In this document: one piece after another, positions 1 to 64,000 of the stretch
Layout: each line of letters starts with the position of its first letter
How positions within the stretch are numbered: position 1 is the first letter of the stretch
Assembly: GCA_963706955.1 (NCBI GenBank)
Contig: CAVPOC010000008.1
Span: 736,001 to 800,000 of the forward strand
Length of the DNA stretch: 64,000 bases
From: an uncultured Verrucomicrobiae bacterium
Lineage (GTDB): Bacteria > Verrucomicrobiota > Verrucomicrobiia > Chthoniobacterales > Terrimicrobiaceae
Direction: 5' to 3'
Notes under the pieces: generated by a model
Told to the model about the DNA's origin: nothing
The model's input: the letters and a program-made list of their open reading frames with translations, nothing else
Databases searched by the model: none
Translations under genes and position numbers: made by a program

Positions 1-3000
1 GACCAATACGTGTTTCTTCGGACCAACACGCAGCAAGGTAAAGCGCAGAAGTGGCGCCTCTGAAGGCTCGAAGCGTTGCGCCAACTCGGCAGCGAGCAAT
101 TCCATCCTGCGCGTTTCTTGCCTCTCGCCATCCAGCGCCGAGAGGTCCTCCTCTTGCCACGGCACCTCGACATCACGAACGATCACCTGCACAGGGCGCT
201 GGAGCCCCTCATTACGAAAAGCCGACCGCAGATTCGCGTGCCGGAGGATTAGCGCGTTGAGAGCACGCTTTAGGCGCGCCACGTCCTGCAAACCCTCAAA
301 CTCCATGCAAATCTGCACGCTGTAGGGATCCACTACGCTCCGATCAAAGAGCGCGTGAAAGAGTAGACCCTCTTGCAGGGGTGACAGGGGGAGGATCTCT
401 TCCAGATCCGGATAGGCCACCTCCAATTGTTCCACTTGTTCGGCTGAGACGACTACCAGCGGGAAGTCTGAGGGAGTGTGTCCGCCTGCACCGGGCTGTT
501 GGATATGGCGAATCAAGGCCTCAAGCGCTCGCCGCCATCCCTCGGCCAGCGATCGAACCTCAGATTCGGCCAACAGCGCACTTGCCCACCTCCAGGTCGC
601 GGAAAGGCAAGGTCCATCCGCAGTGTCCAGCGCCAAAGCATTGATATTGATTAAATGACTCAGAGGCGTCGTCGGATCCGCTCCGCCATCGATGCCGCCT
701 CCCTGAGCTAATGACCACTCTTTGGACTCCTCGATGGTAAAGCGTCCCAGATAGTTGAAGCCGATCTGCGGTTCGCACCGTCCAGCTAGGCGCGTCCTTG
801 ACTCAGGATTCAGATAACGCAGCAGGCCGTAACCCAAGCCTTGGCCGGGCACCGCTCGCAACTGCTCTTTGATCCGCTTGATCGCGCGACCCATAGACGG
901 GCCGCCAGCCATTGCTTCATCGATATCCATTAGGCCAGGGTCCAAACCCACCGGAAACAGGCTGGTGAACCAGCCGACAGTGCGCGAGAGGTCGATGCCA
1001 CCGGCCATGGGTTCGCGCCCATGTCCTTCAACGTCGACAAGTATTGGCCCATCGTTTCCGTGTCCGCGTGCATTCCGCCACTCGGCTATGGCCACTGCGA
1101 GCGCTCCCAAGAGCACGTCGTTAACCTTTGCATGAAAAGCCGCTGCTACTTCGGTCAGAAGCGCGGAGGTTATATTCGCCGGCAGTTCAATCCGCAAGAG
1201 CCCGGCGCTTGAAAGCGTATCGCGAATGGGGTCGAGAACAACGCCCGAAACAAGCGCCTTGTCACCCTCGAGAATGGCTTCCCAAGTCCGAAGCTCCGCC
1301 AGCACCGCCGGAGTCCGAGCCACTTCGGCCAAATGCTGTGTCCATAGCCTAAAGGGTGTGCCCACCGGCTCAATCTGCGGAATCTCGCCGCGGACTAACG
1401 ATCTCCAAGCCGTCGCCAAATCCGAAACCAGAATTCGCCATGAGACCCCATCCACTGCTAGGTGATGGATAATCAAGGACAGCATCCCAGGCTCGGCACC
1501 GCGGAACCAAACGGCTTGGATCATCCGGCCAGCCTGTGGGTCAAGCCGGCTTTCGGCCTCCCGCACTGCCGTCTGAGTGCTCTCCTCTCTCGCTGGCTTC
1601 TCGAGCCCGGCAAGGTTTACCTGGCTAAGACAGGCCTCGGCTTGGACGGCACCTCGTGGGGCGATCTGGAGCTCCCAATCACCCTCGGTATTGCGCTCCA
1701 GTTGCAAGCGTAGCATGTCATGGCCATCAATGATCGTCTGGAGCAGCGTTGCCAGGTTCTGCTCAGTCAGCTCTGCTGGCACTTCTAACAGGACCGACTG
1801 GCAGAAGCGCTCGATGGGCCCTCCCCGCTCCTGCAACCAGCGCATGATCGGCGTCGCAACTATCTTGCCGATTGCGTCTGCCGCGTGGAACTGAGATCCA
1901 TCATTCAACTTCGGGATCCTTGCCGCAGCCGCTAAGGCCTCCACCGTTCGCAGCTCAAAAACCTCGCGGGGCGTGAGCTCAAGTCCCCGACGGCGAACCC
2001 TGCTTACGAGCGCGATCGAAAGGATACTGTCGCCTCCAAGTGCAAAGAAATTGTCATTGATGCCCACCCGCTCCAGCCCGAGCAGCTCGGCATAAATCCC
2101 GCACAAAATCTCCTCTCGCGAGGTCCGAGGCGCGCGGTAGCCTTCGGTCTGCCGTTGCCGGGAAGGAGCCGGCAGCGCTCGGCGATCGATCTTGCCATTG
2201 GGCGTTAAGGGCAGCTTGTCAAGAATGACAAAAGCTGAAGGCACCATGTAGTCGGGCAGCTTCTGCTTTACAAAGGCGCTCAGCTCTTCGGTGATCCTAC
2301 CCGTGTTCTGCCCATCGGCCAAAACCACGTATGATACCAGTTGCTTGTCCTTCTCGGCCCGGCCGCTCTCGCGCACGCACACCACGGCCTGCCGCACCCC
2401 GGGGTGGCCGGCAAGAACAGTCTCGATCTCGCCCGGCTCGATGCGGAAGCCCCGGATCTTCACCTGGTCGTCGCCCCGGCCAAGGAACTCGATGTTGCCA
2501 TCGGAAAGGAACCGGCCCAGGTCGCCCGTGCGGTAAAGCCTTTCGCCGGTGGCAAAGGGCGAGGGAATAAAACGCTCGGCCGTCAGCTCCAGCCGGTTGA
2601 GATACCCCTTGGCCACTCCCGCTCCGCCTATGCAAATCTCGCCAGCCACCCCGACGGGCACCGCATTAAGATGGCGATCCAAAATATACACCTGTGTATT
2701 GGCGATCGGTCGGCCAATGGGAATCCTGCCCTCCCAACTCCGCTGCCCGGACCACACCTCATACCAGGTAGCAAAGGTGGTCGTCTCGGTAGGCCCATAG
2801 ACATGCAGAAGTCGTTGCGGCGGGCCATCACCTTCCATGACCTTTTTCACTGCCCCCGCATCGCACTCCTCTCCTCCGAAGAGCACATTGCGTAGCTTGC
2901 TGAATATGTCCGCCCGCTCATGCACTAGCTCGTTGAAAAGCGCCGTGGTTACAAACAGCGTCGTCACCCCATGCCGGGAAAGCTCCCCGGAAAAGCTCTC

Positions 3001-6000
3001 CGCGGACAATACATCTTCCCGCTGGATGCCCACCAGTCGGCTCCCGTTCAACAGCGCTCCCCAGATCTCAAAGGTGGCCGCATCGAAACAGCAGTTCGCT
3101 ATCTGCGCCACCACGTCCCCGCTCCCAAGCCGCACGTAGTCGCTATTGATGACAAGCCGGTTGACTGCCCGGTGTGGCACCATTACCCCCTTGGGCATCC
3201 CTGTCGATCCAGAGGTGTACATCACATAGGCTACCTCCTCAGGCCCTGCCATATACGCGTCTTGCTTAGCTCTGCTGCCGCCAAGCCTCCTTATCGACTC
3301 CCAATCCCCATCCAGGCACACGCTTCGAACCGGCCTGCCGGAAAACCGCCAGGTCAGCCCTTGGCTGGTCAGCACAACCCCGGCCCCGCTGTCCTCCAGC
3401 ATCAAGGCGATCCTTTCTTCGGGATATCTTGGATCAATGGGCACATAGGCCCCACCCGCCTTCAGTATCCCCAAAAGCCCAACGACCATCTCTATCGATG
3501 GCTCCAGACAGACCGCTACTCGTTCTCCTGGCCCTACCCCCAAGCTGCTCAGAAAGCCGGCAAGCTGCCCGGAGCGGACCTTTAATTCCTCGTAGCTCAG
3601 CTCTTGCTCTCCGAAAACCACCGCCACCGCTTGCGGATGGCGCCTCGCCTGCTCTTCAAACACTTGGTGAATTGCGCGATTTTTCGGATAGTCTCGCCTC
3701 GTCGTATTCCATTCGATAACAATCCGCTCCCGCTCGACCTCCGGCAGCAGCGGCACAAGACTCACCGCCCGCTCAGGCTCTGCCAACATCCCCTCCAGCA
3801 GCGCCACATAGTGGCGCACCATCCCTGCGATGGTCGCCTCCTCGAAAAGATCCCGACTGTAAACCAATGAACCGCTCCAGCCGTCCCCCTGCGCGCCCAA
3901 GTGCAGCTCAAGGTCGAATCGGCTCGCTGCCGATGGCAATAGCTGCCGGGATACCTCCAAGCCAGGCAACTCGAGCGCCTCGCGAGGCGCATTCTGCAGG
4001 GCGAACATCACCTGAAAGAGAGGATGCCGGCTCATGTCCCTTTCCGGGTTGAGCTCCTCAACAAGCTTCTCAAAGGGTAAGTCCTGGTGCTGATAGGCAT
4101 CCAGTGCCGCCCGACGCACGCGACTCACGAGCGCCCGGAACGACGGCTCACTAGCCAGATCCGCCCGCATCACGAGGCTGTTGACAAAGAATCCGATCAA
4201 CCCCTCAAGCTCTACGCTCCCTCGGTTGGCCACCGGCGTCCCCACCATGAAATCCCCCTGCCCGCTATAGCGATGAAGCAAACCCTCAAACGCCGCCAAA
4301 AGGCTCATAAAGGGCGTCACCTCCTCACGACGGTTGAACTCGGCAAGCCGTCCGCGATAATTCCACTCCCAGCGTGAAGTCGCAGCGCCCTCCCGAATAG
4401 CTCGGCCTTGGCGGTCGCGGCCGATCCGCCGGCAATTCCAAGATCGCCGCACCAGCTAGCTGGCCTCTCCAATACTCCAGCAGGCCCTCCAGCACCTCGC
4501 CCTGCATCCAGTTCCGCTGCCAGAGCGCATAGTCGGCATACTGAACCGGAAGAGGCTCGAGCGGATTGTTGCCGGCTTTGCGGAAGGCTTTATACGCAAG
4601 CCACAGATCTCGATGGAACACCGCGATCGACCACCCATCCGAACTGACGTGGTGACAGCTCCAAACAAGAATGTGGTCGAACGCTCCCAACCTGAGAAGT
4701 CGCACGCGCAGCAGCGGACCTTGCCTGAGGTCAAAGGGCTCCTCAGCTTCACGCCGCAGTGCGGACTCGATGGCTTCCTGCCGGTCGCCGTCGCCCAAAG
4801 TGCTCAAGTCTTGCACGCGTAAAGGGATTAGTATTTTCGGCTCGATAACCTGAAAAGGTTCGCCCTCATGTTCGTCGAAGCGTGTGCGCAGAATCTCATG
4901 GCACCCGATCAAAGCGCTCATAGCATGCTCGAGGGCACTAACGTCCAGCTCACCTCGAAGCCGCAGCGCCGCTCGGCATGTTGTATTCGCAGCCAGAGTT
5001 CTCGAGCTGGTTAAGAAACCAAAGACGCTGCTGGGCGAATGACAGGGGCAGCCGTTCGGGGCGTTCTTGGCGCACCAGCGGCGGGCCCGCCTTTCGTGCC
5101 TCAGCCAAACGAGTGACCAATTGAGCCACTGTCGGCGCTTCAAAGATTGCCCGCACTGGAAACTCCAGTGCCAAAGCCCTTCGCACCCGGCTGACAACCT
5201 GCATGGCAAGCAACGAGTGTCCTCCAAGTGCAAAGAAATTGTCATTGATGCCCACCCGCTCCAGCCCGAGCAGCTCGGCATAAATCCCGCACAAAATCTC
5301 TTCTTGCGGGGTCCGAGGCGCGCGGTAGCCTTCGGCCTGCCGTTGCCGGGAAGGAGCCGGCAGCGCTCGGCGATCGATCTTGCCATTGGGCGTTAAGGGC
5401 AGCTTGTCAAGGATGACAAAAGCTGAAGGCACCATGTAGTCGGGCAGCTTCTCTTTTACAAAGGCGCTCAGCTCCTCGGTGATCCTGCCCGTGTTCTGCC
5501 CATCGGCCAAAACCACGTATGATACCAGTTGCTTGTCCTTCTCGGCCCGGCCGCTTTCGCGCACGCACACCAAGGCCTGCCGCACCCCGGGGTGGCCGGC
5601 AAGAAGAGCCTCGATCTCGCCAGGCTCGATGCGGAAGCCCCGGATCTTGACTTGTTGGTCGACCCGCCCAAGAAACTCGATGTTGCCATCGGGCAGAAAA
5701 CGCCCCGGTCTCCCGTGCGATAAAGCCTCCCGCCGTGCACAAAGGGCGAAGCAATAAAACGCTCGGCCGTCAGTTCCGTCGTGCAGATATCCGTGGGCCA
5801 CACCCTCGCCCCCAATCCAAATCTCGCCTGCCACCCCAATGGGAACCGCTTCCAGGTGCTCGTCCAAAATGTAAACCTGGGTGTTGCCAATAGGCCGCCC
5901 AACCGGAACCCTCCAGGGGTAGTTCTCCGGGGGGCCCTTAATCTCAAACCAGGTGGCAAAGGTGGTCGTCTCGGTCGGCCCATACATGTGTAAGAGTCGT

Positions 6001-8355
6001 TGCGGAGGAGCGCTACTGCAGCACGCGCCGCACCGCCCCCACATCGCACTCCTCCCCGCCAAAGAGCACCGTGCGTATCGACCCGAAAATCCCTGCCCGC
6101 TCATGCACCACCTCGTTGAAGAGCGCCGTGGTCACAAAGAGCGTCGTCACTCCCTGGCTCTCCAGCTGCGCGGCAAACCTCTGCGTCGACAAGATATCCT
6201 CCCGCCCAAAACCCACTAAGCGACACCCATTGAGCAACGCTCCCCATATCTCAAACACCGCCGCATCAAAACAGCAGTGGGAAATTTGCGCCACCACGTC
6301 CTCCGACCCGAGCTCCACATAGTCGCTCTTGACCACCAGATTGATCACCGCCCGGTGCGGCACGCACACCCCCTTCGGCTTGCCCGTCGAGCCGGAAGTA
6401 AAGATCACATAGGCCTCGTCCTCTCCGCTGAGCCCTTCTACCGGCGGCTTTCGCTCACTCCCGGCCATCGGAAAGCTCTGCCAGATCTCCTCTAACTTCA
6501 GTGTCCGGATCTCCGCGCTCACATCAACGGAACCTCCTGTTAGCAGCACCGCTGCTTCCGCCTCCCCGAGCATCAGCTTCACCCTCTCCTCCGGATACTC
6601 AGGATCGATCGGCACATAGGCCGCTCCCGCCTTCAAGATCCCCAGTAGTCCCACCACCATCGCCACCGAGCCCTCCAGACAAAGGCCTACCCTGCATCCT
6701 CGTGTCACTCCTACCTCGCGCAAACATTCCGCCACCGACTCCGAGCGCAAATCCAACTCCTCGTAGCTGAGCTCCCGCCCTCCAAAACTTACCGCCACTA
6801 CTTGGCCCCGCAGCCGCGCCTGCTCGCGGAAAACATCATGAATGCAGCCTTCACGCCGATACTCCCTTTGCGTCGTATTCCAATCCTCTAAAATCCGGTC
6901 CCGCTCAGCTTCAGCTAGCATTGGGAGACGGGATATCGGGCGCAGCGGATCTTCGGTGATCGCTTCGAGCAGGATCCTGTAACTCTCCAGCAAGCGTACC
7001 GGCGTCGAATGCTCGAAGAGATCGGTACTGTACTCGACGGTGGTTACTAACCCGCCTCCGGTCTCCACGATGACGAGACTCAAATCAAACTTTGAGGTTC
7101 CGTTGTCGATTCGCAACAATTCGACCTCGACGTCTGGGGCATGCACTGTGAGCGACGGCAGATTTTGAAAGCTAAAGCTGACATCAAAGAACGGATTGCG
7201 GTTTAGTTGCCGCTCCGGCCTAAGTTCCTCGACCAGTTTTTCGAAGGGAACCTCCTGCGAGTCATAGGCATTCAGCGTCACTTCGCGAATTTTGGCCAGA
7301 AGGTGCACAAACGAGGGGTCCCCCGAGAGATCGGTGCGCAGCGCCATTGTATTGGCGAAAAAACCGATCAGGCTCTCGAACTCACTGCGTTCGCGGTTGG
7401 CGATAGGCGATCCGACAATCACGTCAGTTTCACCGGAATAACGCGACAAGAGCACTTTGAATGCCCCCAATAAGACCATGAACAGCGTGGCCCCTTCCCG
7501 GCGAGCCAGCTGCTGCAAAGACTCCGTTAGTTCCGCCGGGAAACGGGAGAATACGCGTGCCCCCTGGAAAGTGGGATCGCCAGGACGCGGCTTATCCAGC
7601 GGGATTAGTTGCGCGCTGGCAACTCCCTCCAAACGCTCCCTCCAAATCTGAACCTGCCGTTGCAGCTTCGCGCCCGCAAGTTCCTGCCGTTGCCACACGG
7701 CGTAATCGGCATATTGAACGGGAAGCGGGGGCGAGGGAGAGGTGTCGCCGCGCGAGAAGCGTTCATAGCCGGAAAACAATTCACGAACGAGCACACCGAT
7801 GGACCACCCGTCGCAAATGATATGGTGCAGGACCATTACAAAGATGTGCTCGTGCTCGGAACAACGAAGAAGCTTGGCGCGCCACAACGGTCCGTGGACC
7901 AAATTGAGCGGGCGCCGTGCCTCATGGACGGCCTCTTCCCGCGCAGCTTCCATGCGCGCCGATGGCGGAATATTGTCGAAGCTTATCGTCGACAACTTCG
8001 TCGGTCGAAATGAAGTCTCATACTGCGCCGGATCACCATCGTGCATTTCGAACTTGGCACGGAGCAGATCATGACGCAGCAGGATCTGATTTAAGCTCCA
8101 TTCCAAGGCTTCCCTGTTTAGGGAGCCAACAAATCGAACCGCAATCGGCGAGTTGTAAGCCACGTTTTCCGGATAGAGTTGATCCAGAAACCAAACGCCC
8201 CGCTGCGTATAGGAAAGAGGCGCGGGAACATGTCGATCTCGCACAGGAACTCGCCCCCGCTCGAGAGCAGGACGTCCGGATGCTGAAAGGCGAGCAGCAA
8301 GCAACGCCCTTTTCTCGGGCGGAAGTGAAGCGATTCGAGCAGCGATTTCACTCAT
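1..8355 (-). CDS. Multimodular NRPS, C-A-T-C-A-T-E-C(partial), runs off the left edge; frameshifted near 6015, 5790/5705, 4965 and 4350
   Basis: ORFs 6013..8355, 4950..6104 and 4325..5386 give C (HHIICDGWS), A (FTSGSTGKPKG, YGPTE), T (LGGHSL) and C (HHVSSDGWS). Segments translated by hand below ~4350 give A (YTSGSTGMPKG), T (FFALGGDSI), E (HHLAVDGVSW, EGHGRE, RTVGWFT, FNYLGR), the linker TPSDFPL and a C start (LSPLQEGLLFH). No internal fragment is listed in the ORF track, consistent with an open frame to the edge. Confidence 0.93.
2033..2462. repeat. Copy 1 of a ~430 bp near-identical direct repeat (A-subdomain plus N-terminal half of T); partner at ~5221-5650
   Basis: Alignment by eye shows long identical runs, starting cctccaagtgcaaagaaattgtcattgatgcccacccgctccagcccgagcagctcggcataaatccc in both copies. 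Confidence 0.95.
5221..5650. repeat. Copy 2 of the ~430 bp NRPS A-sub/T repeat
   Basis: Matches 2033-2462 with scattered substitutions only. Confidence 0.95.
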
Positions 8356-8362
8356 GCGAGGA

Positions 8363-8658
8363 TCAAAAGCGAGCAGACGCGAGCGACTTTGGGCAAGCGG
8401 CGACCCTGATCAGATCGGCCAACTCCGCAAGATATTTTAGAAAGTCCAAGATCTCCGCCTTGCGTGCGGCCAACTCATCGCGAAGCTCAGCGTCAAAACG
8501 CCTGGCGGAGCGCTGACGCGAGCGTCCCCCCTCATCCGAGACTCGCAGATCAAGTTTCCGCAGGCGGCAAGAAATCTCCATACCGGCTGCGAGGCCTCTC
8601 TTTGCGCCTTTTCCATTATCCGTTCGGAGTCATGATTTGAAGAACCGGAGGTGATCAC
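8363..8658 (-). other. Small stand-alone TubC_N-like (beta-hairpin docking domain) ORF fused to a copy of the PKS C-terminal tail; internal frameshifts
   Basis: Stitched frames give MEKAQREASQPVWRFLAA..RKLDLRVSDEGG..RVSAPPGV..AELRDELAARKAEILDFLKYLAELADLIRVAACPKSLASARF. This resembles the N-terminus of the 24046 NRPS (LRYRAPKGSL..LAARKQEIIQLL). A GTG start overlaps the upstream TGA. Confidence 0.65.
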
Positions 8659-8851
8659 AAGACCAGCTCTTCGTGATCGATGGCCCGAGGAGCAAAAGGC
8701 GTCTTGGCGCCAGTGCACCGAGCGCTGTCGATATATTCAGCAAGTGCGGCTACGGTGGCATTCTCAAAGAAGACGCGCAGCGGAATATCCAGGCCGAAAC
8801 ACTTCGCAGGCGGGAAATAACTCGCATGGCCAATAAGGAGTGTCCGCCAAG
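8581..8851. repeat. ~270 bp repeat (T-domain C-half, HEELVL tail and start of the next ORF); partner at ~12030-12301
   Basis: Shared sequence includes gcctctctttgcgccttttccattatccgttcggag and atatattcagcaagtgc..ggtggcattctcaaagaagacgcgcagcggaatatcca. Confidence 0.93.
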
Positions 8852-11800
8852 CTGAAAAAAATTTTCATAGACTCCGATGCTTTCGCAATCGATGAGTGCG
8901 GACCAGGCTTGGGCGACCATTTTCTCGGTCTCGTTCCGTGGGGCGACAAGGCCAGGCCTTCGGTAGTCCAAAACCGGTGCAGGAAGAGCGTGCCGGTCGA
9001 TCTTGCCTGTCGGAGACAAAGGAAACTTTTCGAGGATGACAAACGCCGAGGGCACCATGTAGTCGGGAAGCTTCTCTTTGAGGAAAGCACTCAGCCTTTC
9101 ATTAAGTCCTGTAAAGCCGCCGCCATCGGCGGGAACAACATAAGCCACCAATCGACGCGTCTTCACGGCTCCCTCATCCTCTCGAACACAGACAACCGCC
9201 TGTCGGACTGCGGGGTGGGCGTTAAGCGCAGCCTCGACCTCCCCCAACTCGATGCGAAACCCTCGGATCTTCACTTGATGATCCATCCGGCCAAGAAATA
9301 CGATGTTCCCGTCCGGGAGAAATCGGCCCAAGTCCCCGGTGCGAAACAGTCTTTCACCTGGAACGAACGGCGAGTCGATGAAACGCTCTGCAGTCAATTC
9401 GGGGCGTCGCAGATAGCTGTGGGCCACCCCGTCTCCGCCAATCCAGATTTCTCCAGTCACTCCAATTGGCGCCGGCTCGCGATGAGAGTCCAAGATATAG
9501 ACTTGGGTGTTCGCGATCGGCCGACCAATCGGGATTCTGTCGGCACAGGTCCTATCGGCGGCAGTAAGGAGGTAGGTGGTCGCGAACGTGGTCGCCTCCG
9601 TAGGTCCGTAAACGTTCAGTAACCGCTGCGGCGGTCCGCTGATCAACACCTTCCTGACGGCTTCAGAATCGCATTCTTCCCCTCCAAAGAGCACGTTGCG
9701 CAAGTTGCGCAGGAGAGCCGGCCGCTCGTGTGCCAGGGCATTAAAGACCGCCGTGGTGAGAAGAAGAGTTGTAACGCCGTGCCGAGTCAACTCGGCAGAG
9801 AAGCGCTCGGGCGACAAAACGTCGTCCTGCGAAATCCCCACAAGTCTGCCGCCGTTCAACAGAGCGCCCCAGATTTCAAAAGTCGCCGCATCAAAGCAAC
9901 AATTCGAAACCTGCGCGATCACCTCCTGCGGGCCGAGTTGGACGTAGTCGCAGTTCACGACCAGTCGAGTCACGCCACGATGGGGAACACAGACCCCTTT
10001 GGGTGTGCCTGTCGATCCCGATGTAAAGAGCACGTAGGCGATCGCATCCGGACTGACCAGCTCCAAGGACTTTTCAGTCGGCGATGGGACACTTTCCCAA
10101 TCCGCATCCAGACAGATCGCCCGAAGACCTGTATTCCGAAACTGCGATTCGAGCGTTTTCTGAGTCAGAATAACCCGCGCCTCGACATCCGCGACGATAA
10201 AGGCCATCCGCTGGTGAGGATAGTTGGGATCGATGGGGACATACGCCGCCCCGGCCTTCAAAATTCCCAAAAGTCCGACGATCATTTCCGTGGACGGCTC
10301 GAGGCAGAACGCCACCTTCGAGCCAACGCGCACGCCAAGGCTCTTCAAATGGTGTGCAAGGCGGCTGGATTGATCGTCCAGCTCACCGTAAAGCACCTCC
10401 TGCTTTCCATACACCGCCGCCACGGCGTGCGGAGTGCACTTGGCTTGCTCCTGAAACAACTCGTGGATGCAGCGATCGCGGGGATAGTCCACTCTCGTTG
10501 CATTCCACTCTCTGGCAATCTGCGCCCGCTCCGTTTCCGTCAGGAGCTCATATTGCGAAATTTTTCGCCGCGGATTCTCTGCCACGCCCTCCAGCAAATT
10601 GACGTAGTGCCGAAGCAGGCGCTCCGCCGTGGACGCATCAAAGAGATCGGTGCTGTATTCGAAGGTTGTGGCGAATCCCCCTTGGCTCTCCATCATCACA
10701 ACGCTGAGATCAAATTTGGAAGTCCCGTTGTCGATGCGCAGCAATTCGAGGCCGACGTCGTGGATATTGACCGAGGGCATCGGAAAATTTTGCAGGCTAA
10801 AGCTGATATCGAAAAACGGATTGCGGTTAAGTTGTCGCTCCGGCTTAAGCTCCTCCACGAGTTTCTCGAAAGGAATTTCCCGGGAATCATACGCGCTCAA
10901 GGTGACTTCCTTGACCCTCGCGAGCAACTCGACGAATGTCGGGTCGCCGGAAAGGTCTGTCCGCAGCGCCAAAGTATTCGCGAAGAATCCGATCAGGCCC
11001 TCATACTCGCGGCGCTCTCGATTGGCGATCGGAGATCCCACCACTATGTCGCTTTGGCCGCTATATCGAGCCAGCAGCACTTTAAACGCCCCCAGAAACA
11101 CCATGAAGGGGGTCGCGCGCTCTGCATGAGCAAGGCGCCGGAGAGGTTCCACCAATTCGGGCCGCAGATGGGTTACGACCCTGGCCCCCCGAAAGCTCGA
11201 CTCCGCCGGGCGCGGTCTGTCCGAGGGGATTTGCACGGCCTCAGTGAAACCGGCAAGACGTTTGCGCCACGTTTCCACCTGGCGCCCAAAATTCGGGTTG
11301 GCAAGCTGCTGCGGCTGAGCGGCGGCAAAGTGCGCATACTGGATGGTCGGTCGAGGCAAAGGCGCACTGTGCCCACTTACGAATGCCTCATAACCCGTCA
11401 CCAGTTCGCGGATCAGAACGCCGATCGACCAACCGTCGCAAATGATGTGATGCAAAATCACCACAAAAATATGCTCTCGTTCGGAGCAGGTGAGGAGCTG
11501 CACCCGCCAGGGCGATCCGCTCGCCAGATCGATCGCTTGTTGCGCCTCGCGGACGGCTTGCCGGCACGCCGCTTCCATCCGCTCGGATTCTGGAAGATCA
11601 AAGAAATCCACCTTGCGCAGAGTGCCTGGGCGAAACGAGGTCGCGTATTGCACAGGCTCGCCGTTGCGCATCTCGAAAACAGTGCGCAGAAGATCGTGGC
11701 GCCGCACAACCTGGTTCCAACTCCATTCCAAGGCCTCTGCGTTGAATCGCCCGGAAAACCGGAGAGCCATCGGTGAGTTGTAGGCCACGTTGCCTGGATA

Positions 11801-11980
11801 GAGTTGATCCAAAAACCAGACGCCCCGTTGAGTATAGGCGAGGGGCGCCATCAGCCTCTCCGCCGCGGATTGGTCCCTTCCCAGAGGGCGATTCTCGCGC
11901 TCGACTCTGGCCAGTCGCGCGGCGAGCAGCGCCCGCTTCTCCGGCGGAAGAGAAGCGATCCTCCCAGCGAGGTCACTCAT
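8655..11980 (-). CDS. Single-module NRPS C-A-T (aliphatic residue, code read as DAFLLGVTFK); frameshift near 8795
   Basis: 1076-aa ORF with HHIICDGWS, FTSGSTGTPKG, YGPTE and LGGHSL. The C-terminus ...DHEELVL* was recovered by comparison with the 12104 paralog. Confidence 0.93.
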
Positions 11981-12029
11981 GGCGAGGAGACCACGCGCGG
12001 ACTATCCGACACGCTACGCGATTGATCCA

Positions 12030-12301
12030 TACCGGCTGTGAAGCCTCTCTTTGCGCCTTTTCCATTATCCGTTCGGAGCCATGATTCGAGGAACTAGAGG
12101 TGATCACAGGACCAGCTCTTCGTGATCGACGGCCAGAGGAGCCAAAGGTGTCTTGGCGCCACTGCACCGCGCGCCGTCGATATATTCAGCAAGTGCAGCT
12201 ACGGTGGCATTCTCAAAGAAGACGCGCAGCGGAATATCCAGACCGGAAGCACTTCGCAGCCGGGAAATAACGCGCATGGCCAACAATGAGTGCCCGCCAA
12301 G
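12030..12301. repeat. Second copy of the T-tail/intergenic repeat
   Basis: Matches 8581-8851 and diverges after ...REASQPVW. Confidence 0.93.
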
Positions 12302-15300
12302 TTCGAAGAAGGTGTCGGCGATTCCCACGCGCTCCAGGCCGAGAAGATCCGCAAAAATCTCGCATAAAATCCCCTCTTCCGGTGTCCTTGGTGGACGGTA
12401 ACAATCCGCGGCGTGCTCTGGCGCGGGAAGGGCGCTGCGATCCAACTTGCCGTTGGCATTTAACGGGAGCGTCTCCAACAACACAAAAGCAGAGGGAACC
12501 ATGTAGTCCGGCAGCCTCCGCTGAAGGAAGGTCCGCAGATTGGCCGTCGACAATGAGGAGGCGCCGAGATCCGGCAACGACGGGATGTGCGCAGTCTCTC
12601 GTGATTCTCTAAGTATTCTTCGCTCCGACGATGGTCGGATCGCGTAAACATAGTAGAGTTGCGTGTTTTCAAGCAGAACGTCTTGATCTATGGAAAGATC
12701 ATAGCCATGTCCCTTAAGAAGGATGGTAATCGCTTGTAAGTTATCCTTGGTGTCAGTCTCTAAGACGATCTGCTTGATCTTTGCCCAATCGGCTTCCTCG
12801 ATGCCGCTGAGAACATCCAGCTCGCTCTTCTCCACGTTGATCTTGAGAAGATCTATGCTTTCAAGGCCCTCCTCCTGGATAATCTCGGAGAGAGCCCGCA
12901 GTGGTGCCTCAAATGTCCGGGACGAAAGTCGCAGGTCGAGGAGATCGTCACTGTCCGCGATCAGATCGGCCATTTCAGCAGCGCCCGCCTTCTGCTGGTT
13001 CGCCATATAAGTTTTTACCAGTTCTTTCTCGGCTAAGGGATCGGCATAGAAACCGGAAAAAAGGGAAAATCCGGGGAAGAAGGTGAGCGTGGCAGTCTTC
13101 GATTTGTTGGATAGCCCGCAGGGAAAAATCTTTGCGTTGGGCGCGTAGAGGGAGGCGTTGGCCGTTAAGATTTCACATGCGGAGGGATTCGGTTCGAACG
13201 CGTAGATTTTCGGCTGCCGGCAAATCTGATTGGCAAACAGCGTGAACAACCCGATGTTGGCGCCCACGTCAAAGACACAGTCTCCGTCTTTGAGCGTGAT
13301 TCCATGCCTCAAGTATGCTTGGCGCTTAAAGATCTCGTCGTAGAGATAGTCGGTCTCATGCCTGTTGAGATGAGACACGGCCATGCCATTCGGGAGGACG
13401 TAACGTCGCTTGGCATCAATCATTCGGCCCGGTTCTTTAGGAACGACATAGGCCACGAGGCGGTTCTCACCAAACTGATCCCTTGCCGCGAGGGCCGCGA
13501 CTTGCATGATCCCGGGATGCTGCTCCAAGGCGGCCTCGATTTCGCGCGGTTCGACTCTGAACCCGCGAACCTTGACTTGATCATCAACGCGACCCAAAAA
13601 CTCGATATTGCCGTCAGGCAAGTAACGGGCTAGATCCCCGCTCTTGTAGAGACGCGCTCCGGCCTCCTGGCTAAACGGATTAGGAATAAATCTTTCGGCG
13701 GTGAGCTCCGGATGATTGAGGTAACCTCGGGCCAGGCAAAGTCCGCCAATATGCAGTTCACCCGCCACACCCACGGGAACGGGCTTGAGATGCTTATCCA
13801 GCAGGTAAATCTTGGTGTTGAAAACAGGACGTCCCAAGGGGAGATTTTTCAGTTCTGTGAAGACCGCACTAGCCTCTACTCGGTAGGTCAGAACTCCCAC
13901 GGTGGCCTCGGTTGGACCATAGTGGTTCATAACGACACACCCGGGATTGAGCGACCGGAGACTCTCTATCCAGTCGAGCCGGGAAGCTTCACCGCCGAGA
14001 ATGAGAAGCTTGCGCGGCAGCACTTGCGCCGAGCGCGTGCCATTTTGCAAGGCGGCGAGGTGCGAGGGAACAATCTTTAGACAGTCAATGGCGTGCTGGC
14101 TGAAGTAATCGTCCAAAGCGTCTGCATCGCCACTCCTCTCTTCCGAGATCACGTGAAGAGCTCCCCCGCCACACAGCGAGGTAAAGACAACCGTGTTCCC
14201 CAAATCGGCTGCGATGGTTGAGACTGTTGCAAAGCTTGCGTTACGCGGCAGTTTCAACAGTTCCAAGATGCCATGGAGGTAGTTTGTTACCTGGCGATGT
14301 TCGACGGCGACTCCCTTGGGTTGCCCCGTGGATCCCGACGTATACACCACATAGACCAGGTTCATAGGCTTGGTCGCACGATGGGGGTTTCCCGCGCTCT
14401 CCCGCGCGATGGCGTGCCAATCCCGATCTACTACAATAACCGATGCTGGGGTCTCGATGACTTTCGATACCGTCCGCTCCTGAGCAATGAGCAGCGAAAC
14501 CTTGGCGTCCTCCAACATAAACGCCAGGCGAGCGGCTGGATAGCTGGGGTCCAGGGGCACATAGGCGCCTCCGGCTTTAAGAATGCCTAGCATTGCTACG
14601 ATCATTTCCAGAGAGCGCTCCACCATAACGCCCACCAGCACCTCCGGCCCTACTCCTAATCTTTGTAGGTAATGCGCGAGTTGATTGGCCCGACGGTTGA
14701 GCTCCTGGTAGCTCAGCTGCTGATCCTCGAACACCACCGAGACGGCTTCAGGCGTCTGTTCCACCTGGGCCTCAAACAATTCCTGGATGCACTGATCTCT
14801 CGGAAAATCCCTGTCCGTGTCATTCCACTCAACTACGATTCGATTTCGCTCGGAAGGCGTTATCAACGGCAATTGCGAAATCTTCCTCCGAGGTTCTTCG
14901 GCAATCGCCTCGAGCAAGACTTTATAACTTTCCAGCAGGCGCACTGGCGTCGAAGCATCGAAGAGATCGGTGCTATACTCGACAGTTGTTATGAGCCGGT
15001 CACCCGCTTCCACCACGACAACGCTCAAATCAAATTTCGAGGTTCCATTGTCGATTCGCAGCAACTCGACATCGAGGTCTGGAGCATCGACGTCGAGCAG
15101 CGGAAGATTTTGAAAGCTAAAGCTGAGGTCGAAGAACGGATTGCGGTTTAATTGCCGCTCCGGCCTAAGCTCCTCGACCAGTTTTTCGAAAGGAACTTCC
15201 TGGGAATCATACGCACTCAGCGTCACTTCGCGAACTTTGACCAGAAGTTGCACGAACGAGGGATCGCCCGAAAGATCGGTTCGAAGCGCCATCGTGTTGG

Positions 15301-16300
15301 CAAAAAATCCGATGAGGCTCTCAAGCTCACTGCGTTCACGGTTAGCGATCGGCGATCCGACGATCACATCAGTCTCACCAGAATAACGCGACAACAGGAC
15401 CTTGAACGCCGCTAACAATACCATGAACAGAGTTGCCCCTTCCCTGCGGGCCAGCTGCTGCAAAGACTCTGTCAGTTCCGGTGGGAGGTGAGTGAACACG
15501 CGTGCACCCCGGAAAGTCGGCTCCGCGGGGCGTCGCTTATCCAGCGGGATCAGTTGAGCGGCGCCGACCCCCTCCAAACGCTTTCTCCAGACCTCCACCT
15601 GGCGCCGCAGCGTTGCACCGGCAAGCTCCTGCCGCTGCCAGGCAGCATAGTCGCCATATTGGATCGGAAGCGGGGGCGACGGAGAAGTGTCACCGCGCAA
15701 AAATCGCTCGTAGCCCGAGAACAATTCTCGGACCAGCACGCCAATCGACCAGCCGTCGCAGATGATGTGATGCAGGACCATCACAAAGATGTGCTCGCGC
15801 TCGGAGCAACGAAGAAGCTTGGCACGCCACAACGGCCCCTTGGTAAGATTCAGAGGATGGCGTGCCTCGCGGACTGCTTCGGAGCGCGCCGTTTTCAGGC
15901 GCTGGGATTCAGGGAGTCGTTCCAAACTGATCGTCGACAATTTCGTTGGTCGGAATGGGGCTTCATATTGAACCGGATCGCCATTGCGCTGTTCAAACCT
16001 GGCGCGGAGTAACTCATGCCGGCGAAGAATCTCATTTAAGCTCCTTTCCAAGGCGTTGGTATCCAGTCGACCAAGAAAGCGAACTGCAATCGGTGCGTTG
16101 TAGGCCACATTCTCGGGATAAAGTTGATCCAGAAACCAAACGCCTCGCTGCGTGTAGGATAGTGGAGCGGGAACACTTCGATCTCGAGAAGGGATTCGCC
16201 CGCGGCCAGTAGTCGGACGCCCGAAAGCCGACAGGCGAGCAGCCAGCAATGCCCTCTTTTCAGGCGAAAGCGAGGTAATCCTAGCAGCGATGTCACTCAT
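12104..16300 (-). CDS. NRPS C-A(Asp/Asn-type)-[FkbM methyltransferase]-A-T
   Basis: 1398-aa intact ORF. A domain has ADLGNT, LKIVPSHL, NHYGPTEATVG (code DLTKIGHVGK). The inserted MT has VFDVGANIGLF, YAFEP and IDLLKINVEKSE, placed before LPDYMVP. T has LGGHSL. Confidence 0.95.
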   Translation of the reverse strand: MSDIAARITSLSPEKRALLAARLSAFGRPTTGRGRIPSRDRSVPAPLSYTQRGVWFLDQLYPENVAYNAPIAVRFLGRLDTNALERSLNEILRRHELLRARFEQRNGDPVQYEAPFRPTKLSTISLERLPESQRLKTARSEAVREARHPLNLTKGPLWRAKLLRCSEREHIFVMVLHHIICDGWSIGVLVRELFSGYERFLRGDTSPSPPLPIQYGDYAAWQRQELAGATLRRQVEVWRKRLEGVGAAQLIPLDKRRPAEPTFRGARVFTHLPPELTESLQQLARREGATLFMVLLAAFKVLLSRYSGETDVIVGSPIANRERSELESLIGFFANTMALRTDLSGDPSFVQLLVKVREVTLSAYDSQEVPFEKLVEELRPERQLNRNPFFDLSFSFQNLPLLDVDAPDLDVELLRIDNGTSKFDLSVVVVEAGDRLITTVEYSTDLFDASTPVRLLESYKVLLEAIAEEPRRKISQLPLITPSERNRIVVEWNDTDRDFPRDQCIQELFEAQVEQTPEAVSVVFEDQQLSYQELNRRANQLAHYLQRLGVGPEVLVGVMVERSLEMIVAMLGILKAGGAYVPLDPSYPAARLAFMLEDAKVSLLIAQERTVSKVIETPASVIVVDRDWHAIARESAGNPHRATKPMNLVYVVYTSGSTGQPKGVAVEHRQVTNYLHGILELLKLPRNASFATVSTIAADLGNTVVFTSLCGGGALHVISEERSGDADALDDYFSQHAIDCLKIVPSHLAALQNGTRSAQVLPRKLLILGGEASRLDWIESLRSLNPGCVVMNHYGPTEATVGVLTYRVEASAVFTELKNLPLGRPVFNTKIYLLDKHLKPVPVGVAGELHIGGLCLARGYLNHPELTAERFIPNPFSQEAGARLYKSGDLARYLPDGNIEFLGRVDDQVKVRGFRVEPREIEAALEQHPGIMQVAALAARDQFGENRLVAYVVPKEPGRMIDAKRRYVLPNGMAVSHLNRHETDYLYDEIFKRQAYLRHGITLKDGDCVFDVGANIGLFTLFANQICRQPKIYAFEPNPSACEILTANASLYAPNAKIFPCGLSNKSKTATLTFFPGFSLFSGFYADPLAEKELVKTYMANQQKAGAAEMADLIADSDDLLDLRLSSRTFEAPLRALSEIIQEEGLESIDLLKINVEKSELDVLSGIEEADWAKIKQIVLETDTKDNLQAITILLKGHGYDLSIDQDVLLENTQLYYVYAIRPSSERRILRESRETAHIPSLPDLGASSLSTANLRTFLQRRLPDYMVPSAFVLLETLPLNANGKLDRSALPAPEHAADCYRPPRTPEEGILCEIFADLLGLERVGIADTFFELGGHSLLAMRVISRLRSASGLDIPLRVFFENATVAALAEYIDGARCSGAKTPLAPLAVDHEELVL

Positions 16301-16307
16301 TCGAGGA

Positions 16308-19300
16308 TCAAAGGCGAGCCGGCACCGCTGGCTTGGGACGGCCGGCGGCCCTAAGTAGATCGGCCAGGCCCGCGAGGTGCTTCAAACCATCCATGGTCGT
16401 GTCGTAATCGATACCGAAATCGATCAGACAGGCAATTTCATCAACGCCGATCGCGGCAAACTTCTCAACCGTGCTCAGGCAGGATTCGGCAGTTCCAAAA
16501 AGCGAACCGTGTTCGTAGAAGCGATCAAAGGCGAGCGATAAAAGAGTCTCTTCTTCGGAAGACGAAAGTGGTCGACCTGTCGACGACAGAAAATCGAGAT
16601 GGGACTTGAGATACTCTCGAAATGGTCCACTCACAATTCGTCGCACTTCATCGGCGTTCGAACCGACAAACGCATGCAGCATTAGAGTGACCTTTCCAGC
16701 GGCTGGATCGTGGCCATGCTCGGACCGCGCCTGCCGGTAAGCGGCAATTTTTTCCGCCATTTCCTCCGCGTTGATTCGAAGGACCGCGGTCAACACATTG
16801 GCTCCGATGCGGCCAGCCTGGATGAACGTCTCGGTTGACCGCGTCGCAGTCAACCATACCGGCAGTTCCGGCTGGATCGGCCTTGGAAAAAGCACTCGCT
16901 CGGCCTGCTCACCGGTCCCGGTTTTTCCTCGGACCGGCTCCCCACGCCAGTAGCGCCGCACCGCCTCGACAACTTCGATCGTTAAGTTCGATCGTTCGCT
17001 GAACTTCTCGGGAGAGAGCATGAAATCAACGGGATGAAAGCCTGTAGCGAAAGCGATAGCAACCCGACCACGAGAAAGGTTGTCAACCAACGCCCATTCC
17101 TCAGCGATCCGAACCGGACTCTGCAGCGGCGCAATCACGCTGCCGGCGCGTATCCTAATTGTTTTCGTGATGGCCGCAAGGGCTGCCCCTAACACTGCAG
17201 GATTCGGGTAAAGCCCACCGAAACGATGAAAGTGGCGCTCAGGCGTCCAGACCGCAGAGAAGCCTCGATTGTCTGCGAACCGTGTCGCGTCAATCACGAG
17301 CTGATATTTGTCATTGGGAAACGCTGACTCATCACCGGAAAAGAAGAAGAGACTCAACTCTACCGAGGACGGCTCGGCACTGGATTCTGTCGGTGCCAGG
17401 GGGTCATTTGCGCGATTCGGCTCGCGATTCGGCTCCTTTGCGAGCAGCGCCGCGGCTTCATCAACCCGAAGAGCCTCGATCTCGGAGAGCAAATCTTCGA
17501 GACCAGGCACTTCGCTGGCTTGGGCTTGAGCAAGCGCGATCGACTCCGCCATGGCCAGGACGGTGGGAGTTCTCAAAAACTCGCCGACGGGGACGTCTAT
17601 CTCGAACCGATCTCTCACACGTGAAATTAGTTGGACGGCCATGAGCGAATTCCCGCCCAACTCGAGAAAGCTCTCACGGATGTCAAAGTCTCCAGTGCCC
17701 AACACTTGCTGCCATAGATCGGCCACTTGCCTTTCAAGCGGGTTACGGGGAGCAAGGATTTGTCGAACGTGACTTCCTCGCGGTTCCGCCGGCAATTTCT
17801 CTCCGTCGGAAGGCGCACTGGTCCAATCCTTCAAAACGAGCTTTTTCGACGTGCCGGTCGTTTCCTCCTTTTTGCGTTCGATCCAATAGCGCTGCCGCTC
17901 GAAGGGATATCCGGGCAACGCCACCCGCGCAGGCGGCTCCCCTCTATAAACATTTGCCCAGTTGACCGGCTGCCCCGCCAGCCAAAGCCTGCCCAAAGTC
18001 CAGAGTGCAAAGCCGTCTTCCGAAATCGTCTGGTTCGAACTTTGGCACGAGGAGAGAACGACGTGCTTCTTCGAAACCGCCGGATGGGACCTTGCCAGCT
18101 TCGAGAGGAGTTGGCCTGGCCCGACCTCAAGGAAGATTCTTCCTTCCGTCCGGGCCAATGCCTCGAGGGCAGGCGAGAAACGAATCGTTTCGCGCGCTTC
18201 GCGGGCCCAATAGACCGGATCCGTGAGGTCCTCTGCGGTTGCGCGTGTCCCCGAAAGAGTTGAGAAGAAGTTGGTCTCAGGCGCCCGGAAACTTATACTG
18301 GCCGCCACTCGCCGGTAGGGCTCGACGATCGGTTCCATCATCCGCGAATGGTAGCCATGCGGGACAACAATCGTTTTGTAAGCGACGCGTTGCTTGTCGA
18401 GTCTTCGCTTGAAATCCTCCATGGCCTCGTGGGGACCAGCAACGGTTGTGTGATTTGGACCGTTGATGGCGCCGATGTCCAGCGCTTCTCCCAGTAGAGG
18501 CGTGACGCCTTCTTCGCTGAGGGCCACCGCCAGCATCGCCCCGGGAGGCAATTGCTGCATCATGCGGGACCGCTCCCCCGTGATGCGGACCGCGTCTGGC
18601 AAGGAGATCACCCCGGCGACCGTGCCGGCAACAATCTCTCCAATGCTATAACCGAGGACGGATTCTGGCTCAACTCCCCAGCTTTTCCACAGCATCGCCA
18701 GAGCGTAGGAAGTCATGAAGAGAGCGGACTGGATATAAAACGCGCGTTGAAGGCAGACGCGGGCATTTTCTTGCCCCTGGGCGGTCGGGAAGATGATTTC
18801 ACGAAGATCGACATCGAAGCCCGCCTTAAACAATTCGCTGCACTCGTCGATGCTCCGACGCACGACAGGTTCGGTCTCATAGAGTCCGCGCGTCATATTC
18901 ACCTCGTGTGAACCGTGCCCGGGAAATAGGAATGTCACCGGGGGAGGCGGCCCTTCGAGGAGGCCGCTCGCGACACGCGACGAGTCATCGGATTCAATCG
19001 CCGCAACGGCCTCGGCAGTCGACCGACAAAGAACTATGCGACGCCAGGCAAATTCCGCACGCCCGGCCTGCAGAGTGAAAGCGACGCTCGCAAGATCGAT
19101 ACCGGGATTCTCTTGCAGGAATCGCGACAGATTTTGCGTCGAAGTCGCCAACGCGCTCTCCGACTTCGCGGAGATCACCAGGAGGTGCCAAGTGCGCAAA
19201 AGGTCTTCCTTTCTTGTCGATGGAGCCTCTTCGACGATCACGTGTGCGTTTGTTCCGCCGAACCCGAGCGAAGTAACCCCAGCGCGGCGAGGCCGGCTGC

Positions 19301-20541
19301 CCCGTCTCCATCGCCTCAATTCGGCATTGACAAAGAACGGACCGTCGCCAAGGCCGCACGCGGGATTTGGCTCCAGAAAGTTGACGGTGGGGGGAAGTGC
19401 TTCATGCTCCAGCGCGAGGACCGTTTTGATAAGTCCGGCTACTCCCGAGGCCGCGTCCGCGTGCCCGATGTTGCCTTTGACCGAGCCAATCGCGCACCGT
19501 TCATCGAGATCTCGCCCGGCCCCTAGAGCCAATCTGATCGCCTCGATTTCAACCGGGTCGCCTTTTTGCGTGCCCGTTCCGTGCGCCTCGATGTAGTCGA
19601 TCTCATTTGCCTCCAGACCCGCCACGGCTAGCGCCTTGCTGATGGCGGCTGCCTGCCTCGGAGCGCTGGGGGCCGTGAACCCTGATTTTGATGCGCCGTC
19701 GTTATTTACTGCCGAACCTCTGATAACTGCACGGATCGGATCGCCGTCGGCCAGAGCATTCCGTAGCGGCTTGAGAACGACCACTCCGATGCCCGAACCA
19801 AAAACCGTCCCTCGACGCGCGCGCATCGAAAGGACGCGTGTGTCCGTCCGGAGAATAGATTCCGCTTTCCTTATGAATGTAACCGGCCTTCTGCGGAACT
19901 CGGACGGAAACACCGCCCGCCACGGCCATGTCGCATTCCCGGTTTAGAAGACTCTGACACGCCACGTGCACGGCCACCAGTGACGTAGAACATGCCGTCT
20001 GGACGGTGATGGCTGGTCCCCGCAGATCTAATTTGAAGGCGACACGCGTCGCCAGGTAGTCGTTATCGCTGCCGATCACGATTTGATAGTCGTCCAGAGC
20101 CTCCTGGAGCATTTCGTCCCGGCTAACGTTTCGCACGAAGTAGGAGTTCCTGGCCGCCCCCGCGAAAACGCCTATTTCACCCTGAAACCTATACGGGTCG
20201 CATCCCGCATTCTCCAAGGCATGCCAGGCGCATTCCAAAAAGAGTCGGTGCTGCGGGTCGGTAATCTGAGCGTCGCGGGCGGACATATCGAAGAACGAGG
20301 CATCAAAGAGATCAACGCCCTCGAGCACTGCCGCGGCTCTCACATAGCGTGCGTCGAGACCTCGTCGGGAAGCCACGCCCGCGGCGTCAAGCTCTGCATC
20401 GGATAGAACCGAAATCGCTTCGAGCCCATCGCGTAGGTTCCTCCAAAAATCTTCAAGGCATCCTGCCCCGGGGAAGCGACCTGACATTCCCAGGATCGCA
20501 ATACCCGAACTCTCCGATGCTAAGCTCCCAATCACCGCCAT
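16308..20541 (-). CDS. Type I PKS KS-AT-ACP fused to a luciferase-like (MupA/Atu3671-type) monooxygenase; frameshift near 19812
   Basis: KS has TACSTSL, EAHGTGT and NIGHAD. AT has GYSIGE and HGYHS. ACP has LGGNSL. The LLM domain has SLFFFS and WTPERHFHRFGGLYPNP. No KR or DH motifs. Confidence 0.93.
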
Positions 20542-20620
20542 GGCCGCGACAAAACGTGCACTTCCACGCAGAATGTTTCTTCGTCAGGATCGGGCATAGA
20601 TGGTGTGAAATGAAAGATTC

Positions 20621-23600
20621 TCAAAGTAAGGCTTCTTCTCGAAAAACGTCCTTGGGCGGCTCGGAACGATTGCTCTCCTCCTCTCGAGACCTCGCAATAA
20701 AGCGACCCATCTCGGCAAGAGTCGGATGGTCGAAGACGGCGCGCAGAGGGATCTCGACTCCAAAACGACTCCGCAATTGGGAAACAACTCTGGTGGCCAA
20801 AAGGGAGTGCCCGCCCAGTTCAAAAAAACTTTCATGCGGCGCGATCGCCTCCACCTCGAGCACCTCCGACCACACCGAGGCGGTCATCTCTTCGAACGGA
20901 CTCAGCGCTGCTGAATCGTGTTGGATCTGCCTTTCGGGCTTAGGGAGTGCCAGACGATCTATCTTACCGCTCGGCGTCGTGGGCAGCTCCTCCACTCGGA
21001 CTATCCGTGAAGGAATCATGTAGAAGGGCAGCTTCTCCTCCAGGTAAGTCCTCCAACTGCTAAGGATGTTATCATCCCGGGTAACCACGTAGCCGACCAG
21101 CTGCCGCTGGCCAGTTTTCTCCTCTCGAGCGACAACAACCGCATTTTCCACTTCCGGGTGAGCCTTCAAGACAGCCTCGATCTCGCCCGGTTCAATCCGA
21201 AAACCGCGAATCTTGGTCTGTGAGTCCGCTCGCCCGATGAACTCGATGTTGCCATCAGGAAGGTATTTAACAATGTCTCCGGTGCGATAAAGCCGCTCGG
21301 CCTGGTCCCCACCAAAACGCTCGGAAACGAAGCGCTCACGCGTCAGTTCAGGCTGGTTGAGATAGCCCTCGGCCACGCCAGCTCCCCCAAGATAAAGCTC
21401 GCCTGGAACTCCCGCGGGCAAAGGATTTCCATACTTGTCGAGAACGTAGGCCGTCGTGTTGGAGATCGGCCGTCCGATCGGAACGGTCGTCGCATTCTCT
21501 TCTACATGGGTCACCGGATAGAACGTGGCAAACGTCGTGCACTCGGTCGGACCGTAAACGTGCAGCAACCGACGCGGAGGACCGCCACTTTCCAAAACTT
21601 GGCGAACCGACCTGGGGTTAACGGCCTCACCGCCAAAGAGCACCTGCTTGACGCCCTGGAAAATTCCGGCGTTTTCAGCGACCATTTCGTTGAACAAGGC
21701 GGTCGTCAAAAACACTGTGGTCACTTTCCCACGCTTGAGCTCAGCGCCTAAACGATGGGGGTCGAGGGCCACGCTTTTCGGAATCAGCACGATACACCCA
21801 CCCGTGAGCAAGGCGCCCCAAATCTCGAACGTTGCGGCATCAAAGCAAACATGAGAAAGATGTGCGATGCGATCTTGCGGGCCCAACTCCACGTAATTGG
21901 TGTTGAGCACAAGGCGCATGATGGCGCGATGCGACACGACGACCCCCTTCGGCGTCCCCGTCGATCCCGAGGTGAAAATCACGTAAGCGGGATCCCGCGA
22001 TGTCACTTCAGGTCGGGCGTTCTCTGTGGACGAGGTTCTTGCCTTGTCGCCCCCAATCAGCGACCATTCCCCGTCTAAATAGATCACCTTCGCGTTGAAC
22101 GCGGGAAGAGAGGTCGCCGCCTCCGGGATGGTCAGAATGACCGGTGTGGCAACGTCATTCAGAATGAAGGCCTGACGCTCGGCCGGATAAGCCGGATCCA
22201 GTGGGACGTAAGCGCCACCGGCTTTCAGGATTCCCAGCATCCCAATAATCATCTCGATGGATCGATCCATGCACAATGCGACACGTGATCCTGCAACGAT
22301 CCCCTGACTCCGGAGATAATCCGCGAGTCTATCGGAGCGTTCGTTCAATTCCCGGTAATTCAGGGATGCGCCTTCGCCCGCGACTGCAAGCGCTTCCGGC
22401 CGAAGGCGGGCGAGCCATTCGAATTCCTCATGGACGCATCGATCGGCGGGGTACGGCGCGGCGGTCCGATTCCAATTAACGACGATTTGCTCAGTTTCGT
22501 CTTTCGTGAGCAAGGACAACTGGCCGATGCGGATGTCGGGATGGTTCACTATCCCCTCGAGCAGTATCTCGAAATGTCGGGCCATGCGCTCGATGGTCGT
22601 CGCTTGAAAAAGATCCGTGCTGTATTCAAGCAAACCGGACAGCTGCTCCTCTTGATTTCGAAATTCCAGGAGAAGGTCAAAGCGCGTCATGCCAAAGTCG
22701 ATGGGCAACCGCTGAACCTCTAGACCGTCGAGCTTTAAGCCCTGGTCGTCCCCACGCTGGTGGAGGACGAAAGACACCTGAAACAGCGGATTCCGCAAGT
22801 GGAGACGTTCGGGACGCAATTGCTCGACCAGCACCTCGAACGGCATGTCCTGGTGGTCCCATGCTTCGATCACATTCCCATGCACGAGGCGCAGGAGTTG
22901 GCGAAAGGTTGGATTGTCGTTGCATTGTGTTCGCAGCACCAGTGTGTTGGCAAAGCAGCCGACGACAGTCTGAGTCTCGGCCATGCAGCGGTCGGACACG
23001 GCCGTCCCCACAGTGATGTCGTTCTGCCCGGAGTATCGGTGCAACAAAGTCTTAAATGCTGCCAGAAGGGTCGTGAACAGCGTGACACCCTCCCGCCGGC
23101 TCAACAGCTTGAGAGCTTGCGACAGGTCGGACGGAAGATTGAAGCGATGCGTCGCACCTCGACCGGAAGGCGAACCGCTCACGGGTCGATCCGTGGGCAG
23201 ATTCAGCTCCGCGGCACCGGCAAGCTTTCCTTTCCAATAGCCCAGCAACTCCTCGAGCATCTGGCCATTAAGACGTTCCCGCTGCCACTTCGCGTAATCG
23301 CAATACCGGCTCGTAAGCGTTTCGAGGGAGGGACGTCGACCGTTGGAATTCGCATCATAAAGAGCCGAAAGATCCCGCAGCATGACGTTGACCGACCACC
23401 CATCGACCACAAAGTGATGCGTGGTGAGCAGAAGCGCGTAGCGATCCTCCGCAAGCTGGAAGAGCGTCGCGTGCAAAAGAGGCGAGCGATCCAATGCAAA
23501 GGGTCGCCTTGCTTCGAGGGCGATCAAGCTTTGCAACTCGCGCTCTCGCTTGGGCTCTGGAATAGTCCGCAGATCGACGATTTCCAGAGGCATGCTGGTC

Positions 23601-24046
23601 CCCTCGGCGGGCACAATGATTTGGATGGGCTGAACATCGTTGACTGCGCACGTGGTCCGAAACGCTTCGTGACGTTTGATCAGTTCGCCTAGACCGCGTT
23701 CCAGTGCCGGAACGTCTAATGGGCCATTGAGGGAAAAACCCAACGCAACGTTCAGAGCGCAACTGCCCGGCTCGAGTTGTTGGAGGAACCACATCCGCTG
23801 CTGCGCAAACGAAAGCGGATAAACTTCCGGCGAGTCCGATGGCGGCGGCCTCCAGGCTTGAAACCATGGTCTGGCAACCGAGCGGTTCTGAAGGAGTTGA
23901 ATAATCTCTTGCTTGCGAGCGGCCAGGGCTTCGATTATCCCCACCGAAAGCGATCCTTTCGGAGCGCGATATCGCAACTCGTCTCCCTCCCGCCAAAGTT
24001 GAACGCCCTCCTCTTGGAGAGAGCGAAGAAGCTCCGATGCGTTCAT
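20621..24046 (-). CDS. NRPS TubC_N docking-C-A(Ile-like, DAFFLGVTFK)-T
   Basis: N-terminus MNASELLRSLQEEGVQLWREGDELRYRAPKG; HHFVVDGWS; FTSGSTGTPKG; LGGHSL. ATGA overlap with the upstream stop. Confidence 0.95.
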   Translation of the reverse strand: MNASELLRSLQEEGVQLWREGDELRYRAPKGSLSVGIIEALAARKQEIIQLLQNRSVARPWFQAWRPPPSDSPEVYPLSFAQQRMWFLQQLEPGSCALNVALGFSLNGPLDVPALERGLGELIKRHEAFRTTCAVNDVQPIQIIVPAEGTSMPLEIVDLRTIPEPKRERELQSLIALEARRPFALDRSPLLHATLFQLAEDRYALLLTTHHFVVDGWSVNVMLRDLSALYDANSNGRRPSLETLTSRYCDYAKWQRERLNGQMLEELLGYWKGKLAGAAELNLPTDRPVSGSPSGRGATHRFNLPSDLSQALKLLSRREGVTLFTTLLAAFKTLLHRYSGQNDITVGTAVSDRCMAETQTVVGCFANTLVLRTQCNDNPTFRQLLRLVHGNVIEAWDHQDMPFEVLVEQLRPERLHLRNPLFQVSFVLHQRGDDQGLKLDGLEVQRLPIDFGMTRFDLLLEFRNQEEQLSGLLEYSTDLFQATTIERMARHFEILLEGIVNHPDIRIGQLSLLTKDETEQIVVNWNRTAAPYPADRCVHEEFEWLARLRPEALAVAGEGASLNYRELNERSDRLADYLRSQGIVAGSRVALCMDRSIEMIIGMLGILKAGGAYVPLDPAYPAERQAFILNDVATPVILTIPEAATSLPAFNAKVIYLDGEWSLIGGDKARTSSTENARPEVTSRDPAYVIFTSGSTGTPKGVVVSHRAIMRLVLNTNYVELGPQDRIAHLSHVCFDAATFEIWGALLTGGCIVLIPKSVALDPHRLGAELKRGKVTTVFLTTALFNEMVAENAGIFQGVKQVLFGGEAVNPRSVRQVLESGGPPRRLLHVYGPTECTTFATFYPVTHVEENATTVPIGRPISNTTAYVLDKYGNPLPAGVPGELYLGGAGVAEGYLNQPELTRERFVSERFGGDQAERLYRTGDIVKYLPDGNIEFIGRADSQTKIRGFRIEPGEIEAVLKAHPEVENAVVVAREEKTGQRQLVGYVVTRDDNILSSWRTYLEEKLPFYMIPSRIVRVEELPTTPSGKIDRLALPKPERQIQHDSAALSPFEEMTASVWSEVLEVEAIAPHESFFELGGHSLLATRVVSQLRSRFGVEIPLRAVFDHPTLAEMGRFIARSREEESNRSEPPKDVFREEALL

Positions 24047-27000
24047 ATTTTTCCCTCCATCCATTCGCCGGTTGGGTCTTTCCCATGCGCTTCCGTGATG
24101 AGCCCTCCAGCGAGCGAGTGAAGAGGGACGTGATCGGATCCGAGAGCCAGAGGCCCGCGCAACCGCGCAGGATCGAGCCCCCCTATCTGGCAGAGGCCAA
24201 TTCCGTAGGATGACGCGGCCATCTCGAGCAACTGCGTCATCAGACCGGCCTCGATCGTGGCAAAAGAAAGGGATAAATCCCCGTAGAGCGGCTCGATGGC
24301 ATCAAGCTGGGCGACAAGAAAAATTGAGAAAGCGGCCGAATCGAACACGGGTCGATTGATCAAAAAATCATAGATCTCCGGATCGATACAGGCCCCTCCG
24401 GAGATCAGGACAAGTCTGCGACCAGCGGGATCGAAGTAGTAGGCCCCGGCGGGCAGTGATTCGACCCGCCGGGGCTTTGCATAAAAGTAGGTTTGCACGG
24501 GATATGAGCTGCCCGCCGAACCGAAGAGATATTTCGGCTGGCCGTCAACCGTCATCGAGCCGAGCCTTCCGAGGAGCCCCCTCAGCTTTGCGAAGGGAAC
24601 GGGAGCCTGCAGGAATTCTCTGTAGCTGCGACGTTTGCGATACAGCGAGATCGCGTCTTCATCCTGCATCGCGCCGAGTGCGTATGCAGGAACATTTTCG
24701 TCAAAACGGCGAAGGCCTGATCGCTCGCGCTTAAAGGACTCCCGCTCGACAGGATCGGTAAGAACCGTGGACCTGCTTCTCCTTTGCTCGTGCGCATGGG
24801 GCCCCCGCAAGGGCGCAGCGCCCTCATTTTCGCGGGTCTTGCTTTGATAACCGCGAAGCAAGCCAATGATCGTCGGGCTGCGATAGAAGTCACCGATCCT
24901 GGGGCGATAACCAAGCGTTTCGTCAAGACGATTGACAATTCGAATCATGTCAATGGAAGTCGCCCCGTATTCGAGAAGACTGACTTCGGGATCGATGTCT
25001 TTAAGGCGGAGAACGCTTACCACCAGCTCGCGGATCTGCTCGAGGCTGGCCAGATGCGGGGATGGCGAATGCCCGGCAGAAGCAGCGGCCTCCGGCGGCT
25101 CGGGAAGTGCCTGGCGATCGACCTTCCCATTGGCCGTTAATGGAAGGGCATCGAGAAAGAGATAGGTTGCCGGCACCATGTAATTGGGCAATTTCTGCGC
25201 AAGGAATGCCTGCAAATCTGCGGATGCGGGGCCAGCCGCTTGATCGCCCACGGCGTAACCGACAAGCCGCTTGGGGCCGTCCCGGGGACCGTTGGCCACC
25301 ACGGCAGCGGCCGAAATTCCTGGGTGCTCTGCCATCGCCGCTTCGATCTCCCCTAACTCGACGCGGTATCCCTGTATCTTGACCTGAAAGTCCTCCCTGC
25401 CTAGGAACTCGATGTTGCCGTCAGGCAAATAGCGGCCGAGATCTCCCGTCTTGTACAACCGACTTCCGGTTCGGGGGTGATAGACGAAGTTGGCCCGGCT
25501 CTTTTCCTCGTCCCGCCAATAGCCTTTGGCCAATCCAATTCCCCCGATGTAGAGCTGCCCAGCGACCCAGAACGGACGGGGATTCAGAGCGTCGTCGAGC
25601 ACATGGAAACTCTGGTTCATCATCGGTCTCCCGTAAGGGATGCTCTTCCAGCTGGGATCCGCCGTCTCGATCGGATAGAGAACCGACCAAATAGACGCCT
25701 CCGTGGCGCCCCCGAGACTGATCACCTGGACATCTTTGCCTAGAGCCTTAATCCGATCCGGCAAGCTTACCGGGACCCAGTCCCCGCTCAGAAGCACCAG
25801 ACGAAGAGAATGCAGCGAGAATTCGGGTCGACCGGACAGATACTCGACCAGTAACTCCATCAGGGCCGGCACGGAGTTCCATACGGTCACCTTTTCCTGA
25901 GCGACGATTTGCGCCCAATGTGCCGGGTCTCGCATCCCAGAGACATCAGGAATAATGATCGTTCCCCCGGCGGCCAGTGTGCCAAAGATGTCGTAGACCG
26001 ACAGATCGAAGCTTAAGGCAGAGAGAGCCAGCACCCGGTCTGCGGCGGCCACGCCGAAACGCCGATTGATGTCGAGGATTGTATTAACCGCTCCGCGATG
26101 GTCGATCATCACGCCCTTTGGCTCGCCTGTGGAGCCCGACGTGTATATCACATAAGCCAGATCTTCGGCTCGCTGCACTTGATCCAAAGGTGTTTTTTCC
26201 AGGCCTTCCAAGGACACATCACTGACAGACAACCGCTGGATATCCCGTGGCCATTCTACGATCTTATCGATGGGAGGTTGAGTTAAGACCAATTCAATTT
26301 GGCCGTTGTCCAGCAGATGCCACAGGCGCTCCTTAGGAAGATTCGGGTCGATAGGAAGATAGGCAGCGCCGGAGCAAAGAACCCCAAGAACGGCCACCAC
26401 CTGCTCCCAGCCTTTTTCCATCACCACTGCCACGAGGCGGTTGGGGCTGCTACCACGGCGGCGCAGCCAGTGAGCCACCTGCAGTGACCGCTGGGACAGT
26501 TCGGTGTACGTAAGACGACCAGATGGCGAGATGATGGCTGGATGGTCGGCCCTCCGGGATACCTGCTCCGAAAACAATGTATGCAACAATCCGGTCGAGG
26601 GCTGCGCCTGTGTAGCGTTGGCAGAAGCTTGCAGTTTGAGGTGGGCAGGGGGAATTAGCTTTAGCACTGTATCCGACCGGCTCTCTTGCCAACTCCTCGC
26701 GTCATCCGCCAAGCGACGCAGAAAATGTAAGTAAGATCCAAACATCTCCTCTACCATGCCGCTTGGAAACAGCTCCTCCACGACGTCCCAATCGAGCACG
26801 AGCGATCCCCTTTGTTCGTTGATCTGATGGTCAATGAACACTTGCGGAGTTTGGGTAATGGTGTAGACGACCTCGCCGAGCCAATCCATCGGGCTAGAAT
26901 CCCGGAATTGGAGATCGGCCGAGAGAAGGCTCGTGAAGACGACCGGCATGATCGCCCGAAAGCCACTGTCTTGACGCTTGGCAAGCTGCCGAATGACTTG

Positions 27001-28081
27001 AACCCCGCTCATGGAGCTATGTTTCAGATCCTCGTCGAGCTGCTGCTGAACATGGAGGGCCCGAGTCTCAAAGGTGGGCTGGCTCTCGTTATCGATCCCA
27101 AGGAGGGAAGAAGAAGTGAAGTCGCCCACTACGCCCTTTAACCGAGGGTCACGGGCCATTCGATTAAACAATGTTACGTTGATGGTTATCCGAGGGGACT
27201 TACTCCACACCTTGAGGACTTCAGAGAAAGCAGCCAGCAAGAGCAGTGTAGGCCTGAGTCTTCGGCTGGACGCCTGGTCCTTCAGTTGGGACCATATTTC
27301 CGCATCAAGTCGGGCATGGAAGCGCTTAAACCGGGAGCGAGGAAGGTCGCTAGGATTTTTTGCAAGTGGCAGCTCCGGCGCGGGCGGCAAAGAGGTCAGT
27401 CGGTTGTGCCAATAGTCCTCGGCTCGTCGGTATACATCGCTATCCCGCAGGGAAGTCTCTGCCATGACATAGTCTCGAAATGAAAGCTCTAGCGCAGGTA
27501 AATGAGTGGCGGAATCTTGGTAAAATTGCGACCACTCGGCAAAGAGCAGATTCCTGCTTCTTGCATCCACCACGAGCGCATCGAAACTCAAATGCAGTCG
27601 GAATCGCTGGTCATCCAGAAGGCTAGCGCGAACCTCGAACAACGGCCACTGATCGCTGGGCAGCACTTGGTGCGACATACTCTCGCGAACCGCATTCAGA
27701 CCGGACTGGACCGTGTCGGGATCAGCCCTCCTCAGGTCGAAGGTTTTGATTTTATAATGAGGAACCGTCTTTAAAATGCGCTGGCGCCCATCGGACGACA
27801 CGATCGCCCGCAGCATATCGTGACGATCAATCAATTGCTGCCAGGCAAGGTTGAGGCGCTCCAGATCCAGGCCTTCACAGTCAATTTCGAAGTAGCGGTG
27901 AGTCGTTACACCCCCCAGCTCAACGCCTTCCAGCCGACCGGCCCAGGTACGCCTGCTGGATATCGGTTAGAGGAAAAGGTAGATGCCGCTCCTCTGCCAC
28001 GGCAACAATCGTAGGCAGCTGGCGCAGAAAACCCTGACTCTGTGAACTACTATCTTCCGGCTTCGCGACCGCGGGGATCAT
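24043..28081 (-). CDS. NRPS Cy-A(Cys)-T-Ox, thiazole-forming module; frameshift near 27925, start approximate
   Basis: Upstream frame gives PFPLTDIQQAY. Cy has DALVVDARS and PVVFTS. A has FDLSVYD, WNSVP, LLSGDW and SLGGATEASIWS (code DLYNLSLIWK). The C-terminal nitroreductase-like oxidase has RRSYREF and SAGSSYPVQTY. Confidence 0.93.
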
Positions 28082-28910
28082 CTTTTTTCGGAGCGTCGAA
28101 ATTGAACTTTTCCGCCGAGCCAGGCGGAAATTCCGTATCGCGCGGTAAGATGGCGTTTCGCCGCGATTTCCTTGAATCTAGTTTCGCTTCCGGGCCTGCG
28201 ATACTCGGGGGATCTTGCGAACGAAAAGCGTAGATCGGGGCTCATCACATTCATTCCATGTCTGAAAGCTCCAGATAACCAGGAATCGTGCGTCCGCTCA
28301 GAAAAGCGAAGCTGCTTTGAAATCACGCAAAAGGGTTGGCAAGCAGAGGGGCGTTGCACGACGCAGTCTCATCCTCGCGGCGATCTGCCTGGAGGGTCTC
28401 GAGGAGCGCGCACGAGCATCCGTCATTACAGGCGAGTGGTAGGAAACGAAGCGAAAGATTCTGTCAATGCTGACCTGACCCTAAAAGGATGAGGCAATCG
28501 GATAAGTCTGAAAGAAACTGAACATGAAAGATGTGTGGCGCAAAATGTCAGTGAGCCCGCAGCCACAGCGCCGAAGCCAATTCTCCGTTGCATTAATCCG
28601 CCGCCACCTCTTTGTCAATTCTGCGAACAACCAGCCTTTCTGCTCGTATCAGCTCGAATTCTTTCAAAGACGGGGTCTTTCTGCCCGACGACAAACGTCA
28701 GATCGTTGCAAACTCTTAATGGACAGCAGTAAATGACGCTTGCACGTAGACTGTTCATCTAGCGCTATCGTGCCCCCTTTACTAGGAGCGCGCCATTTCA
28801 GTCGCTTCATTTTTTCTTGAAATCCGCTCACCGCATCGCCATTTTCGCGCGTCCATGGTGCAGCCGATGCCTGATAACGGCCAAAGAACTACCTCCAAAC
28901 CCTCACGGAA

Positions 28911-29369
28911 TTGGAGGTTGAAGCCATTGAGATGTTCATCAATTTTCTCAAATTGATCGGCTTGCCAAAATCGGTCGGCGAAATCTATGGATTGCTCTTC
29001 GTCTCTCCGCGACCGCTGACCATGGACGAGATTGTCACCCGACTGGGAATTAGCCTTGGGGCGGCCAGCCAAGGCTTGAAGCTGCTTCGCAGTCTGGGAG
29101 CGGCCAAGGCGGTCTACCTGCCTGGCACTCGAAGAGATTATTTTACGGCCGACCTTGAATTGAGCAAGTTCGCGACCGTTTTCATTAAGGAGGAGCTCCG
29201 GCCCCGCATCGAACGAGCCCTTGAGCGTATTCACCACCTGGAGTCGTTGCTCCCCGAGCTACCTCATGAGGACCGGCAGATCACCAGGCAACGACTGGAT
29301 CGTCTTAGGCACTGGCTTGAAAAGGGAGAAAAGATGCTGCCATGGACGCTCAGGTTTTTAATGAAGTGA
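28911..29369 (+). CDS. GbsR/MarR-family winged-helix transcriptional regulator
   Basis: GLPKSVGEIYGLLFVSPRPLTMDEIVTRLGISLGAASQGLKLL...RRDYF pattern. Confidence 0.88.
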   Translation: MEVEAIEMFINFLKLIGLPKSVGEIYGLLFVSPRPLTMDEIVTRLGISLGAASQGLKLLRSLGAAKAVYLPGTRRDYFTADLELSKFATVFIKEELRPRIERALERIHHLESLLPELPHEDRQITRQRLDRLRHWLEKGEKMLPWTLRFLMK

Positions 29370-29604
29370 AAAGTTGAAGCGAGGCGGGAAAGACAAGGTC
29401 CTCGCCACATGCGCAAATCTCCGCCGTCTGACTCGTTCAGAGACGGAATTGATTGAGCAAAAAGGTCATCCCAACGAGCAAGGGAATTTCGACCAAGGGC
29501 GGCAGCTTGCCCTGGCCGGGAACTTGCGCTGAGACGATCGACAACCTTCCATCGCAGATCCGAGAATCTGCCGTCACATGCCTGCATCCCCTGATTCAAA
29601 TCCC

Positions 29605-30489
29605 ATGGCCACGATCGAGCAAGAGCCTCAGAGGATACCACCACCTACCCAGGCCGATTGGATCTCGGAGATTACGACCCAGAAGCCGCTGCTTCACCTT
29701 CCTCTTGCCGAAATTTGGCGTTATCGAGATTTGATTTTTTTGACCGTCTGGCGCGACTTTATCTCAGTCTACAAGCAGACGATTTTCGGGCCGCTCTGGT
29801 ATTTTGCCCAGCCACTTGTCAGCACGGTGGTCTACCAGATCATTTTTGGAAAGATCGCGCAATTGCCGACCAACAACATTCCGCCATTCCTCTTTTACAT
29901 GTCGGGAATCGTCATTTGGTACTATTTTTCCGGGTGTCTCAGCCGCACTTCTACGACGTTCTCGTCCAACGCGGCGCTCTTCACGAAGGTGTATTTCCCC
30001 CGTCTCACCATCCCGATCGCGCAGTGCATCAGCAATATCTGGCAGTTCTTGATCCAGTTGGTCATCTTTCTCGCTTTCTACCTCTATTTTCTAGCGAAAG
30101 GCGCGCCGATCCATCCGAGCTACCGGATCGTGATCATACCTTTCCTGGTCTTGCAGACTGCCCTTCTCGGCTTAGGAGTGGGATGCCTCATTTCTGCCCT
30201 GAGCACGCGTTTTCGTGATCTGCAGGTGGCTGTCGCTCCCGCTATTCAACTCTGGATGTACGCAAGCTGCATTTTTTATCCCCGCTCGATAGTCCCTGAA
30301 AATTTGCAGTGGCTAATGACCATTAATCCCATTGTTCCGATCATTGAAGGTTTTCGTTTCGCTCTGATGGGACAAGGCCAGGTGGAGATTTACCAATGGT
30401 TGGCGAGCTTGGCGGTAACCGCAATCCTGCTCATCATTGGCCTGGTGGAGTTTGGACGCGCGGAGAAAACTTTTGCTGACACGATCTAA
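29605..30489 (+). CDS. wzm: ABC-2 polysaccharide export permease (Wzm-like)
   Basis: EIWRYRDLI, YKQTIFGPLW, KVYFPRL, RFRDL and six hydrophobic segments; adjacent to the ATPase gene. Confidence 0.92.
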   Translation: MATIEQEPQRIPPPTQADWISEITTQKPLLHLPLAEIWRYRDLIFLTVWRDFISVYKQTIFGPLWYFAQPLVSTVVYQIIFGKIAQLPTNNIPPFLFYMSGIVIWYYFSGCLSRTSTTFSSNAALFTKVYFPRLTIPIAQCISNIWQFLIQLVIFLAFYLYFLAKGAPIHPSYRIVIIPFLVLQTALLGLGVGCLISALSTRFRDLQVAVAPAIQLWMYASCIFYPRSIVPENLQWLMTINPIVPIIEGFRFALMGQGQVEIYQWLASLAVTAILLIIGLVEFGRAEKTFADTI

Positions 30490-30608
30490 AAATTCAAGCG
30501 GTCCTTTGCCCGGATATCGTGCCGGGCGTGAAGTTTGGGCGCAAGCAAGGCGATGCCACGCCGATCGTCTCGTCGGTCACATCCCTCATCGCCGTCCCAG
30601 GATCGCGT

Positions 30609-30645
30609 CATCGTCCGCACGACCGCCTCATCCGTGCGGACGATG
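30609..30645. other. Perfect 13-bp inverted repeat (11-nt loop) between wzm and wzt
   Basis: catcgtccgcacg-accgcctcatc-cgtgcggacgatg; no U-tract follows. Confidence 0.7.
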
Positions 30646-30744
30646 CTAGTGACGGGCAAGTTGGTCGATTTTACACGGGTCCAGCGGAAACATCGTCCTT
30701 GACGGAGCGAGTTTTCGTTCGAGTCTCTGGCGGCTGAGAAAGCC

Positions 30745-32015
30745 ATGTCGATTGTCATCTCAGTTGAAAATGTCTCCAAGCGATATCGGTTGGGAGAGAC
30801 GAAACGCCACCAACTCGTTATCGGATTTCCGGCGCTGGTGGACGAAACTCAAGCTCTCCCGAGAATCCCAGCGAAACGCACAGGCGGAAGCAGAACCGGT
30901 GGAGGAAGGCGACTTTTGGGCGCTCAAAGATGTCTCCTTCGAGGTTAAGGCGGGAAGTGCCATGGCCCTGGTCGGAGTCAATGGAGCAGGAAAGTCCACC
31001 CTTTTGAAGATCATCTCTCGAATCACCGCACCAACAAAGGGAAAAGTGCGGTTCAAAGGGCGCATTGGCAGTCTGCTCGAAATCGGCACGGGGTTTCACC
31101 CTGAGCTGACAGGGCGCGACAACGTTTTTCTTAATGGAGCCATTCTGGGAATGAGTCGTGCCGAAGTTAAGAGCAGGTTCGACGCAGATCGTCGACTTTG
31201 CCGAAATCGATGAGTTTATCAATACGCCAGTAAAGCGCTATTCGAGCGGCATGTATGTCCGTCTCGCCTTCGCGGTCTCCGCATTTCTTGAACCGGAAAT
31301 TCTGATTCTGGACGAGGTTCTTGCCGTCGGCGACATCAAGTTTCGAACTAAATGCCTCAAACGCCTCGAACAACTGATAAATCGCCGGCACACCATTCTG
31401 TTTGTGGCTCATGATGCCGGCTTAATAACCAAATACTGCGACACCGCCCTCTGGCTCGAGCGAGGCTCGATCAGGGCCTACGGCTCGGCGGAAACCGTTG
31501 CGGAAGAGTATGAGTCGGCCAATCGGCCGGCCGAGCAAGTTACTGCACAAAACGTGCATGGAGGCACAGGCGAAGTTGTTGTCACTGCCATCGAACTCCT
31601 CGATGAGGATGGGCAGCCACAGCAATCACTCGCGTGCGGAGACCGGTGCTTTGTCGCGCTCGCATTGCGAGCGACGCGTCGCCTCCAAAAAGGATAGCGG
31701 CCAAGCAGTCGCGCGCATTGGCATTTTACGACGAATTCGGTGCACGAATGTTTACATTGTCCAGCCTCTATGGCGAACGGCAATTGGCGGCTCTCGACGA
31801 TCGGACAAGGATTGTTTGTGAGATACCGAAGCTCCCCCTCTTGCCCGGAAACTATCGGCTCAATTATGATCTGTCGCTCGATGGGGAATGCGTCGACGCG
31901 CAGGTTTCGGCCCGCAACGTCGAAGTTGTGCCGGGAGAATTCTATGGAACCTCTCGCGCTGCCGGCTCGATCGAGCACTCAGATTTGCGTGGATTGCAAG
32001 TGGCGGATGGATTGA
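30745..32015 (+). CDS. wzt: Wzt-like ABC ATPase with a C-terminal carbohydrate-binding domain; several frameshifts
   Basis: MSIVISVENVSKRY, Walker A GVNGAGKSTL, GFHPELTGRDN, YSSGMYVRLAF, DEVLAVGD, and C-terminal CEIPKLPLLPGNY, spread over four ORF fragments. Confidence 0.9.
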
Positions 32016-32222
32016 GCGCCGAAGGCTTAGTGTTCGTCCTTGAAAGATCTTGGGCTCGAGTTTGCCGCAGTGGGCCGGCCTGGCTCGACGGCAAAGAAGC
32101 TAACCAGGACATGGTCGGTTCGATGAGATACCGTCGTTGGCGGGATATCGAGCCGGAATTCCTAAACAGCCATTGCATAAGAAACGGGCCGCTTTGAACA
32201 GGCAGTTTCGCACTACACGTTT

Positions 32223-33161
32223 ATGAACGAAAGGGTCATGCTGACGGGAGGAGCGGGGTTTATCGGTTCGGCTGTCATCGAACAGCTCAAGGAACTGCGT
32301 TGCGACGTGTTTGTTCTCGATAACCTGTCCTTCGGAAAGAGAGAGCTTGCCGCCGTTCCAGACAGCCGATTCTTTGAGGTCGATATTCTCGATCACCGCG
32401 CAACCGCGGACTGTGTGCGCGCAATTGCGCCTGCGTGGGTAATCCATCTCGCGGCCGTGCACTTTATCCCCTATTGCAATGCGCACCCCTATGAATCGAC
32501 GAATCTCAATCTACTCGGGACGACAAACGTTCTGGATGCACTCCGGACTGTTGCCTCCGTAGAGAAAGTGTTCTTTGCTTCTACCGCGGCTGTCTACGCC
32601 GATTCGCCAACGTCGGTTGCAGAGACGTCCCCGGCTATTCCCTTAGATATCTACGGACTGACCAAGCGGATCGGCGAGCGACTGATGCACGAGTTTCACG
32701 TGACGACCAATGTGCCGTGCGTCATCGGGCGGCTGTTCAATGCGTATGGTCCTCATGAAACCAACGCCCATTTGATTCCCGAAATTCTTCGTCAAGTTCT
32801 CGAAGGAAAACAGATCATTGAACTAGGCAACCTCTCCACACGACGCGATTACATCCATACCAGCGACATAGCTCGCGCAATTTCGAAATTGATGGCTTGC
32901 CAGACCGGCGGATTCGACGTCTTCAATATCGGCTCGGGCGAGTCTTTCAGCGCCGGCGAGATTGTCCAGTTTTTCGAACGTGCCATCAACCACCCCTTGG
33001 TCGTCGATGTCGCCAAAGATCGCGTCCGCAAAATCGATCGCGCGCTCCTGCAAGCGGACATCACTAAGATTCATCGAGCCACCGGGTGGACGCCTCAGGT
33101 GGACATTCAACAGGGGATCACGGCCTTGGTGCAGGACGAAGTGTCCCTCCCCTCTCGGTAG
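32223..33161 (+). CDS. NAD-dependent sugar epimerase/dehydratase (extended SDR)
   Basis: TGGAGFIGS, STAAVY, YGLTK, RDYIH. Confidence 0.92.
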   Translation: MNERVMLTGGAGFIGSAVIEQLKELRCDVFVLDNLSFGKRELAAVPDSRFFEVDILDHRATADCVRAIAPAWVIHLAAVHFIPYCNAHPYESTNLNLLGTTNVLDALRTVASVEKVFFASTAAVYADSPTSVAETSPAIPLDIYGLTKRIGERLMHEFHVTTNVPCVIGRLFNAYGPHETNAHLIPEILRQVLEGKQIIELGNLSTRRDYIHTSDIARAISKLMACQTGGFDVFNIGSGESFSAGEIVQFFERAINHPLVVDVAKDRVRKIDRALLQADITKIHRATGWTPQVDIQQGITALVQDEVSLPSR

Positions 33162-33166
33162 AGCCA

Positions 33167-34978
33167 TTGGTTAAGTTCAAGAGCTTTTTCGAAAGCTGTC
33201 GAGCCCCCAAGGACGTGTTTGTGGTGGCTCAAAGACGCAAATGCCCGACCGCTGTCGAAGTCCAACGACTTCTGCAGCGTCTGGCCCTCCAATCGCCTCC
33301 CCCTGCGCGCATCCATTGCTTTCTCGGAAGGCGAAATGTTTTCGAAAGCGAGGCCATTCTCGGACTCCTGGAAAAGCGGGGATTCAAGCCAACGTTCTCG
33401 CCGGGAGTCGGTCGTCGTCTCAATGATGAGGAAATCTTTCATCTCGCCAACTTTCTTGACGTGCTGAGAACAAACTATGAATTCGACCAACAGCGCCAGG
33501 ACTATTATCGGCAATGGCGGGACGAGTTGCTAAGTGTCGGACGGAGCGACCGCCAACCCGACGAATTGGGACTAAGGTATGCGGCCCTACCTTTGCCCGC
33601 CCGGCTGTCAAAATTGTTTACTCCCCTAAGGAGAAACGGAACGGCCGCGGAGGCAAATCCGGCCGAATCGGAAATGCTCAAGGCATTCTTCCTAGGACGG
33701 AAGGCGGATGCCCCCTACGGGCCTAGCCGCGAACGCTTGAAATCCGGCGGCTGGCTAAGCACCCATATGTTCTTGCTTCCCGAGCCAGAGGAATGCTCCT
33801 TGATCGAGAGGGCTTTTCAAGCTGGGCAAGAAGCCTCCTCGACCCCAATCGCGCCGGAGCGAATTCTCCTCTGTGGGTGGTACGGAACCGAAACCCTGGG
33901 GGATAAAGCTATTCTAGGCGGTATCCTCGACGTTGTGCGCAAACGATGGCCGGGGGTAGCCGTCGATCTCGCCTCGCTTGAACCGTACGTTTCACGAATG
34001 ACCGTCCGGCAGATGCCCGATCTACGAATAGAGCGCGTGTTGACTCTCGGCGAGGCGTTCGCCACCGTAGCAGCGGCCCAGTACCGTGCGGTGGCCATTG
34101 CCGGAGGACCACTCATGTCGTCCATCCCCTGGTGCACCCATTTGCTCGAAATCTTCGCGGCAGCGAAGCAAGCTGGCACAAAATGCCTGCTTGCCGGTTG
34201 CGGGATAGGCCCGCTCTACGTCGATTACCGAAATGCGGCGATCAAACACTTGCTGGAGCTAGCGGACGAAGTCGTGCTGCGCGATCAAGGATCCGCCCGG
34301 ATCGCCCGCGACGTGCTCAAGGTGGAACGAAAATGTGAGGTCGCGCTCGATCCCGCCTTCATTTGGATCCGTCGGCGCAGCAGATCCTCCGAAAGAGATC
34401 CGAAACAAATCCTGCTCGCGCTTCGGAACTGGCCCATCGAGGAATTTGCAGCCCGGATGGAACGAACTCAGGCCGAGCAAATCAAGGCTGCTTATGAGAA
34501 GCAACTCATCCTGATGATAGATGAGATACTCCGTATCGACCCCGCAATCAGGCTGGTCCCTTTCTGCATGCATAAATATGCCGTCGGGGGCGACGATCGC
34601 ATTTTCTACAGACGTCTCCTGATTCGATTCCCTGACATACTTTCACGGTTAGACAATCGGCACAGAACCCCGCTCGAGGACCTCCATCTCATCGCCCGCA
34701 GTCGTGCTGTGCTGGCGATGCGCTTTCATAGCGTTGTCTTTTCACTCGCCACGAACACGCCGTTTCTGGCGGTGGACTACACCCTCGGCGGCAAGATCGC
34801 GGGACTTCTCGGCGACGTGAAGGCACTACCCTCACTGATTCCTATAGATCGCTTTGACGGCGCGAGCACTGCGGAGCGGTTGTTAGCTCTCACAGAGCCG
34901 ACGACTGACCTTTCCGCGCACATTGGGGCGACAGAATCTGCAATCAACAAATGCCTTGCCAGCGCCTTCGGCGGTTGA
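33167..34978 (+). CDS. Polysaccharide pyruvyltransferase-family protein with an extra N-terminal domain (paralog 1)
   Basis: GWYGTETLGDKAIL, GCGIGPL, VLRDQGS, AMRFHSVVF. Confidence 0.85.
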   Translation: MVKFKSFFESCRAPKDVFVVAQRRKCPTAVEVQRLLQRLALQSPPPARIHCFLGRRNVFESEAILGLLEKRGFKPTFSPGVGRRLNDEEIFHLANFLDVLRTNYEFDQQRQDYYRQWRDELLSVGRSDRQPDELGLRYAALPLPARLSKLFTPLRRNGTAAEANPAESEMLKAFFLGRKADAPYGPSRERLKSGGWLSTHMFLLPEPEECSLIERAFQAGQEASSTPIAPERILLCGWYGTETLGDKAILGGILDVVRKRWPGVAVDLASLEPYVSRMTVRQMPDLRIERVLTLGEAFATVAAAQYRAVAIAGGPLMSSIPWCTHLLEIFAAAKQAGTKCLLAGCGIGPLYVDYRNAAIKHLLELADEVVLRDQGSARIARDVLKVERKCEVALDPAFIWIRRRSRSSERDPKQILLALRNWPIEEFAARMERTQAEQIKAAYEKQLILMIDEILRIDPAIRLVPFCMHKYAVGGDDRIFYRRLLIRFPDILSRLDNRHRTPLEDLHLIARSRAVLAMRFHSVVFSLATNTPFLAVDYTLGGKIAGLLGDVKALPSLIPIDRFDGASTAERLLALTEPTTDLSAHIGATESAINKCLASAFGG

Positions 34979-35139
34979 TGACGCCGGCAGGTCCTGAGCA
35001 AGGTTGGAGCGGTTGGTCCGCGAGAGGAAAATCCGACTCTCTTCTAAGCCATCCCGAGTCGGCAGGTGCGCGAAGGTTCACGTCAACGACCGAATTCGTT
35101 CGACTGTCTGATGTTCGTGGCAAGTCGGAGCGTGGCGCT

Positions 35140-37005
35140 ATGATCCTGTTTCGGCTCTCTGAGCTTGGCGAGAAGTTGCAGTCTGCCCGGACGCTGCTCG
35201 CGAGGAGTCTTCGTTTGGGGACTCGTGGCAAGGCTGTCCGGATTCTTCCTGGTCGGTCGTTGCGCCACCGTTATCGAAATCAAGCGCCTGACGGAATCAC
35301 TCGCCAAACAATCGCCGTCTCCTCATCTCCATTGCTTCATCGGAAAGCGAAACGTTTTTGATTGCGAGGCCATCCTGGGACTTCTCGAAGAGGGGCAACT
35401 CTCCTTCTCTTTCTCGCCAAGCAACGGCCCGCGCTTGAATCAAGAAGAGATCTACCATCTTGTCGCGTTCTTAGAAATCCTGATCCACGAAAACAAGACC
35501 GCGGAGGTCCGACGCAAGTTCTATCGGGAATGGCAAAGAGATTTGCTGACAACCGGCGGGCAAACTCCGGGCGTCTCAGATGTCTTGCTTGAGAGCTCGA
35601 CAGACCCGACGAGTGACGTCCCCTTTCCGGATGAGACTTCGGTTACTGATAGGCTTTCTACGGTGCTCGGAGAAGCGAACTTCGATCCAAACCGAATGCC
35701 AGTGCCTCCATGGACAACGCGCGAGCGGCTGTTGCACGAAGGCTGGTTTGGAATGGCGATCCCGACAGTTGACGAGGAAGAGGAGAAAAAGCTGATCGCG
35801 CACGCGTTCGCCTTCGCCAAGAGTGCGACGCCGTCTGCCCAGCCGCGGCCTGCCCGTTTGCTGATTTGCGGATGGTACGGAACCGAGACTCTTGGCGATA
35901 AGGCAATCCTCGGTGGCGTGATCATTGCCGCAAGGAAGAGATCTCCCTCGTCTTGCGATCGATGTGGCGTCGCTGGAACCATACGTGACCAAAGAGACGT
36001 CACGGCAAATGCCAGACCTCCGGATTGGCAGGGTCCTGAGTTTCGGAGAAGCGCTTGCGGGAATTCTGAAGGAACGAGTTTGCGGCCATCGCCGTCGTCG
36101 GTCCGTTAATGTCCTCAATCCGTCGTTGTACACACCTCTTTGAACTCTTTGCGGCAGCCAAAATTTCCGGAACAAAAGCCATTGTCGCTGGCTGCGGCGT
36201 GGGCCCGCTTCAGGTTGAGCATCGCAACGCAGCGATCAAGCACATGCTTGAGCTCGCGGACGAGGTTGTTCTGCGCGACACAGCCTCCGCGGAGCTAGCT
36301 CGGACCAAGCTCGACGTGAAGCGCCCCTATGTCGTCGCGCCGGATGCCGCCTTTCTCTGGATTCGTCGGCAAAAGCCCCTTTCCGTGGAGAGAGACAACC
36401 GGCGCGTGCTACTGGCATTGCGCGACTGGCCATTGAACGAGTTTGGGGCAGGGATCGACCCCTCAACGGCGGCAAACGTCAAAGAACGCTACGAAGCCGA
36501 GTTGGTAGAAATGATACGTGAACTCCATCGCCTGGAACCCTCTCTGCAAATCGTTCCCTTCTGCATGCACAAGTATTTTGTGGGCGGCGACGACAGAAAG
36601 TTCTATCGAAGGTTGCTGAAGGGGTTTCCCCAAATTTGGCTGCGACTGGACGATCGGCACCGCCCTCCGGCGGAGGATCTTCGCTTTTTTGCAACCAGCC
36701 GAGCCGTGCTGGCGATGCGTTTTCACAGCGTTGTATTCTCACTGGCAACTAATACCCCGTTCTTGGCAGTTGATTATACGATGGGAGGGAAAATTGCCGG
36801 CTTGCTCAGCGACGTGGGCGCACCTGAGCTTATCAGGAGCATCGCGGATTTCGATGGAAGGTCGACGGCAAGTGCGTTGCTTAGCGCAGAGACCACTCGG
36901 CGGGATCCGGACGAATTGGCCAAGGCAGTCGAAACCGCTTTGGATGAGGCTTTCGACCGATGCTTTCGGGACGGACGCGAGTCGTATCGAACGACGACAG
37001 AATAA
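35140..37005 (+). CDS. Polysaccharide pyruvyltransferase-family protein (paralog 2); frameshifted
   Basis: Same motifs (GWYGTETLGDKAIL, GCGVGPL, AMRFHSVVFSLATNTPFLAVDY) across ORFs 35165..36109, 35925..36143 and 36109..37005. Confidence 0.82.
36799..36953 (+). repeat. 155-bp direct repeat, copy 1 (3' end of pyruvyltransferase 2)
   Basis: ggcttgctcag..tcgatggaaggtcgacggcaagtgcgttgcttagcg..cggcgggatccggacgaatt is shared with 38155-38309. Confidence 0.93.
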
Positions 37006-37274
37006 GAGATGGACCCACTGGATTTGACCGGACGAGATACGTTCGGAAGTTTTGCTTTCATGCCACCTGGGCCTCGAGGGGGAACGAGCGATTTCGAGTT
37101 GTTCTTGATCTGCAACCAGCCGTTTGATTTGAAACCCTTGGCCGACCTCTTGCTTATCTCAATCAACATATCAATTCCCTAAAATCACCCCTCTCGTTGG
37201 GGACGTATCTCGTCTTGATTCCGCAGATCGCATCTTGAACACCGCTTCCGCCAACGCTCGCACACGCTAAAACT

Positions 37275-38140
37275 GTGAACGCTATCGTAACCCTTGCACT
37301 CGGTGAGACGTCACCTAAGCGCTTGGCGACGCTTTTGTGAGCCCGGATGGCGCGAGTACGCAAGACGCCAAGGATTCCAATTAATATGTCTGGAGCAGCC
37401 GCTTGACACATCGGAGCGAGCGACGGCTCGTTCACCCGCATGGCAAAAATGTTTGGTGGCAAGTCAGTCATTTGCCGCCAATTACGAGCAAATCGCCTGG
37501 GTTGACGTAGACATCCTTATCAACGGGGAGACCTCGCCGAGCATTTTCGCCGGCGTCTCTCTCGATAAGGTTGGTGCAGTCGAGGCTTGGTATGGTCGGA
37601 TCCCCGAATTACGCGAGCAAATCATTACGAGACGAAATGAAGAGCTCCCTTCAACTAATAAGATGCTCGATAATAACGCCCCTGCAGATTATTATGCGCG
37701 GTATGGTCTTTCCCCGCTTTTCGACTTGGTCGTTCAGACCGGTGTGCTCGTCTTTTCCCTCGCTGCACATCGCGCGGTTTTTGAGAAAACGTACGTACGA
37801 ATACGAGGAACGCGGCGGGCGGGAATGGAACTTCGAGATGCGCCCGCTTTCCTACGAACTGCTAAAAGCGGACCTGGTTCATTGGATTGACCATCGGTTC
37901 AATGCCGTTTGGAAGAACATTAAATGTCTTCACTATCCCTTTTTGACGTTCCGCCACAAGAGCAGTTTTGTGCTTCGTGTGCAAAAGAGGTTATCCCGTG
38001 AGCTAGGCTTTCACTATCGGAAGCGCCTTGCGCGGCACTGCGCAACCGCGGCGTTTCAGAACAATTACTTTCTGCATTTTGCAGGCGCTTTTCACGAGAT
38101 CGGGCTCGTCGAACAACCCTCCCGCTGTCGCGGCGCCTGA
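37275..38140 (+). CDS. GT-A fold glycosyltransferase-like protein; frameshifted
   Basis: MNAIVTLALG start, RSPAWQKCL, DxD motif WVDVDILIN, VQTGVLV, IDHRFNAVW, FLHFAG. Confidence 0.7.
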
Positions 38141-38154
38141 AACAATGGGCGACT

Positions 38155-38349
38155 GGCTTGCTCAGTGACGTGGGCGCAACTGAGCTTATCAGGAACATCG
38201 CGAATTTCGATGGAAGGTCGACGGCAAGTGCGTTGCTTAGCGTCGAGACCTCTCGGCGGGATCCGGACGAATTTGCCATGGCAGTCGAAGCCGCTTTGGA
38301 GGGAGCTTTTGTTCGAACTCTGCAAAATGGATCTGCCAGAAGGAACTGA
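38155..38349 (+). pseudogene. Orphan duplicate of the pyruvyltransferase C-terminus (repeat copy 2)
   Basis: LLSDVGATELIRNIANFDGRSTASALLSVETSRRDPDE versus LLSDVGAPELIRSIADFDGRSTASALLSAETTRRDPDE. Confidence 0.85.
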
Positions 38350-38355
38350 TCGAAG

Positions 38356-39616
38356 GTGAAGGTGGCCTTAATGATGCAGGGTAATGGGACGAGCTGGATT
38401 GGGGGCACAGAGGACATCAGAAACCTCGTTGTTTCGTGTGGCAACCTGCCCCCGGAGGAACGATCAGATATCGAGCTGCGTCTGATTTGCGATGAATCAT
38501 TCGACGCACAGAAGCCTCGCCGATCTCGCCCCGTATCTCGGGCGAACCTATCAATTCCCCAGCGACCTTCCCCCACCAGACCTCTCCCCACCAGAGCTTC
38601 CGCCTTCACCCAGTAGCCGAATCGCCGGTCTCCTCTCACCCTTTCGAAAGCATACGCCGCCGGCCAAACCCTCTACGCAGCCCAATGCGCAGATGGCCGA
38701 TTTCCTCGCGCGAGAACGAATCGACTTTCTCTATCCGGTGATATTTCACCGCTATCAATTGCCAATCGGAGAGACGCTGGGAGCTTGCCGCTGGGCCGGA
38801 TGGCTTCCGGACTTTCAACATCGCCACTTGCCGCAATACTTTGATCCCAACGCGCTCACCCGCAGAGAGGCGGGCCTGAATGTGTTCTTCAGTGATGCCC
38901 GGACCATTGTCTTCAGCAGCCACAATGCGGCGACCGATTACAAGCGGTTCTACCCGGCTGCGACCGCCCAAGCTGAGGTCTTGCATTTTCATACTTTTCC
39001 GCCCGATAGCTGGTATGAGGGAGATCCGTTAGAGGTTCAGCGCACATTTCATCTCCCAGACAAGTTTATCCTCGTCAGCAATCAGCTTTGGCAGCACAAG
39101 AACCACCTCGAGCTCTTTGAGGCACTGGCTTTGTTGAGTTCCGCCAGATCCTCCGATCTGCCTCATATCGTTTGCACGGGCTATCCGGCAGATGAACGGA
39201 ATCCAAACCACATCAATCACTGTCTGCGTGCCGTTCATGAATTAGGCCTTGCACAGCAAGTGAGCATCCTCGGATTGATCGAGCGGGCGGAGCAGATCCA
39301 ACTCCTTCGCAGATGTGTTGCAGTAGTCCAACCCTCGCTCTTCGAAGGCTGGAGTACGATTGTGGAAGACGCTCGTGTTTTTGGGAAAAGAATTTTGATG
39401 TCCGACATCGCGGTTCACAAGGAGCAAAACCCCCCGAACGGTCTATACTTCGAGCACGCGTCTCGACGCTCACTGGCGGATCGGCTGGATGAGGTCTGGA
39501 AGACGGGGATTCCCGGTCCTGACTTAGAAAAAGAGACCGAAGCACGCACCAAAGCCATCGAGAAGGCCCACGCTTACGCGCGCAGTTTCTTAAGCCTTGC
39601 GCGGAATGCGCCGTGA
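38356..39616 (+). CDS. GT4 glycosyltransferase; frameshift near 38500
   Basis: MKVALMMQGNGTSWIGG, WLPDFQH, NQLWQHKNH, PSLFEGWSTIVEDA, SDIAVHKEQ. Confidence 0.9.
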
Positions 39617-39719
39617 AGCACCCACTCCACTTTTCGATCCATCAGCAGGGAGTTTCCCGTTGACGAAACACATCGTGAAGTGCCCCCGAAATCGCACTCG
39701 GTAACGATTCCGAGAGGGT

Positions 39720-40898
39720 ATGACTATTTCGACTAGCACCAAACCGACGAAAGAGGCGGTCACTCGCTCGGACTTGCGAGTGCTTTTTCTTTACCCTCCC
39801 GGTCGCCTGAGTCGTTTGCAGAAAGCCCGCGCCGGGCGAGTCCCGACGGAGTTTTTCTTTGGCGGAGTTGAAATGGAAAAGGCCGGCTTTCACATCGAGC
39901 ACCGCGAGATCGAGCTGAAGGCCTGGCAGCCACTGGCTCTTCCCAGTCTCGACGCATGGATTTGCCGCGTTTTTAGAGACGCCGATGAACTCACGGGCAG
40001 GGGCATCCGTGCAGCTCGTTCCCTGCTCAGGGACGCGCCGGCGGCAGACTGCATAGTAGTTGTCGAGGAGTTTCTCGCTGCCGGATTGGCCTTTTGGGCT
40101 CTCTTGCGCCAGGCGAAGGTCCCAATCGTATCCATTCGAAGCCGCCTTTCGTGGCTTGCTCCTTCGACAGGACTAGCGCGGATGATTATCGGCACGCTTC
40201 TTCGACAGGAGCATAACGTGGTCATCAGCCCTGTTGAAGCCGACATCGGTCAAAGGCGCTTCTCACTCAACTCGCAGCACCTCTCATTTCACACCTTCGG
40301 CGTGGATGTCCAATTTTGGAAGCCCGGAACTGCAGCTCAAGAATTTGTGCTCTGCGTGGGAGACTCGTTTCGCGACCATCGGACTTTGCTTCGGGCGGCG
40401 GAAGAGATCGATGCTCCCGTGCTGATCGTTTCTGGCCAAAAGCTTCCGGAGCCCATTCCCGCGAATGTCACCGTTCGGACGGGAAGCTGGCGAAAAGAAT
40501 ACCTAAGCGACGAAGAATTGCGCGACCTGTATTGGCGCGCGATGTGCGTCGTCATTCCTCTGGAGGACCATCCAATGCCTATCGGGCAGAGCGTCTGTCT
40601 CCAGGCACTCGCGTGTGCTAAGGCGGTAGTCATGACCCGCACCAAAGGATTGTGGTCTCCGCACCTCAAGGACGGAATTAACCTCCTGATGGTCGATCCT
40701 CAGGACAGATCCGGCCTCGCCTCTCAAGTAAATCGCCTGCGTCTTGACCCCGCGCTGGCGTCCCGACTTGGGCAGGCTGGTCGCGAGACCGTCTGCCGGC
40801 ATTTCCGAATCACCGACTTCGCTGCACGTTTGCAACAGACATGCCAGACTCTCGTCGATAATGCCAGGAGCAGGCGTCGGCTACTCTCTCGAGCTTAA
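39720..40898 (+). CDS. GT4 glycosyltransferase
   Basis: FGVDVQFW, RDHRTL, VVIPL..GQSVCLQALACAKAVV. Confidence 0.88.
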   Translation: MTISTSTKPTKEAVTRSDLRVLFLYPPGRLSRLQKARAGRVPTEFFFGGVEMEKAGFHIEHREIELKAWQPLALPSLDAWICRVFRDADELTGRGIRAARSLLRDAPAADCIVVVEEFLAAGLAFWALLRQAKVPIVSIRSRLSWLAPSTGLARMIIGTLLRQEHNVVISPVEADIGQRRFSLNSQHLSFHTFGVDVQFWKPGTAAQEFVLCVGDSFRDHRTLLRAAEEIDAPVLIVSGQKLPEPIPANVTVRTGSWRKEYLSDEELRDLYWRAMCVVIPLEDHPMPIGQSVCLQALACAKAVVMTRTKGLWSPHLKDGINLLMVDPQDRSGLASQVNRLRLDPALASRLGQAGRETVCRHFRITDFAARLQQTCQTLVDNARSRRRLLSRA

Positions 40899-41188
40899 CC
40901 GTTTTGAGAGTGTCGCTCTCCCACTCGCACAACAAGGGATGTTTGGTCCTTCGGTATTCCGAGACGCCCGCGAGGGCCAAGAAAGCGAGTCAGTTGAAGC
41001 TAAGTGCGAGTGGTGGCCTATCGCGGTGCGGAAACACGCTAGCCGATGAGAACCGTCCGGGCAGTTGCGATGGCCAAAGATAAGGCGAGCTCGGAGAGAC
41101 TCTCTCGCGCTGGGTGCGGCCAATGGCTAGCAGCAGTCTCTTCCTGCGAAAAGAGAGCCGTTGCCGACCCTTATCACTGCACGAGAAA

Positions 41189-42514
41189 ATGAAAATTGGC
41201 ATTCTTGATCAGACGTGTGCGGGATGGTCAGGCGGCGCCAGCTATACCCGCATCCTTCTTGCGAGTCTCGCAGCCACTCGGGCGAACGGTAGTGCCGACG
41301 CCGACCCCGCCAGCCTACCCCACGACAACAGGCTGGTCTTTCTCACCAGGGGAGGAAACATCGGACCTCCGGATCGAGTTCAGAGCGCGTGCTTCGCATC
41401 GGTGCTGCAGGCCTACATAACCAGCGGCCGGGTTTCCGAGTTCGGCTTCGATGTGGTCCTTCCGGTGCGGGACAATGCTGTTCACGATATTCCCACCGCC
41501 AAAGTGGGCTGGATTCCTGACTTTCAACATTATCGGCTTCCCGAGCTGTTTTCGTTGAAGGATCTGGCGGCGCGAGATGCACTATTTGATACCATCGCTG
41601 GCGATTGTGAGCTCGTTATTGTCTCAAGCGAGAGCGCGCGAGAGGACTTTGAGACGTTCCTGCCTCTTTTTGCCGAAAAGGCGCGCGTCCTTCCTTTTCC
41701 ATCCATTCTCTGGGCAGCCTCGCTTACTGAAGATCCGCAACGGGTTGTTCTCAACTATCATTTGCCCGCGAAATACGGGTTCGTGGCCAATCAATTCTGG
41801 CGCCATAAGAATCATTCCGTGCTCCCGGATGCGCTTTCGATCTTGAAACGTCAGGGGATCGAGCTGCCGCTGGTCTTAACCGGTTTGCCGACAGACTATC
41901 GAGACACCGAGAATCAACACCTCTCGGAATTCTTCCAGGCGTGCGCTCGTCTCGGTGTCGGGAATCAGGTGCACTTCCTCGGGCATCTACCCTATTGGGA
42001 CATGATCTCGCTCATGCGCTGCGCCGCCGTGGTCATTCAACCTTCTCGCTTCGAAGGCTGGAATACCAGCGTGGAGGACGCCAAAGCGCTCGGCCGGCCT
42101 CTCCTTTGTTCAGATATTCCCGTCCACCGGGATCAAGCCCCAGAAGCACTCGGCTTTTTCGAAGCCACCTCCTCGGAACAGCTCGCTCACCTTCTGAGCG
42201 CATCCTTTCCGCATTTGGATCCCGGGCCGTCGCCGCTTTCCGAAGCGAGCGCGCTGGCGCAAAGCAGGGCGCGAGCTCTCCAGTTCGGACGTTCACTCCT
42301 TTCGATTGCACAAGAGGCTTATTCTCTTAGACCTCCGCGTGTCGCCAGCTACCCGCCGGTCCTTACCAAAGTGCATGAGCCGGTAAGGATCGCTAATAAG
42401 CCAGATCCCACCACCGAACTTAACCAGAAGAGCGCTGGCCGGACCCGCACCTATCTCGAGGCAAAAGCGCGATCATCTACGCTATATCGTTGGCAAGTTT
42501 TCTTTCCATATTAG
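41189..42514 (+). CDS. GT4 glycosyltransferase, possibly fused to the next GT2 across a frameshift
   Basis: WSGGASY, WIPDFQH, NQFWRHKNH, PSRFEGWNTSVEDA. Confidence 0.88.
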   Translation: MKIGILDQTCAGWSGGASYTRILLASLAATRANGSADADPASLPHDNRLVFLTRGGNIGPPDRVQSACFASVLQAYITSGRVSEFGFDVVLPVRDNAVHDIPTAKVGWIPDFQHYRLPELFSLKDLAARDALFDTIAGDCELVIVSSESAREDFETFLPLFAEKARVLPFPSILWAASLTEDPQRVVLNYHLPAKYGFVANQFWRHKNHSVLPDALSILKRQGIELPLVLTGLPTDYRDTENQHLSEFFQACARLGVGNQVHFLGHLPYWDMISLMRCAAVVIQPSRFEGWNTSVEDAKALGRPLLCSDIPVHRDQAPEALGFFEATSSEQLAHLLSASFPHLDPGPSPLSEASALAQSRARALQFGRSLLSIAQEAYSLRPPRVASYPPVLTKVHEPVRIANKPDPTTELNQKSAGRTRTYLEAKARSSTLYRWQVFFPY

Positions 42515-42639
42515 CTGGTGGCTAAACCATCCGCATCACAGCTGGCACCGTCTGCATGAGCTGAGGCATCCTCTCTTTCACCTCATTACTAGCTATCATC
42601 GAATCACTTGGAGTTCTCCGGCAGTACACCCCCCGGCCG

Positions 42640-43461
42640 GTGCGGCTGGAGCGATTCCCAACGAGGTGGCTTGCAGGCGACCGTTGCCCAACTATTTCCA
42701 TCGTTACACCGACCTTTAATCAGGGCCATACATTAATCGAGACGATCCGAAGTGTTATAAGTCAGGATTATCCAGGTCTCGAGTACGCTGTTGTCGATGG
42801 CGGATCCAGCGATGAAACGAAAGACGTTTTAGCCAAGTTCAAGTCGAATTTGTCTTATTGCGTGAGTGAACCCGACCGCGGACAGGCCGATGCAATCGTC
42901 AAGGGATTCCGGCACTCGCAGGGAGAAATCATGGCCTATCTGAATTCTGACGATCTGCTCTTGCCCGGAGCTCTCTCGTTCGTCGGTCGCTACTTTGCAA
43001 CACATCCGAAGATCGATGTCATTTATGGACATCGCATCGTCGTCGATGAGAATGGCGCTGAAGTGGGACGTTGGATCCTGCCGCCGCATGATGCCAAGGC
43101 CATCCGCCATTTCGATTATATTCCTCAGGAGACATTATTCTGGAGACGCTCGATCTATGAGACAGTCGGAGGGTTAAATCCTGCCTTTCACTTCGCAATG
43201 GATTGGGATCTGTTGCTGCGCTTTATCGCTGCAAAAGCGAGATTTGCGAGAGTCCCTTACTTTCTGGCATGCTTCCGAGTTCATCAGAACCAAAAAACGC
43301 ATACGCTATTGAACAGCGTCGGCGAAAGGGAGCGGGTTCGTCTGTTGATGCGCGAACATCCCGAAGGATACGACGCCAAGTCAGTGCAAAAGATGCAGGA
43401 TTGGTATCGTCTGCATTCCAGCATATGCGCCGCTCTCCTTAGGGTCGGAATACGCTACTAA
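42640..43461 (+). CDS. GT2 glycosyltransferase (WfgS-like)
   Basis: ISIVTPTFNQ, VDGGSSD, YLNSDD, PQETLFWRR, MDWDL. Confidence 0.92.
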   Translation: MRLERFPTRWLAGDRCPTISIVTPTFNQGHTLIETIRSVISQDYPGLEYAVVDGGSSDETKDVLAKFKSNLSYCVSEPDRGQADAIVKGFRHSQGEIMAYLNSDDLLLPGALSFVGRYFATHPKIDVIYGHRIVVDENGAEVGRWILPPHDAKAIRHFDYIPQETLFWRRSIYETVGGLNPAFHFAMDWDLLLRFIAAKARFARVPYFLACFRVHQNQKTHTLLNSVGERERVRLLMREHPEGYDAKSVQKMQDWYRLHSSICAALLRVGIRY

Positions 43462-43569
43462 AGTCCGTTTTCGCCAACTCTTAGCATCCATTAAAATGGC
43501 TGCCGTTCATGGCTCCTCAGCAACGATTTTCTTAAGGGTCCACTTCGAGCACGACCTATCCGCGACTTC

Positions 43570-46010
43570 ATGGAAGTGATAGCTTTGCTTTCGGTTCTGA
43601 GCAGCAACCTTTGTGTTCTCGCGCTCGGTTGGGCCATTTATGCGGGAATGGGGTATCTCCTCTTTGCCAAATCCCTCAAGGCATGCCCGTTCTTGATTCG
43701 GCTAAATCTGTATCCTCTCTTGGGATGGGCATTTCTGGTGACATTCGCCTATTACCTGCGGGTTCTAGCATTGCCCTTTTCAATCTCTGGACCCTGGTGC
43801 TTTGGAGCGCTTGTTCTTGGCTTGATCATCTGGCGCGGACGTTTGTGCCGTCCGCGCTTGCGCCGGCCACTGCCGCGAGTGCTGCTGCTCCTCGCCGGGT
43901 TTATGGCCCTGAGTCTCGTTCCTCTATATCTCCGCCTGGCCATTCCAGACATGAGAGACGTAGGAACCTGGGGTTACGACCAGCGTAATTACGTTTTTAC
44001 GGCTGCGGGCCTGCTCGATGAAGGTTTGCTTCCACGCATGCCCAACTCGACGGGTCCATGGGCTTTCTTTGCTTCTTATTGGGAATATCTGAGCGATAGT
44101 CTCCGCCAGCTTGACCTCCCGCGAGTTTTCCAGACTCGACTGGTTCTATACGGAACTGCAGGAAAAATTTGAGTGGCTTCGATCCGCTTCTCGTGCTTTC
44201 GCCTTGTTCCCACGCCGCGCATTTTCCGCATTGGATGCCTTAATGGCGTCGGTGCTGCGCATCGATCCGCAGCAGGCTTATACGCTAAGCATTTGGATTC
44301 ACCATATCTGGTTGCTTCACATCGCCGTTATCTTCTCGCGTTTACTCCGTTTTCGGGCTCTCGGCTTAATCACCGTAAGTCTTGTGGTAGTTTACTGGCC
44401 GAACTCTCATCTGGCCATGGCGGCCGACAATCGCGATCAAGCCAATTGCCTCATCCTAATGTTTGTCTTGTTCATTTTTGGCAAGCTGCGCGGGATAAGA
44501 TTTTGGCCAACGGTGACGTGCCTCTGCGCAGTCCTAGTGGGGTATCCCGAACTCGCAATTCCTGCACTCGTGGCGTTTTACGCGCAGCGCTTATGATAGC
44601 GCGCTGAACTGGCGAGAATGGCTTCTCCGGAGCGGCAAGGAGTTGGGAACCTCGATTCTTTGTATTTTGCCTCTGCTCCCTCCCGCGCTGCTCGGACTTG
44701 TTTGTCAATGGGCTACCGGAAAGGACAACCGCGCTCTCGTTTTCCCTGTCCAATATGACACTCCGCTGGCCCGATTCGATTATCTTCCCGGTTGGAAACT
44801 ACTTTGGAATGACTCGCCGGTAATACGCTCCCTGTCGCTGGTGGTCGACATCGCGATCCTGCTCCTAGCGGCCTATGGACTCGTGATGCTATTTCGCAAA
44901 AAACAATTTGGAACCTTGGTCGGCTACGGAGCTGTGCTGGCCTGCGGTTACCACTTCCTTTTTCGGGAGGAGTATTATCCGGCTTATAAGATCGTGACGA
45001 TTCTTTGGCCTTTCTTCCTCTGGATTGTTTTTCTTCCACTCTCTCGCATCTTTTCCTCGCCTCCCCGCTGGAGTGTCCGAGCACGGCAATACAAATATGC
45101 CTTCGCTTTTTTGCTCATCCTATGTTCTCTGCCAGCGATCATTAGCCTGGCACAAATCCCTATCCCTGGTGCTTATCAGCTGGTCGGGGCCAACTACTTC
45201 CTTACTGAAGAGGTTTCTCGAGGGACTTTCCTCAAGCCACGAATTAGTGACCTCAATCGACTTGAGCAGATCTCTCGCGAAGTCTCGGCCAAGAAGGAGA
45301 ACGTCCTCGTAATTGCGGACATCCCGGCAGCGATTCCACATGACTTTGGCTTCGCCCAGCTGCTCTTGAGAAACGAATCGGTTTTCTTCCCAAAATCGTT
45401 TGGGACCGCAGACCGCATTTGGCGATACGCACCCTATCCAAACGCCCGCGCGGCCTCTCCGAATCAGCCAATCGATCGTGTTCTTTTCGTCAATGGCGCT
45501 CGCACGTTCAATTTTCATCTCGCGGAGAGGCATATCTTCGGCGGCACCTTTGATGAGACGGCCTTTCGGCGAATGAATTTTTCTGCCGATCTTGTCCTTC
45601 GAAATCGCGAGGAACTGGTTATCCTTTGCCGCTCGGACCCTGAAAGAACGATCAGTAGTAAAACTGATACGGGACGACAATCGTATCTGATTGAAAAGAA
45701 CGAGCTCGCCTTGGATATCTACCACATCAACGCTCCGGTCGACCAGGCGGCCCGCTTCTCTTTCTCGATCACTTCTCCGAACTCAATACCCCCCGGGACG
45801 GGGCTCGAAGTGCTGCTGGATGGCAAAGTGATTGAGTCCGCAAATGACCCCACGGCATGGACCCGAACGGTTTTGCTCACTCCGGAGGCGATGCATCAGC
45901 AACTTGTCATCAGGATCAAAGAGAAAGAGCCGGATGTCGCAACATCGACATGGCGCTTCGAGATTGGAGAGTTCGAAGGCGCGACGCTAAGCCGGAACAA
46001 TTGGTGGTGA
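43570..46010 (+). CDS. Large multi-pass membrane protein with a soluble C-terminal domain (GT-C-like?); frameshifted
   Basis: Three consecutive hydrophobic ORFs (43570..44172, 44111..44596, 44643..46010); YDQRNY in the first loop; later GYPE and YPAYK motifs. Confidence 0.6.
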
Positions 46011-46090
46011 TCCCGCGCAAAAGCGGAAGCGAGGGCTCGAGCAATTGCCACTTGCGTTGCCGATAAAGAGGACCGATATCCCTTCAAAAT

Positions 46091-46546
46091 ATGCCGTATC
46101 GCGTGTGCAAGACCATTGACGTCGAGAATGGTCATATGCTTTCCAAGCACCCCGGAAAGTGCCGCTATCCCCATGGCCACACTCGCAAAATTGAGTTGAT
46201 CCTTGAAGCTGCAGAATTGGATCAAAACGAGATGGTCTGTGACTTCAAGCTGATCGAGCAAATCATCGGTGACTATATCGAGACTCTCGACCATGCCATG
46301 TGCGTCAACACGGCTGATTCTGCTTATGGTGAACTGCGCGCACGTTATGGCGATCGAATCGTCTCGTTCGAGAACGAAGACCCGACTACCGAAGTGCTGG
46401 CGCGCGTGATCTTCCAAACATTCACCAAGAAGCTCGCTGACTATGCCGCCAGAAATGATCGGGATTATCTTCTCGGCAAGAATGTCAGGCTGGTCTCTGT
46501 CAAGGTCTGGGAAACGGCTTCCTGCTGGGCCGAGTACGCCGCTTAG
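46091..46546 (+). CDS. queD: 6-carboxy-5,6,7,8-tetrahydropterin synthase (QueD/PTPS-I)
   Basis: CRYPHGH (CxxxHGH), DFK, LDH, PTTE, VWET. Confidence 0.9.
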   Translation: MPYRVCKTIDVENGHMLSKHPGKCRYPHGHTRKIELILEAAELDQNEMVCDFKLIEQIIGDYIETLDHAMCVNTADSAYGELRARYGDRIVSFENEDPTTEVLARVIFQTFTKKLADYAARNDRDYLLGKNVRLVSVKVWETASCWAEYAA

Positions 46547-46575
46547 CGAGAGAAGGTCACCATATTGGATTGCTA

Positions 46576-47388
46576 ATGAAGGACGCCCAAAGCGCCCGCG
46601 ACAGCCGCGGCATCGCCATCGATCAAGTGGGGATAACTAAACTTTGCTATCCCATCAGCGTGATGAATAAGGAAGGCCAATTGATCCCCACGGTGGCTAG
46701 CATCACCATGTCCGTGCGTCTTCCAAAGCATCTTCGAGGCACCCACATGAGTCGTTTTCTCGAGGTCCTGGTGAAGCATCGAGGGGAAATAACTCCGCAG
46801 AGTCTCACCGAAATCGTGCGCGACTTAAAAGAGCGGCAGAATGTCGAGAGTGCATGCTTCGAGGTGGCTTTTCCACACTTCATCGAGAAGACCGCGCCCG
46901 TGACCGGCGCTCGGGCGAAGGTGGCATGTCAAGGTAGCTTCGTGGCCTCCTCGAACGAAGCCGGCGAGACGTTGCGGACGCGGGTCGTCGTTCCCGTGAA
47001 GACGGTTTGTCCCTGCAGCAAAGAGATCAGCGACTATGGGGCCCATAATCAACGCGGACACGTCACGATCGAGGTCGATCTCAAAACGTCGGAGCGCGGT
47101 TGGGCATGGATCTGGATCGACGAACTTGTCGAAATTGCGGAGAAATCGGCCTCCGCACCAGTCTACGCCCTGCTCAAGCGCCCGGATGAGCGACATGTGA
47201 CCATGCAGGCCTATGACAACCCCGTCTTTGTCGAGGACTTGGTTCGTAACGCTTCGGTGCTCTTGAAGAAAGATCCGCGGATTACCAGCTTCACCGTGCA
47301 AGCAGTCAACCAGGAAAGCATCCACGCGCACGATGCTTTCGCACGGGTTAGTTGGAAACGAGAAAGGCGGCCGCGATCGAAGAAGTGA
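46576..47388 (+). CDS. folE2: GTP cyclohydrolase IB
   Basis: IDQVGI, GTHMSRF, CPCSKEISDYGAHNQRG, LLKRPDE, NPVFVED, ESIHAHDA. Confidence 0.95.
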   Translation: MKDAQSARDSRGIAIDQVGITKLCYPISVMNKEGQLIPTVASITMSVRLPKHLRGTHMSRFLEVLVKHRGEITPQSLTEIVRDLKERQNVESACFEVAFPHFIEKTAPVTGARAKVACQGSFVASSNEAGETLRTRVVVPVKTVCPCSKEISDYGAHNQRGHVTIEVDLKTSERGWAWIWIDELVEIAEKSASAPVYALLKRPDERHVTMQAYDNPVFVEDLVRNASVLLKKDPRITSFTVQAVNQESIHAHDAFARVSWKRERRPRSKK

Positions 47389-47491
47389 TCGCGTTCTAAC
47401 CATCCGGCGCCAATGGGCCGAGCGGATCATTTGTCGATAAAGCCCCTGCTCCGTCAGAAGTGGACATCAGTTTTCAGACGGCCGCCATCGA

Positions 47492-48214
47492 ATGAGCGGA
47501 TCAGTTGTGCATCTGGTGGTCCCGGCGTACAACGAAGCGCGGCGGTTGCCAAATTACCTTCCACTACTCTCCGCAACTCTCGCAAAGACTCCTCACTCAT
47601 GGCGTATCACAGTCGTCGATGACGGCTCTCGCGAGTCCGAGTCGACTCAGATGCGGGAGTGTGTTCAACGCGCCGGTCCACGCATCGGTTTTCACCGCCT
47701 TCCCGTCAACCAGGGAAAGGGGGCGGCTATCTACTCAGGCTGGAATCTTGATGTCGAATCAGAATGGCTCGCCCTCCTCGATGCGGACGGCTCGATCCCG
47801 CCTTATGAAGTCGTCCGCGTGTTGGGTATTCTGAGCTCCGACGGGCCCGACGCTTTCTTCTGCTCGCGCTGCAAAATCCTTGGTCGGACCGTGCAGCGTT
47901 CCTGGATCCGGCACGTCGGAGGCCGTCTTTTCGCAACCTTCGTTTCCGCAGTTACCGGCATTCCGGTCTACGATTCACAATGCGGCTTCAAAGTTGTGCG
48001 ACGGAAATATTACGAAGCCATCAAGGGCCGGCTGCATGAGAAGCGATTCGCCTTCGATGTTGAGCTTCTCGTCGCACTGACCGAAGCCGGAGCGACGGTG
48101 ATTGAATACCCAATTGATTGGTTCGATGTGCCTGGAAGCAAGGTCCATTTCGTTCGCGACACAGTGCACATGCTCGCTAGCATCGTGCGCCTTCGTATCC
48201 GAGGCTGCCGATAG
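47492..48214 (+). CDS. GT2 polyprenyl-phosphate glycosyltransferase (Dol-P-Glc/Man synthase-like)
   Basis: VVPAYNEARRL, VDDGS, NQGKG, LDADGS, DSQCGFK, FAFDVELL. Confidence 0.88.
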   Translation: MSGSVVHLVVPAYNEARRLPNYLPLLSATLAKTPHSWRITVVDDGSRESESTQMRECVQRAGPRIGFHRLPVNQGKGAAIYSGWNLDVESEWLALLDADGSIPPYEVVRVLGILSSDGPDAFFCSRCKILGRTVQRSWIRHVGGRLFATFVSAVTGIPVYDSQCGFKVVRRKYYEAIKGRLHEKRFAFDVELLVALTEAGATVIEYPIDWFDVPGSKVHFVRDTVHMLASIVRLRIRGCR

Positions 48215-48331
48215 CGTTGCGGAAATCATCGCCGGCAAATCATTAATAAATTCGCAGGGAAATAATTTCCTGCGATTCCCCTCGTTGATAACTCTTTCGG
48301 CTCATAGGTTCGGCCGTTCATTTGCACACCG

Positions 48332-49331
48332 ATGAATGACGCAATACTCGTAACCGGAGCCGGCGGCTTCATTGGCGGACATCTGGTCGCCAAATTGCTG
48401 CAGGAAGGTCACCGCGTCCGTGCAGTCGATAAGAAGCCCCAGGGGCAGTGGTATCAGCGGTTCGCCGCGGCTGAAAACCTGACCATGAACCTTCAGGAGA
48501 AAGGCGCCTGTATTCGTGCGGTCAATGGTTGTGACTGGATCTACAACATGGCCGCGGACATGGGCGGAATGGGATTTATCGAGCTGAACAAGGGCCTTTG
48601 CATGCTCACCGTCTTGATTAACACGCACATGCTCATGGCCGCTCGTCAGTGCGGCGCGACGCGTTTCTTTTTTCCCTCCTCCGCATGTGTCTACGCCGGC
48701 TGCAAGCAGCAGCAAACCGACAACCCTGCCTTAAAGGAGGAGGACGCCTATCCGGCAGACCCGGAGGACGGCTATGGGTGGGAGAAACTCTTCAGCGAAA
48801 GAATGTGCCGGCATTTTCGGGAAGACTTTGGTCTCGAAACCCGCGTGGCTCGGTACCATAATGTCTATGGTCCGCACGGCACCTTTGATGGCGGGCGCGA
48901 GAAGGCGCCAGCAGCGATCTGTCGCAAAGTCATCGCCGCGAAACTCTCCGGTCATCATGAAATTGAGGTCTGGGGAGATGGCGAACAGACGCGCAGCTTC
49001 ATGTTCATTGACGACTGCCTTCATGGCACCCGCCTGCTCATGGAAAGCGACATCGCAGAGCCGATCAACATCGGCAGTGCTGAGATGGTCACGATCAATC
49101 AACTCGTCGATCTCGCCGAGGAACTGGCTGGCATCAAGCTCAAGCGCAACTACAAACTCGACGCTCCCAAAGGCGTCCGCGGCCGCAGCAGCGACAACAC
49201 CTTTATCAAGAAGTCAACTTGGATGGGAGCCCTCGACCCCTCTGCAAACCGGCCTTGAGAAGACTTACGCTTGGATCTTTGACCAAATGAAGAGTGGCCG
49301 ATCGAGCGCGCGAACCGTGAACCGTTTCTGA
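48332..49331 (+). CDS. GDP-mannose 3',5'-epimerase-like SDR; frameshift near 49215
   Basis: GAGGFIG, AADMGGMGFI, SSACVY, YGWEK, GGREKAPAA, WGDGEQTRSF, GVRGR. Confidence 0.9.
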
Positions 49332-49345
49332 GACGGTCTCAGGTT

Positions 49346-50232
49346 GTGAAGATCTCCGTTGTCACGCCGAACTTTAATGGCGGCGAATTTGTTGGAGCGT
49401 GCCCTAAGGTCGGTCGTTTCTCAGGACTATCGAGATGTTGAACACATCGTCATGGACGGCGGGAGCACCGACGAGAGCCTGCAGATCATCGACCGATATC
49501 GTCAAAATCTCACGAACGTTGTCTCCGAGAAGGATAATGGTCAATACGACGCCATTAGCAAGGGCTTCGCGATGGCGACGGGCGATATCCTCTGTTGGCT
49601 GAACAGCGATGACATCTACTTTCCCTGGACGATGCGCGTCGTCGCGCGTCTCTTTGTCGATTTTCCGCAGATTGATTGGATCATGGGCGTGCGCTGCGAA
49701 CTGCGCAATGACGCCGTGCAAGGAATCTCAAATGTGACGCCGTTTCCACGCGACGTAATTCGCTCTGGAGCATTTCATCCGCGCGGGCTCGGCTGCATCA
49801 TGCAGGAAGGCTGCTTTTGGCGTCGAAGTCTCTACGAAAAGGTGGGCGGCATCTCTGTGAAATGGCCGGTCGCAGGCGATTACGAGCTCTGGATCAGGTT
49901 TGCCGAGCACGCCGATCTTGGTGGTAACAGCCGCGCTTCTCGGAGGGTTCAACTATACGGACAAGAATCGCTCGCTGCTCAATGGTCAGACCTGGCAAGA
50001 GAAGGAAGTCAGCGCAATCCGCAACCGAATTCCGGCTTCCCTTCGCAGCATGGGTGACCGACTGATGCGGCGAAAGAAATTCGCTCAGAAGCTTTCTCTT
50101 TCGGAAAACCCCGCCTCCGCAGGTATCTGCAGTCCTGGCTTTGCCTGACCATGCATCGCGGACTGGTGCTTGGCTACGATGCGTTTGGCGGACCGCTATG
50201 TGCTTCACCGGCCCCAGTTTTTGCTCGCATAG
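49346..50232 (+). CDS. GT2 glycosyltransferase; frameshifted
   Basis: KISVVTP start, MDGGSTD, WLNSDD, QEGCFWRR, GDYELW. Confidence 0.85.
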
Positions 50233-50302
50233 CAGAGCTGAGAGCAACTGGCCGATGAACGTGGATTGACGGGTCATCGTCAACTTCAATCATCGCCTTC
50301 GC

Positions 50303-52096
50303 TTGTTTTTCCTAATTTACCTCGCCTGCGGTCTTTACCTCTGGCTTTTAGGTGCGGCCGTTCTCGGGGAGTGGAAAACCGGCCGCTCGCTCTTTCGAGC
50401 GCCATGGCTTGGCTATGCAGTTTTGATAGCATGCTTGCAAATCGCCCACTTCTTCACCGCGATTAATCCACCGTTTTCCCGGACTTTCCTGGTTGCTTCT
50501 GTGCTCTGCGCCGGCGGAGTTGTCGCCCTGAAGTTCCTTAGAGATCCTTCGAAGGCGAAGCAGCTCCCGGCAATGCCGCCGCTCTTGTGGTTCGCGCTTC
50601 TCATTGCGGTGGCGTGGCTTGCCTTCCGGCCGGTCTTCAACATCGCGACGCAAAAAATCGTCCATTACGATGTAGGCTATTACTATCTGCAGACGATTGC
50701 GTGGACGACCGCCTTTCCCATAGTCCCTGGGCTTGGCAACCTTCTGCTTCATCTCGGCTTCAACCAATCAGCCTTTCTCGTCCCGGCATTTTTGGATTCC
50801 TTGGGGCCCGCATCTGTGGAGCTTATTCTCTCCTTGGCGGAGTCCTCCCCTGGCTGGGCCTGACCCTGTCTGTTTTCGCCCTGGTCCAGGGCTTGTGTGC
50901 GCTCTTTCTGTTGCGAAGACGGCTCGAACCGATCGAGAAAGCTTACGCAATCTCTCTGCCGGCCTGGATGTATACTCTGCTGATAAATAATATCTCAGGC
51001 AATTCGCCGGACATTGCCTTGGCTTGCCTCCAGATTCATATTTTCTTATGCTTCGCAAGCTTCTTAGCCGCGAGAGGAAGCCAGGCCGTCCGGCTCCAAT
51101 TGAGTGAACTAATAATCCTCAGTGCGCTTAGCGTTTGTGTAAAGCTCAATTCGGTCTTCTTCTCCGCCGCAATCGGATTGCTTTCAATCGGAGTCGCCTT
51201 GACTCGCATCGGTGCGCCTCGCCTTTTGCGCGGCAAGCAAGCGATTTATGCGACTCTGGCCGCGCTGGTTCTTTGCCTGCCATGGACGGCGCGCGGAATC
51301 ATTGTTTCCGGGTATCCCTTATTTCCGTCGACAGCCCTTGTCGCGCCGGTCGCATGGCGAGTCGGGGAGTCATGGCGGGTCCGAAGGCTGACGTCTCGAA
51401 TTTCTATGACATCACCGTCGATTGGGGAAGACAGCCCTATCCTGATCTCGCCAAAGGTTCGGAACAGCTTCGCCTGGGTGCCGGAATTTCTGCGGAGAAG
51501 CTGGGAGATGACAGATCAATTCGCATGGCCACTCAGCCTGGGCGGCTTGTGGACGCTTGCTCTTTCTGGCTCTTGCCTGGAAGAGCGCGAATTTCCGGCA
51601 AAAGCTTCCGCAGTTGCTCCTTCTCCTTTTGCCCTTGGTCTTCGCTTTGCTCATGTGGTTTTTGACCGCTCCTAATCCCAGATATCTCGGGTCGATCACT
51701 TGGCTTCTGCCGCTCGCTGCCTCGCTCGCCTTGATCTCAGACATTTCACTTTCAGCCTTCGCTTTCGTCGCGCTCGCTTTCTGCGTCAACTATTTTGCTC
51801 TCGGCACGTTGCGGTATAACACCGAATGGTCGTGGAAGAAACCGTCTCCTCGACTCCCGGAAATACCTAAGGTCGATATTCGGGAGGGCGACAATCCCTT
51901 TGGCGTACATCTTTTCTACCCAAGAAAGGGCGACCAAACCTTCGATGCCCCTCTCCCCAGCGCGAAGACCTTGCATCCCACACTGAAATATCTCGATGAG
52001 ACGCGAGGGCTTTCCGCGGGTTTTCGCGATGCAAGAATCGACGACGGGAGCGGCGAAAATGAGAATCGATCAAAGCGCTACCCTGTCGTCGAATAG
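50303..52096 (+). CDS. Multi-TM membrane protein, array paralog 1; frameshifted
   Basis: HYDVGYYYLQ, PIVPGLGNL, GFNQS, SPD, KLN, SGYPLFPS, TAPNPRY, FDAPLP. Confidence 0.82.
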
Positions 52097-52116
52097 CCGA
52101 AAGGTTCTTCGGCTTA

Positions 52117-53916
52117 TTGGATGGCACACTGCGCGCAAAGTGGTTTTCGGCTGATCTTCGCGTGGCGTTGTTCTTCCTAATTTACGTTGCCTGCGGCCTC
52201 TATCTATGGCTCTTGGGCATCGCAGTTTTTGGAGGTTGCGAGAACCGAAGATCACTTTTTCACGCACCGTGGCTTGGCTATGGAGTCTTGATTGGCTGTC
52301 TGCAGATTGTGCACTTGGTTTGGGCGCTAAGTCCACCGGTTGCCTGGGCGTTTCTCGTCCTCACTTGCCTTTGCGCCGCCGGCATCGTCATCATTCGGCC
52401 TCGCAAGGAAGCTCCGAAGGGCGTCGGCTCTCGCCAATTGTCAGTTCCGGTGCAGTTGACACTGCTTCTCGCGCCAGCAGTGGCTGCTTTCTTTCCAGCT
52501 TTTAACACCACTACCCAGGCGATCGTCCACTACGATCTTGGCTATTATTACCTCCAGACGATCCGTTGGGTAACGAGCTTCCCAATTGTGCCAGGCCTTG
52601 GAAATCTTCTCCTGAATCTGGCGTTCAATCAGTCTCCATTTCTCGTCGCCGCCCTGTTTGACTCCCTCGGTCCGCACCTCTGGGGTTACTCGTTGCTCGG
52701 AGGTGTCCTCCCATGGCTCGGGCTTACCTTGTCCGGCTTCGCTCTGCTCCAAGGCCTTTGCGCACTGCTGGAATTGCGGCGACCGCTCGAGCCAATTGAA
52801 AAGGCCTATTTGATTTCATTGCCCGCTTGGATCTACACCCTCCTTACGGTGAATATCTCCAGTAACTCGCCAGATATTGCCTCGGCATGTCTCCAGATCC
52901 ATCTCTACTTGTGTTTTGCAAGTTTCCTCGCTGAAACGGATGAGAGGACTCGCCTGAGCGCCTTCGGGACATTGCTCGTTCTGGCGGCACTCAGTCTGAG
53001 CATTAAGCTCAATTCCGTCTTTTTGGTGGCGACGATCGCGCACTTGCCTGGCGGTCGTGATCGTTCGTTCGGACCGGGGATCATCGCCCACAGACAATCC
53101 TGTTGGCGGTGCTTGCCGCTGCCGCCATCTTCTTCCCATGGGTCTTCCGGGGAATCGTCATGTCAGGTTATCCATTTTTCCCGTCGAGCACCCTTGGACG
53201 GTCCTTTCGCCTGGCGAATTCCCGATTCCGCCGTATCGCACTTTTACAACATCACTGTGTATTGGGCGCGACAGCCTTATTATGATCTCGAGAAGGTAAG
53301 GACAGGCTTCGCGTGGGTCCCCGAGTGGTTCCAACGAAATTGGCAATTGAAGGACCAATTCGAGAAGCCGCTCATTCTTTGCAGTGTCTGGACTCTGCTT
53401 CTCGCGCTGCTGGCATGGAAATGGAAGGATCTGAGAAAGAATGTGATTCGACTCAGCCTAATGATCTTGCCAGTATTAGTCAGTTTAGTGATGTGGTTTT
53501 TCACGGCTCCCGAGCCGCGCTACCTTGGCTCCATAACCTGGCTTTTGCCACTCGCGGTCCCGCTATGCCTGATTTCCAAAGCTTCGCCGCTTTCGCGCGC
53601 TTTCATAGGGGTAAGTCTATGTGTAAACTATGCCGCTCTGGGTAACCTGCGATACAATACGCAATGGGCATGGAAAAGACGCGCCTCTGGATTCCCGGAG
53701 ATTCGTCAGGTTGAGCTTAACGAGAGCATTAACCCGGCGGGCATTCACCTCTACTATCCCAAGGCCGGGGATCAGGTCTTTGACGCACCGCTCCCCGCCA
53801 CGCGGGAAAGCCGTCCTAAGCTTAGGCTTTTAGACGAGGCAAAAGGGATTTCCGGAGGCTTTCGCGATTCAAGAATCGATGACGGGGGACGCCAGATCGA
53901 AAAAGGTGAGCATTAA
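52117..53916 (+). CDS. Multi-TM membrane protein, array paralog 2 (compensating internal frameshifts)
   Basis: 599-aa ORF with HYDLGYYYLQ, PIVPGLGNL, AFNQS, TAPEPRY and FDAPLP; SGYPFFPS lies in an alternate frame at ~53160. Confidence 0.85.
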   Translation: MDGTLRAKWFSADLRVALFFLIYVACGLYLWLLGIAVFGGCENRRSLFHAPWLGYGVLIGCLQIVHLVWALSPPVAWAFLVLTCLCAAGIVIIRPRKEAPKGVGSRQLSVPVQLTLLLAPAVAAFFPAFNTTTQAIVHYDLGYYYLQTIRWVTSFPIVPGLGNLLLNLAFNQSPFLVAALFDSLGPHLWGYSLLGGVLPWLGLTLSGFALLQGLCALLELRRPLEPIEKAYLISLPAWIYTLLTVNISSNSPDIASACLQIHLYLCFASFLAETDERTRLSAFGTLLVLAALSLSIKLNSVFLVATIAHLPGGRDRSFGPGIIAHRQSCWRCLPLPPSSSHGSSGESSCQVIHFSRRAPLDGPFAWRIPDSAVSHFYNITVYWARQPYYDLEKVRTGFAWVPEWFQRNWQLKDQFEKPLILCSVWTLLLALLAWKWKDLRKNVIRLSLMILPVLVSLVMWFFTAPEPRYLGSITWLLPLAVPLCLISKASPLSRAFIGVSLCVNYAALGNLRYNTQWAWKRRASGFPEIRQVELNESINPAGIHLYYPKAGDQVFDAPLPATRESRPKLRLLDEAKGISGGFRDSRIDDGGRQIEKGEH

Positions 53917-53999
53917 TCTCCTCTATTTTTGCCACGCGCCTGAGCTAAGCTTCGCAAGTTGAGCTGAGGGTCTATAATCGCTCTATCGTCACCAAATGA

Positions 54000-54230
54000 C
54001 ATCCGGTTGCGACGCCCGAGACAAAGTTTCCTGAGATTCCACGCCCACGCATGGCCGAGCACGCAAATACCTCCGGTCTGCTTTACTATGCGCCCATCGA
54101 GGGAAACCAAAGCTACGATCATATGCTTCCCTCCTCCAGCGGCAAATTGCACGGCATCGAGCTGCTCGATCCTGCCGTCGGTATGGCTGCCGGCTTTCGC
54201 AGTACCCAGGCAGAAAAGGAAGCCCCATAG
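54000..54230 (+). pseudogene. Orphan C-terminal fragment of a sixth array paralog
   Basis: Hand translation KFPEIPRPRMAEHANTSGLLYYAPIEGNQSYDHMLP...LLDPAVGMAAGF matches the paralog 3 tail RFPEIPRSNMAERTNPAGLRYYAPIEGNQSFDNALP. Confidence 0.85.
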
Positions 54231-54275
54231 CTCGAGCACTGACGGCGAATCATGGCATCCCCATAACTCCGGGAC

Positions 54276-56017
54276 ATGACCTCCAACTGGTTCTTTTCCG
54301 CCTTTTTGGTTTTTCTGCTGTCGGCGCTCTTTCTTTGGGCGCTTGGTGCTGCGGTATTCGGTGGCTTGCACGGGAGTTCGAATTTGTTCAGATTGCCGTG
54401 GCTCGGTTACGGCGTCCTGCTTGGCTCCCTGCAAATCGCCCATTTGTTTTTCCCGATTGACCATCAGTTTTCGCATCGCCTTTCTGATGATCACTGCGGG
54501 GAGCCACGACAGCGGTGCTTATCATAAGAGCTGTCTGGCGCTCGGAAACCCCACGGGAAGCTCAGAGCGGGTGGTTAAAGCTCCTGCCGCTCGTTCTCCT
54601 TGCCTTCTGCATTTTTGTTCCCGTTTTCAACGCTTCTACCAAGCCAGCCTGTCACTACGATCTCGGGCTCTACTATCTCCAGGAGATTCGCTGGATCGAA
54701 ACGTTCCCGATCGTCCGCGGCGTGGGCAATTTGATCCTCAACTTAGGTTTCAACCAAAGCGCCTTTCTGGTAACTTCGTTCCTCGACGGCCTGCTCCCGG
54801 ACAGGATCGGTCTGTGGTTAGTCGGAGGGTTGTTGCCTTGGCTAGGGCTGACGCTGTCAGCCTACGCAGCAGTCAGACTGATGGCGGCGCGCAAGGTCCG
54901 CCGCTCACCGCTGGAGATCGCATACGCCGTCTCACTGCCGGCCTGGATTTACACGCTGCTTGGAAACAACATCTCGAGTGGTTCTCCCGACGTCACCTCT
55001 TCGTGTTTGCTCATCCATCTTTTCCTAGCGTTCGCGGCGTTCGTCATGACGAGAGACAATTCGGAAAGAGCGCGATGCTTAGGAGATTTGTGGATCCTCA
55101 GCGCCATCTGCGTGTGCCTTAAGCTTAACACTCTGGGCATGGTTGTCGGAATTTGTTTCATGGCGGTGCTCTTCCTCATCTTCGAGCGGGACTCTTGTCG
55201 CGCAGGACGATCTTACCTCCGATGGAGCGGGGCGGTTGCCGCTTGCCTTCTCGCGATCTGGGTCTATCGAGGAGTTCTTCTTAGCGGCTATCCGCTCTTC
55301 CCGTCCGGTATCGCGGCCGTCCCGGTTGCCTGGCAGATTCCGCCGAGTGAAGTCGAGCAGTGCCGCGAGGACACCGTCTACTGGGCGCGCATTCCGTATG
55401 GTGACAGGAAGGTGGCTCTCGAAGGTTTATCCTGGGTCGGTCCGTGGATTCGGCGAGTGGTTTCTCAGGACATCCAATTCGACTGGCCGCTCGGGATCGG
55501 CTTGATCAGCTCGGCGGCCGTGCTGCTGCTCTCGTGGATGGAAAAGCGATTGCGGCGAGCCAGGTACTTCCTGCTCTTTCTTTGTGTGCCGCTCCTTGTG
55601 CATACCACCTTCTGGATCCTGACAGCGCCGGAGCCCCGTTACTTTGGATCGACCCCGTGGCTTTTCGCCGCCGCGCCAATCCTCAGCTTCATCGCCGCCG
55701 AGGAATCGCTCGCCTTCCTCTGCCTCGTCGCCAATCTTTACCTGTGCGCAGTGCCGATGGCCGGCCTCCTGGTTAATGCTTCGTGGCAATGGGCGAAGCC
55801 AGACCCCAGATTTCCTGAGATTCCTCGCTCGAACATGGCCGAGCGCACGAACCCCGCTGGTTTGCGCTATTATGCACCGATCGAAGGAAATCAAAGCTTT
55901 GATAATGCGCTACCTTGTGCCAACCGGTCCGTCCAGGATATCGGACTGCTAAATCCCGCCGCAGGGATCGCCGGGGGCTTTCAACCGGTAGGCGAGAAAG
56001 AAAATGTTCTAGTGTGA
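54276..56017 (+). CDS. Multi-TM membrane protein, array paralog 3; frameshift near 54470-54515
   Basis: HYDLGLYYLQ, GFNQSAFL, SSGSPD, SGYPLFPS, TAPEPRY. Confidence 0.85.
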
Positions 56018-56097
56018 AAGGGTGGATTCAGCGAGAACCCTAAGAGCCATTCCATGTAACGCTCCATCTCTAGGACACTAATTCGCCTTATCCAGCA

Positions 56098-57850
56098 ATG
56101 GGTACCGACTACCAGATGCCATTCTATCTTCTCTTCGTGGGCTTTGGGCTGTTCCTTTGGCTGATCGGAACCGCGGCGAGCTGCAAGCCGATTCGAATCG
56201 ATCTCATATTCCGCGCTCCTTGGATCGGATACTCTTTGCTCGTCGGTCTGCTCCAGCTCGTTCATCTTCTCTGGCCGATCAACCGTCCTGCTTCACAGCA
56301 ATCGTTGTCGGGCAGTTGACTCTTTGCGCAGTGGGCGTGCTCGATGGTCGGCGCCTTTCGCAAGCAAGGAGACCCTGAAATGGAGCTGGCACCGGCATGG
56401 TCGTCATAGCGGTCCTAGGCTGTGATCTCGTTTGCGGTCTTCTATCCTGTCTTCAATAGCATGCACCAAGGCCATGTGCCACTACGATCTGGGCCTGTAC
56501 TATCTGAAGTTGCTTCGTTGGACTGAGGGATTTCCGATAGTCGCGGGCTGGTGAATGTGCAAGAACATCTCGCTTTTAATCAAAGCGCATTCCTCGTCAC
56601 CGCCCTAGTCGATTCACTTGTCCCTAATCGTTGGGGCATCTTCCTTATCGGCGGGTTCCTTCCCTGGCTTGGATTGACTCTCTCGCTGTTTGCGCTTTTC
56701 CGGATTGCTGCATTAGAGTGCTTCGAAACACCGAGAGTACGACGCCTATCGAAGTTGCCTACGCTGTGTCGCTGCCGGTTTGGATCTTTACCCTGGCCAA
56801 TGCTAATATATCCAGCGCTTCTCCGGATTGCATCATTTCCTGCCTAAGCATCCATTTCTTTCTGGTTTTCGCGTCGTATGTAGCTTCGGACGATGAGGAG
56901 GAAAGGGCGAGCAGCCTTCGCTGAACTGTTTCCTCTTGGGCGCGGTTTGCTTGGCTGTTAAATCGAGTTGTTTGGGGCTAATTGTCGCGGTATGGGCGGT
57001 CTGCCATCCTTCTCCTTTGGCTAGGAAAATCAGAGGCCTGCCGGATACTCGCGCACAGGAGAATCTTAGCGATGGCTCTCGATTGCCGCTCTCTTCCAGT
57101 TACGTGGACGGGGCGCGGCATTATTCTTTCCGGCTATCCATTGTTTCCGTCGAGCGCACTTGCGATGCCGGTTGCCTGGCGGATGCCCGTCAAGTATGTG
57201 ATGAGTTTCGGGGGGATAGCCGTTCGCTAGGCACGCGAAGCAGACCCTGCGATTAACGTAAAGAAGACGCTCCGGACATGGCGCTGGTTCCCGGGATGGT
57301 TTGAGCGCGTTCTCGCCATGCCCAACCAATTTGTTTGGCCCACCCAGGTGGCTATGGCGGGGTCGGCTGTCTTAGTCGCATTCGGCTTTTTCGTAGATAC
57401 GGTGCGTCAGCAACGCTCTGAATCTTTCATTCTGATTATGCCGCTTCTCGCTTACATCGTTTTTTGGTTTTTCACCGCTCCTGGCGTTCGATATTTTGGC
57501 CCGCGATGTGGATTTTCGCGGTCTGTCCCGCGCTGGCGTTTGTTGCTGGTGATGACGCGTCGGGTTGGCTTCCTGGGTGCGACGCTTGCGGGGCCGCCAT
57601 ACCGATTCTTTTCCTCGCCTGGGAATTCCATGGTCTGGAGCCCGGCCGGAACCACGGTTGCCGGAACTTAGAACGATGGAGACAAAGCTGTGATCAATGA
57701 ACACGGCGTCGAGTATGGGTGAACCCGATGGCTTTCAGACCTATGATGCTCCGCTGCCAAGTTCCGGACGTGTCGTCCATTCCTGGCATTGCTCGAACCC
57801 TAAAAGGGCATCGGCGGAGGTTTCAGGTTCGCGAAGCCTGCGGTCTCCAC
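56098..57850 (+). pseudogene. Array paralog 4, heavily fragmented
   Basis: Fragments carry HYDLGLYYL, LAFNQSAFL, SSASPD, SGYPLFPS, TAPGVRY and YDAPLP. TAG at 57228 sits where the paralogs have Trp (WAR). Confidence 0.7.
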
Positions 57851-57888
57851 GAGGATCAGGCATCATCGTCGCGATGATCGTCGGAACA

Positions 57889-59726
57889 ATGGAGCCTGGC
57901 GTGAGCTATTTGTTTCCATTTTTCGTTCTTTTTGCAACGTCGGGTATCTATTTGTGGTTGCTTGGTGGAGCTTTCCTTCGCCTGGTCGCGCAGGTGGAAG
58001 CGAACGGTCTTGCGCACGCCTTGGATCGGATGGGCGATCCTGCTGGGACTTGCAAGTCACTCATTTGTTTGCGCCGAATAAACGAGCAGACAGTGACGGG
58101 GCTCGTCGATTGGGTGCGGCGGCGCGGCGGTCGATCATCATGTGGCTTCGCTGGCGCGCTAGACGAAAGCGACAGACGGTCAACGGTATCCCAGCGAACA
58201 ATCTACTGGCTCATTCGGTGCAGCTGGGAGCGGCCTCCCTTGCTGGCATTTTTTCCGGTGTTCAACGCCTGTACAAAGGAAATGATCCTGTACGATCTGG
58301 GACTCTATTATCTGAAGGCGGTCCGCTGGATCGCGACCTATCCGATCGTGCCAGGCCTGGCGAACGTGCAGGGTCATCTCGGGTTCAACCAGTCGGGATT
58401 TCTGTTCACCACCCTGTTTGACGCCATCCTGCCTGAACGCTGGGGAATCTTTCTGGTCGGAGGGATTCTTCCCTGGCTTGGGTTAGCATCGAGCTTATTC
58501 GCGCTGTTTTGCCTCGGACTTCACGCGTCCGGGAAGCTCGGATCTCCCCGGTCCATCACTGTGGCATACGCCTGTTCGCTGCCTGTATGGATCTATGCCT
58601 TCCTCTACGAAAACCTCTCCAGCGGCTCGCCGAATCTGATCGTTGCTTGTGTGATGATTCATCTGTTCCTGGTGTTTGCCTGCTTCTTGTTTAGCCCCGA
58701 TGAGCAGAGCGAAAACCTTGGCGAAATCTTGGTAATAGGGGCTGCCTGCCTCTGCCTAAAGTTAACCAGTCTGGGGTTTGTGCTAAGTATCTGGGCAATC
58801 GCCGTCGGTTGTAATGATTCGTCATCAAAGATGGCGGACCCTCGCATTGCCGCGGTTGCTGCCTGCCCTCGGAATATGCGCGGTCATGCTTTGCGCGTGG
58901 GTTTATCGAGGCGTCTTCCTTTCAGGTTACCCATTTTTCCCGTCGAGTTTTCTCGCGGCACCCGTGGACTGGCGCGTGCCAGACTCCGTGATGAAAGACT
59001 TTCAAGACTATATTCTGCTTTGGTCGCGCTTTCCCCACGGCGACGCGGCGACGGCCCTCCACACCATCGGATGGGTTCCCCACTGGTTTGCACGCGTGAT
59101 TCCCAATCAATACCAATTCGCCTGGCCGATTCAGGCCGGGATAGCGGGCGCCCTGGCCCTTTCGCTTTTTCAGGCAAATCGGCAAGAGATTTTCAGTTCT
59201 CTTCGCAGGAACGCTATCTTGGTCTCTCCTCTATTTGGTTTCGCTCTGCTCTGGTTTGTGACAGCGCCGGATGTACGCTACTTCGGTCCGTTAGCATGGC
59301 TGTTCGCCATTGTTCCTGCCTTGGTATGGATCTCGCCGGCAATTCACACACGCCTTCATCGCGTGCGGAACGACTCTGTGTTTGTGCGCCGTCCCGCTTG
59401 CCTGCTTCGCCTGGGAGAACCGATGGATCTGGATCACTCGCGAGCGCGTGCTTCCACAGATCCCAGTCGTCGAGCTGGAGGTTTCCACTAATCGGCATGG
59501 GCTGGCGATTTGGTATGCCAAGGAGGGCAACAAAGCATTCGATGCTCCGCTGCCAAGTTCCTGGGGCTTCACCCCGTCCCTCTGCCTTCTCGACCCCGCC
59601 AAGGGTCTCTCCGGAGGCTTCAAACACGTGGAATCTGGAATGGTATCCGGCATGGAGCAGGATCGACGGCCAGAATCGGGCAAGGGAAATACTGCGCAGC
59701 ACGCCTCGTCTCCTGGAACGCCATGA
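57889..59726 (+). CDS. Array paralog 5; frameshifted
   Basis: LYDLGLYYLK, PIVPGLAN, GFNQS, SGYPFFPS, TAPDVRY, FDAPLP. Confidence 0.82.
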
Positions 59727-60316
59727 AATTCCGGGTCACATTTCAATGGATTAACCCATGCCGAAATGAGCGACTGCGCCTGGCGCAGCAGAAGCTGCTC
59801 GAAAGCATTCAGGCTCTCGGCCTCGAGCCGTCGCTCTTTCCGGCCGGTCCTGAGATGATCAAATTCGGCGATATCCTTCGTCATGCCCGACGGGAAAGCG
59901 TGGGGACGAGCTTCGTGTGGTGCCATTCCGACGTCCTGTTGACGAAGAATCCTTTCCTCCTCGCTGACCGCGGGAAAGTCGTGGGTTTCCACCGAAGAGA
60001 GCTGCCATCCGGCGAAATTTGCGCCGGTGTGGACATGTATCTGATCCCAAACCTTATTTGGGATAACTATCTTTCGCGCGATATTCCGGACCTCTGGTGC
60101 GGAGGAACCCACGTGGACTGGTGGCTGACGCGCGCCGCCTCGCTCATCGGAGCGTATGAGTCTCATGGCGGCTATATCGATCACCTGTCCCATCCGGAAT
60201 CGGGCGCATCCAAGCGCGCCAACGATCCATATTTTCGCCACAACGTGCGCGAATATAATGCCTGGGCGGTGCGAAACGGGGCTGGCGTTCTCGAACTCCG
60301 GCCCGCCTGCCCTTGA
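59723..60316 (+). CDS. Hypothetical protein, possible small GT-A-like enzyme
   Basis: ATGA-coupled start MKFRVTFQWINP; WCHSDVLL, GVDMY, DWWL, HLSH; 3' end uncertain. Confidence 0.55.
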   Translation: MKFRVTFQWINPCRNERLRLAQQKLLESIQALGLEPSLFPAGPEMIKFGDILRHARRESVGTSFVWCHSDVLLTKNPFLLADRGKVVGFHRRELPSGEICAGVDMYLIPNLIWDNYLSRDIPDLWCGGTHVDWWLTRAASLIGAYESHGGYIDHLSHPESGASKRANDPYFRHNVREYNAWAVRNGAGVLELRPACP

Positions 60317-60391
60317 TCGGGGCCTCGATGTCGCCGATCAAGGATTATCTTGCCTGGGCGAACAAAGCGACTTCGGAAGGAATCGGAAGCC

Positions 60392-61252
60392 GTGAAATTC
60401 ACGATAATCACCGCCTGCCGAAATTCCGCACCATGCTCCCGGAGACCATCAAATCCGTCGTCGAACAAAGCGCATTGACGCAGGGGATCGCCAGCCTCGA
60501 ATACTTCATCATCGAGGCGCCTCAACGGATGCGACGGCGGAAGTCGTCTCCCGCTACCGCCACGAGTAGATGACGTTCGTTTCAGAGCCGGACACCGGCC
60601 TCTATGACGCGGTAGTCAAGGGATTCAAAGGGCCACGGGCGAAGTGGTCGCTTACTTGAACGCTGGAGATATCTTACATGAGCACGCTTTCCGCGTCGCA
60701 TCCGAAGTGATGCAGCACGACGGAGTGAAGTGGATCTGCGGCTACCAACTCAAGATCAATGAGGACGGCGAAGTCATCGCTGTGTCGAAGACCTCCACGC
60801 TACAGACGGGAGTTTATCCTGAATGGAACCTACTTAAGGGCTTCCCCTATGCGGGCATCCAGCAAGAAGGCATTTTCTTTCGCCGCAAACTGCTGGAAAC
60901 GGTGGATCTGGAAGCCTTGAAGCGATTTCGTCGCGCGGCGACTATTTTCTTTGGACGCAGCTCGCCAAGCATGCCGAGTTGCATACTGTTCTAAGCTTTC
61001 TGGGCGCTTTCCGTGTCCACGAGGGGCAATTGACCTTTCGCGCGAAAGGGAATCGGCGAAGGATTGGAAGCATACTGCAAAGAGGCGAGGACGTGCACGC
61101 GACCGGAGACATTTCGCGAGAAGGTGACCCGCTATTGGGAATACCATAGCCCGCCCTTCCTCAAAGGAGTCTTGTGGAATTTCACCCTAGGACAATCCGC
61201 AGCCCGGATTTTTCGATTCGACGAGGCGGCGCAACGATGGTGCCGCGATGAG
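60392..61252 (+). CDS. GT2 glycosyltransferase; multiple frameshifts
   Basis: KFTIITACRNS, SEPDTGLYDA, AYLNAGD and IQQEGIFFRR across fragments. Confidence 0.78.
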
Positions 61253-62190
61253 CATGTTTCCCTTCACTTCGGAAGAAATCCAAGAGCATTTCATCTCGGC
61301 CGAGCAACTGATGCGCGTATGCGATCAGGTCTGGAGCGCCGACAGCAAGGCGAACATTGCCCTCGACCGCGGACAGCCTCGGGCCGGCTCAAGCATCTAT
61401 TGCAAGGTCGATCATCTTATTGGTCTCTTCGATCACCGGAAGGCCCGGAATTGTGTGGTCCTTGTCAGTTCCGAGAGCGACCGGCCGATCAACGACGAAT
61501 TTCTTGCAAAGATGTCCGCCGCAGATCGCGCATTGGTTCAGCACAAACATTCAAACGAAGGACGAACGGTTAAGCCCGCTGCCACTTGGCCTCGCGAATT
61601 CCTACTGCGGCATTACTTTGAAGGCGCCGCTAATCGCCGCGCATTCGCGACCATTCCTGAGCGCCCCTGCTGGCTCTATGTCAATTTTCGAACCACGAGT
61701 AACCCGGCAGTCCGCGAGCCGACGATGCATCATTTCCGCAGCTTGAGAAATGCGGATTGGCTAACCGTGGGGGAAGGCGGACTGGGCTTTGAAACCTTTC
61801 TGAACGAAATGACATCCCATCGCTTCGTGCTTTGTCCACCAGGCAATGGCAGTGACACGCACAGACTCTGGGAGGCTTTATATAGCCGAACAATCCCCGT
61901 TGCGCTTGCTCAACCCGCGATGGATGCGTTCCGTGATCTTCCCATTCTCTTCGTGGAAGACTTCAGACAATTGACGCGCGATTTTCTTGCGAGCGAGTAT
62001 GAGCGTATCACTTCCTTAAAGTGGAACTGGCGCAAAGCTCTTCCTGCCATGGTGGCACGAGCGAATCGCTGAACAATGCGAAAAACTTAGAAGTGCGGGT
62101 GCCAGCATGCTCCCGCGCGGCGAGTTCCTTCGCGCAATCACCGGAGCGCGTATCGAGGATCTCAAAAGACGCGTTTTGCGCAAGGCATGA
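61248..62190 (+). CDS. Exostosin/GT47-like protein; frameshifted
   Basis: LYVNF, FVLCPPGNGSDTHRLWEALY..IPV, DLPILFV. Confidence 0.72.
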
Positions 62191-63470
62191 AGATCACGAT
62201 CAGCAGTCCCGACGGCTTGGGGGACTTCGTCCTGCGGATTCCCTTCTTTGAAGCGCTGCGCGATGCCGGGCATGACCTCCAGATCTTTATGTGCCCGCCG
62301 GCCTTCGAGCTTGCCAGGGCGGTGCTGCCGACCGCGCGCGTTGAAAGGATCAGCGATGATCCCTATGCGCGCCTCGTTCGATTTCGCCGAAACCCATTCA
62401 CGGCGGAGTTGAAAAAGATCTCCGCATTCGGGCCGGAGCTTTTTGTCGTCGCGCTCTTTCAGCAGAGCTTTTTCGATGAGATCACCCTGTCCAAGCTTCC
62501 CAGGCGTCTGAAAGTGGCTGGTTTTCGATGCACCGACTCCTTTTGGAGCACGCAGGCCAATACGCGGCCGCAGGAAATTGCCGACGGCTTCGCCATTCGC
62601 GTGGAAGCGACGACGAACCTGCCCGAAGTCGGAGAAGAACCGTTTGCTGGCCTCGGCGATCTTGGGCTGGTCAGTTCCACGCAAGCCGGCGCGGATTGAC
62701 CCGCCCGAGAACGCGCTTGATGAAGCGCGCTCGATCCTTCGGCAAAGTGGAATTGAAGACGAGAAATATTGGGTGGTGTGTGCCGGAGCCAGGCCCGGCT
62801 TGAGATCAAGGATTGGGGAGAAGCAAACTGGGCGCAGCCCTTGCCAGATTGCGCTCGGACACCAAGGCTCCGCTTATCTTCCTTGGCAACAAAGCCGAGG
62901 CCGCCTCGATCGACCGAATACGAGCTGCACTGCCGGAAAGTTGCGTTCACTTCAATCTGGCAGGACACCCTCCTCCGATCCTAACCACTCTGGGAATTAT
63001 TGCGCTTTCGGCCGGATTTGTGGGACGTGATTCCGGCCCAATGCATTTGGCCGCCGCTTGTGCTCGGCCGTTTCTTGCCATCTCCAGCGGTTGGCTATGG
63101 GGCCGCTTCTTTCCTGAGACCGAAGGAGCGGTGATTGTCTCGCGCCAGGTGCCCTGCCAAGGGATGTCTCGGCTACTGTCATCTGCCTGAACCATTCTGT
63201 GTGCGGCGCGTCAGCGTCAGCAGTTCCTCGAAGGGTGGCGGCTCCTGCAAAGCGAAGCGGGCGCAGAGCACCCAGATCCTCGAGTTCCCATGGACGACGA
63301 CTTGCGCGAGGAGATCGTTGAGACGGCCCATCTGCGTTTTCCTCGAGCTCGCGCACGAGGCGCGACGTCACGTTTTCGAATCGGAACGAGCTGTCAACCT
63401 TCTCGACAGCGCAGGCATCATGGTGCGTCGCTTGCACGCGCGACGATATTCTCAAAGCGATTCTCGTTGA
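62187..63470 (+). CDS. GT9 (heptosyltransferase-like) glycosyltransferase; frameshifted
   Basis: DGLGDFVL, IKDW, FVGRDSGPMHLAAA and a C-terminal Cys cluster. Confidence 0.82.
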
Positions 63471-63496
63471 ACTCTCGGGAGCTTCGCGGTCGCGCG

Positions 63497-64000
63497 TCAG
63501 CACAAGACCATCGCATCCAAGCTTCTCTCCAGGGCGAGCGGATCCACGAAAATGTCTTCGAGAAAGAAGCGTGCATCATGAACGTCAGCTACCATGCCAT
63601 CTGCGCTGCCGAGAAGGTAGTAGTAGTCGGCTTGCGTAAGGCTGGCGATAGCCCAGTAGCAGAGGTTTACGTAGAGTGGCGAAAAGATCTCCAAGACTTT
63701 GATCTGGGGCTGACACCAAATAAGATTGGTCATCCCGGCGCCGTGCGGCGCGACAACCGCTTCGGCCTCCGAGAAAAGTGCGATCTGTTCGCTCAGCTCA
63801 TTTTCTCGAGTGTAACGTGGATGAAGCCACGGCGCGCGAGAATAGGCCAGAGATCTCCTCTTCGTTAAAGATCCTCCGTCCAAAGGCCTCGGAGCGGCTT
63901 ATGTAAATTCGCTTTCGTGGCCTAAAGGTGAAATTCCGAGTTGGGATCTGAGAAACTCGATGGCCCACGGCGGGACATTGCCCGGCGCCGCCGGCGAACG
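63497..64000 (-). CDS. GT61 (DUF563)-type glycosyltransferase, C-terminal part; runs off the right edge, frameshifted
   Basis: RIYISRS..RRIFNEEE (hand-read), EQIALFSEAEAVVAPHGAGMTNLIWC, VLEIF. Confidence 0.82.

Follow-up and report, generated by a model that had tools for sequence, protein, structure and literature searches.

Positions 1-28081 of the window, the whole 64,000-nucleotide stretch analysed here (positions 736,001-800,000 of contig C8 in a 4.16-Mb MAG), most probably belong to an orphan hybrid NRPS-PKS biosynthetic gene cluster of a Terrimicrobium-like member of the Terrimicrobiaceae from soil or rhizosphere, intact in its natural copy and marred by indel errors from the assembly. 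On the minus strand they read Cy-A-T-Ox / dock-C-A-T / KS-AT-T-LLM / C-A(FkbM MT)-T / C-A-T / C-A-T-C-A-T-E-C.... Pfam places NRPS or PKS domains in all ten minus-strand ORF pieces between positions 1 and 27834, with E-values (1e-10 to 1e-112) that exclude chance as the source of the matches, and reproduces the domain order given in a preliminary description of the sequence. That description had advised extending the sequence leftwards. The line is cut by the left edge of the window. It continues for ~10.8 kb, to C8:725240, and Pfam finds there three further C-A-T modules, a terminal C domain and a PPTase. The whole line comprises nine NRPS modules and one PKS module (nine A domains, ten carrier domains and one KS-AT by Pfam), distributed over seven collinear genes and accompanied by an Sfp/HetI-type PPTase. 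The collinear C-A-T modules and the KS-AT-carrier module share one strand, the arrangement that defines a modular hybrid NRPS-PKS line, and 13 of the 15 condensation-domain matches in the genome, counted as condensation-family stretches, fall on C8:725264-763876. The features are:

24043..28081, minus strand: gene 1, with Cy (~26695-27979), A1 (25123-26574), T1 (24859-25041) and a nitroreductase-type Ox (24157-24639), by Pfam
20621..24064, minus strand: gene 2, with a TubC_N dock (23888-24034), C2 (22481-23827), A2 (20963-22423) and T2 (20696-20878), by Pfam
16308..20541, minus strand: gene 3 (PKS), with KS (19377-20505), AT (18099-18935), T3 (17544-17729) and LLM (16365-17357), by Pfam
12104..16300, minus strand: gene 4, with C4 (14837-16168), A4 (12431-14776) enclosing the MT (12698-13270), and T4 (12179-12367), by Pfam and alignment
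8655..11980, minus strand: gene 5, with C5 (10517-11851), A5 (9002-10456) and T5 (~8700-8911), by Pfam
8421..8621, minus strand: broken docking-domain relic, TubC_N-type, in the spacer between genes 5 and 6
1..8355, minus strand: gene 6, window part, with C6 (6892-8223), A6 (5379-6831), T6 (5106-5297), C7 (3721-5040), A7 (2191-3660), T7 (1924-2109), E (~553-1875) and the start of the eighth C domain (1-465), by Pfam
continuing to C8:733226, minus strand: gene 6 beyond the window, with the rest of the eighth C domain, A8 and T8
28911..29369, plus strand: small divergent conserved gene with a weak match to a CudC-like regulator model (46 bits; cut-off 218)

When the nine A domains were aligned and mapped pairwise, the six specificity codes of the preliminary description came back unchanged: DLYNLSLIWK (Cys) for A1, DAFFLGVTFK for A2, the Asp-type DLTKIGHVGK for A4, DAFLLGVTFK for A5, DAFFLGMTFK for A6 and DAFFLGVTFK for A7. 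Outside the window, A8 again reads DAFFLGVTFK, and the final two A domains read DAFLFGLTVK and DAFFLGATFK, for which no residue is called. Passages of the published literature pair DAFFLGVTFK with Ile (Val being minor), and with D-allo-Ile where an E domain comes next, in agreement with the Ile-type reading made at the outset; they likewise pair DLYNLSLIWK with Ox-modified Cys and show DLTKVGHVGK, one residue off the A4 code, used for Asp and Asn, mostly Asp.

Gene 1 starts with an ATG exactly at 28081 and combines a Cy domain with the DxxxxD motif (as DALVVDARS), the Cys-specific A code and an FMN oxidase domain (PF00881, E 1.6e-11), which are the features of a thiazole-forming module and support the earlier proposal that Cy and Ox together give a thiazole. 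The D-residue that had been predicted from the T-E pair is also borne out by the motifs: T7 reads GGDSI, the E domain that follows carries HHLAVDGVSW (HHxxxDG), and the C domain downstream, of the D-donor type, begins LPLSPLQEGLLFH, distinct from the LPLSFAQQRLW of C2, C7, C9, C10 and the terminal C (C4-C6 gave no match and fall outside this pattern search). These motifs and C-domain starts presumably mark the E and DCL types. Because domain order and codes are verified, the line can be read collinearly. The scaffold first suggested, X-thiazole-Ile-(oxidised ketide)-MeAsx-aliphatics, stands as a collinear reading but was too short, the line having ten modules and a terminal C.

The oxidised ketide is traced to gene 3. 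Its KS carries TACSTS, HGTGT and NIGH, and its LLM domain belongs to the MupA/Atu3671 family (TIGR04020, 454.1 bits against an NCBIfam cut-off of 244.45, covering model positions 1-340 of 341), with PuwE as the best solved relative (PDB 6ket, E 9.3e-101); on this family membership and proximity, alpha-hydroxylation of the ketide is expected. The AT domain keeps its Ser, Arg and last His, but GYSIGE and HGYHS replace GHSxG and HAFH, and there is also an HGSH; given these non-canonical motifs, its extender unit is uncertain. The complete KS-AT-T-LLM gene occurs intact in two related loci, L002 and L003 (1430-1435 aa). PuwE is of the same FMN luciferase-like monooxygenase family and likewise follows the carrier of an unreduced KS-AT-T module. 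In a passage of the published work its oxygenase is proposed to hydroxylate the alpha carbon and, together with an aminotransferase domain, to make a 3-amino-2-hydroxy acyl unit; starting from a FAAL-primed lipid, PuwE builds a beta-amino-alpha-hydroxy fatty acid. The cluster described here differs in its non-canonical AT motifs. It also has no aminotransferase, and the chain on which its KS acts is Ile-peptidyl, so that the expected unit would instead be an alpha-hydroxy-beta-keto-gamma-amino acid. A chemical parallel appears in passages on myxoglucamide (mxg, Angew Chem 2026; PMC13638107): in this hybrid pathway an FMN monooxygenase oxidises an amino-acid-plus-malonate unit at the new alpha carbon, leading to an alpha-hydroxy/alpha-keto amide. 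As described there, however, the oxygenase (MxgE, compared by description) lies in a separate protein, where it is fused to a C domain, the PKS module includes KR and DH, and a TE releases the product, a short glycolipopeptide (PMC13638107).

The methylated residue of the preliminary description, Asp or Asn, is most likely Asp. Inserted into the A4 domain, between motifs A8 and A9, is an FkbM-family MT (Methyltransf_21, PF05050; 53.3 bits against a Pfam gathering threshold of 22.7), whose SAM motif reads VFDVGANIG and which, in the alignment, sits after GRxDxQVKxRG and ahead of LPxYMVP. Against the PDB the MT region gave no sequence match, all 50 hits lying on the A-domain C-terminus. Relatives of the MT module number 2327 at E ≤ 0.001, and those of them that are named come mostly from uncultured soil bacteria. 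Codes were read in the best 120 of the 2327: 83 have DLTK[IVM]GH[VI]GK or a DMTK code and four DSTK/DATK (Asp-type in 87 of 120), eight have Glu-type DAKD/DGKD...VDK, nine have other codes and 16 are partial; Ser (DVWH...) and Thr (DFWN...) codes are absent from those recovered. Since the MT family pairs with Asp/Glu codes in ~95 of these 120 homologues, the sequences suggest that the methyl sits on the Asp side-chain carboxylate as a methyl ester; the earlier claim is upheld in that the MT lies in an Asp-code module, and the homologue codes make the Asp side-chain carboxylate its most likely target. The Type II domains that O-methylate Ser/Thr (KtzH/ColG; KtzH compared by description) do not fit, the host code DLTKIGHVGK being Asp-type. 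The insertion between A8 and A9 is otherwise like that of the interrupted A domains surveyed in 2020 (PMC8341866), but the published types, in passages of that survey, act on Ser/Thr, Tyr, Cys and aromatic hydroxyls rather than in domains with Asp/Glu codes; its main text contains one word starting with 'Asp', and the passage with such a word reads 'aspects' (PMC8341866).

It is unlikely, though worth weighing, that the FkbM domain of module 4 O-methylates the LLM-made hydroxyl (or enol) on the module 3 ketide and not Asp. In this line the MT module comes immediately after the LLM module, and C-A(FkbM)-T-LLM modules make up eight of the 120 best LLM hits; an A10 motif was found in six of these eight, where the A5-A10 spacing of 491-506 aa indicates an interrupted A domain and the code is Gly-type (...Q[LMV]GM[IV]WK), Gly having no side chain to methylate. 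FkbM enzymes are, moreover, hydroxyl O-methyltransferases. Yet the best 120 MT relatives lie mostly in Asp/Glu-code A domains and none has an LLM domain in the same protein, the orthologous MT module of G034 (75% identity) lies ~14 kb from the PKS-LLM rather than adjoining it, and L002, L003 and L005 carry the PKS-LLM without any MT, all of which speaks against this reading. A second question is whether the cluster is alive, for its ~39 kb of assembled coding sequence contain at least nine frame breaks. Genes 1 and 3 have one each (~27861-27961, and ~19781-19841 within the KS), T5 of gene 5 is split at ~8801-8881, and gene 6 is broken at ~6017 (5981-6041), ~4975 (4941-5001) and ~4355 (4326-4371) and holds a hidden compensating pair near 5705/5778. 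A decaying pseudogene array, with real frameshifts and no product, might also explain the broken docking-domain relic between genes 5 and 6 and the lack of the loader gene present in G002 and G003. We consider it very improbable. Contigs from four soil/rhizosphere runs of three studies, mostly 90-99% alike and so from related strains rather than reads of this assembly, show 1-base indels relative to the window at 4975 (4/4 runs), 5778 (3/4) and 8792/8793 (3/4), the frame of T5 being restored by an inserted base in X1, X2 and X5. Among the indels listed, restoring ones occur at six of the seven break positions within 1-20000 (FS3, the hidden pair, FS6, FS7 and FS8); those at 4355 and 6017 are listed for X1 only (1/4 each), which leaves some room for decay, and contigs of X5 and/or X8 that span these positions are not among the listed carriers. 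When the nine indels of X1 are applied, five fragments fuse into two ORFs, a complete 1115-aa module 5 and an open frame of at least 2802 aa. The KS site (~19800) has no entry among the indels listed from the contigs of the four runs, but three proteins (P0001, P0002 and P0004; 98%, 87% and 83% identity) read through it in one frame. The stretches between breaks are free of in-frame stops, and all catalytic motifs checked are kept (C HHxxxD, Cy DxxxxD, KS Cys-His-His, AT Ser and carrier Ser). The orthologous line of G032 also begins with Cy and has no loader upstream. Finally, frame breaks are similarly dense or denser in the polysaccharide genes on the flanks, a pattern that implicates the assembly rather than this locus. 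The frameshifts are thus very probably consensus or assembly errors, and the cluster merits polishing and expression; there is no need to discard it as dead.

Least probable of all, to the point of being hardly credible, is that the line is a known characterised pathway, such as a thiazole lipopeptide line already described from myxobacteria or cyanobacteria and gained by transfer. Each of its parts is familiar (Cy-A-T-Ox, TubC docking, PuwE-type Ox, an interrupted A domain), and the Cy DxxxxD motif, the DLYNLSLIWK code, the nitroreductase-type Ox and TubC docking (PF18563) recall tubulysin-, epothilone- and bleomycin-type lines. The remaining architecture is not known to be collinear with these, and the Cy here opens the first gene without a loader. 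In a search of 5.8 billion proteins the closest matches were all unnamed or generically named MAG proteins, the best named hits bearing generic MAG annotations; identity above 65% is confined to Verrucomicrobial MAGs; and the literature search found no published cluster with a matching architecture. These searches back the initial label of an unassigned line by the lack of a characterised match, although they do not prove that claim as a whole. Some likeness, by description, is shared with the rhabdopeptide/xenortide synthetases, which make Val/Ile-rich peptides on subunits ordered by docking domains and end in a stand-alone terminal C domain. The present line would likewise give a Val/Ile-rich peptide, with dock-ordered subunits and terminal-C release, and a free-standing dock-C occurs in L002; here, however, the C domain is fused after T10, and no amine-supplying decarboxylase is seen.

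For the orphan line we propose the following assembly, in which homology is the ground for naming the methyl acceptor, the carbon that is hydroxylated and the mode of release. An acyl or aminoacyl donor would be joined to Cys, and Cy and Ox would convert the pair to a 2-substituted thiazole, to which Ile would be added. KS-AT-T would then add an unreduced malonate-type C2 unit, and the fused MupA/PuwE-type FMN monooxygenase would hydroxylate its alpha carbon to give a 4-amino-2-hydroxy-3-oxo acid, possibly oxidised further. Asp would be joined next and O-methylated on its side-chain carboxylate by the FkbM-type domain in A4. Six aliphatic residues of Ile, Leu and Val types would follow, the third (module 7) being epimerised to D-allo-Ile and the last two (DAFLFGLTVK and DAFFLGATFK) having no residue call. 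Pfam detects no TE or R domain in any cluster ORF; the terminal C domain would release the chain instead, via aminolysis by a free amine or cyclisation. The product should be a greasy peptide-polyketide of ten units that includes a thiazole ring.

A more ambitious reading joins several parts that are unlikely all to hold together: the cluster could represent the first peptide-polyketide family of the Terrimicrobiaceae, variable in length and uniting a thiazole, a ketide warhead and an Asp methyl ester. In this tentative picture the warhead, linked to the thiazole and adjoined by the Asp methyl ester, would be a gamma-amino acid derived from Ile and of alpha-hydroxy-beta-keto (or vicinal dicarbonyl) type, and the FkbM M domain in Asp/Glu-specific A domains would stand, by description, outside the six published M-domain types. 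As a further conjecture of the same joint reading, the methyl ester may serve to activate the residue cryptically, so that a ring can close onto the neighbouring hydroxyl or amide. Variable length would arise at the docking sites. PF18563 docking domains lie at two subunit starts, and three subunits share the C-terminal docking tail ...DHE(E/D)LVL, so that the last subunit could conceivably dock at three points. What the line does bring together is two little-studied enzymologies, the predicted alpha-oxidation of an amino-acid-derived beta-keto unit by a carrier-fused LLM and an Asp/Glu-associated MT set within an A domain. Although Verrucomicrobia abound in soil, hardly any natural products have been described from them.

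The nearest named relatives are Terrimicrobiaceae/Terrimicrobium MAGs with variant versions of the cluster; four of the ten loci come from Terrimicrobiaceae, Terrimicrobium or Verrucomicrobiae MAGs, at 65-75% identity. The terminal C is 59-64% identical to the free-standing dock-C that adjoins the PPTase in L002. The relatives differ at the start of the line: G002 and G003 have a divergent A-T-C-A-T gene (loader) and G001 an A-T fused ahead of Cy, whereas the cluster ORFs here contain no loading module before Cy, the first domain of the first gene, so initiation in this genome may be incomplete. A tblastn search of the genome with the relatives' A-T-C-A-T loader gave only paralogous modules (41-47%) and an A-T on contig C10 (29-32%). 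This stand-alone A-T adjoins a KamA-type aminomutase, has no orthologue in four relatives, and is no more than a lead to the starter source.

The relic at 8421-8621 is 63.6% identical to the dock of the last NRPS gene and duplicates the junction at which gene 6 ends and that last gene begins. A reading of the relic as the N-terminus of gene 6 put out of frame was rejected: genes 4, 5 and 6 share one start leader, MS(D/E)(I/L)A.RI..SL.PEKRALLAARL, and the indels listed for X1 do not open the relic. The flanking GT2, AsnB-like and GT4 genes were also set aside as tailoring genes, as L002 has the same polysaccharide genes beside a differently built cluster. The top model for the AsnB-like protein is an EPS-associated amidotransferase (492 bits, below its cut-off of 817), while its score for the general asparagine synthase model lies above the cut-off (478 against 267 bits). 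No Pfam match at E 0.05 was obtained for the T-rich ORFs at 44-60 kb. The small gene at 28911..29369 is 78-81% identical to a gene flanking the cluster start in two relatives and is a possible cluster regulator.

A metagenome scan with the Cy domain gave 31 pattern matches and no confirmed relatives, and no RNA run is among the listed sequencing runs containing the stretch. The cluster or near-identical DNA is present in 20 of the 21 soil and rhizosphere runs listed, from nine studies, four of these runs having supplied the contigs compared above, and given this occurrence the product may be ecologically common.

Every long open reading frame at window positions 1-28081 lies on the minus strand, and all ten ORF pieces scanned there carry NRPS/PKS Pfam domains (E 1e-10 to 1e-112), which reproduces the domain order of the preliminary description:

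28911-29369: small conserved gene, weak match to a CudC-like regulator model, 78-81% identical to its counterparts in the relatives' genomes G002 and G003
28081-24043, minus strand: gene 1, Cy-A-T-Ox (Cy, heterocyclisation; Ox, oxidase)
24064-20621, minus strand: gene 2, TubC_N dock-C-A-T
20541-16308, minus strand: gene 3, KS-AT-T-luciferase-like monooxygenase (LLM)
18099-18935, minus strand: AT domain with unusual motifs (canonical: GHSxGE, HAFH, GQGxQ)
16300-12104, minus strand: gene 4, C-A-T with an FkbM-family methyltransferase (MT) inserted in the A domain
11980-8655, minus strand: gene 5, C-A-T
from 8355 past the left window edge, minus strand: gene 6, C-A-T-C-A-T-E-C...

The first ATG of gene 1 is exactly at 28081; the Cy motif is DALVVDARS and the KS motifs are TACSTS, HGTGT and NIGH. 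Specificity positions of A domains are numbered relative to GrsA. Taking these ten positions from conserved motifs in an alignment of nine A domains returns canonical Cys and Asp-like codes, and all six codes read previously came out identical. The D-residue proposed earlier is likewise supported by T7 (GGDSI), the E domain (HHLAVDGVSW) and the differing start of the next C domain, LPLSPLQEGLLFH, which fits a D-configured donor; LPLSFAQQRLW opens C2, C7, C9, C10 and also the terminal C, and C4-C6 gave no pattern match.

The line goes on in the 20 kb left of the window, the extension that the preliminary description had called for. Gene 6 ends there with A8 (DAFFLGVTFK) and T8, and the last NRPS gene encodes dock-C-A9-T-C-A10-T (dock, docking domain; A9, DAFLFGLTVK; A10, DAFFLGATFK) and a terminal C domain (HHMAYDV), followed by a HetI/Sfp-type PPTase gene. 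The full line therefore counts ten modules, nine of NRPS and one of PKS type. A domain scan of the window and this extension detected no thioesterase or reductase domain in the cluster ORFs. In the source genome (G000; 4.16 Mb, 15 contigs, 92.5% complete), where the window occupies positions 736001-800000 of contig C8, 13 of the 15 condensation-domain matches fall on that contig, at 725264-763876. The region is an orphan hybrid NRPS-PKS cluster, as the earlier label 'unassigned' implied; each part belongs to a known kind, and protein searches and the literature, with MIBiG outside the comparison, gave no characterised match to the whole combination. Its noteworthy points are the phylum, the spread in soils and two testable tailoring steps.

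The gene 3 oxygenase domain falls, at full length, into TIGR04020 (MupA/Atu3671, FMN-dependent LLM; 454 bits vs a cut-off of 244), and its closest solved relative is PuwE (6ket, E 9.3e-101). The puwainaphycin paper proposes that the unreduced PKS module, oxygenase and aminotransferase of PuwE give a 3-amino-2-hydroxy acyl unit. In the myxoglucamide paper (PMC13638107), an amino-acid-plus-malonate unit loses its alpha-hydroxy/alpha-keto group when an FMN monooxygenase is mutated, and LLM domains are annotated in microginin and ralsolamycin genes as well. PuwE has an aminotransferase alongside its oxygenase, whereas the present cluster has none, and the domain scan found no KR, DH or aminotransferase in its PKS module. 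Because these are lacking, the PKS-LLM module would form an Ile-derived 4-amino-2-hydroxy-3-oxo acid, possibly oxidised further, a predicted chemistry that fits the oxidised ketide previously proposed. KS-AT-T-LLM proteins, some 1400-1440 aa long, are common (5542 at E ≤ 0.001 among 8000 scored), the few named sources among the listed matches being Verrucomicrobia, Acidobacteria and Chloroflexi MAGs, Streptomyces, Corallococcus and Nostoc. Among the 65 of the best 120 matches with a scorable AT, the Verrucomicrobial clade has GYS(I/V)GE, HGYH and HGSH, the counterparts in more distant members being GHSLGE, HAFH and QGAQ. Since the unusual motifs are conserved in the relatives' loci L002, L003 and L005 and across relatives at 65-99% identity, the extender unit of this AT may differ or its mechanism may be tuned.

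The second putative tailoring step resides in the A domain of gene 4 (A4), where the alignment places the FkbM-type domain between the core motifs A8 and A9. The host A-domain code was computed for each of the best 120 matches to the MT region.

Host A-domain codes among the best 120 MT-region matches
DLTK[IVM]GH[VI]GK or DMTK: 83
DSTK/DATK variants: 4
Glu-type DAKD/DGKD...VDK: 8
Related ...D[IL]G[LV]VDK or V-K: 6
Other or truncated: 3
None, partial sequence: 16

Because the MT pairs with acidic-residue codes, Asp-type ones dominating, these sequences point to O-methylation of the side-chain carboxylate, in line with the methylated Asx suggested earlier. The MT might instead methylate the hydroxyl made by the LLM, as C-A(FkbM)-T-LLM modules with Gly-type codes account for 8 of the best 120 LLM matches; those, however, belong to a different MT subfamily, the relative G034 has its orthologous MT module (75% identity) about 14 kb from the PKS-LLM, and L002, L003 and L005 have a PKS-LLM without any MT, which makes this alternative unlikely. 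None of the best 120 MT-region matches contains an LLM domain. Passages of a 2020 paper that classifies interrupted A domains (PMC8341866) describe N-, S- and O-methylation on Ser/Thr, Tyr and aromatic hydroxyls; words starting with 'Asp' occur once in the paper's main text, and the sole such word displayed is part of 'aspects'. The Gly-type modules themselves (homologous proteins P0024, P0064, P0076, P0077, P0080, P0086, P0094 and P0107, from uncultured soil bacteria and a Corallococcus) have an architecture that suggests alpha-hydroxylation and O-methylation of glycine.

No domain was found before Cy in gene 1. A Cy-first line recurs in the relative G032, whose orthologue (88%) also begins with Cy, immediately after housekeeping genes. 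In G001, with a more distant Cy (45%), Cy seems to be preceded by a fused A-T, since an upstream A-domain match lies in the same 2791-aa open frame. G002 and G003 carry a divergent 1677-aa A-T-C-A-T gene, missing from G000, between the small conserved gene and the ABC-2 permease. Candidate donors of the starter are an acyl-CoA, an acyl-ACP or a stand-alone A-T on contig C10, which could supply a beta-amino acid in trans. This 622-aa didomain (C10:271751-274768; L012:7752-10769 in the extracted stretch), apparently missing the usual Asp235, lies after a pentapeptide-repeat protein and directly upstream of a KamA-family radical-SAM 2,3-aminomutase gene. It has no orthologue in four relatives, all with their own NRPS loaders. 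At the other end of the line, the terminal C, a candidate for chain release, is 59-64% identical to the free-standing dock-C of L002 and may resemble the terminal C of rhabdopeptide lines.

The coding sequence is interrupted at several places:

about 27861-27961: frame break, Cy
19781-19841: frame break, KS
8801-8881: frame break, T5
near 5705-5778: short out-of-frame stretch, A6, nonsense in the A-domain alignment
5981-6041: frame break, A6
4941-5001 and 4326-4371: frame breaks, C7
one site outside the window: frame break, terminal C

Positions 4000-9000 are partly present in 20 of the 21 public runs listed (9 studies; soil, rhizosphere or unspecified metagenomes), five of which contain at least half of the sampled words. 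Four runs, drawn from three studies, supplied Logan contigs for comparison with positions 1-20000; these contigs are mostly 90-99% alike and represent intact alleles in related populations, not reads of the G000 assembly. One-base indels relative to the window occur at 4975 in all four runs, at 5778 and at 8792/8793 in three each, and at 5692 or 5705 in one each. Among the indels listed, those at 4355 and 6017 are confined to run X1; contigs of X5 and X8 span 4355, and X5 also 6017, with no listed indel. With X1's nine indels applied, five fragments (1083, 798, 393, 355 and 1485 aa) merge: module 5 becomes complete at 1115 aa, and a single open frame of 2802 aa or more results. No indel listed for the four runs falls at the KS site. 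There, homologous proteins (98%, 87% and 83% identical) keep one continuous frame, and gene 3 orthologues are intact in L002 (1435 aa) and L003 (1430 aa). Indel errors of the assembly reach well beyond the NRPS genes, since polysaccharide genes at 30745-32012, 35231-36966 and 37324-38113 (Wzt-like ABC ATPase, second pyruvyl transferase, conserved unknown) are split over 2-4 frames, running 1, 2, 3, 2 in the ATPase, 2, 3, 1 in the pyruvyl-transferase paralogue and 1, 2 in the conserved unknown; rpoB is open across 1274 aa. That the frameshifts are real and the cluster dead, a possibility raised in the preliminary description, is thus very improbable against these restoring indels, broken neighbours and intact homologues.

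A TubC-dock-like stretch at 8421-8621 was considered as a frameshifted start of gene 6 and rejected, genes 4, 5 and 6 sharing their own leader, MS(D/E)(I/L)A.RI..SL.PEKRALLAARL. As judged from sequence, it is a recombination scar: besides the shared leaders, these genes end in a near-identical tail, ...DHE(E/D)LVL (about 12104, 8655 and C8:733226), the stretch 3' of gene 5 duplicates the junction at which the last gene follows gene 6 (63.6% to the last gene's dock; repeat D6, 92%), and X1's listed indels leave it closed. The shared tails and broken dock copy suggest that module junctions have recombined recently, and subunit order is possibly relaxed; speculatively, the last subunit could dock at three places through three identical C-terminal tails.

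Polysaccharide genes flank the cluster on both sides, with an ABC-2 permease, Wzt-like ATPase, epimerase, pyruvyl transferases and glycosyltransferases on one and GT2, amidotransferase and GT4 on the other; the top-scoring model for the amidotransferase is EPS-associated, at a score below its cut-off. Plus-strand ORFs of 200-685 aa at 43570-46010 and 50587-59754 show a strong T-over-A skew (AT skew down to -0.26); they have no Pfam match at E 0.05 and probably encode membrane-integral proteins belonging to the polysaccharide locus.

A survey of one genome per species found ten loci. Four match KS-AT-T-LLM at 65-75% identity and come from MAGs with the titles Terrimicrobiaceae bacterium, Terrimicrobium sp. 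and uncultured Verrucomicrobiae; in the other six the KS is all that matches, at 27-36%. Within the family, 21 of 102 genomes have matches at E ≤ 1e-100; identity reaches 67-75% in only five besides G000, all in its genus and four with the LLM part, the rest being generic PKS (36-48%). Cy-module orthologues occur in three other genus members (76-88%), and the MT module in 1 of 18 in the within-family survey. The relatives' clusters are variants, not copies: L005 (G003) has Cy-A-T-Ox, two C-A-T modules and then PKS-LLM, PKS-LLM comes first in L003 (G002), and L002, adjoining the same polysaccharide genes as the G000 cluster, opens with the free-standing dock-C and a PPTase and has a glycosyltransferase-C fusion downstream. 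In this fusion (L002:21547-23442), an NRPS condensation domain carries a family-1 glycosyltransferase domain at its N-terminus, which hints at glycosylated products in the species carrying L002.

Follow-up and report, generated by a model that had tools for sequence, protein, structure and literature searches.

The segment between positions 16,308 and 20,541 on the minus strand of the window (the whole 64,000-nt stretch of DNA analysed here) holds a single KS-AT-carrier-LLM module, LLM standing for luciferase-like monooxygenase, which has no reductive domain and is situated inside an NRPS line. Taking all the evidence together, we lean towards the view that this is an intact module turning isoleucine into an α-keto-β-amino acid, or α-ketoamide, unit. 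The features on which this view is built are collected in Table 1.

The segment covers two ORFs in differing frames, 19,702–20,541 and 16,308–19,913, both on the minus strand and ending with the stop codon of the PKS gene at 16,308–16,310. Once the extra base that separates the two frames is disregarded (see below), the product is one intact cis-AT KS-AT-carrier-LLM protein of ca. 1,410 aa. Pfam matched families of the KS-AT linker in the ORF at 16,308–19,913, and found no KR, DH or ER family in either ORF; moreover, the interval from the end of the AT (residue 605) to the start of the carrier (residue 729) is only ca. 124 residues, too short to leave room for a KR. The Pfam domain map and the TIGR04020 match of the LLM thus bear out the earlier note on this DNA, which had described a KS-AT-ACP-LLM arrangement without reductive domains. 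Likewise, Pfam found no aminotransferase family in the PKS-LLM protein, whose carrier and LLM are joined by a linker of ca. 60 aa. All the residues of an elongation module are present, namely the Cys-His-His of the KS, the Ser (GYSIGE) and Arg (GERSRMM) of the AT, and the Ser of the carrier (LGGNSL). The AT motifs GYS and HGYH are non-canonical; HGYH resembles HAFH, the motif of malonyl-type ATs, and the domain is probably malonyl-specific. A hydroxymalonyl-type extender, considered on account of the odd motifs GYSIGE and HGYH, was unsupported, since these motifs are a signature of the clade: a motif count, whose parse of the second motif was partly out of register, found GYSIGE in 22 and HGYH in 19 of the 61 ATs located upstream of a CP-LLM.

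Table 1. Features of the PKS module and of the adjoining NRPS genes, with positions in the window.
Feature	Position	Strand	Evidence and remarks
Cy-A-PCP-nitroreductase-type Ox, thiazole-forming module, first gene of the operon	24043..27834	-	Pfam; motifs; Cys code DLYNLSLIWK
Upstream NRPS module, TubC_N docking domain-C-A-PCP	20621..24064	-	Pfam; Ile-type code DAFFLGVTFK
N-terminal part of the PKS gene, KS N-terminal domain	19702..20541	-	Pfam E 4.3e-65; active-site Cys in TACSTS
One extra base, in a GC-dinucleotide run, shifting the KS frame	19817		Reads and database protein
KS C-terminal domain	19377..19730	-	Pfam Ketoacyl-synt_C 1.5e-42; His motifs EAHGTGT and GNIGH
Acyltransferase domain	18099..18935	-	Pfam Acyl_transf_1 3.2e-46; GYSIGE (not GHSxGE), HGYH (not HAFH)
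Carrier protein	17544..17729	-	Pfam PP-binding 4.1e-15; PCP-like LGGNSL motif
C-terminal FMN-dependent luciferase-like monooxygenase (LLM), MupA/Atu3671 family	16365..17357	-	Pfam Bac_luciferase 4.5e-46; TIGR04020; PDB 6KET
Downstream NRPS module, C-A-PCP with an FkbM-family methyltransferase inserted in A	12104..16300	-	Pfam; Asp-type code DLTKIGHVGK

The specificity codes of the flanking A domains were read by motif position and compared with the reference codes in Suppl. Table 7 of PMC12858407. Relative to the Ile code DAFFLGVTYK the upstream code shows a single difference, as does the downstream code relative to the Asp code DSTKIGHVGK (PMC12858407 Suppl. Table 7), which agrees with the earlier placing of the PKS module between an Ile-type and an Asx module. 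The Ile-type C-A-PCP module lies directly upstream of the PKS gene, separated by a gap of 79 nt, and is proposed to provide the KS with its aminoacyl or peptidyl donor, while the start codon of the downstream NRPS gene is situated 7 nt past the PKS stop. A specialised downstream C domain was considered and rejected: the domain shares 79.8 % identity with a paralogue located behind an ordinary NRPS module, and 63.6 % with another. The cluster measures ca. 47 kb. The first gene of the operon begins with a Cy domain, whose N-terminus extends upstream in another frame (ca. 27,835–27,960), and contains no loader; gene order and biosynthetic order may differ.

The LLM scored 454.1 bits with the NCBIfam model TIGR04020, whose cut-off is 244.45, its residues 853–1183 covering profile positions 1–340 of 341, and, as judged by this match, it is a full-length FMN monooxygenase of the MupA/Atu3671 family. 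This score and the Pfam values in Table 1 greatly exceed what chance would produce. Its best match among solved structures was PDB 6KET (PuwE; E 9.3e-101, over 336 of 350 query residues), followed by LLM and LuxA chains with values from 1e-25 to 6e-15, and on this sequence evidence a luciferase-type TIM-barrel fold is predicted for it. The account published for MupA (PMC10952193) reports that this enzyme hydroxylates in vitro the α-carbon of an ACP-bound β-keto thioester, that it refuses the β-hydroxy analogue and a free pantetheine substrate, and that it relies on a reductase encoded outside its cluster. In the window, the carrier is directly upstream of the LLM in a module that lacks a KR, and a need for the β-keto group of the MupA type, a requirement known from MupA only, would account for this absence. 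The cluster ORFs that were scanned contain no flavin reductase; Flavin_Reduct and FMN_red genes occur elsewhere in the genome, on contigs C3, C11 and C13.

Modules of the KS-AT-CP-LLM type are already known and widespread, and the present one is a further member. The cassette formed by an NRPS, a KS-AT-CP-LLM and a C-A was found repeatedly and in several phyla, and its LLM domains group in clades of their own; the order KS-AT-CP-LLM-C-A appeared in 9 of 80 species-representative loci, five of which have an A-CP directly upstream on the same strand. We also examined the distribution of domain contexts, used as labels, on a FastTree phylogeny of LLM sequences. The 59 AT-CP-LLM rows required 3 label changes on the 243-row tree, compared to a mean of 53 after shuffling, and the LLM from the window fell within a pure clade of 30 (SH-like support of 94), in a tree whose sampling favours clustering because it was drawn only from the best matches to the window query. 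None of MupA, KrmP/CaxE and the myxoprincomide and jahnellamide modules was among the 240 matches listed or the 80 loci; the tree contains none of their sequences and the clade is without a chemically defined anchor.

The order of the domains and their intact catalytic motifs suggest that the KS would receive the isoleucyl, or thiazolyl-isoleucyl, chain from the upstream PCP and condense it with malonyl-carrier, giving a γ-amino-β-keto thioester. The β-keto group would be retained, because no KR is present, and the fused LLM would then hydroxylate the activated α-carbon using FMNH2 from a reductase whose gene lies elsewhere in the genome, as suggested by its family membership and by the biochemistry of MupA. 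Further oxidation and, most likely, the loss of one malonate carbon would leave carrier-bound 3-amino-4-methyl-2-oxohexanoyl, an Ile-derived α-keto-β-amino acid, which the downstream C domain would couple to a possibly O-methylated Asp to yield the α-ketoamide; these last steps are modelled on published assignments of "C1 extension". Hydroxylation is the well-supported step for the LLM, since PuwE, its nearest solved structure, and MupA are both α-hydroxylases. As for the formation of an α-ketoamide with loss of one carbon, we infer it by analogy: in the open literature searched, and in the portions of it that were accessible, ketoamide assembly by one-carbon extension is assigned solely by cluster architecture, and the search returned no description of the enzymology of the carbon loss.

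The closest published counterpart for these assignments is only partly equivalent. Calyxamide and keramamide biosynthesis includes a PKS and a luciferase-like oxygenase that follow an Ile module and are assigned to C1 extension (PMC12858407; PMC8597712), which upholds the keramamide-type precedent invoked in the earlier note. The cax/krm clusters of "Candidatus Entotheonella" (CaxC-CaxD-CaxE-CaxF, with homologues KrmO and KrmP) resemble the window in having an Ile module, a cis-AT PKS plus LLM and a C-A-MT-CP, and also in that an Ox-containing Cys-thiazole module belongs to the same line. Nevertheless, the precedent does not extend to the module format, because the order tabulated for calyxamide is A(Ile)-CP, KS-AT-KR-CP, luciferase, C-A-MT-CP (PMC12858407 Suppl. 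Tables 6-7): the PKS of cax/krm (CaxD, KrmO) contains the KR that is missing from the window module, and the luciferase of cax is a separate 411-aa protein, CaxE, whereas the LLM of the window is fused behind the carrier. Additionally, the methylated residue is Ser in cax/krm and of Asp type in the window, the thiazole module is located downstream in the former and upstream in the latter, and the hosts are Tectomicrobia and, for the window, probably Verrucomicrobiota. Given the KR and the free-standing LLM of cax/krm, the analogy with the window module is not one-to-one. The NRPS lines for myxoprincomide and jahnellamide, from myxobacteria, reportedly contain one PKS module linked to an α-keto-β-amino acid (2-oxo-β-leucine and α-keto-β-methionine). 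The presence of α-keto-β-methionine in jahnellamides is documented (PMC9811515).

A simpler outcome, which we regard as rather unlikely, is plain α-hydroxylation, in which the LLM would hydroxylate C2 once and both malonate carbons would be kept, the residue being a 4-amino-2-hydroxy-3-oxo acid, its tautomer, or a form reduced by an enzyme encoded elsewhere. This is the sole chemistry demonstrated for the family, in the MupA study (PMC10952193), although the same paper describes α-hydroxy-β-keto thioesters as unstable. MupA, from the mupirocin trans-AT PKS, is the namesake of TIGR04020 and shares its family with the window LLM, and its substrate logic (a carrier-bound thioester with an obligatory β-keto group, and a flavin reductase from outside the cluster) would fit the window; however, it is a free-standing enzyme of a trans-AT α-hydroxylation bimodule with a KS0, and its product is ketoreduced with both carbons kept, whereas the LLM of the window is built into a cis-AT hybrid module that feeds a C domain. 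Plain α-hydroxylation is also assigned to the Ox domain of PuwE (puwainaphycin synthetase), which, like the LLM of the window, belongs to the same polypeptide as a KR-less PKS module feeding an NRPS. In PuwE, though, the Ox is preceded by an aminotransferase, which follows the PKS part and removes the β-keto group, and a fatty-acyl chain is converted into a 3-amino-2-hydroxy acyl unit; the window module has no aminotransferase, the amino group coming from Ile. Furthermore, the single PuwE-like protein in the LLM tree, P0123 (KS-AT-gap-LLM-C-A, with Pfam PF00202), sits on a long branch, at a path length of at least 1.1 from every AT-CP-LLM row among its neighbours listed. A third case is the C-Ox didomain of MxgE (myxoglucamide). 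This FMN-dependent oxygenase likewise belongs to an NRPS/PKS line, and mutagenesis is reported to have shown that the α-hydroxy/α-ketoamide requires it. MxgE reportedly oxidises the α-carbon without carbon loss, both carbons being kept in a γ-amino acid, but, unlike in the window, its Ox is joined to a C-like domain and works once a fully reducing PKS module has acted. In contrast, the published clusters that combine Ile, PKS and LLM are assigned to C1 extension (PMC12858407), as in the α-ketoamide route that we favour.

It is very improbable that the LLM acts instead as a Baeyer–Villiger-type enzyme, inserting oxygen next to the β-keto group to form a backbone ester (a glycolate-type depsi linkage). 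Some luciferase-fold enzymes perform Baeyer–Villiger chemistry; the oxygenase OocK is not known to have the LLM fold. This oxidation figures among the reactions of flavin monooxygenases, with OocK and LmbC_OX as PKS-associated examples (PMC10952193); however, the literature examined, as far as it was accessible, assigns no TIGR04020 member to it, and the characterised member, MupA, attacks the α-carbon enolate (PMC10952193).

The KS frameshift is accompanied in the window by frame breaks at the N-terminus of the Cy, in a PCP near 8,790, in an A domain near 6,013–6,104 and in C domains near 4,325–5,386, with one more in L001 near 10,321–10,412, a pattern that a decaying pathway with a dead module and no product would leave; we give this reading hardly any credit, and for the KS it is largely refuted. 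Base 19,817 was left out of the covering contig in four of four independent soil/rhizosphere runs, from four studies, these contigs having been compared for the KS break only, and the near-identical database protein P0002 continues uninterrupted across the break site (FDARGRGTVFGSG). In the same assembly, three of the four large essential genes checked (rpoC, dnaE and carB, which cannot be pseudogenes) are frame-split, rpoB being whole. These results indicate that the KS frame break is an assembly artefact and that the PKS gene is intact in nature. Orthologues are unbroken, with 1,406–1,430 aa, and include P0003 and L071:4776-9068, and the LLM covers the whole length of its family model. The pseudogene appearance of the cluster reflects an indel-rich assembly, and not biology, with the comparison to environmental contigs confined to the KS break.

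The window module packs the machinery into one compact protein and leaves the mechanistic picture unchanged. With more hesitation, we put forward that the fused, KR-less KS-AT-CP-LLM could constitute a self-contained module for one-carbon extension and installation of an α-keto warhead, forming a clade marked by the GYSIGE/HGYH motifs of the AT and the LGGNSL motif of the carrier. If so, the cassette would be a compact and portable part for installing ketoamide warheads, dispensing with the KR and the free oxygenase of Entotheonella. The single-protein format of the module, the intact orthologues and its wide occurrence make it well suited to in vitro reconstitution. α-Ketoamides serve as warheads that bind serine and cysteine proteases covalently but reversibly, and we know of almost no characterised non-ribosomal peptides from Verrucomicrobiota. 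Metagenomes of soil and rhizosphere contain the organism widely: 20 of the 24 runs listed, from 11 studies, hold the stretch at least in part; four RNA-labelled runs contain just 0.05–0.14 of the sampled words. Should the α-ketoamide assignment be true, a common verrucomicrobium of soil and rhizosphere would make a thiazole-containing peptide with an Ile-derived α-ketoamide, an electrophile of the protease-inhibitor type.

The KS-AT-CP-LLM module, which ends in a luciferase-like monooxygenase (LLM), belongs to an NRPS/PKS operon on the minus strand that starts at ca. 27.9 kb and runs beyond the start of the window (ORF map, Pfam and motif reading; Table). The A-domain codes of its two neighbors each differ at one position from a code published in Suppl. 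Table 7 of PMC12858407, that upstream from the Ile code DAFFLGVTYK and that downstream from the Asp code DSTKIGHVGK. This bears out the earlier note, which described a KS-AT-ACP-LLM module that lacks reductive domains and is flanked by Ile-type and Asx modules.

Table. Coordinates of the gene cluster and of other features of the genome assembly G000. Plain numbers refer to the window; L001 is the adjoining 20 kb (G000:C8:716001-736000), and C3, C5, C7 and C8 are contigs.
Feature	Coordinates	Strand	Basis
Cy-A(Cys, DLYNLSLIWK)-PCP-nitroreductase-type Ox	24043-27834	minus	Pfam + motif/code reading
TubC_N dock-C-A(DAFFLGVTFK)-PCP	20621-24064	minus	Pfam + motif/code reading
KS-AT-CP-LLM	19702-20541 plus 16308-19913	minus	Pfam + motif reading
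C-A(DLTKIGHVGK, FkbM methyltransferase inserted)-PCP	12104-16300	minus	Pfam + motif/code reading
More C-A-PCP modules	below 12104	minus	Pfam + motif reading
Six more A domains	1-11980 + L001 10321-20000		
Terminal lone C domain and PPTase gene	L001 8405-10412		
Polysaccharide-type genes	29578-37005; L001 3353-8357		
Second luciferase-like monooxygenase match	G000:C5:71972-72808		PF00296
rpoC, frame-split	G000:C3:41481-45453		
dnaE, frame-split	G000:C8:392453-395501		
carB, frame-split	G000:C7:75128-78281		

In translation, the KS has the Cys in TACSTS and both His motifs, EAHGTGT and GNIGH. A PF00109 profile search of the 4.16-Mb genome gave no other type I PKS KS; the remaining six matches are in 347-463-aa open frames, a length typical of FabF/FabB. 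The AT reads GYSIGE for the usual GHSxGE and HGYH for the usual HAFH; these variants occur in 22 and 19, respectively, of 61 ATs situated upstream of CP-LLM in the collected homologs, and are a clade feature rather than a defect. The carrier contains a PCP-like LGGNSL motif. The whole genome has one other luciferase-like monooxygenase match, outside the cluster, in an open frame of 364 aa (149.6 bits against PF00296).

The LLM matches NCBIfam TIGR04020 (MupA/Atu3671 family) from end to end, with 454 bits for a cut-off of 244. According to PMC10952193, MupA hydroxylates an ACP-bound beta-keto thioester at its alpha-carbon, refuses the beta-hydroxy analog and a free pantetheine substrate, gives an unstable product, and depends on a flavin reductase absent from its own cluster; candidate flavin reductase genes are present elsewhere in the genome studied here. 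A KR-less module suits a MupA-type enzyme, because the beta-keto group persists and activates C2. It is likely that the LLM oxygenates C2 of the Ile-derived beta-keto thioester held on the module's own carrier, and this first oxidative step is well grounded. Plain alpha-hydroxylation, the alternative raised in the earlier note, has the best biochemical precedent: among solved structures, the LLM is closest to the oxygenase domain of PuwE (PDB 6KET, E 9.3e-101; next chain, 1e-25), to which formation of a 3-amino-2-hydroxy acyl unit is ascribed, and MxgE introduces an alpha-hydroxy or alpha-keto function without losing either carbon. In PuwE, however, the beta-keto group is taken off by an aminotransferase, which is absent from the window module, and we regard this outcome as rather unlikely. 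A Baeyer-Villiger-type oxygen insertion by the LLM appears highly improbable.

The calyxamide cluster of 'Candidatus Entotheonella' comprises, according to Suppl. Table 6 of PMC12858407, A(Ile)-CP, KS-AT-KR-CP (CaxD), a 411-aa luciferase (CaxE, a homolog of KrmP from the keramamide cluster), C-A-MT-CP and HC-A-Ox-CP. The window cluster has a strikingly similar set of parts (a thiazole module, Ile, a PKS plus LLM, and C-A-MT-PCP), although its module has no KR, its oxygenase is fused instead of being a separate protein, Asp takes the place of Ser, and the order of modules differs. By analogy with calyxamide, C2 oxygenation would be followed by "further oxidation and C-C cleavage", with loss of a carbon, leaving the carrier with a 3-amino-4-methyl-2-oxohexanoyl unit, whose condensation to Asp would give an alpha-ketoamide. 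No account of the enzymatic route of carbon removal was found in the open literature searched. The Ile-derived alpha-ketoamide proposed in the earlier note is thus partly supported: C2 oxygenation draws support from the MupA family, and the alpha-ketoamide would be a plausible final outcome by analogy.

The split of the KS is an assembly artifact. Its N-terminal part is in another frame than the rest of the module, with the switch within FDARA / GTVFGSG, and P0002, a database protein that is nearly identical (100% over the LLM), reads FDARGRGTVFGSG without interruption, indicating one extra base in the window. In Logan contigs from four soil or rhizosphere runs, of four different studies, aligned to positions 19300-20300, the sole indel reported was one base left out at 19817, in the site-covering contig of all four runs. 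Orthologs at 75-94% identity among the matches listed are unbroken (1,406-1,427 aa), as is the ortholog in a Verrucomicrobiae MAG, an ORF of 1,430 aa. That the module is dead is thus a very remote prospect. The assembly is in general error-prone and rich in single-base indels; among the four large essential genes examined, only rpoB is intact, with rpoC, dnaE and carB each divided between frames, so that frame breaks in the window should not be called pseudogenes without read support. In the first gene, the Cy domain runs on upstream in another frame (27835-27960; FPLTDIQQAYLGRS then ELGGVTTHRYFE), a PCP near 8790, just upstream of a mini-ORF at 8363-8658, leaves its frame after GGHSLLAMRVISRLRS, and breaks also occur in an A domain near 6013-6104 and in C domains near 4325-5386; all are probably errors of the same kind.

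The assembly line extends into L001 and has at its end a lone C domain (390-aa ORF, with an N-terminal frame break) and then a PPTase gene. No thioesterase was seen at this end in the window and L001, so the chain may be released by the terminal C domain. No loading module was found on the minus strand upstream of the first (Cy) gene, whose protein apparently begins only about 30 residues ahead of the Cy domain. The FkbM-family methyltransferase inside the Asp-type A domain (Pfam residues 1011-1201) suggests O-methylation of the Asp residue; such inserts co-occur with LLM domains in many homologous NRPS proteins among the matches listed. The codes of six more A domains are of a hydrophobic type and near-identical (DAFLLGVTFK, DAFFLGMTFK, DAFFLGVTFK twice, DAFLFGLTVK and DAFFLGATFK), three genes in a row have paralogous C domains (62-80% identity), and the assembly line looks to have been built through internal duplication. 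Both flanks of the cluster carry polysaccharide-type genes (ABC-2 transporter, NAD epimerase/dehydratase, pyruvyl transferases, glycosyltransferases, asparagine synthase and nucleotidyl transferase).

Searches with the LLM domain retrieved 6,562 proteins of 660-2,102 aa (E <= 0.001) among 8,000 candidates scored, and 1,200 longer ones among 3,214. Among 241 collected proteins, including that of the window, 48 were KS-AT-CP-LLM and 10 were AT-CP-LLM fragments, most others having the LLM within an A domain. In a FastTree tree of 243 LLM domains, a quick method applied to rows picked by similarity to the window query and grouped by domain context, none being of known chemistry, the 59 AT-CP-LLM rows required only three label changes (shuffled mean 53; 0 of 500 shuffles as low). 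Two clades consist purely of such rows: one of 30, which includes the window LLM (SH-like support 94), and another of 25 (support 100). They are the first two branches of the midpoint-rooted tree, hence adjacent, and may have a single origin. Outside both lie the LLMs of one PuwE-like and two reducing-PKS proteins. In 28 of 80 loci from species-representative genomes (e.g., L009, L015-L017, L021, L025 and L027), an LLM inside an A domain precedes CP-KS-AT, a context other than that of the window.

The named relatives nearest to the LLM among the 80 loci come from two MAGs, one of Terrimicrobium (81%) and one of Verrucomicrobiae (79%), the rest being at <= 52%. The stretch is at least partly present in 20 of the 24 runs listed, from 11 studies, with half or more of the sampled words in seven; these runs are labeled soil or rhizosphere metagenomes. 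This one gene and the run labels indicate that the host is probably a soil verrucomicrobium. The order KS-AT-CP-LLM-C-A occurs in nine of the 80 loci, from Pyrinomonadaceae (2), Actinocrinis, Leptolyngbya, Streptomyces (2), Burkholderiales, Polarisedimenticolia and Verrucomicrobiae, with A-CP directly upstream in five; three more are cut at the LLM, yet C-A follows. The module of the window is a known, widespread type, here in an unusual phylum.
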